Below are positions 1 through 64,000 of a stretch of DNA of 64,000 bases, one piece after another. The number at the start of each line of letters is the position of its first letter. The stretch's first letter is position 1. The notes beneath the pieces were generated by a model. That model worked only from the letters and a program-made list of their open reading frames with translations, did no database searches and was not told the DNA's origin. The translations under genes were made by a program, and so were the position numbers. Origin of the DNA: Nitrospirota bacterium (GTDB taxonomy: Bacteria; Nitrospirota; Thermodesulfovibrionia; Thermodesulfovibrionales; Dissulfurispiraceae); contig CAVPZX010000005.1 in NCBI GenBank assembly GCA_963710375.1, positions 128,001-192,000 on the forward strand, written 5' to 3'.

Positions 1-1428
1 TCCACCCTCTATCTCATTTCATTTGCTGTTCTGAAAAGCGATGAAAAAAAGAGGTTCATCGTCTGGTCGATTTGGCTGTTTTCTCTGTTTTCATGCTTAA
101 TCATCGTAAGAACTGATTTTATTATCGAGGGAGTACGTCGATTTTTCTGGGGATATTACCCGCAGTATACGGCCTGGGGCGGGGTATATTTAATTATTTA
201 TTGTATCCTGCTAGGATTGCCTTTATACGACCTCATACGGGAATATCCCCTGTCGCCACCCGGCAGTACTCAGCGTCTTCGTAATAAATCTTTTCTTATT
301 GCTTTTGGTGTGGGCAGCGCTGCCCTTGTTGATTTTGTTGCATGCTTCAATATCCCCGTATACCCATTTGGGTACATAGGGATATTTATAGCACTTTTAA
401 TCATGCTGGGGACTATCTCAAAGTACCGTCTCGTTGATATTACCCCGCGATTTGCAGCAGAAGGCGTCATTAATAGTATGAACGATGCACTTCTGGTCCT
501 GGATTCAGAAGGAATTGTTCGTCTGATCAATCATTCATCTGTCATCCTCTTTGGGTTACCGGAAACAGATTTATTGGGAAAACATATCAAGGATATAATT
601 TCTGATAATGATCTGCCTGATTTTAGCGTGCTTGTACGGAGGCATACTTTACCCAACCAGGAATTCTCTTATGTTCACCCTAAAAATGGAAACTTGGCGC
701 TCAGTATGTCTGTTTCGACTATGAGCAATATTCAGGGGCAGTTGCTCGCCATCGTATGCATTGCAAGGGATATTACCGACCGCAAACTGGCCGAACAGCA
801 GATAAAGCAATCTCTGAAAGAAAAAGAAGCGCTTCTCAGGGAAATCCATCACCGGGTAAAGAACAACTTGGCGATCGTTTCAAGCCTCCTTTCCTTGGAG
901 GCCAGAAAAATAAAGGACGCCGGTGTGAAATCCCTCTTTGAAGAAAGCCAGCAGAGGGTCAGGTCTATGGCCCTTGTTCATGAAAAGCTCTATCAGACAA
1001 AAGATTTATCATCCATTAATTTTGAAAGCTATATCAAGTCAATGGTTTTAGATATCATCAGCATGTACCGGATAGATACGAGTGCAATCACCACGGAAAT
1101 CAACATCAGGGATATCGAACTTGATCTGGAATCAGCCGTACCGTGCGGCCTGATAATCAACGAACTCCTCACAAATGCCTTCAAGCATGCTTTCCCTAAA
1201 AAAGGAAAGGGGGTATTAAGCATCAATTTTACAAAGACTGACGGCACTTACACACTGGCAATCAAAGACAATGGTATTGGTCTTCCGGAAGGTTTTGATT
1301 ATAAAGAGGCAGGCACCCTCGGACTTCAGCTTGTCAACATTTTAACAGACCAGCTTGGGGGAACCCTCGAAATCAAGTCTGACAAAGGAACAGAAGCAGT
1401 CGTTATGTTTAAAACCGAAAGGGAATAA
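1..1428 (+). CDS. Membrane-bound PAS sensor histidine kinase (HisKA_2/HWE-type), 5'-truncated by the window edge
   Basis: Frame is open from base 1. Hydrophobic N-terminal helices, a PAS-PAC region (ARDITDRK), H-box EIHHRVKNNL, and NELLTNAFKHAF / DNGIG / GTLGL ATP-binding motifs. Confidence 0.9.
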   Translation, partial: STLYLISFAVLKSDEKKRFIVWSIWLFSLFSCLIIVRTDFIIEGVRRFFWGYYPQYTAWGGVYLIIYCILLGLPLYDLIREYPLSPPGSTQRLRNKSFLIAFGVGSAALVDFVACFNIPVYPFGYIGIFIALLIMLGTISKYRLVDITPRFAAEGVINSMNDALLVLDSEGIVRLINHSSVILFGLPETDLLGKHIKDIISDNDLPDFSVLVRRHTLPNQEFSYVHPKNGNLALSMSVSTMSNIQGQLLAIVCIARDITDRKLAEQQIKQSLKEKEALLREIHHRVKNNLAIVSSLLSLEARKIKDAGVKSLFEESQQRVRSMALVHEKLYQTKDLSSINFESYIKSMVLDIISMYRIDTSAITTEINIRDIELDLESAVPCGLIINELLTNAFKHAFPKKGKGVLSINFTKTDGTYTLAIKDNGIGLPEGFDYKEAGTLGLQLVNILTDQLGGTLEIKSDKGTEAVVMFKTERE

Positions 1429-1441
1429 CAATGGAAACGCA

Positions 1442-1783
1442 CTAAGCCTCTGGAACGCCGCCTTCCATGGCAGTGACTATTATTTCTTCTGCTACGCCCA
1501 GCGCCTTTTCAGAAATGTGCTCAATAAGCTCATCGCTGGTTGTGGATTTAGCAAGATTGAAGAAGCCGTATTTTTCGAGGATGCCGATAAGTTGTTCGCA
1601 GTTTACTTTCTTTTCATCATACAGCAAAAGGGCGCTGCCGGTGGCAGTGTTGATCTTAAAGGATTGCATGCCATTTATTGTCCTCATACTTTTTGTAAAC
1701 TGGTCGATATTTTGCGGCTTGTCACGCAAGAATGGCGTACGTATTCTTATCCTGCCAGGCACGTGGTGAATGTAATATTCCAT
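1442..1783 (-). CDS. HMA2 (heavy-metal-associated-like) domain protein
   Basis: N-terminal YIHHVPGRIRIR and INTATGSALLLYD signatures; AAAGGA SD upstream. Confidence 0.7.
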   Translation of the reverse strand: MEYYIHHVPGRIRIRTPFLRDKPQNIDQFTKSMRTINGMQSFKINTATGSALLLYDEKKVNCEQLIGILEKYGFFNLAKSTTSDELIEHISEKALGVAEEIIVTAMEGGVPEA

Positions 1784-1846
1784 AGGCAGTATCCTTTTTC
1801 CTAATTATAATCTAAACGATCAATAAAAGAGCGACATTATTCCTTA

Positions 1847-2022
1847 ATGGGTAGTGGGCCGGTTTGTTTTTGCACTGTATCAATTAGCCGTTCAATTCAA
1901 TCACCGGCCTGTATTGAGCATTATCTGTGGTCGCCACTTCTATATATGTGGGCTCGGCGTTACTCGCCCACTACTGATAACCCAGGTGATACAGAGCAAA
2001 AACAAACCGGCCCACTACCCAT
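1847..2022. mobile_element. Palindromic MITE/REPIN-like element, family 1 copy A
   Basis: 36-bp terminal inverted repeat ATGGGTAGTGGGCCGGTTTGTTTTTGC(A/T)CTGTATCA with 1 mismatch; near-identical copy in the opposite orientation at 25008-25189. Confidence 0.85.
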
Positions 2023-2035
2023 CAATGCAGAGTCC

Positions 2036-2869
2036 TCACACGCTCAGAACTGGAATCTGCACCGCGCAAATGATTGAGTAGCCGTGGGTCCGCAGGTGAC
2101 CGCCATAAGGGTTACACCCGGTAACCAGCAAGTCCGCCTTGGTCTGCGCAGCAGCTTGCCTCAGCACCTTGGGCACGTCACCACTGCCGATAAATACGTC
2201 TGCCTTTATGCCAATGTCTCGCTGGAGTTCTGCGATATGCTCGGAAGCATAGCCGACAAGCACCTCTTTCCACTCTGGATTGACGGAGCTGCCACCAGGC
2301 CCCCAAATCTCGACCCCGGCAGTGACGTGAGCGAGCGTGAGACGGGCGCGAAATTCCGAGGCCAATTGCACGGCCCACGACACAGCTTTCTGATTATAGG
2401 GGCTGAAATCGACCGCGCACAGGATGTTACGGATCGCAAACCCCTGCACCGGCGATACTTCCACGTGTGCGTCGGTCCAAACCGGGCACTCGGTCCCATG
2501 TAGGACCTTCGCTGTCACAGAGCCCAGGAGAAACTGGCTGAACGTTTGTCCATAAGACGGCATCATGATCATGTGGGCTTTTTCCTCCTCAGCCGTCTCC
2601 ACGATTGCCCGGGCAGCACTGCCTTTGACCAACATGCGCTGAATGGTAAGGCCATCGAGCTCCGGCCCGAGAGAACGGTCCAGCATATCCCAACCAGCGC
2701 TCCCGGGGCCGTACTCCCGCACACCGCCGGGATGGGTCAGCTCTGTCACGACATGCAGCATCACGATCTCGGAATGGAAATGGCGCGCCAAAGCCGCAGC
2801 CTGGTGAATCACACGCAGCGAGATATTCGGGAAATCAACCGGAAGAAGAATTTTCTTAATATTCAGCAT
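2036..2869 (-). CDS. Universal stress protein with tandem USP domains
   Basis: IKKILLPVDF...LLGSVTAKVLH and IRNILCAVDFS...SIICAVQIPVLSV. Confidence 0.9.
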   Translation of the reverse strand: MLNIKKILLPVDFPNISLRVIHQAAALARHFHSEIVMLHVVTELTHPGGVREYGPGSAGWDMLDRSLGPELDGLTIQRMLVKGSAARAIVETAEEEKAHMIMMPSYGQTFSQFLLGSVTAKVLHGTECPVWTDAHVEVSPVQGFAIRNILCAVDFSPYNQKAVSWAVQLASEFRARLTLAHVTAGVEIWGPGGSSVNPEWKEVLVGYASEHIAELQRDIGIKADVFIGSGDVPKVLRQAAAQTKADLLVTGCNPYGGHLRTHGYSIICAVQIPVLSV

Positions 2870-2901
2870 CGCTCACCAGCCGGAGAGTCATACTCGACAC
2901 A

Positions 2902-2938
2902 TTAAGATTCCCTGCGGTCTTGCCGCAGGGAATCTTAA
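2902..2938. terminator. Perfect 16-bp hairpin, likely terminator of the NHL gene
   Basis: TTAAGATTCCCTGCGG-tcttg-CCGCAGGGAATCTTAA immediately after the stop of 2945..4306(-). Confidence 0.75.
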
Positions 2939-2944
2939 ATAAAA

Positions 2945-4306
2945 CTATGGCCAGATAGGACCGGTAATATATGTGCGGAACTGTGGTCCTGTTGCAGCTC
3001 CTTGCAAGAAAGTAACGGTGTTGCTGCCGTAATTGGCTACCCATATATTGTTTGACGCGTCAATGGCAATGGCAGATGGATTATTGCCGACTGTAAGGGT
3101 ATGAATCAACGAACTATCTGTTGGGCTTAACTGCATAATGGTGGTACCTGGCGTGGCGGTGGTGCCGTAATTTGCTATCCACACACTCCCCGCCGTGTCT
3201 ATTGCAACAGCGTCTGGAGCATTAATGCCGGTTGGTTGAAATACATTTACCACTGCCCCACCAGGGTTTAGCTGAGCAATGGTGTTACTCAACTGGTTAG
3301 TCACCCACAAAAAGTTCGATGGATCTATCGCAATGCTGGACGGCTCACTCTGATTGCTGCTGCCGGTTTTGTTGACTGCGAATTGGCCATATAAAGTCTC
3401 ATTGGAGTTTATCCCTGTAATAGTGTTGCCGGGAGCGGCAGCGGTGCCCATGTTTGCAATCCATGTGACCCATACAAAGTTCACGCCGCCCACCGCAATG
3501 CCTTTTGGCGCGGTGATGTCAGTTACGTATGTTGTTATCAAGTTCCCGGTGGAGCTTAACTCTGTAACGGTGTTGCTGCCCTGGTTTGTCACCCACACAA
3601 AGCTTGTTGGGTCTATGACAATGCTGGATGGATTAGTGCCAACTCCATTTGTGAAATTGCCTATCAGTGTTCCGCTGGAGTTAAACTCTGTAACGCTGTT
3701 GCTTCCGAAATTTGGCACCCACACATTGCCCGTGGCGTCTATGGCAATACCGGATGGATTAGTTATAGTGCCGCCGGCCGTATATGTATTTATCACCGAG
3801 CCGGTGGACATGCCGGCTGGGCACTTCGCTGTATTGCTGCCGCATAACTCTGTAACGTTGTTGCTTCCGTAATTTGAAACCCATATGTTGCCATTAGAAT
3901 CTATGGCAATGCCAGACGGATTAGTGCCGACGGGGTACGTGATGGGGCTAGGTACAGGTGACACTTGAAAGGCAGCTGACGCCGTGATGTTTGCTGATGA
4001 GGAGATGGTAATGGTAGTAGTGCCTGGTGCAAGGGTTGTAACAAGGCCGCTGCTGTTAACAGTTGCAACCGATGGATTGGATGAACTCCATGAAACCTGT
4101 GTGTTTTCATTAGCAACCACCCCGTTAGACTGTGAACCGGCGGCTTCAAACTGAATAGGAGTATTCACAAGCAAGTTTATATTATTTGGCGATAAGGTAA
4201 GGGACTCTATTGTAGTTTTTCCTCCACCACAACTCATGAATGCCGCAGCCATCATAAAACACAGACACAGTGCCAATACTGTTTTGAATCCCTTCCTAAT
4301 TTTCAT
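2945..4306 (-). CDS. Lipoprotein with a Big_2 Ig-like domain and NHL-repeat beta-propeller
   Basis: Lipobox AFMSC; VSWSSSNPSVATVNSSGLVT (Big_2); about 6 repeats of P-S-GIAID-x-GNIWV-N-GSN-VTE. Confidence 0.85.
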   Translation of the reverse strand: MKIRKGFKTVLALCLCFMMAAAFMSCGGGKTTIESLTLSPNNINLLVNTPIQFEAAGSQSNGVVANENTQVSWSSSNPSVATVNSSGLVTTLAPGTTTITISSSANITASAAFQVSPVPSPITYPVGTNPSGIAIDSNGNIWVSNYGSNNVTELCGSNTAKCPAGMSTGSVINTYTAGGTITNPSGIAIDATGNVWVPNFGSNSVTEFNSSGTLIGNFTNGVGTNPSSIVIDPTSFVWVTNQGSNTVTELSSTGNLITTYVTDITAPKGIAVGGVNFVWVTWIANMGTAAAPGNTITGINSNETLYGQFAVNKTGSSNQSEPSSIAIDPSNFLWVTNQLSNTIAQLNPGGAVVNVFQPTGINAPDAVAIDTAGSVWIANYGTTATPGTTIMQLSPTDSSLIHTLTVGNNPSAIAIDASNNIWVANYGSNTVTFLQGAATGPQFRTYITGPIWP

Positions 4307-4390
4307 TTTGCCCCTCCTATCACGCTGTCAACTGAAAGTTCAGTATGCATTATTTAAGTCGCTAAAAAAGGTCACAAGGTTACAACTTTC

Positions 4391-6022
4391 TCATACCTTG
4401 AACTGGGCCACCAGATTCTTCAGGTTAGTTGCCAGTTGCGCAAGGTCGGAAGCCGATTCGGCTATCTCATGGGAATTTGAAGAAGTCTCGTTCGCTACTT
4501 TTGCTACTGTTTCAACATCGCTGCTTACTGCCTCAGAAACAGTGGACATCTGCTCTGTTGCAGAAGCTACCTGATGCACCATTGACTGCAGACCCTCAAC
4601 GCTTTTTACAATTCTATGCAGGGCCTCTCCTGCTTTGGTAACATCATCAACACCTGAATCAACCTTGCCGGTCGCCTCACCCATGGAAGCCACAGCCTGA
4701 CTTACTTCATTCTGGATCGCCCCTATCATTTCTCCTATTTCTGACGTGGCCTTCGCAGTCCTCTCCGCCAACTTCCTCACTTCGTCTGCAACAACGGCAA
4801 AGCCCCTGCCTTGCTCACCTGCGCGTGCTGCTTCAATAGCCGCATTGAGAGCAAGCAGATTAGTCTGGTCAGCTATATCTTTAATGACACTTATTATCTC
4901 CCCTATTTGCTTTGAGCGTTCGCCCAGGGATGTGATAAGGCTGGAAGATTCCGCTACAGTACTGGCTATTTCCTTTACTTCCTGCACTGATATGCTGACT
5001 ATTTCCTCACCTTCTTTAGCTATCGAGGCGGTTTCTGTTGTCGAAGATGCTATATTGGAGGCGTTTTTAGCAACGTCCATGACTGTCTGCGACATCTCCG
5101 ATGAGGAAGCAGCTATTTGTGAGGCCCTCCCCGACTGTTCAGCCATGCCCCTGGACATTTGACCGGATTTTGCACTTAGTTGGCTGCTTGCAGTGGCGAC
5201 AGAATCTGCCGAGGTTTTCACGGCTGCAACAACATCATGCAGCTTTGCCGCCATCTTGCCCATTGCGGCAAGGAGTTGCCCTGTCTCATCCATGCTCTCA
5301 GATTCTACCTTTACGGTCAAATCGCCGTCTGCCAGTGCATTTGACATTTCTACAGTTTTTTTGAGGGGTTTTACTACGCCGCTGGTAAGGCAAACCGCTA
5401 TTGCTACAGCAGATGCGATTGCGATGATCCCGAGTATCATCATGTATATGGTAGTCCTTTTGTACTGTTTCGTGGCTTCTTCAAAGCGATATTTATTGCG
5501 CTCATTCTGATGTTCGGTTAAATTATCTACAGCTACCAACCAACTATGAACTGCCGGTCTTGTTTCGCTATTCAGGAAGTCAATTGCCTCGTCACTTTTG
5601 TTTGACTTAAGAAGATCAATGGCTTTATCCCTTGCCGGAATTGCACTTTCCTGCGCTGATTTGACGTTTGCAATTAATCCTAACCCTTTGGTATCTGCAC
5701 TGCTGGTTAGTGACTCAATTTCTTTCAGTTGTTGATTATATATGTCTTGCTGAGCGGAAATCGTTTCTTCCATTTTTTTCCATTCCCCACTATCTCTGGA
5801 CAAAAAGGCGGTGCGTAGTGCGATGCCGATTTCTCTCAGTGCATTTCCCAATTTGCTGGAGGCAATAAGCCTCTGGTCGTTGATAGTTACAATACGGGCC
5901 ATATCCTTGTGGATATTATTAGTGTTGACCATGCCGATCACCGAAATAACGATCATCAGGCCGAGCACAATTGCAAATCCAATCCCCAAACGCGCCCCTA
6001 TTTTCATATCATGAGGTCTCAT
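4391..6022 (-). CDS. Methyl-accepting chemotaxis protein (4HB sensor, HAMP, MCP signalling domain)
   Basis: [38 protein letters not shown]; start placed at ATG 6022 after AAGGGAG. Confidence 0.95.
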
Positions 6023-6201
6023 TTCAGCTCCCTTGGCTATAAGTACCCTTTTATTTTTTTTACTTTTATTGAAAGAAAGGTTGAATTTCTGGCCTATTAT
6101 ATCATATTCAGAGTTCAAATTAATTGGTGGCGCGTCAGGAATCCCGGGAGAAATACACCATGCAGAATCCCACCATGAATGCACAGTGAAAAGCAATTCC
6201 C

Positions 6202-6231
6202 TTGACTTGCCATTAATCTCTTGGATAAGAT
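6202..6231 (+). promoter_or_regulatory. Putative sigma70 promoter for rpiB-glyA-nrdR
   Basis: TTGACT-N18-TAAGAT. Confidence 0.45.
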
Positions 6232-6341
6232 AATAAATTCGGTCAAACGCCTCAAAATATCAAGCGCAAATGTCTTTTGGTGGCTCATGGCCTGCAAATC
6301 TATGATCGTCCAGGGGCTATGACCGGAGCCGTGGAGGGCAG

Positions 6342-6812
6342 ATGCTTATCGCAATTGGTTCAGATCACGCCGGGCTTGAAATGAAGAATGAAGTAATCGC
6401 TGTTCTGAAAGAGATGAGGCATGAGTATAAGGATTTTGGGACCGATACTGCGCAGTCTGTTGATTATCCTGACTTTGGAGAGATGGTGTCTCATGAAGTG
6501 TCACAGGGAAAAGCCGACCGCGGGATTCTGATATGCGGCACCGGAATCGGTATGTCCATTGTTGCAAATAAATTTCCCTATATCCGTGCAGCACTTTGCA
6601 ATGAACTGTTTTCTGCTAGAATGAGCAGACTCCATAATGATGCAAACATCCTTGTGCTTGGAGGCAGAATAATAGGCAAAGACCTTGCAAAAGAAATAGT
6701 GAAAACATGGATGGTCACTCCTTTTGAAGGGGGAAGACACGAAAACAGGCTGAAAAAAATACAGCTTATTGAGAAAAAAACAATAATGAAAGGGGATTCT
6801 CAGAACTCCTGA
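6342..6812 (+). CDS. rpiB: Ribose-5-phosphate isomerase B
   Basis: [33 protein letters not shown]. Confidence 0.97.
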
Positions 6813-6843
6813 TTTTTCTGGGGATCAGATTAGGGGCCGTGCA

Positions 6844-8088
6844 ATGAATTGCGAGCAGCTTAAAAAGAGTGATCCTGAAATATTTGATGCAATTTACAAG
6901 GAAAAAGCGCGGGAACAAAGCAAAATACTCCTGATCGCTTCCGAGAATTACGCCAGCTGTGCGGTAATGGAAGCGCAGGGTTCTGTTCTTACCAACAAGT
7001 ATGCGGAAGGGTATCCCAATAAGAGGTATTACGGCGGCTGCGAATACGCTGATATTATTGAAAGGCTTGCTATCGAGCGGGCAAAGAAACTTTTCAACGC
7101 AGACCATGTAAATGTCCAGCCCCATTCAGGGACTCAGGCGAACATGGCAGTATTCTTCTCAGTCTTAAAGCCGGGAGATACCATCCTCGGAATGAGGCTG
7201 GACCACGGCGGACACCTGTCACACGGAGCATCGGTAAATTTTACCGGGATGCTCTATAATTCGTTCTCTTATGGGGTGAGCAGGGAAAGCGGATATATTG
7301 ATATGGATAGTGTGCGGACACTTGCTCTGCAGCATAAACCTAAAATGATTATTGTAGGGGCGAGCGCCTATTCGCGCATCATCGATTTCAAGCAGTTCTC
7401 GGAGATAGCGAAACAAACAGGCGCATATTTCCTTGCCGATATAGCCCATATCGCAGGACTGGTAGCAGCCGGCGAGCACCCTTCTCCACTGCCGTATGCA
7501 GATTTTGTAACCACCACCACGCACAAGACACTCAGGGGCCCCAGGGGAGGGATGATCATGTGCAAGGCGGATTATGCAAAGGCCGTTGATAAAATGATTT
7601 TCCCGGGAATACAAGGCGGCCCGCTGGCCCACGTGATCGCTGCAAAAGCTGTAGCCTTTAAAGAAGCGCTGTCCGCCGAGTTTGGAGGTTATCAGAAAAT
7701 GATGGTCGAAAACTCCCGCCGTCTTGCCGGAGGCCTTATCAAAAATGGGTTTAAAATCATATCCGGGGGTACCGACAACCACCTTATGCTGGTTGATCTG
7801 ACCGATACAGGCGTTACAGGAAAAGAGGCTGAAGAAGCACTTGACAGGGCAGGAATTACTGTGAACAAAAATGCTATACCCTACGATATCAAACCACCTG
7901 CCATCACCAGCGGGATCAGGTTGGGAACTCCCTGCGTAACTACAAGGGGAATGAGGGCGGCAGAAATGGACGAGATAGCCGATATAATAGCCGGCGTTTT
8001 AAAAAATATACAGGAACCGGCTGTCGCTGGTGTTATGAATAAAAGGGTGCAAGCCCTATGTGCCAAGTTTCCGATTTATTCCTCATGA
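6844..8088 (+). CDS. glyA: Serine hydroxymethyltransferase
   Basis: [31 protein letters not shown]-lysine motif. Confidence 0.98.
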
Positions 8089-8555
8089 AATGTCCCTTCT
8101 GCGGAAGCATAGAGGACAAAGTGATCGATTCCCGGGCCGGCAAGGATGGAGAAGTAATCAGGAGGAGAAGGGAATGCCTTAAGTGCACGCAGCGGTTTAC
8201 CTCTTATGAGCGCGTCGAGGACCCGCTCCCCATGGTAATAAAAAAAGACGGCAGCCGTGAGTTTTTTGATAGCCACAAGATTATAACCGGCTTGAAGAAG
8301 GCCTGTGAAAAACGCCCGATACCTATTATAAAGCTTGAGGAAACCGAGAAGAACATCGAGAAGAAACTTATAGGATTGGGTGCGAAAGAGATAAGCAGTT
8401 CCTGGATAGGAGAGGAGATTATGTCCTCGCTCAAGGAGCTTGACAAGGTTGCCTACGTAAGGTTTGCTTCTGTTTACCGCCAATTTAAAGACATTAGTGA
8501 TCTGATGGAAGAAGTAAAAACATTATTTGACCATAAAGACAGCGGAAAACATTAG
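8085..8555 (+). CDS. nrdR: Transcriptional repressor NrdR
   Basis: MKCPFC...RRRRECLKC zinc ribbon, ATP-cone, [15 protein letters not shown] overlap with glyA. Confidence 0.97.
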
Positions 8556-8606
8556 CATAAGGAAGACAGGAGAAGGGGAGCGCTTGTTTTTCGACGCGTT
8601 GAAAAC

Positions 8607-8769
8607 GTGAAACGTGAATAGTGAATGGTGAAAAATAAATAGTAAAAGCGAACAAAAAGTGTTAGAGACTCATTGTTTTTTTATTTTACTTTTCATTTAT
8701 TGCTTTATTTTTACGTCTCACTGTTTGTTCTTGTTTTTTTCTATTCACCCTTCACCTTTCACCATTCAC
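8607..8769. repeat. Heptamer tandem-repeat hairpin (GTGAANN)4 ... (NNTTCAC)4
   Basis: gtgaaac gtgaata gtgaatg gtgaaaa at 8607-8634; tattcac ccttcac ctttcac cattcac at 8742-8769. Confidence 0.85.
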
Positions 8770-8895
8770 CTTTTGCAGTGCCCCAGCCGATCCCTTCCAT
8801 ATGTGTGTTTTATTGAATTTGGTCTCCTGAAATGCTAATATAAACATTCGGCAGTTTTTTTAAATAAAACAGGTAATTAGTGAAAACAACGGGAA

Positions 8896-11165
<2,270 letters not shown>

Positions 11166-11167
11166 GT

Positions 11168-12397
11168 ATGGCGAGGAGAGATGATATTGCTGTAGGTATT
11201 AAAGATATACTCGGCAAGCTTACAATCGAAGATCTTCAGATAAAGGGGAAAAGGGTTTTCATCCGGGCGGATTTTAATGTGCCCCTTGATGACAATCTGG
11301 TTATTACTGATGACAGCAGAATACGCTCAACGCTTGCCACTATTAATTATGCTATTGATGAGGGGGCCAAGGTCATTCTTGCATCTCATCTGGGCAGGCC
11401 AAGGGGGAAGGTCGAGCCCCGTTTCAGCCTTGCACCTGTTGTTAAACGGCTGCACCGGCTATTGAATAAGGAAGTCGTGTTTGTTCCCGATTGCTTTGGC
11501 CCTCAGGCTGAAAATGCTGTATCGAAGATGAAAGAGGGGGATGTCATTCTCCTCGAGAACCTCCGGTTCCACCCTGAAGAAGAGAAAAATGATGAGGCCT
11601 TTGCAAAAAGCCTGGCGGGTCTTGCGGATTTTTTCGTAAACGATGCATTTGGCACTGCTCACCGCTCTCATGCTTCTACTGTGGGAATTACTAAGTTCCT
11701 CCCTTCCGCAGCCGGCTTCCTCATGAAAAAAGAGATTGAATACCTTAAAGGGGTAGTGGAGAACCCCGTGAGGCCGTTTGTTGCGATCTTGGGCGGAGCA
11801 AAGGTTTCGGGGAAGATAGGAGTGCTCGAAAATCTCGTCAGCAAGGTTGACAAGGTCATAGTCGGCGGCGGCATGGCCTATACTTTTATGGGGGCGATGG
11901 AATACGAGATCGGCGACTCACTTGTTGAGCCGGAGATGTTTGATCTCGCTAGAAGCATCATGGTAAATCTGAAGCACAATAATATTAAATTTTATCTGCC
12001 TGTTGACAGCGTAATTGCACAGACTATAGAGGCCGGCGCTGAAACTAAAATTGTCCCCACCCAGGAAATACCCAAAGGATGGCGCGCTCTCGACATCGGC
12101 CCGGCATCGGTGAAGCTTTTTTCAGAGGCGCTTCAGAATGCCAAGACTATCATCTGGAACGGCCCGATGGGGGTTTTCGAGATTGACGCGTTTTCGAGGG
12201 GAACATTTGCAATTGCCCATGCGGTAACTGATGCCTATGCGTTGACTATTGTCGGCGGCGGAGATACGGACTATGCTGTACATAAGGCTGGTGTCAGTGA
12301 TTCTATTACCTTTATTTCAACGGGCGGCGGGGCTTCTCTGCAGCTGCTGGAAGGCAAAAACCTCCCCGGCATATCGGCGTTGACCGATAAAAAATAA
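11168..12397 (+). CDS. pgk: Phosphoglycerate kinase
   Basis: RADFNVP, LENLRF, WNGPMGVFE, STGGGASL. Confidence 0.98.
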   Translation: MARRDDIAVGIKDILGKLTIEDLQIKGKRVFIRADFNVPLDDNLVITDDSRIRSTLATINYAIDEGAKVILASHLGRPRGKVEPRFSLAPVVKRLHRLLNKEVVFVPDCFGPQAENAVSKMKEGDVILLENLRFHPEEEKNDEAFAKSLAGLADFFVNDAFGTAHRSHASTVGITKFLPSAAGFLMKKEIEYLKGVVENPVRPFVAILGGAKVSGKIGVLENLVSKVDKVIVGGGMAYTFMGAMEYEIGDSLVEPEMFDLARSIMVNLKHNNIKFYLPVDSVIAQTIEAGAETKIVPTQEIPKGWRALDIGPASVKLFSEALQNAKTIIWNGPMGVFEIDAFSRGTFAIAHAVTDAYALTIVGGGDTDYAVHKAGVSDSITFISTGGGASLQLLEGKNLPGISALTDKK

Positions 12398-12398
12398 G

Positions 12399-12439
12399 CC
12401 GGGCACTCAAGCCGCTATGAAAGCATTTTGAGTGCCCGG
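12399..12439. terminator. Hairpin between convergent pgk and speD, likely bidirectional terminator
   Basis: CCGGGCACTCAA...TTGAGTGCCCGG. Confidence 0.7.
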
Positions 12440-12443
12440 GGTT

Positions 12444-12848
12444 TTAAGCCAGCTGGAGTTCAATATCACATACCTTATGAGGAAACTTCTTGTTGGTGTG
12501 TGATAATATGCCCCGCTTCAATTCAACAATAGAAGGGTTTTTACTTTTAAAACGGCTGATCAGGTAATTTGCTGCGACTTCAGGCCTGATAATATCCCCG
12601 CACGTGAAGATATCTACTGCAGCATATGCATATTCGGGCCAGGTATGTATGGAAAGATGTGATTCGGCTATCACCACCATACCGCTGATGCCGAATGGAT
12701 TAAACTCGTGGAAGGATACATCGATGATAGTTGCTTTCGCCTCCTTAGCAGCAGATACTAAGGCATTTTTGACCTTGCGCAGATCCTTCAGGATATCAGG
12801 ATCACAGTCTCTCAATTCCACCAAAAGATGGGTACCTAAAGCATTCAA
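12444..12848 (-). CDS. speD: S-adenosylmethionine decarboxylase proenzyme
   Basis: LGTHLLVE, IAESHLSIHTWPE self-cleavage motif, VDIFTCG; TTG start with strong SD. Confidence 0.93.
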   Translation of the reverse strand: MNALGTHLLVELRDCDPDILKDLRKVKNALVSAAKEAKATIIDVSFHEFNPFGISGMVVIAESHLSIHTWPEYAYAAVDIFTCGDIIRPEVAANYLISRFKSKNPSIVELKRGILSHTNKKFPHKVCDIELQLA

Positions 12849-13079
12849 TCCTCTCCCCCTTTGATTTAGAATCGAGGAAGCAAACCGCTCCTCAAGCTAT
12901 AAATCATACATGAAAATTTCCATTCTTGTCAATGAATATAAGTACACTTTGTTAGCTGCCCCAGTCCTCGTATTGAGATCAATTTGTAATATAATATACA
13001 AATAACTGGAAGTTGTCTATAAAAAAATGTAATTAGCGCTCGCGGCTGCGAACATACGAATGGAAAATGGAATTCGAAG

Positions 13080-13155
13080 TGGTGGGCAGTGAGAGAATCG
13101 AACTCCCGACACGGGGCTTTTCAGGCCCCTGCTCTACCGACTGAGCTAACTGCCC
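13080..13155 (-). tRNA. tRNA-Phe(GAA)
   Basis: GGGCAGTTAGCTCAGTCGGTAGAGCAGGGGC-CTGAAAA-GCCCCGTGTCGGGAGTTCGATTCTCTCACTGCCCACCA; 76 nt, CCA encoded. Confidence 0.97.
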
Positions 13156-13317
13156 ATAATCCTAAACATTAAACTTTTATACTTCCAAAAGTCAAGAATT
13201 CAGAGGCCCGGGATGAAATTGATATTGTCTGGTTTGTTATAATAGCGCAATATTGCCGGGCATGATGGGTGGCTGGACGGGCGCCGGTAATGAATATGAA
13301 ACTGAAGGGGCCAATTA

Positions 13318-14157
13318 ATGCATTTCGGTCGATATCTTAAAATACTTCTGAAGAGCTTCGTTGATTTTTTTAAAGATGGCGGGCTTATGCTTGCCGGAGC
13401 AATGTCATATTTTTTCATGATGGCCATTATTCCTTTTTGCCTTTTTCTTGTTGCGCTCTTCGGACATTTTATAGGAGAAAATGAGGCATTCCTCAAATTT
13501 TTCTCGGCTAAACTGACTGGCCTCTTCCCTAGCATCACATATAAGATAACAGAGGAATTAAAGAAATTAATATCGTACCGCGGCCTTGGGACATTCACAT
13601 TAATGCTATACGGTCTGCTGTCATTACAGCTTTTTTCTTCGCTGCAAACAGCGGTCAATACTGTCTTCAAGATACGGGTCGGCAGGCCTTTTCATGTTTC
13701 GCTGGTGCGCTCTTTGCTCATTGTTACTCTCATCTTCATTGTAGTCATCATGTCGTTTGGCGCAACATCTGCCATTTCGATCCTTAAGGCACTGAGGGAA
13801 ATTTTCCCGGATCTGAGGGTAGGCAAGATAACGGGTTTCTTCATAGGCTATCTTGTCCCGTTTATGCTCACCTTTCTGGTCCTTGCCATTATGTACGTGT
13901 TTCTTCCGCTCACGAAGGTACGACTCCGCCATGCGCTTGCAGGCTCAATGTTTACTACTATCTTGCATGAAGCGGCAAAACACATCTTTACTTTTTATGT
14001 GATGAAGGTGACGCACTTAGGAACTATTTACGGCCCCCTTTCAGCCTTTGTAATATTTTTATTGTGGGTATTTTATTCATCGTGTATTTTTCTCATCGGC
14101 GCCGAGTTGGTGCACAACCTTCAGGGATCGGTAAAAGTGTTTCGGGGTCGCGAATAA
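13318..14157 (+). CDS. YihY/virulence factor BrkB family membrane protein
   Basis: LAGAMSYFFMMAIIP, IYGPLSAFVIFLLWVFYSSCIFLIGAEL. Confidence 0.9.
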   Translation: MHFGRYLKILLKSFVDFFKDGGLMLAGAMSYFFMMAIIPFCLFLVALFGHFIGENEAFLKFFSAKLTGLFPSITYKITEELKKLISYRGLGTFTLMLYGLLSLQLFSSLQTAVNTVFKIRVGRPFHVSLVRSLLIVTLIFIVVIMSFGATSAISILKALREIFPDLRVGKITGFFIGYLVPFMLTFLVLAIMYVFLPLTKVRLRHALAGSMFTTILHEAAKHIFTFYVMKVTHLGTIYGPLSAFVIFLLWVFYSSCIFLIGAELVHNLQGSVKVFRGRE

Positions 14158-14319
14158 ATTTATACGAGGAGCAGGCAGGCCACAGTGCTTCGTCTCATTC
14201 TCGCAAGGCGTCCAGCCTTGCTCCGAGGCTATGACAGCCTGTGTCACCATCCTTGGTGTCACTTAGGCTGTCAAAGTCCGCTCAGCACCATGTCCTGCCT
14301 GCTCCTCGTATAAATTTAT
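14154..14319. mobile_element. Palindromic REPIN/MITE-like element, family 3
   Basis: Perfect 26-bp IR ATAAATTTATACGAGGAGCAGGCAGG; internal stems GCAAGGC/GCCTTGC and TGACAGCCT/AGGCTGTCA. Confidence 0.75.
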
Positions 14320-14400
14320 GAGTACAATGGGTATGTGTGCCGGATGTCATAATGTTATACTGTCTGGTAAGAGAATTAAGGTTTTAGGAGGGGTTGTAGA

Positions 14401-14715
14401 ATGAAAAATAATTTAGGGGCAGTGGTTGTCGTATTCGCAGTCGCATTGCTATTAGGCTTGCATGGAATGCGTGCCGCGTCATATGCAGGATCCGGGTTGT
14501 CCGGAAAAGTAGCAGAAACCATGAACAGCGGGGGCTACACATACGTCCTCCTTGAAAAGGACGGTGATAAGATATGGATTGCAGTTCCCCAAATGAAAGT
14601 CACCAAAGGACAGGCCATGTCTTTTAAGCCGGGCGCCGAAATGGAAAACTTTAAGAGCAAAACGCTTAATCGCACCTTTAAGAGGATTGTCTTTTCAGAA
14701 GGGCCGGCCTACTGA
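14401..14715 (+). CDS. Small exported OB-fold-like (NrfJ-related) protein
   Basis: Signal peptide, then SGKVAETMNSGGYTYV...IWIAVP...MENFKSKTLNRTF. Confidence 0.7.
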   Translation: MKNNLGAVVVVFAVALLLGLHGMRAASYAGSGLSGKVAETMNSGGYTYVLLEKDGDKIWIAVPQMKVTKGQAMSFKPGAEMENFKSKTLNRTFKRIVFSEGPAY

Positions 14716-14744
14716 CAGGAGCTGCTTCAGTAGTTCCTGTCAGT
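14711..14744. terminator. Hairpin between convergent genes
   Basis: ACTGACAGGAGCTGC-ttca-GTAGTTCCTGTCAGT. Confidence 0.65.
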
Positions 14745-14758
14745 CGATCAATGTTATT

Positions 14759-15553
14759 TCAGGGGTTCGGCAGGCGGATTACATACTGATACGGCGGCGT
14801 CATGTTTGCTATTAATGCCGGGTTCAGTTCTTTGATCGCGCGGATCGTCGTATTACACATTTCGGCGATTGCCCTCAGGCTGATTGACTTGTCTGTTATT
14901 ACTTCACTGTATACCGGAGCGTCTTCCGTCATATCTTCATACGGAGCGAGCCCATAACTTTCAGGATCCTGGGCAACAGTAGCAGCAGCCATAAACTTTG
15001 CCAGGTAGTGGTTAACCATGCCCGGAAAGCGCACCTCCTTATGCTTATTGAGCAGGTGCTTGATTTTCCCGTCCCCTGCATTGTATGCAGCGAGTGCAAC
15101 ATCCCAGTCGCCGAACATTTCATACAAATCCCTGAGATAATTAGCTGCTGCATAAGTAGACTTTACAGGGTCTTTCCGCTCGTCCACATAACGGTCTATT
15201 CTGAGACCGTACCTTTTTGCCGTCCCCTTTACCAGTTGCCAGAGACCGACAGCACCACCCCGGCCCACAGAAAGAGGAGAAAACCCGCTTTCGATCAGAG
15301 GTAAATAAGCCAGATCGAGGGGCATATCTTTGTCAATAAAAATCCTGGTTGTCACATCAATGTACTTCTGAGATTCACTGAGCTTCTTTTCGAACGCCTC
15401 GGGTATTTTCTCCGTAAAAAATTGCAGCGCTCTTTCGTACATCTTACCGGTGACGGCATTCTCTTTGATTGAATCCAGTTCTTCCCCTGCAAAAACATGA
15501 GCAGGCAATGACATAAATAACAGCAGCGATATGAAAATAAACAACTGTCTCAT
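14759..15553 (-). CDS. MltD-like lytic transglycosylase (SLT domain plus LysM-like C-terminus)
   Basis: LPLIESGF, AVGLWQL, DERKDPVKST, ALAAYNAG, IKELNPAL. Confidence 0.88.
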   Translation of the reverse strand: MRQLFIFISLLLFMSLPAHVFAGEELDSIKENAVTGKMYERALQFFTEKIPEAFEKKLSESQKYIDVTTRIFIDKDMPLDLAYLPLIESGFSPLSVGRGGAVGLWQLVKGTAKRYGLRIDRYVDERKDPVKSTYAAANYLRDLYEMFGDWDVALAAYNAGDGKIKHLLNKHKEVRFPGMVNHYLAKFMAAATVAQDPESYGLAPYEDMTEDAPVYSEVITDKSISLRAIAEMCNTTIRAIKELNPALIANMTPPYQYVIRLPNP

Positions 15554-15690
15554 TGTTTAACACCTCTGATCGAGTGATTTGGTTGAGAAGAAGAAAAGAG
15601 TTAAGACAAAATGTTATGTCAGTTTAGTTATTAAAAGTATAGCATGGGCCGGCAAATTGTCAAGCTTCTCCCCTGCGGTTCCAAATATAA

Positions 15691-16668
15691 TTAACAGCAG
15701 GGACCCCCGAATTCAACCATTGCCTCACTGTAAACTTCATCCATACAGTGGGTGTATTTAGGCGAGAAATGTATGAGTTTAAGGCTGCCTGCCTGTGCTT
15801 CGCGCGCAATCCGGCCTGCCAATGCAGCGGTGAGGTGATTACGCTCAAGCGCGCGGTCCCTGTCCCTTTCAAGAAAGTATGCCTCGCAGAAAAGCTGGTC
15901 GGAGCCGCTGACAAATCTCACCACCCTCTCTATATTTTCATCGGCCGGCGCGATGTCCGTTACATATGATACCTTCTGTCCCCTGGTAATGTGAGCAATC
16001 GGCATCAGTTCAGCCATACTGTATTGTGTGCCCGACACCTCGAAAACCGTAGTATCGGGAGACCCTGCCCTGATCGCTTTTTTGAAGGAAGAAAGCCAGG
16101 CCCCTACAGGCAGGCCGCGCGCGTTCAGTGCAGCCTTGTCGATGTTTATGTGGAACGCCTCTTCAAGGGCATAGGCCATAACCGGTATATCATGGCAAAG
16201 CTCTATCCCTTTTATGGTAAAAAGCGGGTCTTTCATGACAGTGCCGTTAAATTCCCTTTCAGGATTATCTTCCCTCTGAAAGGAACGCGCAGCATGAAAA
16301 CTCGCGTGCGACATGAAGGGGCCCTTTACTTCAAACACCTCTATTTCCAACGGGTAATTTGTTATCAGGTTCCATGTGTATCCTTTGAGCTTTCCCTCAA
16401 CACAATCTATAATGTTGGCGGGGCCGAATATTTTGAGCGGTACATCCCTCCTTAGAACAGCCCTCAGCAGCGTATCGAAGCCTATAAAATGATCTATGTG
16501 AGTATGGGAGACAAACACATCGGTGATCTTGAGGAGACTACCCGGACCGAGCGCGCCGATGTCGCCGGCATCGAAAAGCATGGCCCGGTTCTCTCTGATT
16601 ATTCTAATGTAAACGCAGGGGTCTTCAAACGGACCGTTGACAGCACTGGCATGAAAACTTGACTTCAT
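15691..16668 (-). CDS. Ribonuclease Z-like metallo-beta-lactamase hydrolase
   Basis: SHTHIDHFIG, YVTD, CEAYF, NHLT, IHFSPKY motifs. Confidence 0.75.
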   Translation of the reverse strand: MKSSFHASAVNGPFEDPCVYIRIIRENRAMLFDAGDIGALGPGSLLKITDVFVSHTHIDHFIGFDTLLRAVLRRDVPLKIFGPANIIDCVEGKLKGYTWNLITNYPLEIEVFEVKGPFMSHASFHAARSFQREDNPEREFNGTVMKDPLFTIKGIELCHDIPVMAYALEEAFHINIDKAALNARGLPVGAWLSSFKKAIRAGSPDTTVFEVSGTQYSMAELMPIAHITRGQKVSYVTDIAPADENIERVVRFVSGSDQLFCEAYFLERDRDRALERNHLTAALAGRIAREAQAGSLKLIHFSPKYTHCMDEVYSEAMVEFGGPCC

Positions 16669-16696
16669 AGTGCTATAATTATAACACTAAAAAAAC

Positions 16697-16736
16697 CAGG
16701 TTAAGGTTGAGGTAAAGGAGCCTTAACCTTTACCTG
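16697..16736. repeat. Hexamer tandem-repeat hairpin (AGGTTR)n
   Basis: caggttaaggttgaggtaaagg ... ccttaacctttacctg. Confidence 0.6.
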
Positions 16737-16755
16737 TTTTTCAAGAGGAGGACAT

Positions 16756-17755
16756 ATGCCTGAACTAAGAAAAGACCCCATTTCCGGCAGATGGGTCATC
16801 ATATCGATAGAACGAGGGAAAAGACCTTCGGACTTTATATCCCCATCTCAAAAAAGGAGGGCTGGGGGATTCTGTCCGTTTTGTCCCGGCAACGAACATA
16901 CAACAACACCTGAGATCATATCATTCAGGCCTGCAAGCACCTCTCCCAATTCGCCGGGATGGACGCTCAGGGTTGTGCCCAACAAGTTCCCGGCATTGCA
17001 GATACACGGTGAACTGACTAAAAAAGGGGAAGGAGTCTTTGACCAGATGAACGGCATAGGGGCGCATGAAGTCATTATCGAGACGGCTGACCACCAACTT
17101 TCCCTTGCCACCATGCCGCTCAGAGCAGTTGAAGATGTGCTCTGGGCATACTCCTTCAGACTTATAGACCTGAGTAAAGACATGAGGCTCAAGTATGTCC
17201 TGATTTTTAAAAACGAAGGGGAAGTTGCAGGGTCCTCACTGGAACACACCCATAGCCAGTCTGATAGCCCTTCCGATTGTGCCCAAAAGCGTCAAAGAAG
17301 AAATAGAGTCGTCAAAAAAATATTATGACAACAAGGAGCGCTGCATTTTCTGCGATATAATTAACCAGGAATTAAGCGCCGACAAGCGGGTGATTTACGA
17401 GAACGACAAGTATGTCTCGTTGTCTCCTTTTGCCCCGCGGGAGCCTTTTGAGACATGGATATTGCCTAAGAAGCATGAGTCGAATTTTTCTCCACCTGAC
17501 AAGAGCTTTTCCAGTCTCTCGGAAATCCTTCAGAGGACGCTGAAACAGCTCGACAGAGTTCTTGATACCCCCCCTTACAATTTTATTATTCACACATCCC
17601 CATTCAAAGAGGAAATCAACGATTACTACCACTGGCATATCGAGATTGTCCCCAAGCTCACCAAGACTGCAGGTTTTGAGTGGGGATCAGGCTTTTATAT
17701 AAACCCCACACCGCCTGAAGAAGCGACCAAATATATGAAAGAAGCAAAACTATGA
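16756..17755 (+). pseudogene. galT: Galactose-1-phosphate uridylyltransferase family gene with a +1 frameshift near 17260 (pseudogene or sequencing error)
   Basis: MPELRKDP, CPFCPGNE, GSSLEHTHSQ in one frame continues as LIALPIVP...YHWHIEIVP in another; removing T17260 restores HSQLIALP. Confidence 0.85.
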
Positions 17756-19206
17756 GAATCGCCATCGTGACTTCTGAGGCAGTCCCTTTTTCCAAAACAG
17801 GGGGACTCGCCGATGTGGCAGGAACGCTTTTCAAAGAGTACCTTGCCATGAAGCACGATGCTCTGCTGTTCGTACCCTTCTATAAGAGTACTGCCGAAAA
17901 GTTCAGCGGTATGATCAAGGACAGCGGCATTGAAATTGACATCGCGATGGGTAACGCGATTAGGACATGCAAAATATTTACGGGTATCATGAGCGCTCCA
18001 ACTCCGAACATTTTCTTTATCGGCAATGAAGATTTCTTCTTCAGGGATGAACTATACGGAACGACTGCCGGCGATTACCCCGATAATGACCAGCGGTTTG
18101 TCTTCTTTTCAAAAAGTGTTCTGGAAATATGCAAAAAGCTGGAGTTGCAAATAGATATTATGCACTGCAACGACTGGCAGACAGGGCTCATTCCTCTCTA
18201 CATGAAGACCTTATACAGGCAGGTCCCCAATTTAAAAAAGACCGCCTCTGTTTTTACCATCCACAATCTCGGCTATCAGGGACTGTTCCCGGCCCATACA
18301 CTCGAAATTACCGGCTTGGACGCCTCGCTATTCAATCCGGAAGGTATCGAATTTTTCGGCAAGATAAATTTCCTTAAGGCTGGAATTATAGGGGCGGACC
18401 AAATAACAACTGTCAGCAAAACCTATGCAGAGGAAATACGTTCTCATGAATACGGTTTTGGGTTGGAGGGGATACTCACAAAAAGAAGCGCCGCTATCAG
18501 CGGGATACTTAACGGGATCGATTATACTCAATGGGACCCTTCAACCGATACATTCATTACCAAAAAATACGACCGTTCAGACCTGTCAGGCAAACAGGCC
18601 TGCAAGAAACGGTTAGTCACGGAAGCCTCATTAAAAAGCAAAGCGCCGGGCCCGCTCATGTGCTTTATCGGGAGGCTCTCATCCCAGAAGGGGGTTGATC
18701 TGCTGGCAGATGCTATTCCATATATTCAGAGCCAGGGAGCAAACATGATAGTTATCGGTAGAGGGGATGGCAGTTATCAGGCTATGTTGAAGGCAGCGAG
18801 CAAAGGTTTCAGTGATAGTTTTTTCTTCTATCGCGAATTTAATGAGCCTTTTGCCCATCTTGCCTATGCCGGCTCCGATGTATTTTTAATGCCCTCAAGG
18901 TACGAACCGTGCGGGCTTGGGCAAATGATAGCTATGCGTTACGGTACCCTTCCAGTGGCGCGCAAAACAGGGGGTCTCTCTGATACCATAGAGGATGACA
19001 AGACAGGCTTTCTTTTCGAAGAATACAGCGTGCCGGCATTCATTAATGCAGTAAGGCGGGCGGTAAAGGCCTTTGATGATAAAAAGGCCTGGCGGAAAAT
19101 GATGGGCAATGCCATGAAAAAGGATTTCTCGTGGGGGAAATCGGTCCAGGCATATATTGCAATTTATCAAAACGCTTTAAAAATGGATGCTTTGCTGCAT
19201 GCCTGA
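17752..19206 (+). CDS. glgA: Glycogen synthase
   Basis: PFSKTGGLADV, HCNDWQT, TIHNLGYQG, PSRYEPCGL. Confidence 0.95.
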   Translation: MRIAIVTSEAVPFSKTGGLADVAGTLFKEYLAMKHDALLFVPFYKSTAEKFSGMIKDSGIEIDIAMGNAIRTCKIFTGIMSAPTPNIFFIGNEDFFFRDELYGTTAGDYPDNDQRFVFFSKSVLEICKKLELQIDIMHCNDWQTGLIPLYMKTLYRQVPNLKKTASVFTIHNLGYQGLFPAHTLEITGLDASLFNPEGIEFFGKINFLKAGIIGADQITTVSKTYAEEIRSHEYGFGLEGILTKRSAAISGILNGIDYTQWDPSTDTFITKKYDRSDLSGKQACKKRLVTEASLKSKAPGPLMCFIGRLSSQKGVDLLADAIPYIQSQGANMIVIGRGDGSYQAMLKAASKGFSDSFFFYREFNEPFAHLAYAGSDVFLMPSRYEPCGLGQMIAMRYGTLPVARKTGGLSDTIEDDKTGFLFEEYSVPAFINAVRRAVKAFDDKKAWRKMMGNAMKKDFSWGKSVQAYIAIYQNALKMDALLHA

Positions 19207-19226
19207 CAAACGTTAACGAGAGCATA

Positions 19227-21920
19227 ATGAACGATACGGAAAATACGAGCGGGCCATCACTGCTGAACGACTGCGGGGCAATGGTGCTCCAAGCCACAAA
19301 AGACCAGCTTCACAGGCTCTCGGTCATATTTGAACTTACTAAAGCAATCATATCAGCTCATGATTTCGCTGAGTTATTGGAAAAGATTTCGGAGGAGGCG
19401 GCAAAAATCTTCAATGCAAACGGATGCATGATACGTCTTATAGAAGACGGCATGCTGAAGATCAAGGCCCATTATGGCTTCCCGCCGGAAATGAGGGAGG
19501 CATTAACAGTTAGCCTGGGAGAAAGTTTTGTCGGCAAAGTGGCAGAAGAGGGGAAAACGATATTCGCGCAGAGCCCTGAAGATTTCGGCCATCTTGCACA
19601 ACTCATAAATATGCAAACAGCTTTGTGCACTCCATTAAGAATCGGCGATCAAATAATAGGGACTTTTGGACTGTATAACAAAAAAAATGTAGATAAGGAT
19701 GGAAACGAGACCATAGTACCGTTTACGACAGACGACCAGATAACGCTTGAAGGCTTTGCTTCAATTGCCGCTATTGTTATAGACAAATCCATTTTACACG
19801 AAAATACCCTCAGGAAAGAGAAAGAGGCATTAGAAGCCAAACAGAAGTTTGAGGACCTGTGGGACCATCTGCAGGGTTTTATAGAGAATTCCGCTGATGC
19901 GATTGTTACTACCGACGTGGAAGGGATTGTCACCTCTTGGAACATCGGCGCAGAGAAGATCTACGGCTATACACGCCACGAAGTCATCGGGAAGTTCATG
20001 CCTTTTGTCCCTGATTTTCTCAGAGAAGTCGAAAAGGGCTTCACCGAACGTGTCAAAAATGGAGAAACCATCAAAGATATCGAAACGGTCAGGAGGACCA
20101 AGGGTGGGACAATTCTGGACGTTAATCTCACCCTTTCGCCCATTAAGGACCGTTCCGGCGCTGTTATAGGCATCAGCGGCATCGCCCGCGACATAACAGA
20201 AAAAAAACGCATTGAAAAAGATCTGGTAAGCAAAAATGCGGTGTTATCAAAGCTGATGATGATAAGCTCTGCAATGAGGGGCACACTTGAACTGAACAAG
20301 CTCTTAAGGATGGTACTGACTGCCGTCACCATGGGAGACGGACTTGGGTTTAACCGTGCGATGCTCTTTCTGGTTGACGAGGAGAAAAACACTTTAAGAG
20401 GGGCAGTCGGCGTCGGGCCTTCCAGCCATGAGGAGGCATGGGAGATATGGTCGCGGCTGACCACTGAACAAAAGAGTCTTGCTTCCATTATAGAAGGTAT
20501 TGAGAAAGGCCCTCTGAGAAAAGATTCCTTTATGGACAGGCTCTGCTGCGGTGTCGAGGTCTCCCTGGACAACGAAACAGTCCTCACAAAGGCAATAAAG
20601 GAAAAGATGGCCTTTAATGTGACTGATGTCCATGCCGAACCACTTTCCGATCCCATTCTCACACAGCAGCTTGGCACTCTTGCCTACGCCGTACTCCCGC
20701 TCATATCACGGAACAAAGTAATAGGGGTTTTGTGGGTCGATAACATCTACACCAGCAGGCCTATTAACGATCTGGACATGGAATTTCTTAAAGGGTTTTC
20801 CGACCAGATGGCTTCAGCCATAGAGAACGCGCGCCTTTTCGAACATGTGGCACAGGCAGAACAGGAGCTGGAAAACATCTTTGAATCGATATCCGACCTT
20901 GTGTATTTCACCAGCAGTGATTACACCATCAGAAATGCGAATAAGGCGGTGCTGTCCAGGCTCTGCAAACCACTTGGGTCGATAATAGGCAAAAAATGCT
21001 ATGAAGTATTCCACGGTACCAGCGAACCGTGGAGAAAATGCCCGCATCATAAAACCATGCTCACTAACAAACCGTTTATAGAGGAGCTTGAAGACCCGCA
21101 ATTGGGCGGCACGTTCCTGGTCTCTACCTCCCCGATCTTCGACAAGACAGGAGAGCTGATGGGCACAGTCCACATAGTCAGGGACATAAGCGAGCTAAAG
21201 AAGCTCCGTGAAAAGGTCGCCACGACCGATAGGATGGCAGCCCTTGGTGAATTGGCCGCTAAAGTCGCCCATGAGATAAGAAACCCTCTGCTGTCTATAG
21301 GAGGTTTTGCCCGAAGGCTTGAAAAACGGCTGGACGGGGATCTGAGAGAATATTCGAAAATCATGGTCGATGAGGTGGGCCGTCTCGAAGGGATACTCAA
21401 CGACGCGCTCAGCTTCGTTAAGAGCGCCCCTGCCAATAAGACGGATTTTGACCTCGGCGAAATCGTTGACAGCGTTATCGCCCTCCTCGAACCGGCAGTT
21501 CTCGAAAGAGGAAATAGCCTGACCAGGGAGGTGGCGCCGCCGTTTAAGATACACGCCGATTATGACCGGATAAAGGAAGTCCTGATTAATCTTGTCACCA
21601 ACGCCAACGAGGCAACGGACCACGGAAATATCATTATCAGGTCATACCGGCAGGTGATGCTGTCCGATCCTGACTTGCTGGGGCACCAGGCCCAAAGCTT
21701 CAATACTATTATTGAAATCGAAGACAGTGGATGCGGAATAAAAGAGGAGAATATAAATCGTGTTTTTGACCCATTCTTTACAACACGTCCGACCGGAACC
21801 GGCCTCGGCCTTTCTATAACCAAAAAGATCGTTGAAGAGCATGGCGGGAGAATTGAAGCGGAAAGCAACCGGGGATTGGGTGCAAAGTTCAAAATTTACA
21901 TGCCGTTAGAGGAGGGATGA
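19227..21920 (+). CDS. Cytoplasmic GAF-PAS-GAF-PAS histidine kinase
   Basis: Two GAF and two PAS regions, VAHEIRNPL H-box, FDPFFTT and GTGLGL; start placed at ATG 19227. Confidence 0.92.
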   Translation: MNDTENTSGPSLLNDCGAMVLQATKDQLHRLSVIFELTKAIISAHDFAELLEKISEEAAKIFNANGCMIRLIEDGMLKIKAHYGFPPEMREALTVSLGESFVGKVAEEGKTIFAQSPEDFGHLAQLINMQTALCTPLRIGDQIIGTFGLYNKKNVDKDGNETIVPFTTDDQITLEGFASIAAIVIDKSILHENTLRKEKEALEAKQKFEDLWDHLQGFIENSADAIVTTDVEGIVTSWNIGAEKIYGYTRHEVIGKFMPFVPDFLREVEKGFTERVKNGETIKDIETVRRTKGGTILDVNLTLSPIKDRSGAVIGISGIARDITEKKRIEKDLVSKNAVLSKLMMISSAMRGTLELNKLLRMVLTAVTMGDGLGFNRAMLFLVDEEKNTLRGAVGVGPSSHEEAWEIWSRLTTEQKSLASIIEGIEKGPLRKDSFMDRLCCGVEVSLDNETVLTKAIKEKMAFNVTDVHAEPLSDPILTQQLGTLAYAVLPLISRNKVIGVLWVDNIYTSRPINDLDMEFLKGFSDQMASAIENARLFEHVAQAEQELENIFESISDLVYFTSSDYTIRNANKAVLSRLCKPLGSIIGKKCYEVFHGTSEPWRKCPHHKTMLTNKPFIEELEDPQLGGTFLVSTSPIFDKTGELMGTVHIVRDISELKKLREKVATTDRMAALGELAAKVAHEIRNPLLSIGGFARRLEKRLDGDLREYSKIMVDEVGRLEGILNDALSFVKSAPANKTDFDLGEIVDSVIALLEPAVLERGNSLTREVAPPFKIHADYDRIKEVLINLVTNANEATDHGNIIIRSYRQVMLSDPDLLGHQAQSFNTIIEIEDSGCGIKEENINRVFDPFFTTRPTGTGLGLSITKKIVEEHGGRIEAESNRGLGAKFKIYMPLEEG

Positions 21921-21921
21921 T

Positions 21922-22278
21922 ATGAAAATACTCGTTGTAGATGATGAAAAAAACATTCTTAAACTTTACCAGGTTGAGCTTGAGGACGAGGGATACACTG
22001 TAGTCACGGCCAATTCCGGCAAAGAGGGACTGGAGGTGTTTGAAAGGGAAAACCCCGATATCGTCACTCTGGATATACTTATGCCCGACCTGGACGGGAT
22101 TCAGGTATTGAGGCTGATGAAGGAGAAAAGGCCAAATGTGCCGATCATAATGCTGACCGCTTATGACTACAGGGACGACTTTTCGGTGTGGGTATCCGAT
22201 GCTTACGTGGTAAAATCATCTGATTTAACCAATCTGAAGGCCACAATAAAGCAGTTGATTAAAAAAATAACCACATAG
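21922..22278 (+). CDS. Single-domain response regulator
   Basis: ILVVDDE, TLDILMP, MLTAY, YVVK. Confidence 0.93.
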   Translation: MKILVVDDEKNILKLYQVELEDEGYTVVTANSGKEGLEVFERENPDIVTLDILMPDLDGIQVLRLMKEKRPNVPIIMLTAYDYRDDFSVWVSDAYVVKSSDLTNLKATIKQLIKKITT

Positions 22279-22294
22279 CAAAAAGGCTAAAGAG

Positions 22295-22391
22295 GCCGTG
22301 AAAAGTGAATCGTGAACCGTAAAAACAGGAAAGAACTTTCTTAAAAGGCTTTTTCTTTTCGATTCACTTTTCACTATTCACTTTTCACGGC
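22295..22391. repeat. Heptamer tandem-repeat hairpin (GTGAANN), followed by a T-tract
   Basis: GCCGTGAAAAGTGAAT... pairs with ...ATTCACTTTTCACGGC, then TTTTTT. Confidence 0.85.
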
Positions 22392-22549
22392 TTTTTTAAC
22401 CTGTTTACTATGTGGGTTTGTGCTACAATTATGCAGCTTAGTGCTTCAAAGGTACAATAATTTTCTTGCAGAAAGGGGGGTGATAAGCCACGTAGAGTCT
22501 GGTATCTATACTGGTATTTCTGTACTAACACAAAACAGGAGGTTACCGT

Positions 22550-24193
22550 ATGGAAGAAAAAAGAATGGATGAGGACAAATTAGCTGAAGGGCAGTGCTCC
22601 ACCCCGAAAACATGCGCGGTGGAGAAAAAAGGGGTTAGCGAAGACTGGATGTCATTGTGGATCGGGCTTTTCCTTTTCATTCTTTCCCTGGGTGTTTTTA
22701 TTGGAGCAGACCTTATGGGTTGGGGAGTGACTACCGCCGTTTGGACCGATTCATCAAAAGCACTTTCTCCTATATCGAAAAGTTTTCAGGGCATAAAGGG
22801 AGAGATTACAAAAATAGAAGGCCAAAAGCTCACCCTGAAAAAGGCAGACGGTAAAGAAGAGACGATCACAGTAAAAGAAGATATAACTCAGCTGAAAGTC
22901 GGCGGCACATACGAAAAGAAGGGCCTAGCAGGTTTTATCTCCCTTTTGCTGACCTATCTGTTCCTGCTGGTCGTCATGTCGATCGGCGCTGCAGCACTAA
23001 AGGCCGATATCGGAAGGTTTGTCATCGGTTTCACAATCGTGTTCTGGATAAGCTACATATGCTGGATTGTCGGCAGTTGGGCGCATATAGCCGTAACAAC
23101 CCCTTCCGACATGAAAAAATTCGGTATCGAATGGTCCCTGAAATTAACTCCTGAAGCCGGATTCATAGTTGCCCTGGTCGCCGGCCTTATAGTGGGCAAT
23201 TTCTTCCCTGGCATTGCCGGAGCCATGAAAGAGGCGGTAAGACCTGAATTGTATATCAAGACCGCCATTGTCATTCTCGGAGGATTTCTCGGCGTTGTTG
23301 CTGCAGAGAAACTTGGGCTGGCAACCGCGGTAATGTTCAGGGGACTCTGCGCTATTGTCGAGGCATATCTGATTTACTGGGCCCTTGTGTATTTTGTCGC
23401 ACGGAAATATTTCAAATTCAGCAAGGAGTGGGCCGCTCCACTTGCATCAGGCATATCCATTTGCGGCGTCTCGGCGGCCATCGCCACAGGCGGCGCCATA
23501 AGGGCAAGGCCTATGATCCCAATCATGGTCTCATCTCTTGTTGTCATATTTGCCGTCGTCGAACTCCTTGTCCTTCCGTTTCTTGCTGAGAATTTCCTCT
23601 GGAAAGAACCCATGGTTGCAGGGGCCTGGATGGGACTTGCAGTAAAAACGGATGGGGCTGCAGTAGCGAGCGGCGCCGTCACCGAGTCGCTTATAAGAGC
23701 AAAGGCGTTGGCAATGGAAGGCGTTAATTACAAGGAAGGCTGGATATTAGGAGCTGCTGCAACGGTAAAAGTGTTTATCGATATTTTTATCGGTGTATGG
23801 GCGTTTGTACTGGCTATAATATGGTGTACGGTTATTGAATGCAAACCTGGCGAAAAGGTCCGTGTCGGTGAAATATGGGACAGATTTCCCAAATTTGTCA
23901 TCGGCTATGTAATTACATTCGCGGTGATATTATATATGGGCCTTACCTTTCCCGGCCTTATGGGCAAGACAAAAGCAGCAATGGGCGAAGGGAATGTCTT
24001 CAGGGGGATATTCTTTACCATGACCTTTTTCTCCATTGGCGTTGTCTCCAACTTCAAAAAACTGTGGGAAGAAGGGATAGGCAAATTAGCGGCAGTCTAT
24101 CTCTTATGCCTATTCGGCTTTATTATCTGGATAGGACTTTTCATTTCATGGCTATTCTTCCATGGAGTGAAACCGCCGGTGATAACAGGGTAA
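22550..24193 (+). CDS. Putative sulfate exporter (YeiH/PSE) family membrane transporter
   Basis: Multi-TM protein with GISICGVSAAIAT, AWMGLAVKTDGAAVA and RFPKFVIG. Confidence 0.85.
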   Translation: MEEKRMDEDKLAEGQCSTPKTCAVEKKGVSEDWMSLWIGLFLFILSLGVFIGADLMGWGVTTAVWTDSSKALSPISKSFQGIKGEITKIEGQKLTLKKADGKEETITVKEDITQLKVGGTYEKKGLAGFISLLLTYLFLLVVMSIGAAALKADIGRFVIGFTIVFWISYICWIVGSWAHIAVTTPSDMKKFGIEWSLKLTPEAGFIVALVAGLIVGNFFPGIAGAMKEAVRPELYIKTAIVILGGFLGVVAAEKLGLATAVMFRGLCAIVEAYLIYWALVYFVARKYFKFSKEWAAPLASGISICGVSAAIATGGAIRARPMIPIMVSSLVVIFAVVELLVLPFLAENFLWKEPMVAGAWMGLAVKTDGAAVASGAVTESLIRAKALAMEGVNYKEGWILGAAATVKVFIDIFIGVWAFVLAIIWCTVIECKPGEKVRVGEIWDRFPKFVIGYVITFAVILYMGLTFPGLMGKTKAAMGEGNVFRGIFFTMTFFSIGVVSNFKKLWEEGIGKLAAVYLLCLFGFIIWIGLFISWLFFHGVKPPVITG

Positions 24194-24214
24194 GCAAGGC
24201 AATTAATAAAGCAA

Positions 24215-24254
24215 TTGGTCATAGGTGACGGGAAAAACCTATAACCCATAACCT
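24215..24254. repeat. Short heptamer-repeat hairpin (TAGGTCA/TAACCYA type)
   Basis: ttggtca taggtga ... acctataacccataacct. Confidence 0.5.
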
Positions 24255-24273
24255 GTATTATTTAGGAGGTATT

Positions 24274-24435
24274 ATGGCTGAAACACCAAAGATAGCAGAA
24301 GAGATAAAAAAAATGGAATACGAACCCCTCTTGCCCGTGGAGAAAAAACTGATAGTCTGGAGTCTGGCCCTGGGGACCGGCCTGATTTTTATTCTATACT
24401 GGATTAGCGCAACATTCTTCCCGGGCGGACACTAA
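24274..24435 (+). CDS. 53-aa single-TM membrane protein, absent from the ORF track
   Basis: AGGAGGT SD; MAETPKIAEEIKKMEYEPLLPVEKKLIVWSLALGTGLIFILYWISATFFPGGH. Confidence 0.8.
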   Translation: MAETPKIAEEIKKMEYEPLLPVEKKLIVWSLALGTGLIFILYWISATFFPGGH

Positions 24436-24441
24436 AAACCC

Positions 24442-24518
24442 GGCAGAGGTATAGGAAAAGGTAGTGACGAATTATACTGTTTATTAGCCGTCACTTTACC
24501 TCTACCTCTACCTTTGCC
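24442..24518. repeat. Hexamer tandem-repeat hairpin (AGGTAG-like) between convergent genes
   Basis: ggcagaggtataggaaaaggtagtgacg ... cgtcactttacctctacctctacctttgcc. Confidence 0.7.
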
Positions 24519-24906
24519 TTTCTTTTCTGTGCGAGATAGCTTTATCAATAACTTCCACTATGGCACTTGGAGTAAAGGGCTTCTCGATATAATCGAAAGC
24601 CCCCAGTTTTCTGATAGCCTGCGCCGCAGTGGTTATCGCAGTGGTTATCGTATGGTAGCCGGTAATCATTATTACCTCGATATCCGGCCACTGTTCTTTT
24701 ATCTTTCTTAGCACCTCGATTCCATCGATATCGGGCATTTTAAGATCAGTAAGCACGATATCAATAGGCTCTTTTGCAAGGATGCTGAGCCCTTCTGCCG
24801 CACTTCCGGTGCTCTTGACCTCGTATCCCTCGGGAGAGAGGATACGCCGGCAACTTACACAAATAATCTCTTCATCATCTATAATAAGCACCCTGCCTTT
24901 GCTCAT
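24508..24906 (-). CDS. Response regulator receiver protein
   Basis: VLIIDDE, LTDLKMP, ITGY, AFDYIEKPF. Confidence 0.9.
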   Translation of the reverse strand: MSKGRVLIIDDEEIICVSCRRILSPEGYEVKSTGSAAEGLSILAKEPIDIVLTDLKMPDIDGIEVLRKIKEQWPDIEVIMITGYHTITTAITTAAQAIRKLGAFDYIEKPFTPSAIVEVIDKAISHRKERQR

Positions 24907-24907
24907 T

Positions 24908-24993
24908 TCAGCAATTTTCCCCTTTCCCGCCTCGCGGTTGACCCTGATAGTTCCGGAATGTCTTGCTATTATACCATGACTTACGGCGAGACC
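24908..24993 (-). pseudogene. Relic C-terminus of a histidine kinase HATPase_c domain
   Basis: Translates GLAVSHGIIARHSGTIRVNREAGKGENC*, with no start codon and an in-frame stop immediately before it. Confidence 0.7.
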
Positions 24994-25007
24994 TCACCAA
25001 TAACCGC

Positions 25008-25189
25008 AGATCCGGTAGTGGGCCGGTTTGTTTTTGCTCTGTATCACCTGGGTTATCAGTAGTGGGCGAGTAACGCCGAGCCCACATGTATATAAGTAGC
25101 GACCACAGATAATGCTCAATATAGGCCAGTGCTTGAATTTAACGGCTAATTGATACAGAGCAAAAACAAACCGGCCCACTACCGGATCT
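25008..25189. mobile_element. Palindromic element, family 1 copy B (inverted relative to copy A)
   Basis: Perfect 39-bp IR AGATCCGGTAGTGGGCCGGTTTGTTTTTGCTCTGTATCA; interior differs from copy A at about 7 positions by eye. Confidence 0.85.
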
Positions 25190-25234
25190 CCTCCTAAGTT
25201 GACTGCATAAGGGTGATAAGAGTTATTATTATCA

Positions 25235-26371
25235 ATGTTTACCTTGCTGAGTAAAAAAGTAAATTCCCTTGCCTGGAAACTTATATTCGGCATTGGCGGC
25301 CTCATGGTGCTTGTGGGGTTCCTGTTTGCCATAACTTTCAATAAACAGTTCCCTGATGTGCCGCTCGAAAAGACCTTTTATTACGGCGGTCCTTTCGTGA
25401 TCATCATAACGGTTATATTGTTCCTGATACTTTACAACTTCGTTATGAAGCCTCTTTCGTACCTGGTTGAAGGGATGAAACGCCTCTCAGCAGGCGACAT
25501 GGACTATAGAATCAACATTGACAGTCATGATGAGATCGGGCACCTGGCTCGTTCCTTTAACGCCATGTCGGACGAGCTGAAAGAGTACAAGGAAAAGATG
25601 GAAAACTGGACCAAAAGCCTCGAAGAGGAAGTGGAGAAAAAGACTGCTGAAATATATAAAGCCCAGGAACACTTGATCAATACTGAGAAGCTTGCCTCAC
25701 TGGGACGCATGGCTGCCGGTGTCGCCCATGAAATAAACAGTCCCCTCACCGGCATCGTAACCTTTGCACATCTGATGATTAAGCGCACCCCTGCTGAAAA
25801 CAAGCAGGACATTGAAGACCTTAAAACTATTATTGACCAGGCGGAGCGGTGCTCGAAGATCATAAGTGGTCTCCTCGGATTCTCCAGAAAGAGCGCTTCA
25901 GAGAAAAGCATGGTTGATCTCAATACATTGATTTCAAACACGCTGGCAATGGTCAGGCATCAGTCGAGGTTCCTGAATATTCTTTTTGATCTGCAGCTTG
26001 ACACCACAATTCCCAAAGTGAACGTTGATCCGAACCAGATCCAGCAGGTCTTCTTAAACTTGCTGATCAATGCAGCCGATGCGATGGAAAAAAAGGGAAA
26101 GGTAACCCTGGCTACCAGGCTGGTCGAAAATAACGCCGCCAAATTCGTAGAGTTCGAAATTGCCGACACGGGCTCGGGGATTCCCGAAGATATCCTCGGC
26201 AAGATATTCGAGCCGTTCTTTACCACTAAACCCGCAGGCAAGGGGACAGGTCTGGGGCTTGCTGTAAGTTACGGAATCATTAAAAAACACGAAGGCACTA
26301 TATTTGCCAAAAGCACGCCGGGTAGTGGAGCGAGCTTTTACATTCATCTGCCTGTGCCGCGGGCGGCCTAA
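25235..26371 (+). CDS. HAMP histidine kinase with two TM helices and a very short loop
   Basis: HAMP ([13 protein letters not shown]), [23 protein letters not shown]. Confidence 0.92.
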
Positions 26372-26379
26372 GAGGTACA

Positions 26380-26733
26380 ATGCAACTGACGAAAATAATA
26401 GAAATGGTAAACGGCACCGTCGTTATCAACGGCGGCGTAGAAACGATGGACATTACCTCTGTCTGCAGCGCCGACCTTTTAAGCAATGTATTACGTTACG
26501 GCAAAAAAGGAGCTTTACTGGTCACTACCCTGAACCAGCCCCAGGTAATCAGAAGCGCAGAAATCTCGGATATTCCGGCGGTTCTGCTGGCTTTAGGAGG
26601 AATACCGGAAGAAGGGATGATCGCGCTTGCCAGAGAGAAAAACATTGTTCTCATAACAACACTCATGCCTATGTACACAACTTGCGGGATACTCTATACC
26701 TCCGGGCTGAGAAGCTGTGTCGATGATGCCTGA
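26380..26733 (+). CDS. DRTGG-domain protein
   Basis: CSADLLSNVL, LLVTTL, QVIRSAE, PMYTTCGILY. Confidence 0.75.
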   Translation: MQLTKIIEMVNGTVVINGGVETMDITSVCSADLLSNVLRYGKKGALLVTTLNQPQVIRSAEISDIPAVLLALGGIPEEGMIALAREKNIVLITTLMPMYTTCGILYTSGLRSCVDDA

Positions 26734-27184
26734 GTCCTGTTCACTCGAAGGAAGTTTCCATCTCATGGGCGGGGATTTCACTAATGCCGGTTCTGCTTCG
26801 AGCGAATTAAAGGCAATACTCGTCAAGTTCGGGGTGGCGCAGAATATAGTGAGAAGGGCTGCCATTGCGGCCTTTGAGGCCGAAATGAATGTTATTATAC
26901 ATGCGGTGGCCGGGACCCTGCACTATATGATCACTGCTGAAGTCCTGACGATTACAGTCACAGATATGGGGCCCGGCATAGAAGATGTCAATCTTGCCAT
27001 GCAGAAGGGGTATTCCACTGCCCCTGACTGGGTCCGGGAGATGGGCTGGGGGGCCGGTATGGGCCTGCCCAATATCAGCAAACACTCCGACTCCTTTAAG
27101 CTTGATACTGTTGTAGGAGAAGGAACAACCCTCGAGATTTTTTTTAACTTAAGGCTCACGAATGCACAAGTTATTCATTCGTGA
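26723..27184 (+). CDS. Anti-sigma-factor-type Ser/Thr kinase (RsbT/RsbW-like HATPase)
   Basis: DFTNAGSAS, EAEMNVIIH, DMGPGI, GAGMGLPNI. Confidence 0.85.
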   Translation: MMPESCSLEGSFHLMGGDFTNAGSASSELKAILVKFGVAQNIVRRAAIAAFEAEMNVIIHAVAGTLHYMITAEVLTITVTDMGPGIEDVNLAMQKGYSTAPDWVREMGWGAGMGLPNISKHSDSFKLDTVVGEGTTLEIFFNLRLTNAQVIHS

Positions 27185-27202
27185 GCCCTTATAAGGAGAG
27201 AA

Positions 27203-27565
27203 ATGCTGACAGTTAACAGTGTTGCCGAAAAACTTGGATTGAAAGTAGTGGTTCAGGGAGATTTATCCGAAATAGTTAGCGGTTGTTACATCAGCGATCT
27301 CCTTTCCGATGTGATGGCGCACAGTAATGACCATGAACTATGGATAACGCTGCAGACACACCCGAACATTGTGGCAGTTGCGGTCATCAAAGGGCTATCC
27401 GCCATTATTTTAACAAACGATAGAAATCCTGAACCTGCCACAATAAAAAAAGCCGAGGCTGAAAAAGTGACGATCATGATAAGCCCCCATACCACATTTG
27501 AGCTTTCGGGCCTCCTATATTCTATGATAAAAGACAGCCGGCCTCCTCAGGCAGGTACGTCCTAA
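27203..27565 (+). CDS. DRTGG-domain protein (HPr-kinase N-terminal-like)
   Basis: GCYISDLLSDVM, LWITLQTHPNIVAVA. Confidence 0.8.
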   Translation: MLTVNSVAEKLGLKVVVQGDLSEIVSGCYISDLLSDVMAHSNDHELWITLQTHPNIVAVAVIKGLSAIILTNDRNPEPATIKKAEAEKVTIMISPHTTFELSGLLYSMIKDSRPPQAGTS

Positions 27566-27579
27566 TCTGTTCGCCTAAA

Positions 27580-28320
27580 GTGAGATACTACAAAGCGGAT
27601 CTTCATATCCATTCTTGCCTTTCACCATGCGCAGAAATCGACATGACCCCCCGGAGGATCATTAATTCGGCACTCGACAAAGGGCTGCATATAATTGCGG
27701 TATCGGACCATAATTCTGCCGAAAATACCGGGGTTGCAGTCAGGACAGGCCTGGATGAAGGGATTACTGTTCTGCCCGCTATGGAATTGACCTCCCAGGA
27801 GGAGGTACATGTGCTGGCTATTTTTAATTCAGAGGAGAACGTTGCCGCAATGCAGGGGATCGTCTATGATACACTGCAGAGCGGTGTCAATGACGAATTG
27901 GGCATAGGTTATCAACTGGTCGTAAACGAACTCGATGAAATCCTCGACTATAACAAGAGGCTCCTTATAGGGGCAACCAGCCTTTCTCTCAGCGAACTGG
28001 TAACAAATATTCATGCCTTTGGCGGGATAGCAGTTGCCAGCCATATTGACAGGCAGAGTTTCAGTGTCATGTCCCAGCTCGGATTTATTCCGGACGATGT
28101 AGCATTCGATGCCCTGGAAATTTCGTATGCCATGGATTTGCCGGATGCGATAGTACAATTCGGCAGCTATACCGGGATACCATGGGTTACCTCATCAGAT
28201 GCCCACAATCTGGGTGATATAGGCAGGCGATTCACTACTTTTCTCCTGAAAGAACCTACATTTGATGAGATCGCACTTGCATTGAAAGGCGAGAGAACAA
28301 TTGAATGGGGGAAAGAATAA
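27580..28320 (+). CDS. PHP-domain phosphoesterase
   Basis: DLHIHSCLSPC, SDHN, HIDR, SSDAH. Confidence 0.9.
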   Translation: MRYYKADLHIHSCLSPCAEIDMTPRRIINSALDKGLHIIAVSDHNSAENTGVAVRTGLDEGITVLPAMELTSQEEVHVLAIFNSEENVAAMQGIVYDTLQSGVNDELGIGYQLVVNELDEILDYNKRLLIGATSLSLSELVTNIHAFGGIAVASHIDRQSFSVMSQLGFIPDDVAFDALEISYAMDLPDAIVQFGSYTGIPWVTSSDAHNLGDIGRRFTTFLLKEPTFDEIALALKGERTIEWGKE

Positions 28321-28412
28321 TTACGAATTAAGAATTAGGAATTAGGAATTAAAAAAAATGAACATAATATTTTTTCCACAATTCGTAATTCCTAATTCCT
28401 AATTCGTAATTA
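28318..28412. repeat. Heptamer tandem-repeat hairpin (GAATTAN)
   Basis: taattacgaattaagaattaggaattaggaatt / aattcgtaattcctaattcctaattcgtaatta; 33-bp arms, 2 mismatches. Confidence 0.9.
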
Positions 28413-28420
28413 ATAGAAAT

Positions 28421-28972
28421 ATGGAAGACTTATCGCTGCACATGCTTGATATAGCAGAAAACTCCATCGATGCCGGCGCGACTAATATCGATATAATCAT
28501 AAAAGAGAGTTCTGCCGAAGACCTCCTTACTTTCAGCATCCGCGATAACGGCAGGGGGATGGATGCCGAAACTCTTGAGAAGGTCACCGACCCTTTCTTT
28601 ACGACAAAAAAGGTAAGGAGATTCGGCCTTGGCATTCCCCTGCTCAAGCAGGCGGCTGAAGAATGCAACGGCGCGTTTGCCCTGGAATCCTCACCTGGCG
28701 CAGGAACTCTCATCACAGTTGTATTCCAGCGCAGCCATATCGACAGAAAGCCCATGGGAAATATAGGGTCAACGATGGTCGTCCTTATAAGCGGCCACCC
28801 CGAAATAGATTTTACGCTGACATATGTGCGAGACGATTTTTCCTATCAGTTTGACAGCTCTGCAGTGAAAAAAACGCTCGATGGGGTGCCAATTAATCTG
28901 CCCGATGTTTTAAAATTAATACAGGGCGACATAAACGAAGCAGTACAGGGAGATGAAGCATATGGCACATAA
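28421..28972 (+). CDS. Stand-alone HATPase_c ATP-binding protein
   Basis: LSLHMLDIAENS, DNGRGM, DPFFTT, GLGIPL, HIDRKPMG. Confidence 0.85.
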   Translation: MEDLSLHMLDIAENSIDAGATNIDIIIKESSAEDLLTFSIRDNGRGMDAETLEKVTDPFFTTKKVRRFGLGIPLLKQAAEECNGAFALESSPGAGTLITVVFQRSHIDRKPMGNIGSTMVVLISGHPEIDFTLTYVRDDFSYQFDSSAVKKTLDGVPINLPDVLKLIQGDINEAVQGDEAYGT

Positions 28973-29013
28973 AGGGGCGTATAAGCATATTTATGCACTC
29001 ATTGTCGTGAAAG

Positions 29014-29205
29014 ATGGACAACATTGATTGTTTTTTGTGCAGGCATTTTTATATCACCTGGGACAGGCACTTCCCTTATGGATGCAAGGCCTTAGGTTTT
29101 AAAAGCAAAAGCATGCCTTCCGAGGAGGTGTTCAATGCCTCTGCTCAGGAATGCCTGAGATATGAGAAAAAGCTTAATCTCCCGAAGCAATTAAAAAAAA
29201 CTTGA
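29014..29205 (+). CDS. Small Cys-rich conserved hypothetical protein
   Basis: CxxCRHFYITWD...PYGC...GFKS...C pattern, likely metal-binding. Confidence 0.7.
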   Translation: MDNIDCFLCRHFYITWDRHFPYGCKALGFKSKSMPSEEVFNASAQECLRYEKKLNLPKQLKKT

Positions 29206-29232
29206 ATGGTGAATGGGTGAATAGTGCCCGTG

Positions 29233-29262
29233 TTGACTTTACCCTGCTGGGAAATTTATAAT
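29233..29262 (+). promoter_or_regulatory. sigma70 promoter of the rpmH operon
   Basis: TTGACT-N18-TATAAT upstream of the GGAGG SD. Confidence 0.65.
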
Positions 29263-29296
29263 TTGTGTTCAATATTTTGAGCGGAGGGTATTTATA

Positions 29297-29437
29297 ATGG
29301 GAACATATACGACATTTCACCCGCATAACAGCAGAAGGAAAAAGACCCACGGCTTTCTTACCCGGATGAGCACCAGCGGGGGCAGAAAGGTGCTGAAGAA
29401 CAGAAGGGCAAAGGGCAGGAAACGTTTGGCAGGCTGA
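29297..29437 (+). CDS. rpmH: 50S ribosomal protein L34, absent from the ORF track
   Basis: [46 protein letters not shown]. Confidence 0.95.
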
Positions 29438-29561
29438 CGGGTTCGTAAAAAAACTCATATGCTGCGTTACGCTTCATGCCTCCTCACTGCGACGTACAAA
29501 AGGTACGTCTCATTCGTCGGCATTCGCGTGCCTTGCCTATGAGCTTTTTACGAACCCGTCA
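29435..29561. mobile_element. Structured palindromic element, family 2 copy D
   Basis: IR TGACGGGTTCGTAAAAA...TTTTTACGAACCCGTCA; homologous to 49511-49677. Confidence 0.85.
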
Positions 29562-29593
29562 ATATTAAACATATGAAGGGGAGGCATTCCTCG

Positions 29594-29803
29594 GTGAAGA
29601 CGTTGCTAATTGCCTTTGTGAAACTATACCGGTACACGATTTCACCTGTATTGCCTTCCAATTGCAGATTCACGCCGTCATGTTCGGAGTATTCCATTGA
29701 GGCATTAAAGGAATACGGTGCGGTCAAGGGCGGCTATCTTACCATTAAAAGAATTTTAAAGTGCCATCCATTTCACCCGGGCGGATATGACCCGGTAAAA
29801 TAA
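29594..29803 (+). CDS. yidD: Membrane protein insertion efficiency factor YidD
   Basis: [36 protein letters not shown] start after GGGGAGG. Confidence 0.93.
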
Positions 29804-29821
29804 ATGTAAAGGATTTTTGTT

Positions 29822-31354
29822 ATGGAAAAAAGGACCTTTCTCGCGATCGCTATTTCTATTGCCATACTGCTTGTATACCAGTATTTTTTTGTGAAACCTG
29901 CAGCACCTCCGGTTACCGGCCGTGGCATTGTAAAGGAAGCCGCTAAAGAGGAAGCGAAACAGGCTTCTGCTACCCCCCCGGCCTTAATCCCAAACACCGA
30001 GGCGACCGAAACGGAAAGAGACGTGGTTGTGGACAGCGACCTGTATACTGCTACCTTAAGTTCCAAGGGTGGCACCATAAAAAGCATTCTTCTTAAGCAG
30101 TACAATGACGAAAGCGGAAAACCGATAGTGTTAAAGAGCGAAGATGTCCTTCCTCCGTTTTCGATCGGGGCGAATGAGGGGTTCCAATTTGCGCATGCTC
30201 CATTCCAGATTCTCGGCAGCAATGTAAAACTCACTCCTGAACTGAATTCCGCATCAATTGCCTTCGACTATTCCGACAATGGAATATCTATCCGCAGGAC
30301 CTATACTTTTCATTATGGCGACTATGCATTTGACCTTAAAGATGAAGTGAACGGTCTTCCATCATATTGGATAACGCTTGGAAAAGATTTCGGCATTTAT
30401 AATAAAGAGACTGCGCGCTCAGTACACTATGGGCCTGTCGTATTGAAGGATGCTGACAGGCTTGAATTTTCTGCGCCCAAATTGAAGGAGCCCAAAATCA
30501 TTAAAGAGGGTGTTAAATGGATTGCACAGGAGGACAAGTATTTCTTTTCTTCCCTGATTCCCAAAGGGCCTGTTGATGAAGTAAGGGTATGGGATCAAAA
30601 CGGTGAGGCGCAGGTGGCTGCGGAATTTAAGGGAGGGACAAATAACTATATGCTTTATGCCGGTCCTAAAGAAAACAACCGGCTCCTGCAATATCATGTA
30701 GGGCTCGAGTACGTGATAGATTTCGGTTTCTTCTCCATTATCGCTCGCCCTCTGTTCTGGGTTTTGAAGCTGTTCTACAAGGTTTTTCATAATTACGGGG
30801 TTGCCATCGTTATTCTTACCACCATAGTGAGGATTCCGTTTATTCCGCTGGTGAACAAAGGGCAGCAATCTATGAAGAAGCTTCAGGATATACAGCCGAG
30901 AATGGCTGAAATCAAGGAGAAATATAAAAATGACCCGCAGAGAATGCAGAAGGAGGTCATGGAGCTTTACAAAAAGCACAAGGTCAACCCGATGGGCGGC
31001 TGCCTTCCCATGGTGCTGCAGATACCGGTCTTTTTTGCTCTTTATAAAGTGCTCCTCATCTCAATTGAACTGAGGGGGGCGCCCTTCATTTTTTGGATCC
31101 ATGATCTATCCTTAAAGGACCCTACGTATGTTCTGCCGGTAGTTATGGGAATTACCATGGTTATCCAGCAGAAGATGACGCCATCCTCCATGGAGCCGAT
31201 GCAGCAGAAAATGATGATGATTATGCCGGTCGTGTTTACGTTCATGTTCCTGAGCTTTCCGTCAGGCCTTGTCCTGTACTGGCTGGTAAACAATGTGTTA
31301 AGCATCGGCCAACAATTCTATACTAACCGGAAGCTGGCAAAGCAAAAAACGTGA
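29822..31354 (+). CDS. yidC: Membrane protein insertase YidC
   Basis: YAGPK, NYGVAIV, NPMGGCLP, QIPVFFALY, GLVLYW. Confidence 0.96.
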   Translation: MEKRTFLAIAISIAILLVYQYFFVKPAAPPVTGRGIVKEAAKEEAKQASATPPALIPNTEATETERDVVVDSDLYTATLSSKGGTIKSILLKQYNDESGKPIVLKSEDVLPPFSIGANEGFQFAHAPFQILGSNVKLTPELNSASIAFDYSDNGISIRRTYTFHYGDYAFDLKDEVNGLPSYWITLGKDFGIYNKETARSVHYGPVVLKDADRLEFSAPKLKEPKIIKEGVKWIAQEDKYFFSSLIPKGPVDEVRVWDQNGEAQVAAEFKGGTNNYMLYAGPKENNRLLQYHVGLEYVIDFGFFSIIARPLFWVLKLFYKVFHNYGVAIVILTTIVRIPFIPLVNKGQQSMKKLQDIQPRMAEIKEKYKNDPQRMQKEVMELYKKHKVNPMGGCLPMVLQIPVFFALYKVLLISIELRGAPFIFWIHDLSLKDPTYVLPVVMGITMVIQQKMTPSSMEPMQQKMMMIMPVVFTFMFLSFPSGLVLYWLVNNVLSIGQQFYTNRKLAKQKT

Positions 31355-31453
31355 AAGGTGAATCGTGAAACGTGAACCGCAAAGACCTTCAAGTCTTTCT
31401 TTCACCTCGGTTCTAATCTTTCCACGTTTCACTCTTCACTTTTCACGCTTCAC
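31350..31453. repeat. Heptamer tandem-repeat hairpin (GTGAANN) filling the yidC-mnmE spacer
   Basis: gtgaaag gtgaatc gtgaaac gtgaacc ... gtttcac tcttcac ttttcac gcttcac; the first unit supplies the yidC TGA. Confidence 0.88.
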
Positions 31454-31459
31454 ATTTTT

Positions 31460-32830
31460 ATGAACGATACAATTGCGGCAATAGCCACCCCCATAGGCGA
31501 GGGAGGGATAGGAATTATCCGGCTTAGCGGCAAAGATGCCGTTGATATTGCCGGTCGAATTTTTTTGTCCCGCGGCGCTAAAACACTCAGGGATGCCCCA
31601 TCCCATACTATCACATACGGGTTTATTGTCGATCCGTCCCAAGGGGGGAAAATAGATGAAGTGCTGGTCACAGTTATGCGTGCGCCGAGGACATACACAA
31701 GGGAGGATGTGGTTGAGATCAATTGTCACGGAGGAATGCTTCCGCTTAAAACAGTGCTTCAGCTGCTTCTCAGGGAAGGGGCAAGGATTGCTGAGCCAGG
31801 AGAATTTACCAGGAGGGCTTTTTTGAACGGCAGGATAGACCTTTCACAGGCAGAAGCGGTCATTGATATCATAAAGGCCAGATCAGACCAGGCAGAACGC
31901 CTGGCCCTTGCCCAGCTGGAAGGGAAGCTCTCCAGGACAATAACAGGGCTTCAGGACCGTATCACGACATTGTGCGCCTACATAGAAGCGCAGATTGATT
32001 TCCCTGAGGATGAACTTGAGACGGTAAGGAAAAATGAAGTTATTGATACAATGAGAACTATCGGTAAGGAATTATTAGACCTTTCTGCCGGTTATGAAGC
32101 AGGCAGATTTTTCAGAGATGGTGTCGCAACCGCTATTGTGGGGAAGCCTAACGTAGGCAAATCATCACTGTTGAACGCCCTTCTCGAAAAGGACCGGGCC
32201 ATCGTTACTGAAATGCCCGGGACGACCAGGGACGTAATAGAGGACACGCTGAACATTGAGGGTCTGCCGTTGCGCATTATGGATACTGCCGGTATACGCG
32301 AGACACATAATCTTGCCGAAGCAGAGGGAGTAAAGAGGAGCCTGAAGGCTATAGAGGGTGCTGATATCGTTATTGCAGTGCTGGACAGCAGCATGCCCCT
32401 TGATAAGGCTGATGAAGAACTGCTTAAGGCGGTTGCTTACAAAAGGACGATTGTCCTCATTAATAAATGTGATATCCGGTCGCCTGATTTCGCTGTTCCC
32501 GACAGCGCAACGAATGTTGTTGAGGCATCGGCATTGACTGGAGAGGGTATCAGTGAATTGAAAGATATGATTTATAGCGTGTGTATTTCTTCCGGAGTTC
32601 ACGGGGAGACTGAAGTCCCTCTCATTACCAACATCAGACACAAGCATTCACTGGACAGGGCCTCGCAGGCGCTTGCCGAGGCAGTAAACGTACTCGAAAA
32701 CGACATTCCACTTGAGATCGTTGCCATGTATGTGCGGGAGGCGCTTGATTGGGTGGGAACAATAATCGGCATTTTTACTACAGAGGATATACTCAATAAA
32801 ATATTCAGCGAGTTCTGTGTAGGCAAGTAA
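31460..32830 (+). CDS. mnmE: tRNA modification GTPase MnmE
   Basis: DTIAAIAT, GKPNVGKSS, GTTRD, DTAG, FCVGK. Confidence 0.97.
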   Translation: MNDTIAAIATPIGEGGIGIIRLSGKDAVDIAGRIFLSRGAKTLRDAPSHTITYGFIVDPSQGGKIDEVLVTVMRAPRTYTREDVVEINCHGGMLPLKTVLQLLLREGARIAEPGEFTRRAFLNGRIDLSQAEAVIDIIKARSDQAERLALAQLEGKLSRTITGLQDRITTLCAYIEAQIDFPEDELETVRKNEVIDTMRTIGKELLDLSAGYEAGRFFRDGVATAIVGKPNVGKSSLLNALLEKDRAIVTEMPGTTRDVIEDTLNIEGLPLRIMDTAGIRETHNLAEAEGVKRSLKAIEGADIVIAVLDSSMPLDKADEELLKAVAYKRTIVLINKCDIRSPDFAVPDSATNVVEASALTGEGISELKDMIYSVCISSGVHGETEVPLITNIRHKHSLDRASQALAEAVNVLENDIPLEIVAMYVREALDWVGTIIGIFTTEDILNKIFSEFCVGK

Positions 32831-32937
32831 GCAGTAAGCAGCAAAAACGGAAAAGAAAAACAGGCTATGTAAAAAAGAATGGATTCCCACCTACGAGGGA
32901 ATCCATTCTTTTTTAAGTCTTTGCTGCCTACTGCCTA
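32828..32937. repeat. Heptamer-arm hairpin (TAAGCAG) enclosing a perfect 18-bp inner hairpin; likely bidirectional terminator
   Basis: taagcagtaagcagcaaaaac / gtctttgctgcctactgccta; inner AAAAAAGAATGGATTCCC-N8-GGGAATCCATTCTTTTTT at 32871-32914. Confidence 0.8.
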
Positions 32938-32943
32938 TTTTTT

Positions 32944-33849
32944 TTACTTTTTCGGGGCCGGTGCAGGTTGCGGCGTAGGCTCCGGGCTTGGGGCCGGCAC
33001 CATCTTAGGGGCGGCAGACAGTTTTGCAAGTTCATCCTTGTTTATGTCGGCCTTGTAATTCTTTTTGAGGCCGTCTATGTATTTATCAAAGTTGCTTTTC
33101 TGTTTTTCGGCTGTCAAACGCTGCATGATCATTCCCTTTACTTTGTCATAATCGACAATCGTTCCTTTGACATCGGTCACCTTGAAAATGTGAATGCCGT
33201 CCTTTAATTTTACAGGCATTCCAACTTCACCCTTCCTTAATTTGAAGACAACATCCTCGATTTCGGGGGCAAGTTCACCCTTCTTGAAGAAACCCATGCT
33301 ACCGCCGGACTTTGCAGATTTTTTGTCCGTCGAAACTTCGGCAGCTACTTTTGCGAAATCCTCGCCGTTCTTGAGCTTTTCAAGAGCTTTTTTCGCATCG
33401 CCTTCATTCAGCACGACTATCTGGCTCAGCTTGATCTGATTGCGCAGCATAAAATCGTCCTTATGGCTGTTGTAATAGTCTGCGGCATCCTTCTCGCTGA
33501 CTTGTGATGTTGCCTCTATCTCTTTTTGAAGCAGCTCGTTTATCAGAGTAATCTTTTTGAAGTCCTCAACCTTTCTCTCGAAATCCTTATTCTTGTCCAA
33601 TCCCATTTTCTTGGCTTCAAGATACAGCATTTCTTTTTTGACCAGTTCGTCCACAAACCGTGAGGTGCCTTCAGGCCCCTGGAAGAATTGTTTTGCCATT
33701 TCCGGCAGCGCATTCATTTCTTCCTGCACATCCTCTTTGGTGAGGGTGTCGCCATCAATTTTTACTACGTAACTGCCTTGCATCCCTCCGCCTTTTGAAC
33801 AGGAGGCAACAAAAATAAAGGCCACAAACAATAACAATATTTTTCTCAT
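32944..33849 (-). CDS. Parvulin-type peptidyl-prolyl isomerase lipoprotein (PrsA/PpiC-like)
   Basis: Lipobox VASC; GEDFAKVAAEVSTD...GGSMGF...GIHIFK. Confidence 0.88.
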   Translation of the reverse strand: MRKILLLFVAFIFVASCSKGGGMQGSYVVKIDGDTLTKEDVQEEMNALPEMAKQFFQGPEGTSRFVDELVKKEMLYLEAKKMGLDKNKDFERKVEDFKKITLINELLQKEIEATSQVSEKDAADYYNSHKDDFMLRNQIKLSQIVVLNEGDAKKALEKLKNGEDFAKVAAEVSTDKKSAKSGGSMGFFKKGELAPEIEDVVFKLRKGEVGMPVKLKDGIHIFKVTDVKGTIVDYDKVKGMIMQRLTAEKQKSNFDKYIDGLKKNYKADINKDELAKLSAAPKMVPAPSPEPTPQPAPAPKK

Positions 33850-33930
33850 TATCAGGAATCTCCTTTTAAAATAGTAGTCTGAAACTCTAACATAATTTAG
33901 CCGTAAAAGTAAAAAATAGCGCTAAATGTG

Positions 33931-34117
33931 CTGCAATTCAGACAGAACAGGGTAATTTTTCTTTGCAAGCGATTAGTCCACTGTGCCAGTGCTGCTGTCT
34001 ATACGGAAAATCGGCCTGGTTCCAGATATATATCTGTGGGCTCGGCGTTACTCGCCCACTGCAGATAACCCAGGCGCTCGACTGCAGAAAAACAACCCTA
34101 TTCTGTCTGAATAGCAG
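33931..34117. mobile_element. Palindromic element carrying the family 1 core between unrelated terminal repeats (copy C)
   Basis: IR CTGCAATTCAGACAGAACAGGGT / ACCCTATTCTGTCTGAATAGCAG; core TGTGGGCTCGGCGTTACTCGCCCACT..GATAACCCAGG shared with copies A and B. Confidence 0.75.
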
Positions 34118-34212
34118 ATAAATGGGTAATGCGTTATGAATAACAATAAATCTATAGCCTGTAACTATAACCTGATGATCTCTGTATAATAAATATCGGA
34201 GTACGGTTATCA

Positions 34213-35268
34213 ATGAAAAAAGTAGTGGTCGGCATGAGCGGCGGGGTGGATTCATCCGTTACGGCGTATCTCCTGAAAGAGCAGGGATATGAGGTTGAGG
34301 GGGTGAGTTTTGTTCTTTATGAGGCGCGCCTAAAAACCCTCTTTTCCGGTTGCTGTTCTCTTGAATCTATCGACGATGCCCGAAGGACCGCAGGACATAT
34401 CGGTTTAAAACACACGGTAATTGATCTGAGAGAGGAATTCCTGGAGCAGGTAATAGAGCCGTTTATTGATGCCTATAAGAAGGGAATTACTCCAAATCCA
34501 TGTATTCTCTGCAACAAGCATATAAAATTCCCCCATCTCCTGAAGATCGCGACCCAGAAGGATGCTGCGTATATTGCAACAGGTCATTATGCGAGAGTTA
34601 TTGATAAAGAACTAAAGAAGGGAATCGACGTGCGAAAGGACCAGTCTTATGTGCTATATGTCTTGAGGCAGGAGGAATTGTCCAGACTTGTACTGCCCCT
34701 CGGAGTCAAGACAAAGCAGGAGGTGCGTGAGATAGCAAAAATGCTGAATCTCCCCGCTGCCAAAAGGCCTGAGAGTCAGGAAATTTGCTTTATTGGCGAT
34801 AAGAGCTACTGTGCCTTCATGGAGGGTCTGGCCGAGAAAATGGAAGGGCGGATTATAGATGTTGAAACAGGCAAAACATTGGGCAGTCACAAGGGAATCC
34901 ACCTCTATACAATTGGTCAGAGGAAAAGAATGGGGATTGCCGTCGGCAAGCCGCTCTACGTGGCAGGAATAGATCCAGCGCAGAATGCTATTTACATAGG
35001 ACCGAGAGAAGCTGCGATGAGGAGGGCCTTTGAAGTTAAAGAAATTAACTGGCTGGCGCCGGCTCCTGCCGGACCCTTCAGGGCAACGGTGAAAATAAGG
35101 TCTACAATGAGAGATGAGCCCGCCACTATAACGGCTGTTGGAGATGACCTTGCCGAAGTTGTATATGTTGAGCCTCAGTGGGCGCCTGCGCCGGGGCAGA
35201 GCGCTGTGTTCTATAACGGCGATACAGTTTTTGGGGGGGGGATTATCCGGTCCGTGCATGAAAGGTGA
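34213..35268 (+). CDS. mnmA: tRNA 2-thiouridylase MnmA
   Basis: MSGGVDSS, TPNPCILCN, ATGHY, KDQSY, ESQEICF, APGQSAV. Confidence 0.97.
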   Translation: MKKVVVGMSGGVDSSVTAYLLKEQGYEVEGVSFVLYEARLKTLFSGCCSLESIDDARRTAGHIGLKHTVIDLREEFLEQVIEPFIDAYKKGITPNPCILCNKHIKFPHLLKIATQKDAAYIATGHYARVIDKELKKGIDVRKDQSYVLYVLRQEELSRLVLPLGVKTKQEVREIAKMLNLPAAKRPESQEICFIGDKSYCAFMEGLAEKMEGRIIDVETGKTLGSHKGIHLYTIGQRKRMGIAVGKPLYVAGIDPAQNAIYIGPREAAMRRAFEVKEINWLAPAPAGPFRATVKIRSTMRDEPATITAVGDDLAEVVYVEPQWAPAPGQSAVFYNGDTVFGGGIIRSVHER

Positions 35269-35374
35269 AACTCTTGTAATTGTCACACAATTTTTTCTTT
35301 TTTATTCGATAAGTGTTATGTATTTTTTTGTTGCATGTAATACGTTGCAGTAATAATTTAAAAGGAGGCAGGCT

Positions 35375-37385
35375 TTGTTCGACTTGCGAAGGCTGATTCG
35401 TCAATATTGGTTTTTCGCCGCTGTTATCATACTGACAATCGCCAAACTACTATTGATTAGTGGACAAGAGCTGCGTCCGAACTTGAGCGGCTATGATGAC
35501 CTTCATTTCCTATCTGTTGCAGAAAAACTTAAGACATCTTGTTGGCTGGGAAGCTATGATCAGCAGACTCTTGTCGAACGGGATGTTCTTCCCTCTATGG
35601 ATTGCTGTTACCAGTTCAGCAGGCATGCCTCTCCTTTTCTCCCAACATGTTCTTTATGTAATCGCCTGTGCAGTAATGGTTACCGCCCTGCGTCCTTCAC
35701 TGCAGACATCAGGAACGAGGCTGTTTCTGTATGCCTTTCTGCTGTTCAACCCCATTAGCTATGCCGTTCCCTATACTACACAGGTCACGAGGGAGAGCGT
35801 TTATTGTTCCCTTACACTTCTTGTTGTTGCATGTGCTGCAGGTCTTATGCTTAGGATAGAATGGCCGGTTAAAAAAATATGCCAATGGTCGATAGCTCTG
35901 GGGTTATTACTGTCTTCTTTCTGGCTTACCCGCGAAGAGGGCGTGTGGATCACCCCGCTGTTGGTTATAATGCTCGGCTCTGCAATGGTTTTTCTATGGA
36001 GAAAGAAACCGGTTCAGTGGTCCAAGATGTTGATTCTAGGAGCGTTACCCATCATTATTTTGGTTGTCTGTGTGGGAACTGTAGCAGGCATTAATAAGAT
36101 TCGTTATGGCATTTTTGCCACTGTTGAATTAAAAAATTCCAACTTCATTGATGCATATGGAGCGCTGTCGCGTGTTAAATCGTCCAGCTGGAAACAATAT
36201 TATCCGGTGCCAAAGGATGTTAGAGAAAAAATTTATGCTGTTAGTCCGGCTTTCAGGGAAATCGAGCCGTTTCTGGATGGTTCGCTCGGGGAAAGATGGA
36301 TGGCTTATGGTTGCAATCAAGCCGGTCTTTGTGATGACATAGGAGGCGGGTGGTTTCTGTCAGCATTCCGTGAGTCCGTCACCGCAGCCGGCCATCATAG
36401 TTCAGGAACTGCCGCCATGGCATATTATCGCCGCCTAGCTTCAGAAATCAATGCGGCTTGTGACAGCCATTTGTTGGATTGCCTTCCCCCTCGTTCTACT
36501 ATGATGCCGGTATGGCACAGTGAGTATAACAAACAATTCCTCGATACGATACTGTTGGCGGCAAGCAACATAACAGGATTATCCGGCTTCACTGTTCAGC
36601 CGGAGCCTAGGATAATGCCGACGGATAAGCTCGATTATTTCAGGGCGATGACAAGGGAACGGATTTCTTCTCCAAGTACAGGGTTGTCTATTTCAGGATG
36701 GGTGGTCGATCTACAGGGATTGGCCTTAAGATTTTCCATAATCAATAAAAATGGTGCTAAAGCAGATTCCGCGGTTGAACGTGAATTTTCTCCCGGGCTC
36801 TACGAATTTTTTCTGAAGCGGGGTCAGGATATCCCTTCAGCCAGAAGAGCCGGCTTTAACATCATCACGTCCTGTTCTTCGGATTGTTCCCTGCTTATCG
36901 AGTCTGATAAAGGTATATCAAAAAACATTCCCCTTGATGGAACCATTGAAAACAGTCTGGACAACTCGCTGGCCCTTCATCTGAATTTCGTAAAAGCTGT
37001 CCCGATTTATCCAACAATCTCTACGTCAGTTGAGAGGACGAAACTTCTTTTATTGGATAAAGTCGGCAAATTCTACCAGCGTATAATGCCGGCCTTGGCC
37101 ATTCTCTCACTTGCCGGATATTTTCTGGTCACCTACTTTGTTCTGCAAAGGCGGCTCGCTCCGGAGCGATGGCTGATTGCGACATCTCTGTTTATATCGA
37201 TCGCAGGAAGGATTGTGCTCTTATCAATTATAAACGTTTCGTTATATCCGAGCATACATATTCGGTATCTCTCGCCGGTGTATCCCTTGCTGCTGCTTTT
37301 TGAATTCTTAGCGGTAACTGACTGTCTTGTCCTGGTTCGCACACGTTTTATTTCAACAAGTTATAAGGACAGTTTTTTAAAATAA
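35375..37385 (+). pseudogene. Multi-TM GT-C-like membrane protein split by a +1 frameshift near 35577
   Basis: AAGGAGG-TTG start. YDDLHF...WLGSYDQQTLV in the first frame continues as GMFFPLWIA...TREEG...RYLSPVYP in the second. Confidence 0.65.
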
Positions 37386-37480
37386 ATATTAAAAGCCCAA
37401 CCGCACCGAATCAGAAATACCCGGCAATGACTTCCGATATCCATTTTTACTCCTCTAGGTCTGTTCCACTGCGATGAATT

Positions 37481-38395
37481 TTACGGTGTTGATGCTTTCT
37501 TGTTCTGCTTTAAGAGAGTCTTTTTGAAATAAAAAAGGTTTAATAAATATAAAATAATTATAAGCAATATCCCAAACACAACATTGTCGAGCAACGACAA
37601 GATGACGGCCTTTTCTTTTTCGATGCCAACGCGTGACAAGAAGAACATAAAAGTCCCCTCTCTTATGCCCAGACCTGAAATCGAAATCGGGACCAAGGCC
37701 AGCACAGCTGCGATTGCGACAACGCTTGACAGATATGTAAAGCTGACAACTATCCCCAGTGATCTTGCCAAAACGTAAAACTGCAGGAAGTACAAGGCAT
37801 AGATCACCACATTAAGAAGCATCATTTTAATTTCGATCGAAGCATCAATGGACATATCTACAGACATATTGAATAACCGGCGCACCAAATTGATCAGACG
37901 GTTTTTGAAAATAAAGGTCATAAAAACCAGACCGAGGACCAGATAGAGCAGCGAGGGAAAATGATAGTTAATTACAAAAAAAATCCCGATAACCGCCAAA
38001 AGACACATGCAAAAAAGGTCTTGAAATCTGTCATGGAGATAAATGACAATTCCCTTTTTGGCCTCGATATCAAAATACTCTTTCATCAGGATAACTTTCA
38101 CGACATCCCCGAATCTTCCTGGTGTAAAAAATCCAAGATAATACGACTCGATATTGAGACTAACGTTATTAGCGTAACTGATAGTTTTGCCGAGATGGTT
38201 ATGGAGGATATGCCAACGGTACACTTTGACAAAATAAAAAAGAAAGAAAAAGAGAAAATAGAGACCAACTAATCTAATATCTATACGGCGCAAAACCTGA
38301 ATGACATGGGGAATATCCAATGAATAAATGATATATGCCAGTATGCCCAGCCCCAGCAATCTAAGGTATTTAATAATATTCTTTACTGAAAGCAT
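37481..38395 (-). CDS. Lysylphosphatidylglycerol-synthase-TM / YbhN flippase-like membrane protein
   Basis: YRW, FTPGRFGDVVK, DR, PISISGLGIRE motifs. Confidence 0.85.
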   Translation of the reverse strand: MLSVKNIIKYLRLLGLGILAYIIYSLDIPHVIQVLRRIDIRLVGLYFLFFFLFYFVKVYRWHILHNHLGKTISYANNVSLNIESYYLGFFTPGRFGDVVKVILMKEYFDIEAKKGIVIYLHDRFQDLFCMCLLAVIGIFFVINYHFPSLLYLVLGLVFMTFIFKNRLINLVRRLFNMSVDMSIDASIEIKMMLLNVVIYALYFLQFYVLARSLGIVVSFTYLSSVVAIAAVLALVPISISGLGIREGTFMFFLSRVGIEKEKAVILSLLDNVVFGILLIIILYLLNLFYFKKTLLKQNKKASTP

Positions 38396-38411
38396 GTTTT
38401 CTCCGCGATTA

Positions 38412-39461
38412 TTATCTGCCTAATTTTTTTCTAATTGCAGGGCCGATCAATGAAGCGAGTCGCTTAGGCATATATTTTGACCAAAGCCTATTGGGCAACC
38501 CCGGTCTTACAAATGCAGGTGTGCTTGAATACCGTTTATTTAAAGGATAAAAGTAATGAGAATAATCATAAAATGAAGTGCCCCATTTTTCTTTATATTT
38601 CCTTTGCCCCTCGTACCGTGCAACACTAAAATCGAAGAATTGACAACCCTTTGAATATGCCGCTTTGATCATTTCCCAGTGAACGAAATCATTTGGACGG
38701 TAAGCCAAATACTTTTTTTCGGAAAGAATAAAAATTATGTTCAGACAAGATTTTGTTTTCACTCCCCACAAGAGCGCCGCAATGTCTCCGTTGAATTTAG
38801 CCGTAAAGAGCTGCACTCTATCTTTCATTAGGCGCACCATATTCAAAAAAAAGATCAAAGGGTGCGGCGCGGTGCCGAATTCCTTCATTTTTTCGAGATA
38901 CATGGGATAAAAGATATTTTCAATGATCTGTTCACTGTATTCATTCTCACACGAAAGCGCATTTTCTTCTGCGCGTTTCAGATTTTTTTTTATGCTGTGG
39001 TCCAGGGCCTTATACATGCCGGCAGGCTCCGAGAGCTTTAGTATTGCATTTTCACAATCCGGCTGTTTAAAAAATATATTGTCGGGCACTTCACCGCCGG
39101 AGCATTTCACCCCCTTCAATTCAATATGGGAGGCGCCGCTTCCTTTTAGCAGCATGTCAAGCGCAGCCGCAAGGACATCCCTTTCAAGAACAATTCCGTT
39201 ATTGAGCACGATGCCCCCGTAATCAGCAAAAGGCATAGAAACAAGTTTCTTGCTTTGTGCAAACGGTTTCACCAATATGCTCGGCAAAATGCCGCAAAGC
39301 TTGCCGTTTTCATAAAATCCGAGCGTGTACCCCTTTAAACCGTATGTTTCTTCCACAAAAGTTGTATACGAGCCCAATTGGCTATATCTGCCCTGCGGGT
39401 GGTTATCCACAAAATCGTCCCACTCAATCAAATCACTGTTAGTAAGCAATCGATATTCCAT
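38412..39461 (-). CDS. FemAB-related GNAT-family protein
   Basis: WDDFV, LVSMPFADYGG, PNDFVHWEMI, FFDF, KEKWG; start placed at ATG 39461. Confidence 0.8.
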   Translation of the reverse strand: MEYRLLTNSDLIEWDDFVDNHPQGRYSQLGSYTTFVEETYGLKGYTLGFYENGKLCGILPSILVKPFAQSKKLVSMPFADYGGIVLNNGIVLERDVLAAALDMLLKGSGASHIELKGVKCSGGEVPDNIFFKQPDCENAILKLSEPAGMYKALDHSIKKNLKRAEENALSCENEYSEQIIENIFYPMYLEKMKEFGTAPHPLIFFLNMVRLMKDRVQLFTAKFNGDIAALLWGVKTKSCLNIIFILSEKKYLAYRPNDFVHWEMIKAAYSKGCQFFDFSVARYEGQRKYKEKWGTSFYDYSHYFYPLNKRYSSTPAFVRPGLPNRLWSKYMPKRLASLIGPAIRKKLGR

Positions 39462-39481
39462 TAAAATATTATCTCCGGTTT

Positions 39482-40168
39482 TCAGGCTGCCTTGCTCAAC
39501 TTGGCAAAGTAAACCTGATGAAGAGGAACTGTATATTTTTCCCATATCACCTTTGCGCCAGCTGATTCAAAAAGGCGATGGTACTCCTCCAGCGTCAGGT
39601 AATACTTGCCGCCATCCGTTATTTTCCAATATACTCGTTTTATGGCCTTCAGAAAAAGATTTGAAGACTGAAGTGGTTCATAGAGGAGAACCATTCCCCC
39701 TACCCTCACCGCTTCCATTACAAGCTCCCGAAGCGTGTCCATATCGTTAAGATGGTGCAGAACTCCACAGATTATCACTACGTCAAATGAATCGTTCTTA
39801 AGAGGATACGGGAGCTGGGTCAGGTGCAGCCATTGGCACTCAGGGTACTTCGAACGGCAGTAATCCACCATTTTTTCGCTGATATCGCTGCCCGTGAAGG
39901 AACCGAGAGACAACCCATGGGACTTGAATAATGAGTAAACGTAGCCTTCGCCGGAACCGATTTCAAAAACCAGACTGGAGGGCGGAGTATTCTGGATAAA
40001 CTCATCTGCAACGTTTACTGGATAGCGGTAGACGATGGGGCGGAGGCATTTCGCAAATGCGGTAACGAAATCTATTTTCAATCGATAGAGCCGGGGCAAG
40101 TCGAATAGCTTTTCCGCCAAGCTGTCTTTACGGGTTTTGCGATGCTGACGATTATAAAATGAAGTCAT
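39482..40168 (-). CDS. Class I SAM-dependent methyltransferase
   Basis: VFEIGSGEG, GSDISEKMV, SFDVV, VLHHL. Confidence 0.85.
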   Translation of the reverse strand: MTSFYNRQHRKTRKDSLAEKLFDLPRLYRLKIDFVTAFAKCLRPIVYRYPVNVADEFIQNTPPSSLVFEIGSGEGYVYSLFKSHGLSLGSFTGSDISEKMVDYCRSKYPECQWLHLTQLPYPLKNDSFDVVIICGVLHHLNDMDTLRELVMEAVRVGGMVLLYEPLQSSNLFLKAIKRVYWKITDGGKYYLTLEEYHRLFESAGAKVIWEKYTVPLHQVYFAKLSKAA

Positions 40169-40266
40169 ATCATTGGCCCCTTTCTCTTTTTTATTGGTGG
40201 AGTTGCCGCATTACAAGACCATCGGGCTGAAAAGAATACATATGCGACTGATGCATGCTAAGATTT

Positions 40267-40965
40267 TCAGCCATCCTTTATAAATATTACTGCCTCCCTA
40301 TGCAGGTCTAATAAACAATGAAATCCTTTATTCTCTAACACATCTCTAAAAACCGGGTTGATATATAAAATGTATATGCTTCGCCTGTGTAATCTCAAAG
40401 ATTCTTCAATGTTGTCTATGACTTTGATGAATACTTCCTCTCCGAACGGGTTGTAGAAAAAGAATATATCCGCATCATCCGGTATCGGGTATTTGGCTGC
40501 ATCAATATTCGAGATTTCAACTTTGGTGGCGTCGTATTTCTTTTTATTCCTCCGGTAAATGCGCAAATTGTCTTCGCAAATAGCACATAAGGCTTGTGAG
40601 ATTTCCACGCCGATAAGGCGTTTGAATCCGTATTCAAGTGCTACCAGAAGCACGCGGCCTTTTCCAGAGCCGAAGTCAATTAATACACTGTCGCCGAAGT
40701 CCATTTTTAATGTGGTGAGAAGTTTTTGGAGAATGTAATAATTAGCAGCCTGATATTTATATGCATTCTTCCTATCGGTAGCCCCAATATTCAGATCATC
40801 AACTTCAACGACACCTGTGGTATTAGTCCCGTACCGCAGATCAAAATAGAACTCGAAAAAAATAAATACTAACGTGCCGAAAAAGCCTCTTTTTCTGATT
40901 GAGCCCACAAGTAGTGTTCTATAGAATTCCCGCACGATTATCCTCATCCTTTTGTAGAATATCAC
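40267..40965 (-). CDS. Class I SAM-dependent methyltransferase
   Basis: LIDFGSGKGR, GVEIS, FFYNPF. Confidence 0.85.
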   Translation of the reverse strand: MIFYKRMRIIVREFYRTLLVGSIRKRGFFGTLVFIFFEFYFDLRYGTNTTGVVEVDDLNIGATDRKNAYKYQAANYYILQKLLTTLKMDFGDSVLIDFGSGKGRVLLVALEYGFKRLIGVEISQALCAICEDNLRIYRRNKKKYDATKVEISNIDAAKYPIPDDADIFFFYNPFGEEVFIKVIDNIEESLRLHRRSIYILYINPVFRDVLENKGFHCLLDLHREAVIFIKDG

Positions 40966-41755
40966 AGAATTGGGAGCATGTTATGAATGTAAAGCCCTTT
41001 TCGACAGATGTAGAAATCAGAGCGTTGAAAAAGTCTCTTGCCCTCGTTGAACCGCAGAGATTAAAATAAATCATATTGCGTATTGCCCGGGGCGGGGTTA
41101 TTGCCCTATGAGAACTTTGGACCAAATCAAAGCAATGGCAGTAGAACATTACAATAACAGAGTCGGCCAAATATCTGGAAATAACTCTCTTAATAGAAGA
41201 ACCCAATAACATGAAATAGGGGCTTCCAAATGGAATTTTCATTACCCCGATACTGCTGACAGGAATTCTGATAAAATTGTTCTCCTGGACCTGGGCCTCG
41301 TTAAGTCGTTTGTATCTGCCTGCTCTAACTATGAAGTCCACCTGGGAAGAATCATAACGGAACCATTGCCGAATACAGGCAAGTGCATAATCACTAATTT
41401 TAAAAGCCGGAGCCCTGAAGCCCTCAACTTTAAAACCCTTCCCGGCAATTTTATTGTAAGACCGCGCTACTTCTTCTTCTACTTCCTTATCCGAAAGGCT
41501 GTCCAAAAACTTAAAAGTACGCTCGGCAACTGGGTGGGAGTATCCGTGCGATGCCACTTCATGGCCATGGCCGATAATGTCTTTAACAAGATCAGGATAA
41601 TCATTAACAATTTGGCAGGTAACAAAAAATGTCCCCTTAATTTTATATGCATCCAGTAGTTCAAGAAAACTATTAACACCTTTTTCGGTATGCGGACCAA
41701 AATATTCGACATCGCAGGTAAACATGAAATACTTATTTTTCACAACTGCCGCCAT
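40919..41755 (-). CDS. Polysaccharide deacetylase family protein
   Basis: FTCDVE, TFFVT, HEVASHGYSH, GFRAP, YDSS; start placed at ATG 41755. Confidence 0.87.
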   Translation of the reverse strand: MAAVVKNKYFMFTCDVEYFGPHTEKGVNSFLELLDAYKIKGTFFVTCQIVNDYPDLVKDIIGHGHEVASHGYSHPVAERTFKFLDSLSDKEVEEEVARSYNKIAGKGFKVEGFRAPAFKISDYALACIRQWFRYDSSQVDFIVRAGRYKRLNEAQVQENNFIRIPVSSIGVMKIPFGSPYFMLLGSSIKRVISRYLADSVIVMFYCHCFDLVQSSHRAITPPRAIRNMIYFNLCGSTRARDFFNALISTSVEKGFTFITCSQFCDILQKDEDNRAGIL

Positions 41756-41813
41756 ATATTGCTTGAGTGATAACTCATACCGTCCGGATAAACCGGGCCG
41801 GAGTATGTCGTGC

Positions 41814-42872
41814 CTATTTCCGAAGCCATGTCTTGAGAACAGTCTTTGAAAAGTTGAGCCCGTAAGACCAATTCTGCCCCTTTTTGCTATCTCCGGATAA
41901 TCTCCGCAGCACTGTGACAGGCGCATCTGAAATCCGTATCCCCTTCCTTGCGGCATCGATGATCAACTCCGCCGTATGAAACTGGTCCTGCAAGAGAAGG
42001 AGTTTCTGTAATGAGGAGACGCGGAAAGCCCGGAATCCGTTAGAACAATCGGTTATATGCGTTCCCGCCAATATGTTAATAACGAAAGTGAAGACGTGGA
42101 TGCCGACCCACCGAAACGCGCTGTCCTTTTCTCTTCTCCCCAGTACCCTGGAGCCGATCACGATATCCGCCTTGTCCGCAAGAATCGGTCCAACAAGAAG
42201 AGCGATCTCTTCCGGCAGGTGCTGTCCATCACCGTCCATCGTGACAACAACCGAGGCCCCCCCCATAGCCGCTATATCATAGCCCAGGCGGAGCGCCGCC
42301 CCTCCGCCGCGGTTAATGGGATTAGAAACAACTGGATAGCCGTGGCTTTTGACAACCTCGACGGTGTTGTCAGTGCTCCCGTCATCCACTACGAGAACGC
42401 CCAGTTCTCGCCCCGCGACAGCCCGTGGCATTTTAGGGAGGACTATATCCAGATTCTCAGCTTCATTCAAGGCCGGAATGATTACAGTAATCTCCTTTAT
42501 CCCATTTAGCCCTCCTCGGCTCTGCGCAAAGCTCTTGAGAGCCAACTTCCTCACGAGGAGATCGAATTGGAAAGATTTTTGCGTGTCCTTGGACCTAAGA
42601 CCGAAAATGAGGACCCACAGCAGCAGGTTTGAAAAGACGAGCAGCATGATGAGCCGGCCTAACGCCTTGTCTTCAAGTGACAGCATACCGGCAACGATAT
42701 TGATGCTGTTTGGCACAGCAGCGACAGTAATCAGCGCTACACCAAACAGGGACATAAGAAAGAATTCGCGCCGCCGTATAAAGTGAGTCCTGAACCGCCC
42801 AAACGACCAAAGCATGAGGATCGCTCCGGACAATACCCCTAACAACCGCAGAAACACTAACTGGTTTTCCAT
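41814..42872 (-). CDS. DPM1/GtrB-like family 2 glycosyltransferase with an N-terminal DUF2304-like membrane domain
   Basis: Three N-terminal TM helices, then IIPALNE, VVDDGSTD, MDGDGQH, IGSR, TDCSNGFRA. Confidence 0.87.
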   Translation of the reverse strand: MENQLVFLRLLGVLSGAILMLWSFGRFRTHFIRRREFFLMSLFGVALITVAAVPNSINIVAGMLSLEDKALGRLIMLLVFSNLLLWVLIFGLRSKDTQKSFQFDLLVRKLALKSFAQSRGGLNGIKEITVIIPALNEAENLDIVLPKMPRAVAGRELGVLVVDDGSTDNTVEVVKSHGYPVVSNPINRGGGAALRLGYDIAAMGGASVVVTMDGDGQHLPEEIALLVGPILADKADIVIGSRVLGRREKDSAFRWVGIHVFTFVINILAGTHITDCSNGFRAFRVSSLQKLLLLQDQFHTAELIIDAARKGIRISDAPVTVLRRLSGDSKKGQNWSYGLNFSKTVLKTWLRK

Positions 42873-42912
42873 AGGCCCTCTGTCCGTTGCAATTCTATGA
42901 AAGAGGAGGTGA

Positions 42913-44062
42913 TTATTTCCACTTTACGCCACGGAAAATCGCGTCCCTGTTTATGCTGTCTTTATGCGCTTCGATAACCTTCAGCATATTGTCGAGGACG
43001 GCATCGGTTAGGAAGTGAGGCTCAAGGCCCAATTCAAGCAGACCTGAATATTTGGGGTTGTAATAATGTTCTTCCTTTTCAATTCTAGGATTTTCAATAT
43101 GCTTGACTTTAATATGGTAACCCATTCGTTTGCCGGCGTCCCGCACTCTTTCGGCGAGTTGATTGACACTGAACATTTCTGTAACTTGATTAAATATCCT
43201 GAGTTCGCCGGCAGGCTGCAGGGTGCATAGCTGACAAATAGACGCACTGCATGGAATCCCTGATATTCAAATAACCCCGTGTCTGCCCGCCCTTTCCGTA
43301 CACCGTAAGCGGATGGCCGGAAACAGCCTGCACTAAAAACCGGTTTAAAACAGTCCCGAAAATCTCATCATAGTGGAAATTAGGCATTAAACGTTCATCC
43401 ATGTCAACCTCTTCAGTGGAGATACCATATACCGGTCCCTGCATGAGGTCTGTAACGCGTAACTTCCAGTTTCTGACGTAGAACCACAAAAGGTCTGTAT
43501 CCTGTATCTTAGTTGTATGGTATAGGGACCCAGCTTGCCTGGGAAACAGGAATTTATCGCGTTTGCCCTTATGATCAATTTCGAGCCAACCTTCTTCTAT
43601 GTCTATGTTGGGGGTTCCGTATTCGCCCATCGTTCCCAGTTTCACGATGTGGCACTCCGGAGCAAACTCTTTTACTGCATAAACCACATTAAGAGTTCCT
43701 GAAAGATTATTTTGCAGCGTGAAAGCCGCGGTATCCCTGCTTATCATTGAATAAGGCGCAGATGGCTGTTCGGCATAATGGATTACAGCATCAGGATGAT
43801 ATTCATTAAAGATCTTTGACAGAAATGCGTATTCGGTAATATCGCCAATACATATCTTGATTTTTTTTCCTGTAAGACCCCGCCATAAATCTGCTCTCAG
43901 CTTTAGATTGGGGCAGTGAATTAACGGTTCACAATCGAGTTCCATAGCGGCCTTTCGTTTAAAATAATTGTCTACAATAATGACCTTATGTCCCCTATTT
44001 GAGAAATACATTGCTGTGGGCCACCCGAGATAGCCATCGCCGCCTAATATCAGAACTCTCAT
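42913..44062 (-). pseudogene. sqdB: UDP-sulfoquinovose synthase (SqdB/SQD1/Agl3 family) with a +1 frameshift near 43215
   Basis: GGDGYLGWPTA, HYAEQPSAPYS, KLGTMGEYGTPN, YHTTK, TDLMQGPVYG, FGTVLNRF; the other frame continues AGELRIFNQVTEMFSV...NPRIEKEEHYYN. Confidence 0.85.
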
Positions 44063-45147
44063 GAATTATGCCGTCCCGGTAATTTAATGTAGACGTTTTC
44101 CGGTAACACATTCGGGAGCATGAGAAATGATACGATCTCGTTTTTTTTCATAGGAAGAATGTTTGCTGAATTATAGGTCTGGAGAACCGGAGTGAGTGAA
44201 ATATCCCTATAGGTATAATCGATATCCATATATATATTCTTGAAGGCCGGTAAAACGACAAGGAATTGTTCGGAATCGAAAGCCCTCCTGGTTTCTTCAT
44301 CATTCATAAGTTCTTCGTAAAATTTTTCTCCCGGCCGCGCACCGACTTCAACAATTGCCATTTTTTCAGGATGATGGTTATATAATGGGGCTAAAAGGGA
44401 TATCATCGCTTCTGCCAAGTCTTTTATATTTAATACCGGCATCTTTGTAATAAACACTTCACCGCCTTTAGCCAGGAACATACTTGTTATAATGAGACAT
44501 ACAGCATCCTCAAGAGTCATTACAAAGCGTGTCATTGTCCGGTCTGTCAGAGTTATCGGACCGCCTTTCATTATCTGCCTGCAAAAAATAGGTATCACCG
44601 ATCCGCTTGAGCCGGCAACATTTCCAAACCGTGTTGACGCAAATGTAGGCGGCTTGTCTTTCTGGCGCAAGGCATTAGCGGCTGTTATAAGGCGTTCTCC
44701 CATTAGTTTAGATGTCCCCATTACATTCGTTGGATTAACTGCCTTATCGGAACTTGTGAATAAAACCTTGCGGACCCTGTTTGCAAGTGCGGATTTGATA
44801 ACATTCTGCACACCGATTATGTTTGTCTGTACCGCATCAAAAGGGGACCGCTCACACAGAGAAACGTGTTTATAAGCTGCAGCATGAAAGACGAAATCGA
44901 GGCCCTCAAACATGTGCATCATCTTTTCATCATCTCTTACATCAGCCAGAAAAGCCTGAAACCCGGGTTCGTCCCTATATGATTCTTCAAGGGAAAAAAG
45001 TGCGCTTTCATTATTGTCCAGGGCTCTAACTTCTTTAGGGGAATATTGCAGCAGTTGCCGCACTAACTCCTGACCGATTGTCCCAGCGGCACCCGTAACA
45101 GCTATGCTGCAATTTTTAAAAAAGGCATCCAACGTCAACATCGTCAC
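44059..45147 (-). CDS. CapD/FlaA1-like NDP-sugar 4,6-dehydratase
   Basis: TGAAGTIG, HAAAYKHV, SSDKAVNP, RFGNV, RPGEK. Confidence 0.9.
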   Translation of the reverse strand: MTMLTLDAFFKNCSIAVTGAAGTIGQELVRQLLQYSPKEVRALDNNESALFSLEESYRDEPGFQAFLADVRDDEKMMHMFEGLDFVFHAAAYKHVSLCERSPFDAVQTNIIGVQNVIKSALANRVRKVLFTSSDKAVNPTNVMGTSKLMGERLITAANALRQKDKPPTFASTRFGNVAGSSGSVIPIFCRQIMKGGPITLTDRTMTRFVMTLEDAVCLIITSMFLAKGGEVFITKMPVLNIKDLAEAMISLLAPLYNHHPEKMAIVEVGARPGEKFYEELMNDEETRRAFDSEQFLVVLPAFKNIYMDIDYTYRDISLTPVLQTYNSANILPMKKNEIVSFLMLPNVLPENVYIKLPGRHNS

Positions 45148-45511
45148 GATTTATTTACACCTAATTCTCTTCCCTTAAAAGGGGGAGCATTGACGTTATT
45201 CGCTATCATTGACTCTTTTCACTCAGCGACAACTTTCCAGCCACTCAACTGTTTGTAATATAATATCACTTTTGCCCAAAATAATTTGAAAAAAACTAAC
45301 ACTCTTTTATAACGCTTCTGCCGATCCACGGAGGGACAACTATAATTGCATTTTGCAGCATATTCAACTGCTTCCTGCAACTGTTTCCCGGAAAAGTTAA
45401 AACATCCGCACGTTCGGGGGAAAATGAAGCAATGAATGAAATACTCGACCTTTTTAAAATGAGCATGCGATATGTTATTTTAAATGTACTCAAAGTAAGG
45501 AGGCGGACGTC

Positions 45512-45964
45512 ATGCAGGGAAGCATAGTTTCCATAAATGTCAGCGATAAAAAGGGCGTAAGAAAAAAGCCTGTCGATGAAGTTACAATCGGCGAAAACTT
45601 CGGAATCGAGGGTGATGCCCATGCTTCATCGGAATGGCACAGGCAGGTAAGCCTGCTCGCTCTTGAGAGCATACAAAAAATGCAGGCAATGGGACTCAAG
45701 GTCCAGCCTGGTGATTTTGCCGAGAACATTACTACGGAGGGGCTCGATCTCCCCGCTCTTCCAATCGGCACAAGGATTCGCCTTGGCAGTGACGTTATCG
45801 GCGAGGTAAGCCAAATCGGCAAGGAATGCCATACGCGGTGCGCTATTTACTACGAGGCTGGTGATTGTGTAATGCCGAAAGAAGGTATTTTTATATGGAT
45901 ACTAAAGGGCGGCGTGGTCAGAAAAGGAGATAAAATAGACGTTAGCATGCGTGACACTTTATGA
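45512..45964 (+). CDS. MOSC domain protein
   Basis: GDAHA, RQVSLL, GDFAENI, IGKECH, CVMPKEG. Confidence 0.9.
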   Translation: MQGSIVSINVSDKKGVRKKPVDEVTIGENFGIEGDAHASSEWHRQVSLLALESIQKMQAMGLKVQPGDFAENITTEGLDLPALPIGTRIRLGSDVIGEVSQIGKECHTRCAIYYEAGDCVMPKEGIFIWILKGGVVRKGDKIDVSMRDTL

Positions 45965-46440
45965 TCACCGTTGCTGTGCTTACATTGAGTGATAAAGGCT
46001 CCAGGGGGGAGCGGGCGGACCAGAGCGGACCCTTGATCGCAGATATCATTAAAGGTATAGGCAGAATCGACTATTATGATACGCTGCCCGATGAGCGGGA
46101 GTTGATAAAAAAGAGACTCCTGGAATATGCCGGCAAGGTAGACCTTGTCCTTACTACCGGCGGCACCGGTCTTTCTCCAAGGGATGTGACTCCGGAGGCA
46201 ACGCTTGATGTGATCGAACGGCAGGTGCCGGGCATTGCAGAGGCCATGAGGATGGAGGGGATGAAAAAGACCGGCAGGTCAATGCTGTCAAGAGCTGTTG
46301 CTGGTGTGAAAGGACAAACGTTGATCATAAACCTGCCAGGGAGCCCCAAAGCGGTCAAGGAAAATCTTGAGACGATTCTTGAGGTCCTTCCCCACGCTGT
46401 TGAGAAAATAAAAGGCGACACCAAGGATTGCGCGCGATGA
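45961..46440 (+). CDS. mog: Molybdopterin adenylyltransferase (MogA/MoaB)
   Basis: TLSD, TTGGTGLSPRDVTPEAT, NLPGSPKA. Confidence 0.92.
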   Translation: MITVAVLTLSDKGSRGERADQSGPLIADIIKGIGRIDYYDTLPDERELIKKRLLEYAGKVDLVLTTGGTGLSPRDVTPEATLDVIERQVPGIAEAMRMEGMKKTGRSMLSRAVAGVKGQTLIINLPGSPKAVKENLETILEVLPHAVEKIKGDTKDCAR

Positions 46441-47147
46441 AAGACGTCTCTTTTACCCTGTCTTTTTTTGCAGGAGTCCTTTCGTTTCTTTCCCCCTGTG
46501 TTTTGCCGCTCGTCCCTGCATATCTTTCGTTTGTGACAGGGCTTTCCCTGGCAGAGCTTAAATCATCTCCACGCCTGTCAAAGGCCATGGGCAACACGTT
46601 TGCCTTCATAATGGGATTTTCGACGATTTTTGTTGCGCTCGGCGCCTCTTCATCTTTCATTGGCAGCCTGTTCCTGAGGTATCAGGACTATCTCAGGATA
46701 GTGGGGGGCATCCTGACTATCGTATTCGGTTTCTTTATTGCCGGTTTTTTGAAACTTGATTTTCTTATGAGGGAAAAGAGATTCCATATGGATAAGGGGC
46801 CGGCGGGTTATGTTGGAGCATATTTAGTCGGTATGAGCTTTGCTGCCGGATGGACACCCTGTATTGGCCCTATTCTCGGCACTATCTTGATTTATGCAAG
46901 TTCAAAGGCATCGGCAACGTACGGCTTGAAACTCCTTTCCGTTTACTCACTGGGGCTTGCCATTCCGTTTATACTTTCGACACTTGCCATCAATGCGTTT
47001 CTAAGCCATGCAAAAAAGATTTATAAATTCATGAATGTAATAATGATTTTCAGTGGTCTGATATTGATAGCATTCGGCATTATGCTTTTGACCAACAGGG
47101 TCAGTATGCTGTCAGCCATGCTTCCCGATTTGGGAATTAAGTTTTGA
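46437..47147 (+). CDS. ccdA: Cytochrome c biogenesis protein CcdA
   Basis: SFLSPCVLPL and GWTPCIGPIL. Confidence 0.92.
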   Translation: MKDVSFTLSFFAGVLSFLSPCVLPLVPAYLSFVTGLSLAELKSSPRLSKAMGNTFAFIMGFSTIFVALGASSSFIGSLFLRYQDYLRIVGGILTIVFGFFIAGFLKLDFLMREKRFHMDKGPAGYVGAYLVGMSFAAGWTPCIGPILGTILIYASSKASATYGLKLLSVYSLGLAIPFILSTLAINAFLSHAKKIYKFMNVIMIFSGLILIAFGIMLLTNRVSMLSAMLPDLGIKF

Positions 47148-47152
47148 GGACG

Positions 47153-47288
47153 AAAGATGGAAGGTGAGAGCGTGAGAAGTTGTGAAGGTGAGAGTAAAAC
47201 AGAAGTTGAGAAGTTGAGAAGTTGTGAGGTTGGGATTTTGCTCATCTTCGCACCTTCGCACCTTCTCACGCTCTCAACTTCCATCTTT
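47153..47288. repeat. Octamer tandem-repeat hairpin (AAGNTGNG) inside the lptE 5' coding region
   Basis: aaagatgg aaggtgag agcgtgag aagttgtg aaggtgag ... ctcatctt cgcacctt cgcacctt ctcacgct ctcaactt ccatcttt. Confidence 0.9.
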
Positions 47289-48146
47289 TGTTTCTGCTGC
47301 ATTCTTTGTTCCGGCTGCGGGTATACCATTCAAACGAGGGCCAACCTTCCCTTTGAGACCATTTCTATCGGCACGATAGAGAATAAAACATCTGAGCCCA
47401 AACTTCAGGACAGGTGTCACGTGGCATTGGCAGAGACCTTTTCCCAACACGGTTACGAGGTAAGCTCCATTGCCCGCTACAGGCTCCAGGGTGAGATATA
47501 CCGGTTCGAGTTGATCCCTACAACCGAAGTGAACCTCGCTGCGACACAATATCAGATCGTGATGAAGGGGAGCTTTAAACTTGTTGATACGGAAAGCGGC
47601 AAATCGATTCCACTTGGGGCGGACAGCCCGTTTATCACTTATTTCAACGCTAACACCACTGACCCGCTCGAGGAAATTATGACACAAAAAGAGCTCGCGG
47701 AGGCCAGCGCTATGGCAAATCTGGCGCAGACGTTAGTCAGCCTTGTTACTTACAATACTCCCAAAAATTTTGCGAGCCTGCTGTTTAAGCCTGACGATAT
47801 AAAAAATGTGGAGGGCCTTATCGTCAAGCTGAGGGATGCAAAAGACCCGCTCTCGGAATATTTACGGGACCAATTTACTCCGGACCTTCAACGCAAAATA
47901 GATGCCTATAACCAGTTCGATTATTCGGCAAAGGAGCTCAAGACTGCACTGGCCAATGCGTTAAACAGTATAATCCAGAACAAGGACATTTTTGATGAAA
48001 AGCGTTTTGCCCATGTCATGCTCAGCGATGAGACCATGCAGCTTATCAGACAGAATGCGCAAGGCGGTAATCGGGTGAAACTCAACCGGATACTTCTTGA
48101 GGAGGCGTATCCGGACGAACTGCAAAAACCGGCAGGCAATAGGTAA
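47157..48146 (+). CDS. lptE: LptE-family lipoprotein with a long C-terminal extension
   Basis: Lipobox SGCGY, ENKTSEP, located directly upstream of holA; about 120 extra C-terminal residues. Confidence 0.72.
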   Translation: MEGESVRSCEGESKTEVEKLRSCEVGILLIFAPSHLLTLSTSIFCFCCILCSGCGYTIQTRANLPFETISIGTIENKTSEPKLQDRCHVALAETFSQHGYEVSSIARYRLQGEIYRFELIPTTEVNLAATQYQIVMKGSFKLVDTESGKSIPLGADSPFITYFNANTTDPLEEIMTQKELAEASAMANLAQTLVSLVTYNTPKNFASLLFKPDDIKNVEGLIVKLRDAKDPLSEYLRDQFTPDLQRKIDAYNQFDYSAKELKTALANALNSIIQNKDIFDEKRFAHVMLSDETMQLIRQNAQGGNRVKLNRILLEEAYPDELQKPAGNR

Positions 48147-48156
48147 TGGAAAATAT

Positions 48157-48241
48157 GAAGGTGAGAAGATGGGAAGTTGCGAAGTTGAGCAAACCGGCCT
48201 TCGTAAGTCACACCTTCACACGTTCTCAACTTCTCATCTTC
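48157..48241. repeat. Octamer tandem-repeat hairpin between lptE and holA
   Basis: gaaggtga gaagatgg gaagttgc gaagttga ... cacacctt cacacgtt ctcaactt ctcatctt. Confidence 0.88.
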
Positions 48242-48250
48242 GGATATTGA

Positions 48251-49153
48251 ATGAGCATAAAGCAATTTCATCAGGAACTTTCCAAGGGGATGCCCTCCCC
48301 GGTGTATCTCTTATACTCATCAGAAGATTTTCTGCTCTATGAGGCTATCTCCGGAATAAAAGAGCAGTGTAGGGATACAGTTGGATTTAATTTTGACGTG
48401 TACGACATTAAGTCGCCTGACGATACGATTCCGGTAGAACAGATTGTGGATATCGTGAACACGATGCCGTTTATATCCGCGCGAAGGATAGTTGTTATCA
48501 ACAACATACAGAAACTTGCCAAAAAGGATGTGCAAAAGATCGAGGCTTACCTGCTTAATCCTGCTGATACTGCGCTTTTGGTAATGCTCCATACAGGTGC
48601 ATCGCCAAAGCTTTTTAGTGCAGCGGCATCAGGAAGCATTAAGACAATTGCTCTTACAGTCCAGGAAAAGGACCTTCACCTGTGGATAAAGGAGCAGGCC
48701 AAACAGAAGAAGGTGCGCCTTACCGACAGCGCGGTCGAATATCTTATTACTATGGCCGGGACTGACCTTGGCATGCTCTCTGCAGAAATAGAAAAGCTTG
48801 CATGTTTTATCAGCGACCGTGTCATTGACGTTGCCGACCTGAAGAGCATCATCTATTCTGGAGTTGAGTATACCGCCTTTGACCTTCTTGATGCGCTTAA
48901 GAGAAAAGATGCGAAGGAGGTATTCAGGATATTTGAGAACGTCACTAAAAATCAGGAACCTCAAATGCTGCTCGGCGCTCTGAATTATTATTATGGACGG
49001 CAAGGGTACGCTTACCAGAAAAAAGATGCATCCGGGCCGGTCCAGACAGTCCGGCTCTTGCATGAGGCGGACTTTGCGATAAAGTCATCGCACAAGTATG
49101 TTATCGAAGATCTGCTTGTTAAGCTGCTTAAAACTCCGAAGATGAGAAGTTGA
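48251..49153 (+). CDS. holA: DNA polymerase III subunit delta
   Basis: PVYLLYS, TMPFISARRIVVI, GTDLGMLSAEIEKL, AFDLLDAL; lptE-holA / rpsT synteny. Confidence 0.88.
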   Translation: MSIKQFHQELSKGMPSPVYLLYSSEDFLLYEAISGIKEQCRDTVGFNFDVYDIKSPDDTIPVEQIVDIVNTMPFISARRIVVINNIQKLAKKDVQKIEAYLLNPADTALLVMLHTGASPKLFSAAASGSIKTIALTVQEKDLHLWIKEQAKQKKVRLTDSAVEYLITMAGTDLGMLSAEIEKLACFISDRVIDVADLKSIIYSGVEYTAFDLLDALKRKDAKEVFRIFENVTKNQEPQMLLGALNYYYGRQGYAYQKKDASGPVQTVRLLHEADFAIKSSHKYVIEDLLVKLLKTPKMRS

Positions 49154-49205
49154 GAAGATGTGAAGGTGTGATCTCAATTTCCCAACCTCCCAACTTCTCA
49201 CCTTC
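49138..49205. repeat. Octamer tandem-repeat hairpin between convergent holA and rpsT
   Basis: gaagatga gaagttga gaagatgt gaaggtgt ... cccaacct cccaactt ctcacctt; supplies the holA stop. Confidence 0.85.
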
Positions 49206-49494
49206 AATCTTTTTTCTGCGCTGCGTTTGCTTTTTTTGCGAGCTTTGAGATCTTTCTGGATGCGGTATTCTTATGAATTATACCCTTAGACGCAGCAGTG
49301 CTGATAGTGCTGACAGCCTCTTTCAAAGCCTTTCCTATCTCTTCTTTGTTTTTTCCGGATAGCACGGACTCTGCTTTTTTGGTTTGGGTCTTTATGCTTG
49401 CCCGCACCGACTGACCGCGCAGTCTTCTTTTTTCATCCTGGCGGGCTTTCTTTATAGCCGAGAGATTTTTTTTAGGTGCTGACTTAGCTGCCAC
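49204..49494 (-). CDS. rpsT: 30S ribosomal protein S20
   Basis: SAIKKARQ...KGIIHKNTASRKISKL; GTG start after GAGGAGGA. Confidence 0.93.
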   Translation of the reverse strand: MAAKSAPKKNLSAIKKARQDEKRRLRGQSVRASIKTQTKKAESVLSGKNKEEIGKALKEAVSTISTAASKGIIHKNTASRKISKLAKKANAAQKKD

Positions 49495-49510
49495 TATATA
49501 TCCTCCTCGT

Positions 49511-49677
49511 GACGGTCTCGTAAAAAGCTCATATACTACGTTCCACCCCAGCAAGTCTGTGACTTGCCAGGGACCCCGGGCGTTGCACTGCGTACTCAGT
49601 CACTGCGGCGTACCCAACAGTACGCCTCATTCCTAAGTACTTGCGCGCCTTGCCTATGAACTTTTTACGAGACCGTC
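49511..49677. mobile_element. Structured palindromic element, family 2 copy E
   Basis: IR GACGGTCTCGTAAAAAG...CTTTTTACGAGACCGTC; homologous to 29435-29561 with an extra internal hairpin. Confidence 0.85.
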
Positions 49678-49760
49678 TGTGCTTAATTTTGTTTGCTACG
49701 AAGTTATATTAATATCATAAATCTTAACAGAAAATCAATGTTTATGCTAAAATCTGTCAT

Positions 49761-50699
49761 ATGAAATATACTCCGGCTGACCCCAGCGGTCTAAAAACTT
49801 ATTCCATTACAGACCGCCACAGCAAAGTGTCCATAGATAAGGCGGCCCTCCCGCACACTAAGGGCGGTTCGCTCAAAGATTTCGCAGGCAGCCTCCCTGA
49901 CTTCCTTGCCGCAAGTGACATAAAAGCCGTAGTGCGGGCAGTGGTGCAGGCGTACAGAAACGGCAGGCCGGTGGTCCTGGGCATGGGAGCCCATGCAATA
50001 AAGGTGGGTCTCTCGCCATTGATCATTGATTTAATGCAGCGCGGAATTATTACCGCTGTCGCAGCAAACGGAGCCTGTATCATACACGATTTTGAGATTG
50101 CCTTTATCGGGCGTACCTCGGAGGATGTGGCGCAGGAGCTTTGCACCGGCTCCTTTGGCATGGGCAGGGAAACCGGCAGTATGCTGAACAAGGCCATCTC
50201 TGAAGGCGTAAAAAAGGGTGATGGGATAGGCCGCTCAGTGGGTTCATATATAGATGCTTCATCTTTTCCCTTTAAAGAGAAGAGCATTTTCGGCTGGGGC
50301 TTCAGGCTTGATATTCCCATGACCGTCCATGTTGCGCTGGGCGCAGATATTATTCATATGCATCCGGAGGCTGATGGTGCAAGTATTGGTAAGGGGAGCC
50401 TCAGGGATTTCAGGCTTTTTACCTCGGTTGCGGCCGATCTCGAAGGCGGAGTTTATATCAACCTCGGTTCAGCTGTTCTTCTGCCCGAGGTATTCCTTAA
50501 GGCCCTGAACAGTGCGCGGAATCTTGGAAACAGGGTTGAAGCGTTTACCACTGTAAACATGGATTTTGTCCAGCACTACCGCCCCCGCGAAAATGTACTG
50601 CACAGGCCGACAATGACGAAAGGGCAATGTTTTGCGCTCACAGGGCATCATGAGATAATGGTGCCGCTGCTGGCGGCGATGATAATCGAAGAATTATAA
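49761..50699 (+). CDS. Conserved hypothetical protein, deoxyhypusine-synthase-like fold
   Basis: GMGAHAIKVG, IHDFE, DIIHMHP, GSAVLLPEVFLKA, GHHEIM. Confidence 0.6.
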   Translation: MKYTPADPSGLKTYSITDRHSKVSIDKAALPHTKGGSLKDFAGSLPDFLAASDIKAVVRAVVQAYRNGRPVVLGMGAHAIKVGLSPLIIDLMQRGIITAVAANGACIIHDFEIAFIGRTSEDVAQELCTGSFGMGRETGSMLNKAISEGVKKGDGIGRSVGSYIDASSFPFKEKSIFGWGFRLDIPMTVHVALGADIIHMHPEADGASIGKGSLRDFRLFTSVAADLEGGVYINLGSAVLLPEVFLKALNSARNLGNRVEAFTTVNMDFVQHYRPRENVLHRPTMTKGQCFALTGHHEIMVPLLAAMIIEEL

Positions 50700-50713
50700 A
50701 AAAACAAAAAAGA

Positions 50714-50822
50714 AACCACAGAGACACGGAGACACAGAGAAATCAAATGATGGCTAATTAAAGAAAAGACTTTTTCTTTCTCTACTTGGAGCATATCTCT
50801 GTGCCTCTGTGTCTCTGTGGTT
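50714..50822. repeat. Nonamer tandem-repeat hairpin (CACAGAGRN)
   Basis: aaccacagagacacggagacacagaga / tctctgtgcctctgtgtctctgtggtt. Confidence 0.9.
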
Positions 50823-50853
50823 GATTTTGGTTTGGAAGGATTTTAGAGGAACC

Positions 50854-51045
50854 ATGACTGTTATAGTTGATGAAGAAAAGTGCATCGGCTGCGGCAATTG
50901 CGAGGAGATTTGTCCCGCTGTGTTCCACCTCAGCGAGATAACCGCTAAATCGGAAGTTATCGACGAAGAGGCATGCGAGTTCGTGGGCTGCTGCGAAGCT
51001 GCTGAAGAAAATTGCCCGGTTGAAGCGATAACCATTGAAGAATGA
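50854..51045 (+). CDS. Single-cluster ferredoxin
   Basis: CIGCGNCEEICP...CPVEAI; ATG after AGAGGA. Confidence 0.9.
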   Translation: MTVIVDEEKCIGCGNCEEICPAVFHLSEITAKSEVIDEEACEFVGCCEAAEENCPVEAITIEE

Positions 51046-51698
51046 CCGCTGAAGAGCTCTCCGCAGCGTGGCCTCTCTTAACAAAGCAGGTAAAAAGTCT
51101 CAGTACTCCATGGCTAGAAAATTATGCCGGCAGTGACAGGAACCCTTTTAAAGTGCTTATTTCATGCCTTCTGAGCCTAAGGACACAGGACAAGACAACC
51201 GGCGAAGCGTCTGAAAGGCTGTTTGCCCTGGCATCGGTCCCTGAAGTGCTGGCCGGCCTACCGGTGAAGACAATAGAAAAAGCGATCTACCCGGTGGGGT
51301 TTTACCGCGTGAAGGCGCAGAGGATCAAGGCAATAAGCAGGGAAATAATTAAGCGGTATGGAGGAAAAGTGCCCGATACTATAGAAGAACTCCTCACCCT
51401 TAACGGCGTGGGCAGAAAGACCGCTAACCTTGTGGTTGTCCTGGGCTACGATAAACCCGGCATTTGCGTGGATACTCACGTGCATAGGATTACAAATAGA
51501 TGGGGATACGTTAAAACCAAGAGTCCTGACGAGACAGAGGTTGCTTTAAGAGAGAAGCTTCCCCGTAAATACTGGAAAGTCATTAACAGGCTTCTTGTGG
51601 CTTTTGGACAGAATATTTGCAAACCCATCTCGCCTTTATGCAGCATCTGCGGTCTTAACCAGTACTGTCAAAAAGTCAATGTTACGAGTCACCGCTAA
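51042..51698 (+). CDS. nth: Endonuclease III
   Basis: HhH motif LNGVGRKTAN, VDTHVHR, C-x6-C-x2-C-x5-C Fe-S motif. Confidence 0.93.
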   Translation: MTAEELSAAWPLLTKQVKSLSTPWLENYAGSDRNPFKVLISCLLSLRTQDKTTGEASERLFALASVPEVLAGLPVKTIEKAIYPVGFYRVKAQRIKAISREIIKRYGGKVPDTIEELLTLNGVGRKTANLVVVLGYDKPGICVDTHVHRITNRWGYVKTKSPDETEVALREKLPRKYWKVINRLLVAFGQNICKPISPLCSICGLNQYCQKVNVTSHR

Positions 51699-51973
51699 TC
51701 TTAGCTGCATTAGTCAGTACAAACTCGCATCGTGAGCATTTCTGAAAAGTAAGTGGGGGCTTAGGGCAAATATAAGGATTCGGCGGCACCGGCGGAAGTA
51801 TCGCCGGAGGGGGGAATGGCGATAACAACGGCGGAAACGGCAAAGCGATAAATTATGGGTAAACTCAAAAAAACTCGTTGAGGCCGGTGAAAAAATAGAT
51901 TAACGAAAGAGGATAAATGTGCATATTTCAGAGGCATCGGAATGCAAAATTTGCAGTTCGGGTATAGGGCGAT

Positions 51974-52609
51974 ATGACGGGAATGATGTGGAGTAATTTT
52001 TGGAGAGTGGGCACTATAAAAGGGACGACGATAAATTTTGTTGATACTCCTGCAATAGGAGCGACTTCATTCCTCATCCCCCTGTATATTTTTCTTGTTC
52101 TTGTTGCTATAAGTATATTTACTTTTCAGAAGCTGCATCGCAATGAAACCAATAGGCATGCTATTACAAAGTCCGTGCTTTCAGCTTTTGTCGTGGGGAT
52201 TTTGTTGTTTACATTGAGAATGGATTATGGATGGTACAACATATGGCAGCTTAACATGAAAGGTCCTCTGGAAAGCCTAGACCCGGACGCCGCTGCGGAT
52301 ATGCGGGGCCTACATTTGCTTGCCCAGGAAATTAAACAAAAGGTGCCTTTGACCCAAACAATAAAAATCTTATCAGACTATTCTTACTATGACAGGATGT
52401 TGCTCAGATACTACCTGCAGCCGATAAAAATCTCTGATAACCCAAATTATATTATTTTGTTTAACCATAAGGACATGGTATTCGATTCGGTACAACATGT
52501 CTTGTTTGGGAAAGATAGAAACATCGTGGAGAATAATCTTGACTTCGTTACTTCTTACGGAGACACCTTTTTTTTGTTTAAAAAGAAAAACACCCACGCT
52601 AAACAGTGA
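51974..52609 (+). CDS. Hypothetical membrane protein (AT-rich, possibly 5'-truncated)
   Basis: Two hydrophobic helices and RYYLQP; no family recognised. Confidence 0.55.
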   Translation: MTGMMWSNFWRVGTIKGTTINFVDTPAIGATSFLIPLYIFLVLVAISIFTFQKLHRNETNRHAITKSVLSAFVVGILLFTLRMDYGWYNIWQLNMKGPLESLDPDAAADMRGLHLLAQEIKQKVPLTQTIKILSDYSYYDRMLLRYYLQPIKISDNPNYIILFNHKDMVFDSVQHVLFGKDRNIVENNLDFVTSYGDTFFLFKKKNTHAKQ

Positions 52610-52616
52610 GGAATGA

Positions 52617-54053
52617 GTGGAAATAATAATGCTTGCATATGCATTATTTCTGCCGGCCGTGACAGGCTTCCTGCTTGTCTGCTATTTTTCACGTTGCGAT
52701 ACCGGCCAAAGTTTTTTTGAGAGGTTTTCTCTGGGGTTTGGTCTCGGCATGGGAATACTAACTTTTGAAATGTTCATTACTGCATTGCTGAAGATTAAGT
52801 TTTCCCTGTTGATCTTATCCTTAATACAGATATTGACGGCAGTTCTATGTACATGGCAGCTCTTAAAGGCCAACTACTCTATTAAGGACATACTGAATAT
52901 CTCGCTGTTTAACGAGGAAGAAGTTTCCTTCTTTAAGTCATCCAAAGTTCGGTCTTTTTTTATTTTGATTATTGCCGGCTGGATTCTTCTCAAGCTCCTG
53001 TTTGTAATTTATGAAGGTGCAGTGTTACCGGTAAATGCATGGGACAGCCTCGATATCTGGAGTTCGGGCGCTAAGTTTTTTTTCTATGAGAAAGGCTTAG
53101 CGCTTGATCCAGGGAATGAGCACTTCTTCAGCAAAGGATATAGGACTTTCCCGAATTACCCCTTAAATGTCCCCTTGATGCAAGTATGGATTTCGATTTG
53201 TCTTGGGGATATACATGAAGTTTATATGAAATATTGGGATATCGTTTATTTCGTAGGGGTTGTTGTTCTGCTCTTTTTTTCTGTCAAAAGAGAATCTAAT
53301 TTACTTATCGGGATTATGGCAGCTTTTTCCGTCTCAACTGTTCCTCTTCTTACGCGCCATGCCCTTGATGCTTATGCGGAACTGACTCTTGCTTATTATG
53401 CACTTTCTGCAGCTATTTGCTTTCAGAGATATATGAAAAAGTCTGAGCAGCAAATAGATAATAATTATGGGTTCCTTCTGCTTATAGGGATGTTTGCGGC
53501 TTTATGTCTATGGACCAAGATGGAAGGCCTTTTTTTCACGTTGGCATTAAGCGCAACTCTATTTCTGTATGCTTTCCTGAAGAAAAACCCGATAAGAACT
53601 TTTCTCACTAATATTTGTGTCTATCTTATCCCGATAATCGTTATTGGGACATCCTGGTATGTTTTTTTGCTCTTTTTCAGCATAGGAGGCCGCGGCGTGT
53701 TGATCTCTCCGGTAGTTCATTGCGAAGTTATAAGGGTGATATTGGATCAGATATTTCTTTCGGCCAACTTCAATATTGTTTTCTCGTTCTTCCTAGCAAT
53801 TGTGTCACTGGGTATCGGATCTATTTTCAATTCTGAATTGAAATACCTTCTGCTCCCATTATTGATGGTAATGGGTATGTACCTTTCACTTTACCTCGCT
53901 ACAAGCGAGTTCGTATTTGCTCTGAATTTGGAGGCAGTGGACCGTAATATCCTGACCTTTATTCCGCTGATGTATTATATCAGCGCATTAATTACGGCAA
54001 AGTTACTCTCTGGATATAACGCTGCCCATCAAAAGGCGCAGCAATGTCAATAG
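52617..54053 (+). CDS. GT-C (PMT/ArnT-like) membrane glycosyltransferase
   Basis: Many TM helices, AWDSLDIW, NYPLNVP, YAE, WTKMEG motifs. Confidence 0.7.
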   Translation: MEIIMLAYALFLPAVTGFLLVCYFSRCDTGQSFFERFSLGFGLGMGILTFEMFITALLKIKFSLLILSLIQILTAVLCTWQLLKANYSIKDILNISLFNEEEVSFFKSSKVRSFFILIIAGWILLKLLFVIYEGAVLPVNAWDSLDIWSSGAKFFFYEKGLALDPGNEHFFSKGYRTFPNYPLNVPLMQVWISICLGDIHEVYMKYWDIVYFVGVVVLLFFSVKRESNLLIGIMAAFSVSTVPLLTRHALDAYAELTLAYYALSAAICFQRYMKKSEQQIDNNYGFLLLIGMFAALCLWTKMEGLFFTLALSATLFLYAFLKKNPIRTFLTNICVYLIPIIVIGTSWYVFLLFFSIGGRGVLISPVVHCEVIRVILDQIFLSANFNIVFSFFLAIVSLGIGSIFNSELKYLLLPLLMVMGMYLSLYLATSEFVFALNLEAVDRNILTFIPLMYYISALITAKLLSGYNAAHQKAQQCQ

Positions 54054-54113
54054 CTGAAATGCGTTATATTTAAGCGGCGTGAGCGTAAGTCGGTAATGTC
54101 TAAGAAAATAAAG

Positions 54114-54196
54114 TGCCGGTGGAGAGACTTGAACTCTCATGAGCCGAAGCTCAACGGATTTTGAGTCCGTCGCGTCTGCCATTCCACCACACCGGC
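54114..54196 (-). tRNA. tRNA-Leu(CAA), CCA not encoded
   Basis: GCCGGTGTGGTGGAATGGCAGACGCGACGGA-CTCAAAA-TCCGTTGAGCTTCGGCTCATGAGAGTTCAAGTCTCTCCACCGGCA; long variable arm. Confidence 0.95.
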
Positions 54197-54211
54197 TGGT
54201 GCTTGCCCCGT

Positions 54212-54406
54212 TTATCTGCCGTGCATCCTGAAGAAATTTTCGAGAGAACGGTCATAGGTGCGCTCGAACTTCGCATTGAAAAAGCACGCGGGCAGTTCCC
54301 CGTTTTTCCTGTGATAACGAAGACATTCGCAGCATTTATTCTTCCGCTCACAGGAACTGTAGGTGCAATTGCAATATTTCTCATTGCTCGCTGATATGCA
54401 TTCCAT
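54212..54406 (-). CDS. Small Cys-rich protein (DUF6485-like)
   Basis: CNCTYSSCERKNKCCECLRYH...LPACFF...TYDRS. Confidence 0.75.
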   Translation of the reverse strand: MECISASNEKYCNCTYSSCERKNKCCECLRYHRKNGELPACFFNAKFERTYDRSLENFFRMHGR

Positions 54407-54419
54407 AGGCGTTAGTATA

Positions 54420-55580
<1,161 letters not shown>

Positions 55581-55589
55581 TCAAAGTCT

Positions 55590-55691
55590 GTGAAACGTGA
55601 AAAGTGAAAGGTGAAAAGTCATAATACTGGCATCTTTATTCGCGACTCACCATTTCCCCTTCCTTTCACCTTTCACGATTCACCTTTCACG
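55590..55691. repeat. Heptamer tandem-repeat hairpin (GTGAANN) between divergent tgt and nrdJ
   Basis: gtgaaac gtgaaaa gtgaaag gtgaaaa ... ctttcac ctttcac gattcac ctttcac. Confidence 0.88.
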
Positions 55692-55789
55692 TCCTTTATG
55701 TCCCCGATGTTTATTAACAAACCATTAACACGCATTTCACAGTAAAACAAGTTTTAAATCAGGAGATTGCAAAAATAGCAATTTTTTCC

Positions 55790-55842
55790 TTGACTCCTAC
55801 AAGATATTGTGGTTTAATGTTTAGAACTATACAATATAGCGG
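55790..55842 (+). promoter_or_regulatory. nrdJ promoter with tandem NrdR boxes
   Basis: TTGACT-N17-TTTAAT; CTACAAGATATTGTGG (55797-55812) and weaker CTATACAATATAGCGG (55827-55842) resemble acaCwAtATaTwGtgt. Confidence 0.65.
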
Positions 55843-55882
55843 TTTTATTAAAATTTGTCTTAATCAGGATGGAGATGACTCT

Positions 55883-58153
55883 ATGGAACAAAAACAGGGG
55901 GACTTTATGGGAAGAGCATCCAGGGTTTTAAGTCTGTCGGCTAATGCAGTGACGGTTCTTGAAAAGCGTTATTTAAAAAGAAATGAGGAAGGCAAGGTCA
56001 TTGAAACCCCAGAGGAACTCTTCCGGAGGGTTGCCCGTCATGTCGCTGCAGCTGATACCTTATATGGGAAATCAGAAGCGGATGTAAAATATGTTGAAGA
56101 GGAATTTTACGACCTTATCACTTATCTTGATTTTTTCCCTAATAGCCCGACGCTGATGAATGCCGGCAGGAGATTGGGCCAGCTTTCTGCCTGCTTTGTG
56201 CTCCCGGTGGATGATTCCATGGAATCCATATTCGATGCTGTAAAATATGCCGCTATCATTCATAAATCAGGTGGAGGCACCGGCTTCAGTTTTTCTAAAC
56301 TCAGGCCGAAAGGAGATGTAGTCGGCTCGACCAAGGGCATATCCTCGGGGCCCATATCGTTCATGACAGTATTCGATAACGCCACAGAAGCGGTGAAACA
56401 GGGTGGTACGAGAAGGGGCGCTAATATGGGTATTCTGCGAATTGACCACCCCGATATTCTCGAATTTGTGACCTGCAAAGACTCCAACAAGCGGCTTAAC
56501 AATTTCAATATCTCTGTGGGGCTGACCGAGCCCTTCATGAAAGCGGTTGAAGAAGACAAGGAGTATGAACTCCAGAACCCGAGGAGCAGAAAGACCATTG
56601 CCAGCCTAAAGGCAAGGTCGGTATTTGAGACCATCATCAAACAGGCCTGGAAAAACGGCGAGCCAGGAATTGTTTTCCTGGACAGGATTAACTCATCAAA
56701 CCCGACTCCTGAGCTGGGAGAGATTGAGTCAACCAACCCATGCGGCGAGCAGCCTTTGATGCCTTATGAATCCTGCAATCTTGGCTCTATAAACCTTTCG
56801 AGAATGGTGAAAATTAATGATGAAGGACGGTGTGTTGCCGACTGGTCCCGCTTAAAAGATGTTACCTGGAAGGCTGTGCACTTCCTCGACAACGTTATTG
56901 ATGTCAACAAGTACCCGCTCCGCATGATTGAGGAAATGACAAAAGCAAATAGAAAAATCGGCCTAGGGATCATGGGATGGGCTGATATGCTTATCCAGAT
57001 GAGAATACCCTACAATTCAGAAGCTGCTATAGGTCTGGCAGAAGAGGTGATGGGATTCATCCAGACTGAAGGGAGGCTGGCTTCCTGTGCCCTTGCTGAA
57101 GAGCGCGGCGTATTTACAAACCATAAACACAGTATCTACCGGGATGAGATGCCTGTAAGGAATGCAACTGTCACTACGATTGCGCCAACGGGCAGCCTTT
57201 CGATTCTCGCATGCTGCACCTCGGGCATAGAGCCGCTCTTTGCGGTATCGTTTGTAAGAAATGTGATGGAAGGCACTAAACTTATAGAGGTGAACCCTTT
57301 CTTTGAGAAAGAAGCCAAAGAGAAAGGATTATGGAGCAGGGAACTCATAGAAAAGATTGCCGCGACAGGCTCTATCGCAAATTTCAAAGAATTCCCTCAG
57401 GAGATGCGCGAGGTATTTGTCACGGCCCACGACATAACTCCTATGGACCATATAAAGATGCAGGCAGCGTTCCAGAAATATGTGGACAATGCTGTATCAA
57501 AAACGGTGAACTTTCCTCATTCGGCCACTTCAAAAGACGTGGAAGATGTCTACATGCTGGCATATAAGAAGGGATGCAAAGGCGTAACGGTATACCGTGA
57601 CGGTTCCAGGGAAGAGCAGGTACTCTCTACAGGAAAAGGCGAAGAGAAGACAGAGCAAAAGCAGCAGGTCCCGGCGAAAATCACTCCAAAAAAACGGCCC
57701 CATGTCATTAAAGGCTGCACACGGCTGCTTAAGACAGGGTGCGGCAACCTTTATGTAACGATTAACGAGGATGAGAACGGCAAACCTTTTGAGGTGTTCA
57801 CCAATATCGGCAAGGCAGGCGGCTGCGCCTCAAGCCAGGCAGAAGCAATCGGAAGACTCATCTCGCTTTCCCTGAGATCGAATGTCGAGCCGGAAGAGAT
57901 TGTGCAGCAGTTAAAAGGCATCTCGTGCCACCAACCCTCATGGAACGAGGGCGGCAAAGTGCTTTCATGTTCCGACGCAATTGCCAAGGCCCTTGAGAAG
58001 TACTATCATACAGCAACAAGCGGCGATAAGGGCAACGGCAAGTCGACGGAACACGATATCATGCTGATCGGCGCTTGCCCTGAATGCGGCGGCGCTGTTG
58101 AGCATGAAGGCGGCTGCGCAATATGCCGCAACTGCGGATTTACGAAGTGTTAA
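55883..58153 (+). CDS. nrdJ: Class II (B12-dependent) ribonucleotide reductase with C-terminal TSCPD and zinc-ribbon domains
   Basis: PNSPTLMNAG, QLSACF, TNPCGEQ, TIAPTG, YRDGSR, TGCGNLYVT, SCSDAI, CPECG...CRNCG; start likely ATG 55883 or 55907. Confidence 0.93.
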   Translation: MEQKQGDFMGRASRVLSLSANAVTVLEKRYLKRNEEGKVIETPEELFRRVARHVAAADTLYGKSEADVKYVEEEFYDLITYLDFFPNSPTLMNAGRRLGQLSACFVLPVDDSMESIFDAVKYAAIIHKSGGGTGFSFSKLRPKGDVVGSTKGISSGPISFMTVFDNATEAVKQGGTRRGANMGILRIDHPDILEFVTCKDSNKRLNNFNISVGLTEPFMKAVEEDKEYELQNPRSRKTIASLKARSVFETIIKQAWKNGEPGIVFLDRINSSNPTPELGEIESTNPCGEQPLMPYESCNLGSINLSRMVKINDEGRCVADWSRLKDVTWKAVHFLDNVIDVNKYPLRMIEEMTKANRKIGLGIMGWADMLIQMRIPYNSEAAIGLAEEVMGFIQTEGRLASCALAEERGVFTNHKHSIYRDEMPVRNATVTTIAPTGSLSILACCTSGIEPLFAVSFVRNVMEGTKLIEVNPFFEKEAKEKGLWSRELIEKIAATGSIANFKEFPQEMREVFVTAHDITPMDHIKMQAAFQKYVDNAVSKTVNFPHSATSKDVEDVYMLAYKKGCKGVTVYRDGSREEQVLSTGKGEEKTEQKQQVPAKITPKKRPHVIKGCTRLLKTGCGNLYVTINEDENGKPFEVFTNIGKAGGCASSQAEAIGRLISLSLRSNVEPEEIVQQLKGISCHQPSWNEGGKVLSCSDAIAKALEKYYHTATSGDKGNGKSTEHDIMLIGACPECGGAVEHEGGCAICRNCGFTKC

Positions 58154-58325
58154 CCAGTGGGTGGGTTGATCTTACCCGGTGGTAAAACTGCATTCTTTCA
58201 TATTCACGTTTTCAAGCCTGACCCCGAGGGACGGGCTTTACTCATTGCTTGGTTAAATGCAACAGGTTCAGAAAATTTAAAGAGCTATCCCCGAGGGAGA
58301 AAGCCCAAACATTGCCTGATAACCT

Positions 58326-60050
58326 TCACAGTGAAACCTTTATTAGCAATTGCTGAGCCCTTTGGTCGTCCGGCTTTATCTTTAATCCTGCAATTAATTC
58401 CCTGCGCGCCTTTTCCATTTGTCCTGTTTTATAATAGGCCAGTCCAAGATTAAAATGTATCTCCGCGATATCCGGTCTCAGGTTTACAGCAATCAGAAAC
58501 TGCTCCAAAGCCTTGTCAGGTATATTGCTATCTTCATAGGCGCCGCCAAGATTATTATGCACTGCTACATCACCGGGAGATTTCTTAGCAGTGTCTTCCC
58601 ATAGTCTGATTTTGTCTCCCCACAACTCGTTGCGCCGATATGTGGCAATTGCCAAAACTCCTGCTACTAGGACAAGCATCACCAGTATGCCCTTTCCTGC
58701 CTTGAGTGAATGCACCCTTGTCTTTATCAGAAATGCCCCTGTAACCACAGCAATACTTATCCCCACTGAAGGCAAATACACTCTATACTCATCTATAAGC
58801 CTGGTAAGCGGGATAAGGCTTGATTCGACGGAAAGGGTGATAAAAAACCACAGAATCCCGAAGCTGATAAGGCGAAACTCAGTACTGAGGGCAGAGGATT
58901 CAGCACTGAGAGACAAGGACTGAATGCCGTGGACCGCCGGCTGAGTATTCAGTCCTTTCCACTTAATCCATGTTTTTTTCTCAGTCCTCAGCACTAAATA
59001 TATACCCAGTCCAAAGAGCGTGAAGAGCAACAGAAAGGACAGCAACACTTGAGGGTCGAAGGCAGACTTAAACACCGGATAGTCGTAATCAATGTTCTGA
59101 TTCACCGGCATAAACAGTAGTCTCAAGTATGTGACAATAACCCTGAACTCGGTCAGCACATACTCTGGCCGAGAGAACACGACGGAGACATAGCCCGGAA
59201 GAGGGTCTATCCCTGCGCCGGCAGTTCCTTTCAGGTATATAAGTGTCTGCGGAATTATGCTCATGGTGAGAAGCATGAGGGCAAGGGGAATCATTCTACT
59301 TTTCAGAGCGGCTCTAAAGAAAAGGAACTCGTACAAAGTAATTACCAATGGCAGCGTAAAGGCATTCTCCTTCGTCTTCATCGCCAGCACCGCTGAAATG
59401 AAGGATATGCTGTAATAAAAGAGTCTCTGTTGCTTGCCCACAGATAGCCGAGATGATATATAGGCGGTCAGGGAGAGTAGATAGAAAAACGCTGCAAGAG
59501 AGGCAACCCGCTGAAATACATAGGTCACTGCCATTGTTTGAAGAGGATGAACTGCAAACAGCATTGATGAGAAAAAAGCAATATACAGGGAGTTCTGTTT
59601 CATTGACGATTTGGCAAAAAATGGCGTTCTGAATGTCAATAAAACAAGCAAATAAACCAGAATAGAGTTTGCAACATGGATAGCTATATTGACAATATGG
59701 TAGCCAGTCACAGAGAAGCCGTGCATCTTGTAATTAAGTGCAAAGGTGAGAAAGCCGATATATCGGAGCACGAGGAAATTGTAATATTCAAACCCTCGTG
59801 CATCCGACGGGTTTACGAAATAATGAAGGTCCCTTACAATTGGATTTCTGACAAGAAACAAATCCTCATCCCATTGAAACGGAGCATTGAGGGTATTGGA
59901 ATAGATGATGAGAATTATAAAGACTATGCAGGCAATATGCACAAGGGTGTTATTTGGCGATGACCGTGGGCTGAAAGACTCTTGCGATATAGGCATGGGG
60001 CGTTTTTCTGTATTGCTTGTCTTGTTTGTTTTTTTATTTTTCTTTTTCAT
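58326..60050 (-). CDS. TMTC-like GT-C membrane protein with C-terminal TPRs
   Basis: FQWDE, YHIVNIAIH, HPLQTMAVTY, KENA, EYRVYLPS, HNNLG / HFNLGLAY TPRs. Confidence 0.85.
   Translation of the reverse strand: MKKKNKKTNKTSNTEKRPMPISQESFSPRSSPNNTLVHIACIVFIILIIYSNTLNAPFQWDEDLFLVRNPIVRDLHYFVNPSDARGFEYYNFLVLRYIGFLTFALNYKMHGFSVTGYHIVNIAIHVANSILVYLLVLLTFRTPFFAKSSMKQNSLYIAFFSSMLFAVHPLQTMAVTYVFQRVASLAAFFYLLSLTAYISSRLSVGKQQRLFYYSISFISAVLAMKTKENAFTLPLVITLYEFLFFRAALKSRMIPLALMLLTMSIIPQTLIYLKGTAGAGIDPLPGYVSVVFSRPEYVLTEFRVIVTYLRLLFMPVNQNIDYDYPVFKSAFDPQVLLSFLLLFTLFGLGIYLVLRTEKKTWIKWKGLNTQPAVHGIQSLSLSAESSALSTEFRLISFGILWFFITLSVESSLIPLTRLIDEYRVYLPSVGISIAVVTGAFLIKTRVHSLKAGKGILVMLVLVAGVLAIATYRRNELWGDKIRLWEDTAKKSPGDVAVHNNLGGAYEDSNIPDKALEQFLIAVNLRPDIAEIHFNLGLAYYKTGQMEKARRELIAGLKIKPDDQRAQQLLIKVSL
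58878..58995. repeat. Heptamer-type (ACTGAGN/CTCAGNN) nested hairpin in frame within the TPR gene
   Basis: agtactgagggcagag / ctcagtcctcagcact outer pairing; aaggactgaatgc / gtattcagtcctt inner pairing. Confidence 0.65.
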
Positions 60051-60248
60051 GATATGCTAAAAAATTCCTACTATAGCCCCGCCGATTACTATAACATTTT
60101 GTTCTCTTCAATTGAGACGGCGGACTCGATGTTTGGCGCTATGCCCATATCGGAACTTATGCAATGGTCGGGCGTCTGTGCCTCTGAGAATTTTTTGGGG
60201 ATGGTGCATGCGCCTTGTTAACAGCTTGGGTCTTTTCCCTTGCCACCC

Positions 60249-60343
60249 CCTGACAACCTCTCGCCTGAATAAGTGGCAGGAATAGATCGGAATTAGCGGC
60301 AGATTGACCTGAACAGGTGGCAAGTTTGCATCGGAATAGGTCA
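60249..60343 (-). mobile_element. Four degenerate ~22-nt direct repeats resembling an orphan IS21-family end
   Basis: Minus strand: TGACC tattccgatgcaaacttgccacc / tgttcaggtcaatctgccgct / aattccgatctattcctgccact / tattcaggcgagaggttgtcagg. Confidence 0.45.
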
Positions 60344-60418
60344 AAAATGTGTAGGAATCTTCATATATTTGGTATCATAGATTGTGACATCTAACATTAC
60401 GGGAGGATCAACGATACT

Positions 60419-60952
60419 ATGACTAAACTAACTAAAGACCAGTACTATTTAAACATTGCTAAAACGGTTGCTGAAAAAAGCACGTGCCTGAATGTTGAAA
60501 TAGGCTGCGTTATAGAAAAGGCAGATCAAATAATTGCAACGGGATATGTGGGCGCACCTCGTAAAACTAAAGACTGCGTAGACTTAGGTTTCTGCATAAG
60601 ACGTAAGAACAACATTGAGTCCGGGCGTGGTTACGAGATGTGTCGCAGTGTACATGCAGAAATGAACGCTCTAATTAACGCAGCAAGGGCTGGGGTTTCA
60701 GTATTGGATGGGAATATGTATGTGTATGCTGGGAAGAGAACCGATAGTGAGCTCGATGCTGTCAAAGCCTATCCATGTCTATTATGCAAAAAGATGATTA
60801 TCAATGCCGGCATCTGCAGGTTTGCAGGCAACAATCCTGATAATAGCTTGACTGTCTATTCTGTATCCGATTGGGTGAAAGATTGGCAGGAACTGGACGA
60901 TCTGACGCAGGATAAAGAACTATATAAAGTTGAATATGACAAATCTAAATAA
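60419..60952 (+). CDS. Deoxycytidylate deaminase family protein (AT-rich)
   Basis: STC, TGYVGAP, VHAEMNA, PCLLC. Confidence 0.88.
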   Translation: MTKLTKDQYYLNIAKTVAEKSTCLNVEIGCVIEKADQIIATGYVGAPRKTKDCVDLGFCIRRKNNIESGRGYEMCRSVHAEMNALINAARAGVSVLDGNMYVYAGKRTDSELDAVKAYPCLLCKKMIINAGICRFAGNNPDNSLTVYSVSDWVKDWQELDDLTQDKELYKVEYDKSK

Positions 60953-61083
60953 GGAGATTCTTTACACTACTATGTTTACATATAATAAATATATTAGTAT
61001 CAAATAATATTATTTATCTGATAGTTATACCATCTTTACATAGTACTTATAAAGCTTTTAAGGATTTCCTGGAGATTGCAAAG

Positions 61084-61512
61084 GTGGTTGCATCCCGCTC
61101 CACCTGTTTGCGGAGACGATATGGAGCTGTAATCGCCAAGGACAATGTTATTGTGAGCACCGGCTATAATGGCGCACCGCGCGGCTCCGTAAACTGTATT
61201 GACAAGGGGACCTGCCGCAGAAAGGAACTCAATATCCCTTCGGGTAAGCTATATGAGTTGTGCGAGGCTGTGCATGCGGAGCAGAACGCAATTGTAAATG
61301 GCTCTCCTGAGAGGATGAAGGACGCAATTATTTATATTGCCGGTTTTGAAGAAGACGACACATTTGCCGAGGGCAAGCCGTGTCTCTCATGCAGAAGAAT
61401 GATACAGAACGCTATGATAAAACATGTAGTTTATCTCAAAAAGGGCGGCAATATCGTGATAGTCAAGGATGTGCGGGCGTTGGACGAAATCCCTCTGCCC
61501 GCGGTCCCCTGA
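61084..61512 (+). CDS. Deoxycytidylate deaminase family protein, possibly N-terminally truncated
   Basis: RSTCLRRRYGA, TGYNGAP, VHAEQNA, PCLSC; homology extends upstream to DFLEIAK (61063) with no ATG. Confidence 0.8.
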   Translation: MVASRSTCLRRRYGAVIAKDNVIVSTGYNGAPRGSVNCIDKGTCRRKELNIPSGKLYELCEAVHAEQNAIVNGSPERMKDAIIYIAGFEEDDTFAEGKPCLSCRRMIQNAMIKHVVYLKKGGNIVIVKDVRALDEIPLPAVP

Positions 61513-61626
61513 CACTTCATCCACCCAGCTGTATCTATCCTTGGTGAGGATTTAACCCCTCTGTATACCCCGTAGTAACGGTCGAAGTGAAAGAGGTTTG
61601 TGGTAACCCCCTGGCAATTAGGTTCA

Positions 61627-61655
61627 TTGACAATACTTATAAAAGTGCATATCAT
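61627..61655 (+). promoter_or_regulatory. sigma70 promoter of vapBC
   Basis: TTGACA-N17-TATCAT, then AGGAGG SD. Confidence 0.75.
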
Positions 61656-61676
61656 AAATACATATAGGAGGCGCAT

Positions 61677-61910
61677 ATGAGATCAACATTGAACATCCCC
61701 GATGAACTGGTTGAACAGGTGCAGAAAGAATCCGGCAGCAAAACAAAGACCGAGGCTATTACGACGGCCATGCAGGAATACCTGCGGCTGCAGAAGCGGA
61801 AGAAACTCATAGCGCTTCTCGATAAAAAGTCTTTTGCCTTTGATTGGGAGAAGCAGGAAGAGGAAGAACTTAAGGCCGAAAAGAAGAGGCAGCAAATCCT
61901 TGGGAAATAA
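61677..61910 (+). CDS. vapB: VapB-family (RHH) antitoxin
   Basis: MRSTLNIPDELV...KTKTEAITTAMQEYL; overlaps the PIN gene. Confidence 0.88.
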   Translation: MRSTLNIPDELVEQVQKESGSKTKTEAITTAMQEYLRLQKRKKLIALLDKKSFAFDWEKQEEEELKAEKKRQQILGK

Positions 61911-62286
61911 TCGGCAGGTCCTTATTGATACAAGTGCATGGGTTGCATCATTTCGCAAGAACGAAGAGACTCGTAAAAAGATCAAAAGACTCATTGAAGA
62001 AGACCGCGCCGCAATCTGTGGAGTCGTTGTTTATGAACTCCTCCAGGGTATCAGGGACAATGATGAAGCTTCTGTGATTGAAAAAGCACTTCAGGGGTTA
62101 CACTTTTATGAAACGTCACAGGAAGTGTGGCATTCCGCCGGCCTAAGCTCCTGTTTGCTCAGGCGCAATGGCGTTACGATTCCGATGTCGGATGTTGTGA
62201 TAGCTGCCGTAGCCCGCATGTATGATCTTGAAGTGTTGACCACCGACGCTCATTTTAAGCAAATCGACAACTTGAAATTTTATTGA
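61900..62286 (+). CDS. vapC: VapC PIN-domain toxin
   Basis: VLIDTSAW, YELLQG, MSDVVIAA, TTDAHF; probable TTG start at 61900. Confidence 0.9.
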   Translation: MGNNRQVLIDTSAWVASFRKNEETRKKIKRLIEEDRAAICGVVVYELLQGIRDNDEASVIEKALQGLHFYETSQEVWHSAGLSSCLLRRNGVTIPMSDVVIAAVARMYDLEVLTTDAHFKQIDNLKFY

Positions 62287-62388
62287 TCCCAACTCCGGCC
62301 GCTAAAATCTTAGTAGTGATAATATTGAAAATGTTTTTTTTGCTCTATATAATACGTTGTGCAATAAAGAATCGAGGGGAAAAAATAG

Positions 62389-63363
<975 letters not shown>

Positions 63364-63418
63364 GGCCCTTTGATTTCTTGCCTGGAGTAGTGACATAATA
63401 CCTTTTATATAACGGGCG

Positions 63419-63497
63419 ATAGGTCATAGGTAACAGGTGGCAGGAAAACTTATAACAGTTTATTCAATAACCAAATAACCAATGAACAATGACCTAT
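63419..63497. repeat. Heptamer tandem-repeat hairpin (ATAGGTN / AATRACC)
   Basis: ataggtc ataggta acaggtg ... aataacc aaataacc aatgaac aatgacc tat. Confidence 0.65.
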
Positions 63498-63523
63498 AAG
63501 CAGTATTGTATAGGGGTGAGACG

Positions 63524-63928
63524 ATGAAAAAAAGAAGATATGATGCCCAGGGTTTTACACTTATTGAGATACTGATTGTGGTCATGATTATCGGCCTGAT
63601 AGCCTCTCTTGTGGCGCCCAATCTTATGGGCAAATTCGAGAGGTCCAAGGAGGAAATTACCAAGGCTCAGGTCGAGATGCTTTCCTCCAGTGTCCAGTCT
63701 TTTATGCTTGATGAGGGCAGGTGCCCTAACGACCTATCAGAACTGGTCAAACCCAGCGACACAAACGATACAAAATGGAGAGGACCGTACCTTTCAAAAC
63801 AGGAACTCCCCAAGGACGGATGGAGCAGGGATTACCAGTATAAATGTCCGGGTGATCATGGACCATTTGACCTCTATTCCCTCGGCCCCAACGGAAAGAT
63901 CGATGAGAAGATCTTGAAGAACTGGTAG
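63524..63928 (+). CDS. gspG: Type II secretion major pseudopilin GspG
   Basis: QG/FTLIE prepilin site, KWRGPYL, DGWSRDYQY, DLYSLGPNG. Confidence 0.92.
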   Translation: MKKRRYDAQGFTLIEILIVVMIIGLIASLVAPNLMGKFERSKEEITKAQVEMLSSSVQSFMLDEGRCPNDLSELVKPSDTNDTKWRGPYLSKQELPKDGWSRDYQYKCPGDHGPFDLYSLGPNGKIDEKILKNW

Positions 63929-63929
63929 C

Positions 63930-64000
63930 ATGCTTCTTGGCGAGATTCTTATATCACGGTTCAGCGTAAAACAAGAAGATGTAGAGAGGGCCCTGACGGT
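63930..64000 (+). CDS. Probable GspE/PilB-type ATPase, N-terminus only
   Basis: MLLGEILISRFSVKQEDVERAL directly after gspG; only 23 codons visible. Confidence 0.45.
   Translation, partial: MLLGEILISRFSVKQEDVERALT

Follow-up and report, generated by a model that had tools for sequence, protein, structure and literature searches.

A pair of similar hairpins, D and E, lies in the window (the whole 64,000-nt stretch of a Nitrospirota genome that was analysed), D at the end of the gene for ribosomal protein L34 and E beside that for S20. Their stems differ by compensatory base changes, and a preliminary description read them as an uncharacterised structured RNA or a mobile element of the ssDNA type recognised by a protein. 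What, then, are D and E, and does their position matter?

Layout of copies D and E

Every stem pair and every ‘linker’ word on which that reading was built, three of each, is present in the sequence as described, and the two loci are laid out as follows.

29297..29437, + strand: rpmH (L34; TIGR01030), adjoining D
29436..29560, + strand: copy D, hairpin core of 125 nt running from the left TIR arm to the inner TIR copy (127 bits)
29436..29456, + strand: TIR-derived left arm of D with one additional A, assigned from sequence; the TIR is that of the autonomous IS below
29476-29480/29519-29523: middle stem of D
29491-29497/29503-29509: apical stem of D
29541..29560, - strand: inner inverted copy of the left TIR in D, closing the hairpin (from sequence and folding)
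29594..29800, + strand: yidD (TIGR00278), downstream of D
49204..49494, - strand: rpsT (S20; TIGR00029), with its SD at 49502-49508
49511..49677, + strand: copy E, hairpin core with nested insert, 167 nt, in the orientation of D
49543..49579, + strand: nested hairpin in E, 37 nt, CACCCC...GGGACCCC, of a second family
49592-49596/49636-49640: middle stem of E
49607-49613/49620-49626: apical stem of E
49659..49677, - strand: inner inverted copy of the left TIR in E (from sequence and folding)
49690..49708, - strand: candidate right TIR of E in decayed form, matching at 10/19 positions, a level also given by other eroded copies

D does overlap the rpmH stop codon (TGA at 29435-29437, D starting at 29436, 2 nt in common) and E does lie 2 nt from the rpsT SD on the minus strand; rnpA is absent between rpmH and yidD. 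The nested hairpin of E is flanked by near-duplicated 5-mers (49538-49542 and 49580-49584), giving 42 nt extra in total, and this insert recurs at the identical site in another copy of the element (C3:49720) and in one copy in genome G003. In D the right TIR is not recognisable (best match 8/19), and no target duplication was seen at either copy.

Copy number, anatomy and insertion footprint

The element is real, although not a matter of two copies: D and E are 2 of 24 copies of a hairpin MITE in the source genome, which are short (59-167 nt), non-coding and either intergenic or overlapping a gene end by at most 13 nt, with one in a 16S-tRNA spacer. Its members occur widely across Nitrospirota and Desulfobacterota, with an estimated ~1100 stretches and with matches in 41 of 121 genomes of the phylum, and the core is also found with other ends and in tandem arrays. 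Intact relatives measure ~151 bp: a left 19-bp TIR is followed by a hairpin, which an inner copy of the TIR closes, then by a short spacer and the right TIR, and the whole is flanked by a target duplication of 6-7 bp with the consensus AWNNWT. The right TIR was present at a match of at least 13/19 in 85 of 100 complete relatives drawn from 118 loci, and these 85 served as the test set for duplications. An exact target duplication of 6 or 7 bp flanked 50 of the 85, comprising exact 6-bp repeats in 39 (against 0.6 expected from mismatched pairs) and exact 7-bp repeats in another 11; the first base was A in 37 of the 39 and the last base T in 38. In the source genome the right TIR is clearly kept in two of the 24 copies, whose duplications match at 6/6 and 5/6 positions.

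No case was seen in which the inner repeat acts as the right end with an adjoining duplication. An IS200/IS605-type insertion after a TGAC target was also ruled out, since the T upstream of the element belongs to the AWNNWT duplication as its final base. The exact three-TIR pattern matched the source genome alone among 151 genomes of the order, a sample in which its genus has no other member, and a full-length copy had no BLASTN match in plasmid or phage records. Literature searches returned no published description of the family; the TIR string was absent from the supplements searched, in which the Geobacter alignments are letter-spaced and thus not amenable to string matching.

Host genes and occupancy of sites

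D follows rpmH in the direction of transcription and E precedes rpsT; relative to the transcripts the two are on opposite strands. Among genomes of the genus the rpmH site is filled in three of eight, and the rpsT site is filled in two of seven, holds a stub in one and other sequence in four; the element is missing at both sites in most relatives, and the contigs of close relatives omit D precisely after the rpmH stop codon. Across orthologous sites generally (59 relative loci; 19 dropped, their ends not being located by the pattern) the relatives often show empty sites, stubs or unrelated hairpins. The earlier suggestion of mobility is upheld by filled, empty and stub alleles together with target duplications, and it is the ssDNA part of that suggestion that is not supported: the TIRs, the 6-7-bp length of the duplication and the existence of a matching DDE IS all indicate classical TIR transposition, and the hairpin was found at none of 31 Y1-transposase loci.

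The supposed link to ribosomal protein genes did not extend beyond D and E: of the 42 genes next to 21 other copies, 35 had a Pfam match, and none matched a ribosomal protein or transposase family. The placement of D and E therefore looks incidental, and the listing of neighbouring genes, proposed as a route to the mobiliser, did not yield one.

Fold and covariation

Folding z-scores were between -7.9 and -10.4, and none of 200 shuffles folded as well. Covariation was assessed in an alignment (A1) of 83 rows, made up of 15 of the 24 own copies, insert-bearing and deleted ones being left out, and 68 of 84 usable external copies. As RNAalifold recovered only 25 pairs from A1, pairs were counted on a hand-drawn 44-pair structure derived from single-copy folds and mutual information, a choice that favours the structure; on this basis 74 same-branch joint changes were counted against 9 by chance, which bears out a conserved fold with true compensatory change. 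Paired changes also occur between copies at one locus across species (13 double changes at nine loci, six of them at D). The conserved words had been described as fixed linkers, and although the words are there they are not single-stranded: TCACTGC and TCATTC are partly paired, and one pair there covaries (columns 55-86). Rfam returned no match at gathering or E-value thresholds, apart from one 13-bit chance hit. Of the findings named in advance as counting against a new element, a link to a known IS family arose in part, through the IS1182-like IS set out below.

On the strand opposite to D the conserved mismatches of these words take the form of G.A pairs, and wobble pairs are biased 27:6 toward that strand; wobbles and mismatches alike favour it. 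Folded as DNA, it is also the better of the two strands in 81 of 83 copies, and in the source genome it is mostly not the mRNA strand. A K-turn reading of the G.A loop was rejected by eye, the 3-nt bulge being lacking. The inner repeat tracks the left TIR of its own copy (6.2 of 7 within a copy versus 5.5 between copies), and the outer right TIR does not (3.37 versus 3.38). Where the left arm of a copy in genome G171 matches the TIR at only 9-16 of 17 positions, 16-17 of the 17 pairs are nevertheless Watson-Crick (in 13 of 14 sense-strand rows). Arm-to-arm copying by itself accounts neither for the persisting internal mismatches nor for the wobble bias.

The probable partner insertion sequence

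An autonomous IS of 1.89 kb with the TIRs and duplication of the MITE occurs in four copies in G171 (L172, L174-L176), a genome that also holds 79 hairpin-model matches; the AWNNWT duplication is exact at three copies and 5/6 at the fourth. Its transposase, a single ORF, carries the IS1182-family domains DUF772 and DDE_Tnp_1_6. Its best NCBIfam match is NF033551 (E 4e-39), at 134.7 bits against a cut-off of 270, and for this reason we call it IS1182-like rather than filing it as an IS1182 member; identity to annotated IS1182 proteins on plasmids is ~25%. The size of the IS and its 6-7-bp duplication are presumably also compatible with the ISNCY ISDol1 group, although as to sequence kinship NF033593 scores only 50.6 bits (cut-off 325). 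The TIR profile matched in 25 of 26 loci of transposase homologues at 50-96% identity, and in none of three loci of a 22%-identity IS1182 or nine other loci; Nitrospirota homologues bear the TIR too. The unclassified IS1182-like clade to which the transposase belongs comprises >4000 protein clusters; in several metagenome contigs with the IS the flanks are mismatched. IS1272 is described as making no duplication and targeting inverted repeats (PMC5678879), unlike the partner IS with its AWNNWT duplication.

The partner IS lacks the hairpin core. Its transposase was not found in the source genome, where a DDE_Tnp_1 match fell below cut-off, or in viral contigs. A search of 40 relatives gave just a 22% relative lacking the TIR, and among MITE-bearing genomes, of which many are incomplete, the transposase was not found in 19 of 24 and in 16 of 19. 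The connection of MITE and IS is likely, judging from shared ends and footprint.

Origin and alternative readings

We consider it very probable that D and E are eroded copies of the ~151-bp MITE, likely moved in trans by an IS1182-like DDE transposase. With that transposase missing from the source genome and no recognisable right TIR, they are likely immobile remnants. The transposase would insert copies that survive mostly at gene ends, where insertions may spare genes; the unpaired right TIR would then be deleted, fold-back copying of arm onto arm and gene conversion between copies could maintain the hairpin, and the fold taken up by the strand opposite D may be under some selection as well. 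Bacterial MITEs such as ERIC/IRU, RUP, NEMIS/Correia and Nezha are summarised in PMC3733652 as non-coding elements of 70-300 bp with 15-30-bp TIRs, gene-adjoining, strongly folding and with TIRs matching a transposase-coding IS, and the present family shares size class, TIRs, absence of coding capacity, nearness to genes, strong fold and IS-matching TIRs. It differs in having three TIR copies (left, inner inverted and right), a hairpin closed by the inner copy and not by the right end, a 6-7-bp AWNNWT duplication and an interior that does not derive from the partner IS.

Regulation of rpmH and rpsT by a structured RNA of their own, for example a ribosomal-protein leader or an sRNA, would account for the strong covariation and for the closeness of E to the rpsT SD, and is nevertheless largely refuted and very improbable: 22 of 24 copies lie elsewhere, D and E differ in side and transcript strand, most relatives lack the element at both genes with no conserved place upstream of one ribosomal-protein operon, the TIRs and duplications mark a transposon, and Rfam gave no match. 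Host selection may instead retain copies as gene-end RNA hairpins that stabilise or process polycistronic mRNA, which would supplement the MITE origin and not replace it. In favour are the D strand on the mRNA in 16 of 20 copies between co-oriented genes (p 0.012, three gene calls hand-corrected), the persistence of copies at orthologous sites across species, together with the double changes there, and such effects of MITEs as stated in PMC3733652; against it are the even strand counts in Desulfobacterota (9 versus 9), a favoured folding strand that is mostly not the mRNA strand and the many empty, stub or otherwise occupied sites, and we hold it to be possible though somewhat unlikely.

Less likely still is an older REP/REPIN-like core that spreads as ssDNA by an HUH-type or unknown factor and was captured repeatedly between IS ends, DDE transposition being one route. 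REP/REPIN insertion by RAYTs is not known to leave a DDE-type fixed duplication, unlike the 6-7-bp duplications here. Like REP/REPIN-RAYT and CGTC-tagged REPs, as treated in PMC3733652 and PMC6006769, the family sits at gene ends, forms tandem arrays, conserves certain mismatches, has arms that match within each copy and carries a CGTC word in the core; it differs in its much longer single hairpin, TIRs and duplications. Such spread would fit the recurrence of the same core words between differing outer arms in other families of Nitrospirota, the tandem arrays built from 150-175-bp units and the copy-specific, perfectly paired arms seen in G171, the G.A-type mismatches and the better DNA fold of the opposite strand. 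It would also fit core words seen by eye in the Geobacter metallireducens repeats Gmet_R1001-R1024, ‘predicted short RNA elements’ of 2009 that are intergenic multicopy palindromes of 110-116 nt (PMC2700814) and are there, in the account given of them, presented as RNAs without mobility or covariation analysis. By eye, R1022 has an apical GCGTAC/GTACGC with flanking CAATATCTGCGT and GCCTTGATCTTG in common with A1 rows, and the hairpin core resembles these repeats, although by the same comparison their ends are not the TIR and most apical stems are GTAG-type. Weighing against this reading, the core adjoins none of 30 Y1-transposase loci in five core-bearing genomes, nor the sole Y1 gene of the source genome, which carries its own GGGGTCAG ends; RAYT/TIRYT as mobiliser found no support in these searches. 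Clusters of recurring ORFs at the 118 loci, inspected by eye, gave no prominent transposase or nuclease, divergent arms mostly still look TIR-derived, and slippage can yield tandem arrays. It is equally doubtful that the ~85-nt core, one strand of which has two tandem G.A pairs and a fixed AAG/AAC internal loop, represents a protein-recognised fold of ancient origin common to a Nitrospirota/Desulfobacterota repeat superfamily. Such a core would rewrite its own arms so that any flank, different IS ends included, forms a perfect stem, admit smaller hairpins at fixed sites and hitch-hike on several transposases; if true, the element would be both modular and selfish, and a second factor, not of the DDE type, would serve its maintenance or spreading.

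Implications

Read as an IS-mobilised MITE, the family of D and E is ordinary in kind and large in extent, and through it an unclassified IS1182-like clade can be assigned its ends and target. It also cautions that strong covariation by a ribosomal protein gene can stem from a transposon remnant and mislead searches for RNA motifs. With arms that stay perfectly paired after the TIR has drifted and internal mismatches that persist, it offers a natural system in which fold-back DNA repair can be told apart from selection on structure.

Copies D and E and their distribution

Window 29436-29560 (+): copy D, abutting rpmH
Window 49511-49677: copy E, beside rpsT

The stems and linker words reported for D and E in the preliminary description agree exactly with the sequence, as do their positions, D having 2 nt in common with the rpmH stop codon and E lying 2 nt from the rpsT Shine-Dalgarno (SD) sequence; 42 extra bases within E had been overlooked. 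On either strand, folding of both copies is far stronger than that of shuffled sequences (z -7.9 to -10.4); the minus strand folds better than the plus strand, at -66.3 vs -56.1 kcal/mol for D and -93.8 vs -74.2 kcal/mol for E, and an Rfam search with the two elements gave no family match. The preliminary description also missed that the family is genome-wide: BLASTN and nhmmer located 24 loci in the 3.19-Mb source genome, 22 of 118-167 nt and two with an internal deletion, and an arm-profile search of this genome gave no more strong copies. D was matched in 9/9 genomes of the genus and 1/31 other relatives, and a covariance model of the family had matches in 41/121 genomes of the phylum. Scanning with an exact pattern gave 118 loci (~1100 stretches estimated), and nearly all of the 80 listed were titled Desulfobacterales, Syntrophales or delta-proteobacteria.

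Anatomy and partner insertion sequence

The D/E family very probably originated as a MITE, a small non-coding transposon. In external copies the full element, 151-153 bp long in 58/85, comprises a 19-bp left terminal inverted repeat (TIR; profile consensus GACGGCTTCGTAAAAAGTC), a hairpin closed by an inner inverted TIR copy, ~8 nt and a right TIR, the last present in 85 of the 100 complete loci. Exact 6-bp flanking duplications were found at 39 of these 85 (0.6 expected) and exact 7-bp duplications at 11 more, with consensus AWNNWT. The inner repeat tracks the left TIR copy by copy and the right TIR does not; in the source genome only 2/24 copies, D and E not among them, keep the right TIR. 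The family agrees with every testable MITE criterion in PMC3733652. No description of this TIR family was found in the literature searched, although ISfinder or further supplements may contain one.

The Desulfobacterales genome G171 contains four copies of a 1.89-kb insertion sequence (IS) with the same TIRs, three of them with an exact AWNNWT duplication and all without the hairpin core (left TIR arm to inner TIR copy). The IS encodes a 582-aa protein that combines DUF772 with DDE_Tnp_1_6 and scores 135 bits against the IS1182 model, under the cut-off of 270, and the IS is therefore termed IS1182-like and not assigned as a member. The TIR profile matched 25/26 loci of homologues of this protein and 0/3 loci of a distantly related IS1182; the TIR also occurs with the homologues from two Nitrospirota genomes. 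The partner transposase was not found in the source genome (98.8% complete) and is missing from most MITE-bearing genomes searched, with any match in 5/24 and 3/19.

At C2:572644-572806 in the source genome and its orthologues L260, L276 and L293, the halves of the 6-bp duplication vary between species in step, left equalling right in 3/4 genomes, a pattern that points to more than one insertion at the same site or to conversion between the repeats. At C2:605661-605779 a related hairpin with a Geobacter-family GTAG-type apical stem stands where genome G005 has this MITE, and at C5:402751 this TIR is followed by a different internal palindrome. By eye only, the core resembles the Geobacter Gmet_R1001-1024 repeats in supplement S4 of PMC2700814.

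Other repeats and genes

Window 49543-49579: CACCCC-hairpin-GGGACCCC piece, 34-40 nt, 20 sites genome-wide
Window 1844-2025, 25008-25189, 33931-34117, 14154-14319: other long intergenic palindromes
Window 8602-8778, 22271-22415, 28318-28412, 31344-31454, 47150-47291: hairpins with arms of tandem 7-8-nt words, at gene ends
Window 48148-48260, 49116-49206, 50708-50828, 55583-55697: more such hairpins at gene ends
Window 2945-4306 (-): ORF containing five degenerate repeats of 81 nt, spacing 126-414 nt
Source genome C2:218524-221850 (locus L034): lone Y1 transposase gene bounded by GGGGTCAG terminal inverted repeats of its own

The CACCCC-hairpin-GGGACCCC pattern gave 21 hits, of which one probably arose by chance, against 2 in a shuffle; the piece occurs seven times in this MITE and, by eye, 13 times in other palindromic repeats, and at one position orthologous copies differ in whether they carry it. 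The palindromes at 1844-2025, 25008-25189 and 33931-34117 have an internal segment in common. The ORF probably encodes a beta-propeller repeat protein, and L034, with its Y1 gene and GGGGTCAG ends, fits the TIRYT description in PMC6006769.

Insertion sites

The proposed link to ribosomal protein genes did not extend beyond D and E: 0/42 genes flanking 21 other copies match a ribosomal-protein family, and a role as dedicated regulator of ribosomal proteins is very improbable. Pfam matches in 35 of these 42 include argH, clpS/clpA, pheS/pheT, mutL and flgI, and one copy sits between 16S rRNA and a tRNA. What unites the copies is their location at gene boundaries: as a rule the left end falls -13 to +6 nt from a stop codon or next to an SD. 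At the rpmH site, 3/8 genomes of the genus carry a copy, and the site is empty in 5/5 genomes outside it. Two studies have contigs that differ little in the rpmH flank and that lack D from position 29437. Among seven genomes the rpsT site is filled in two and holds a left stub in one; the remaining four have other sequence there, in many cases an unrelated hairpin.

The source genome has no rnpA between rpmH and yidD (window 29437-29594), nor do the 11 family genomes in which the locus occurs; genome G025 has the gene there. D occupies the vacated rnpA slot but postdates the loss. Neither RNase P RNA (RF00010) nor RnpA (PF00825) was found in the source genome; 4/4 family genomes, but not G025, have a PF08745 (HARP-type) gene, and Thermodesulfovibrionales are among the HARP carriers listed in PMC12153264.

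Covariation, strand preference and upkeep of the hairpin

On a hand-drawn structure of 44 pairs, the covariation noted between D and E held in 83 aligned cores: both partners vary in 22 of the pairs (191 cells, against 46 for shuffles), and changes in both partners fell on the same branch of the tree 74 times against 9.2 +/- 3.8 under random re-pairing (0/5000). External rows were chosen by a pattern in which some of the left arm and of the core is fixed, and invariance there is partly built in. G171 cores in which just 9-16/17 positions of the left arm agree with the TIR nevertheless form 16-17 Watson-Crick pairs in 13/14 rows. Some G171 copies form tandem arrays; those at L356, L360, L361 and L363 have 3-5 core hairpins in units of ~150-175 bp, and their arms are perfectly paired and specific to the locus.

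Conserved non-pairs at columns 48/91, 50/90, 52/88, 53/87 and 59/83 are T.C or C.T on the strand on which D reads; on the opposite strand they are G.A pairs, of which two are tandem. The opposite strand folds better in 74/83 copies as RNA and 81/83 as DNA, a difference to be read against shuffles that lean ~2 kcal/mol likewise. Orthologous copies at nine loci gave 13 double changes (6 of them at D), 27 C.A states (opposite-strand wobbles), 6 G.T and 20 other mismatches, counts that are states, not events, some of which could be carried by gene conversion.

The copies may serve the host as mRNA hairpins: in the source genome 16 of the 20 co-oriented ones lie on the sense strand, but elsewhere the split is 9 vs 9, with no strand lean. 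A separate, ssDNA route of spread for the core we consider improbable; similar cores with other ends speak for it, but no Y1 transposase adjoins the core at any of 31 loci.

Under the MITE origin, the transposase would bind a full-length copy at its outer TIR pair and insert it at an AT-rich 6-mer, and insertions at stop codons and in short spacers would survive. The right TIR, outside the hairpin, would later be deleted, and graded remnants in genome G006 suggest that this deletion followed insertion; at times the whole hairpin is lost, leaving a stub. A nested 36-nt insert is present or absent at one position among orthologous copies. Pairing would most likely be kept by copying of one arm onto the other together with sequence exchange between copies, and the wobble bias, like the persistence of the G.A loops, suggests that selection on the fold of one strand also contributes. 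We give this account of hairpin upkeep, by arm copying, exchange between copies and selection on one strand, roughly even chances of being correct.
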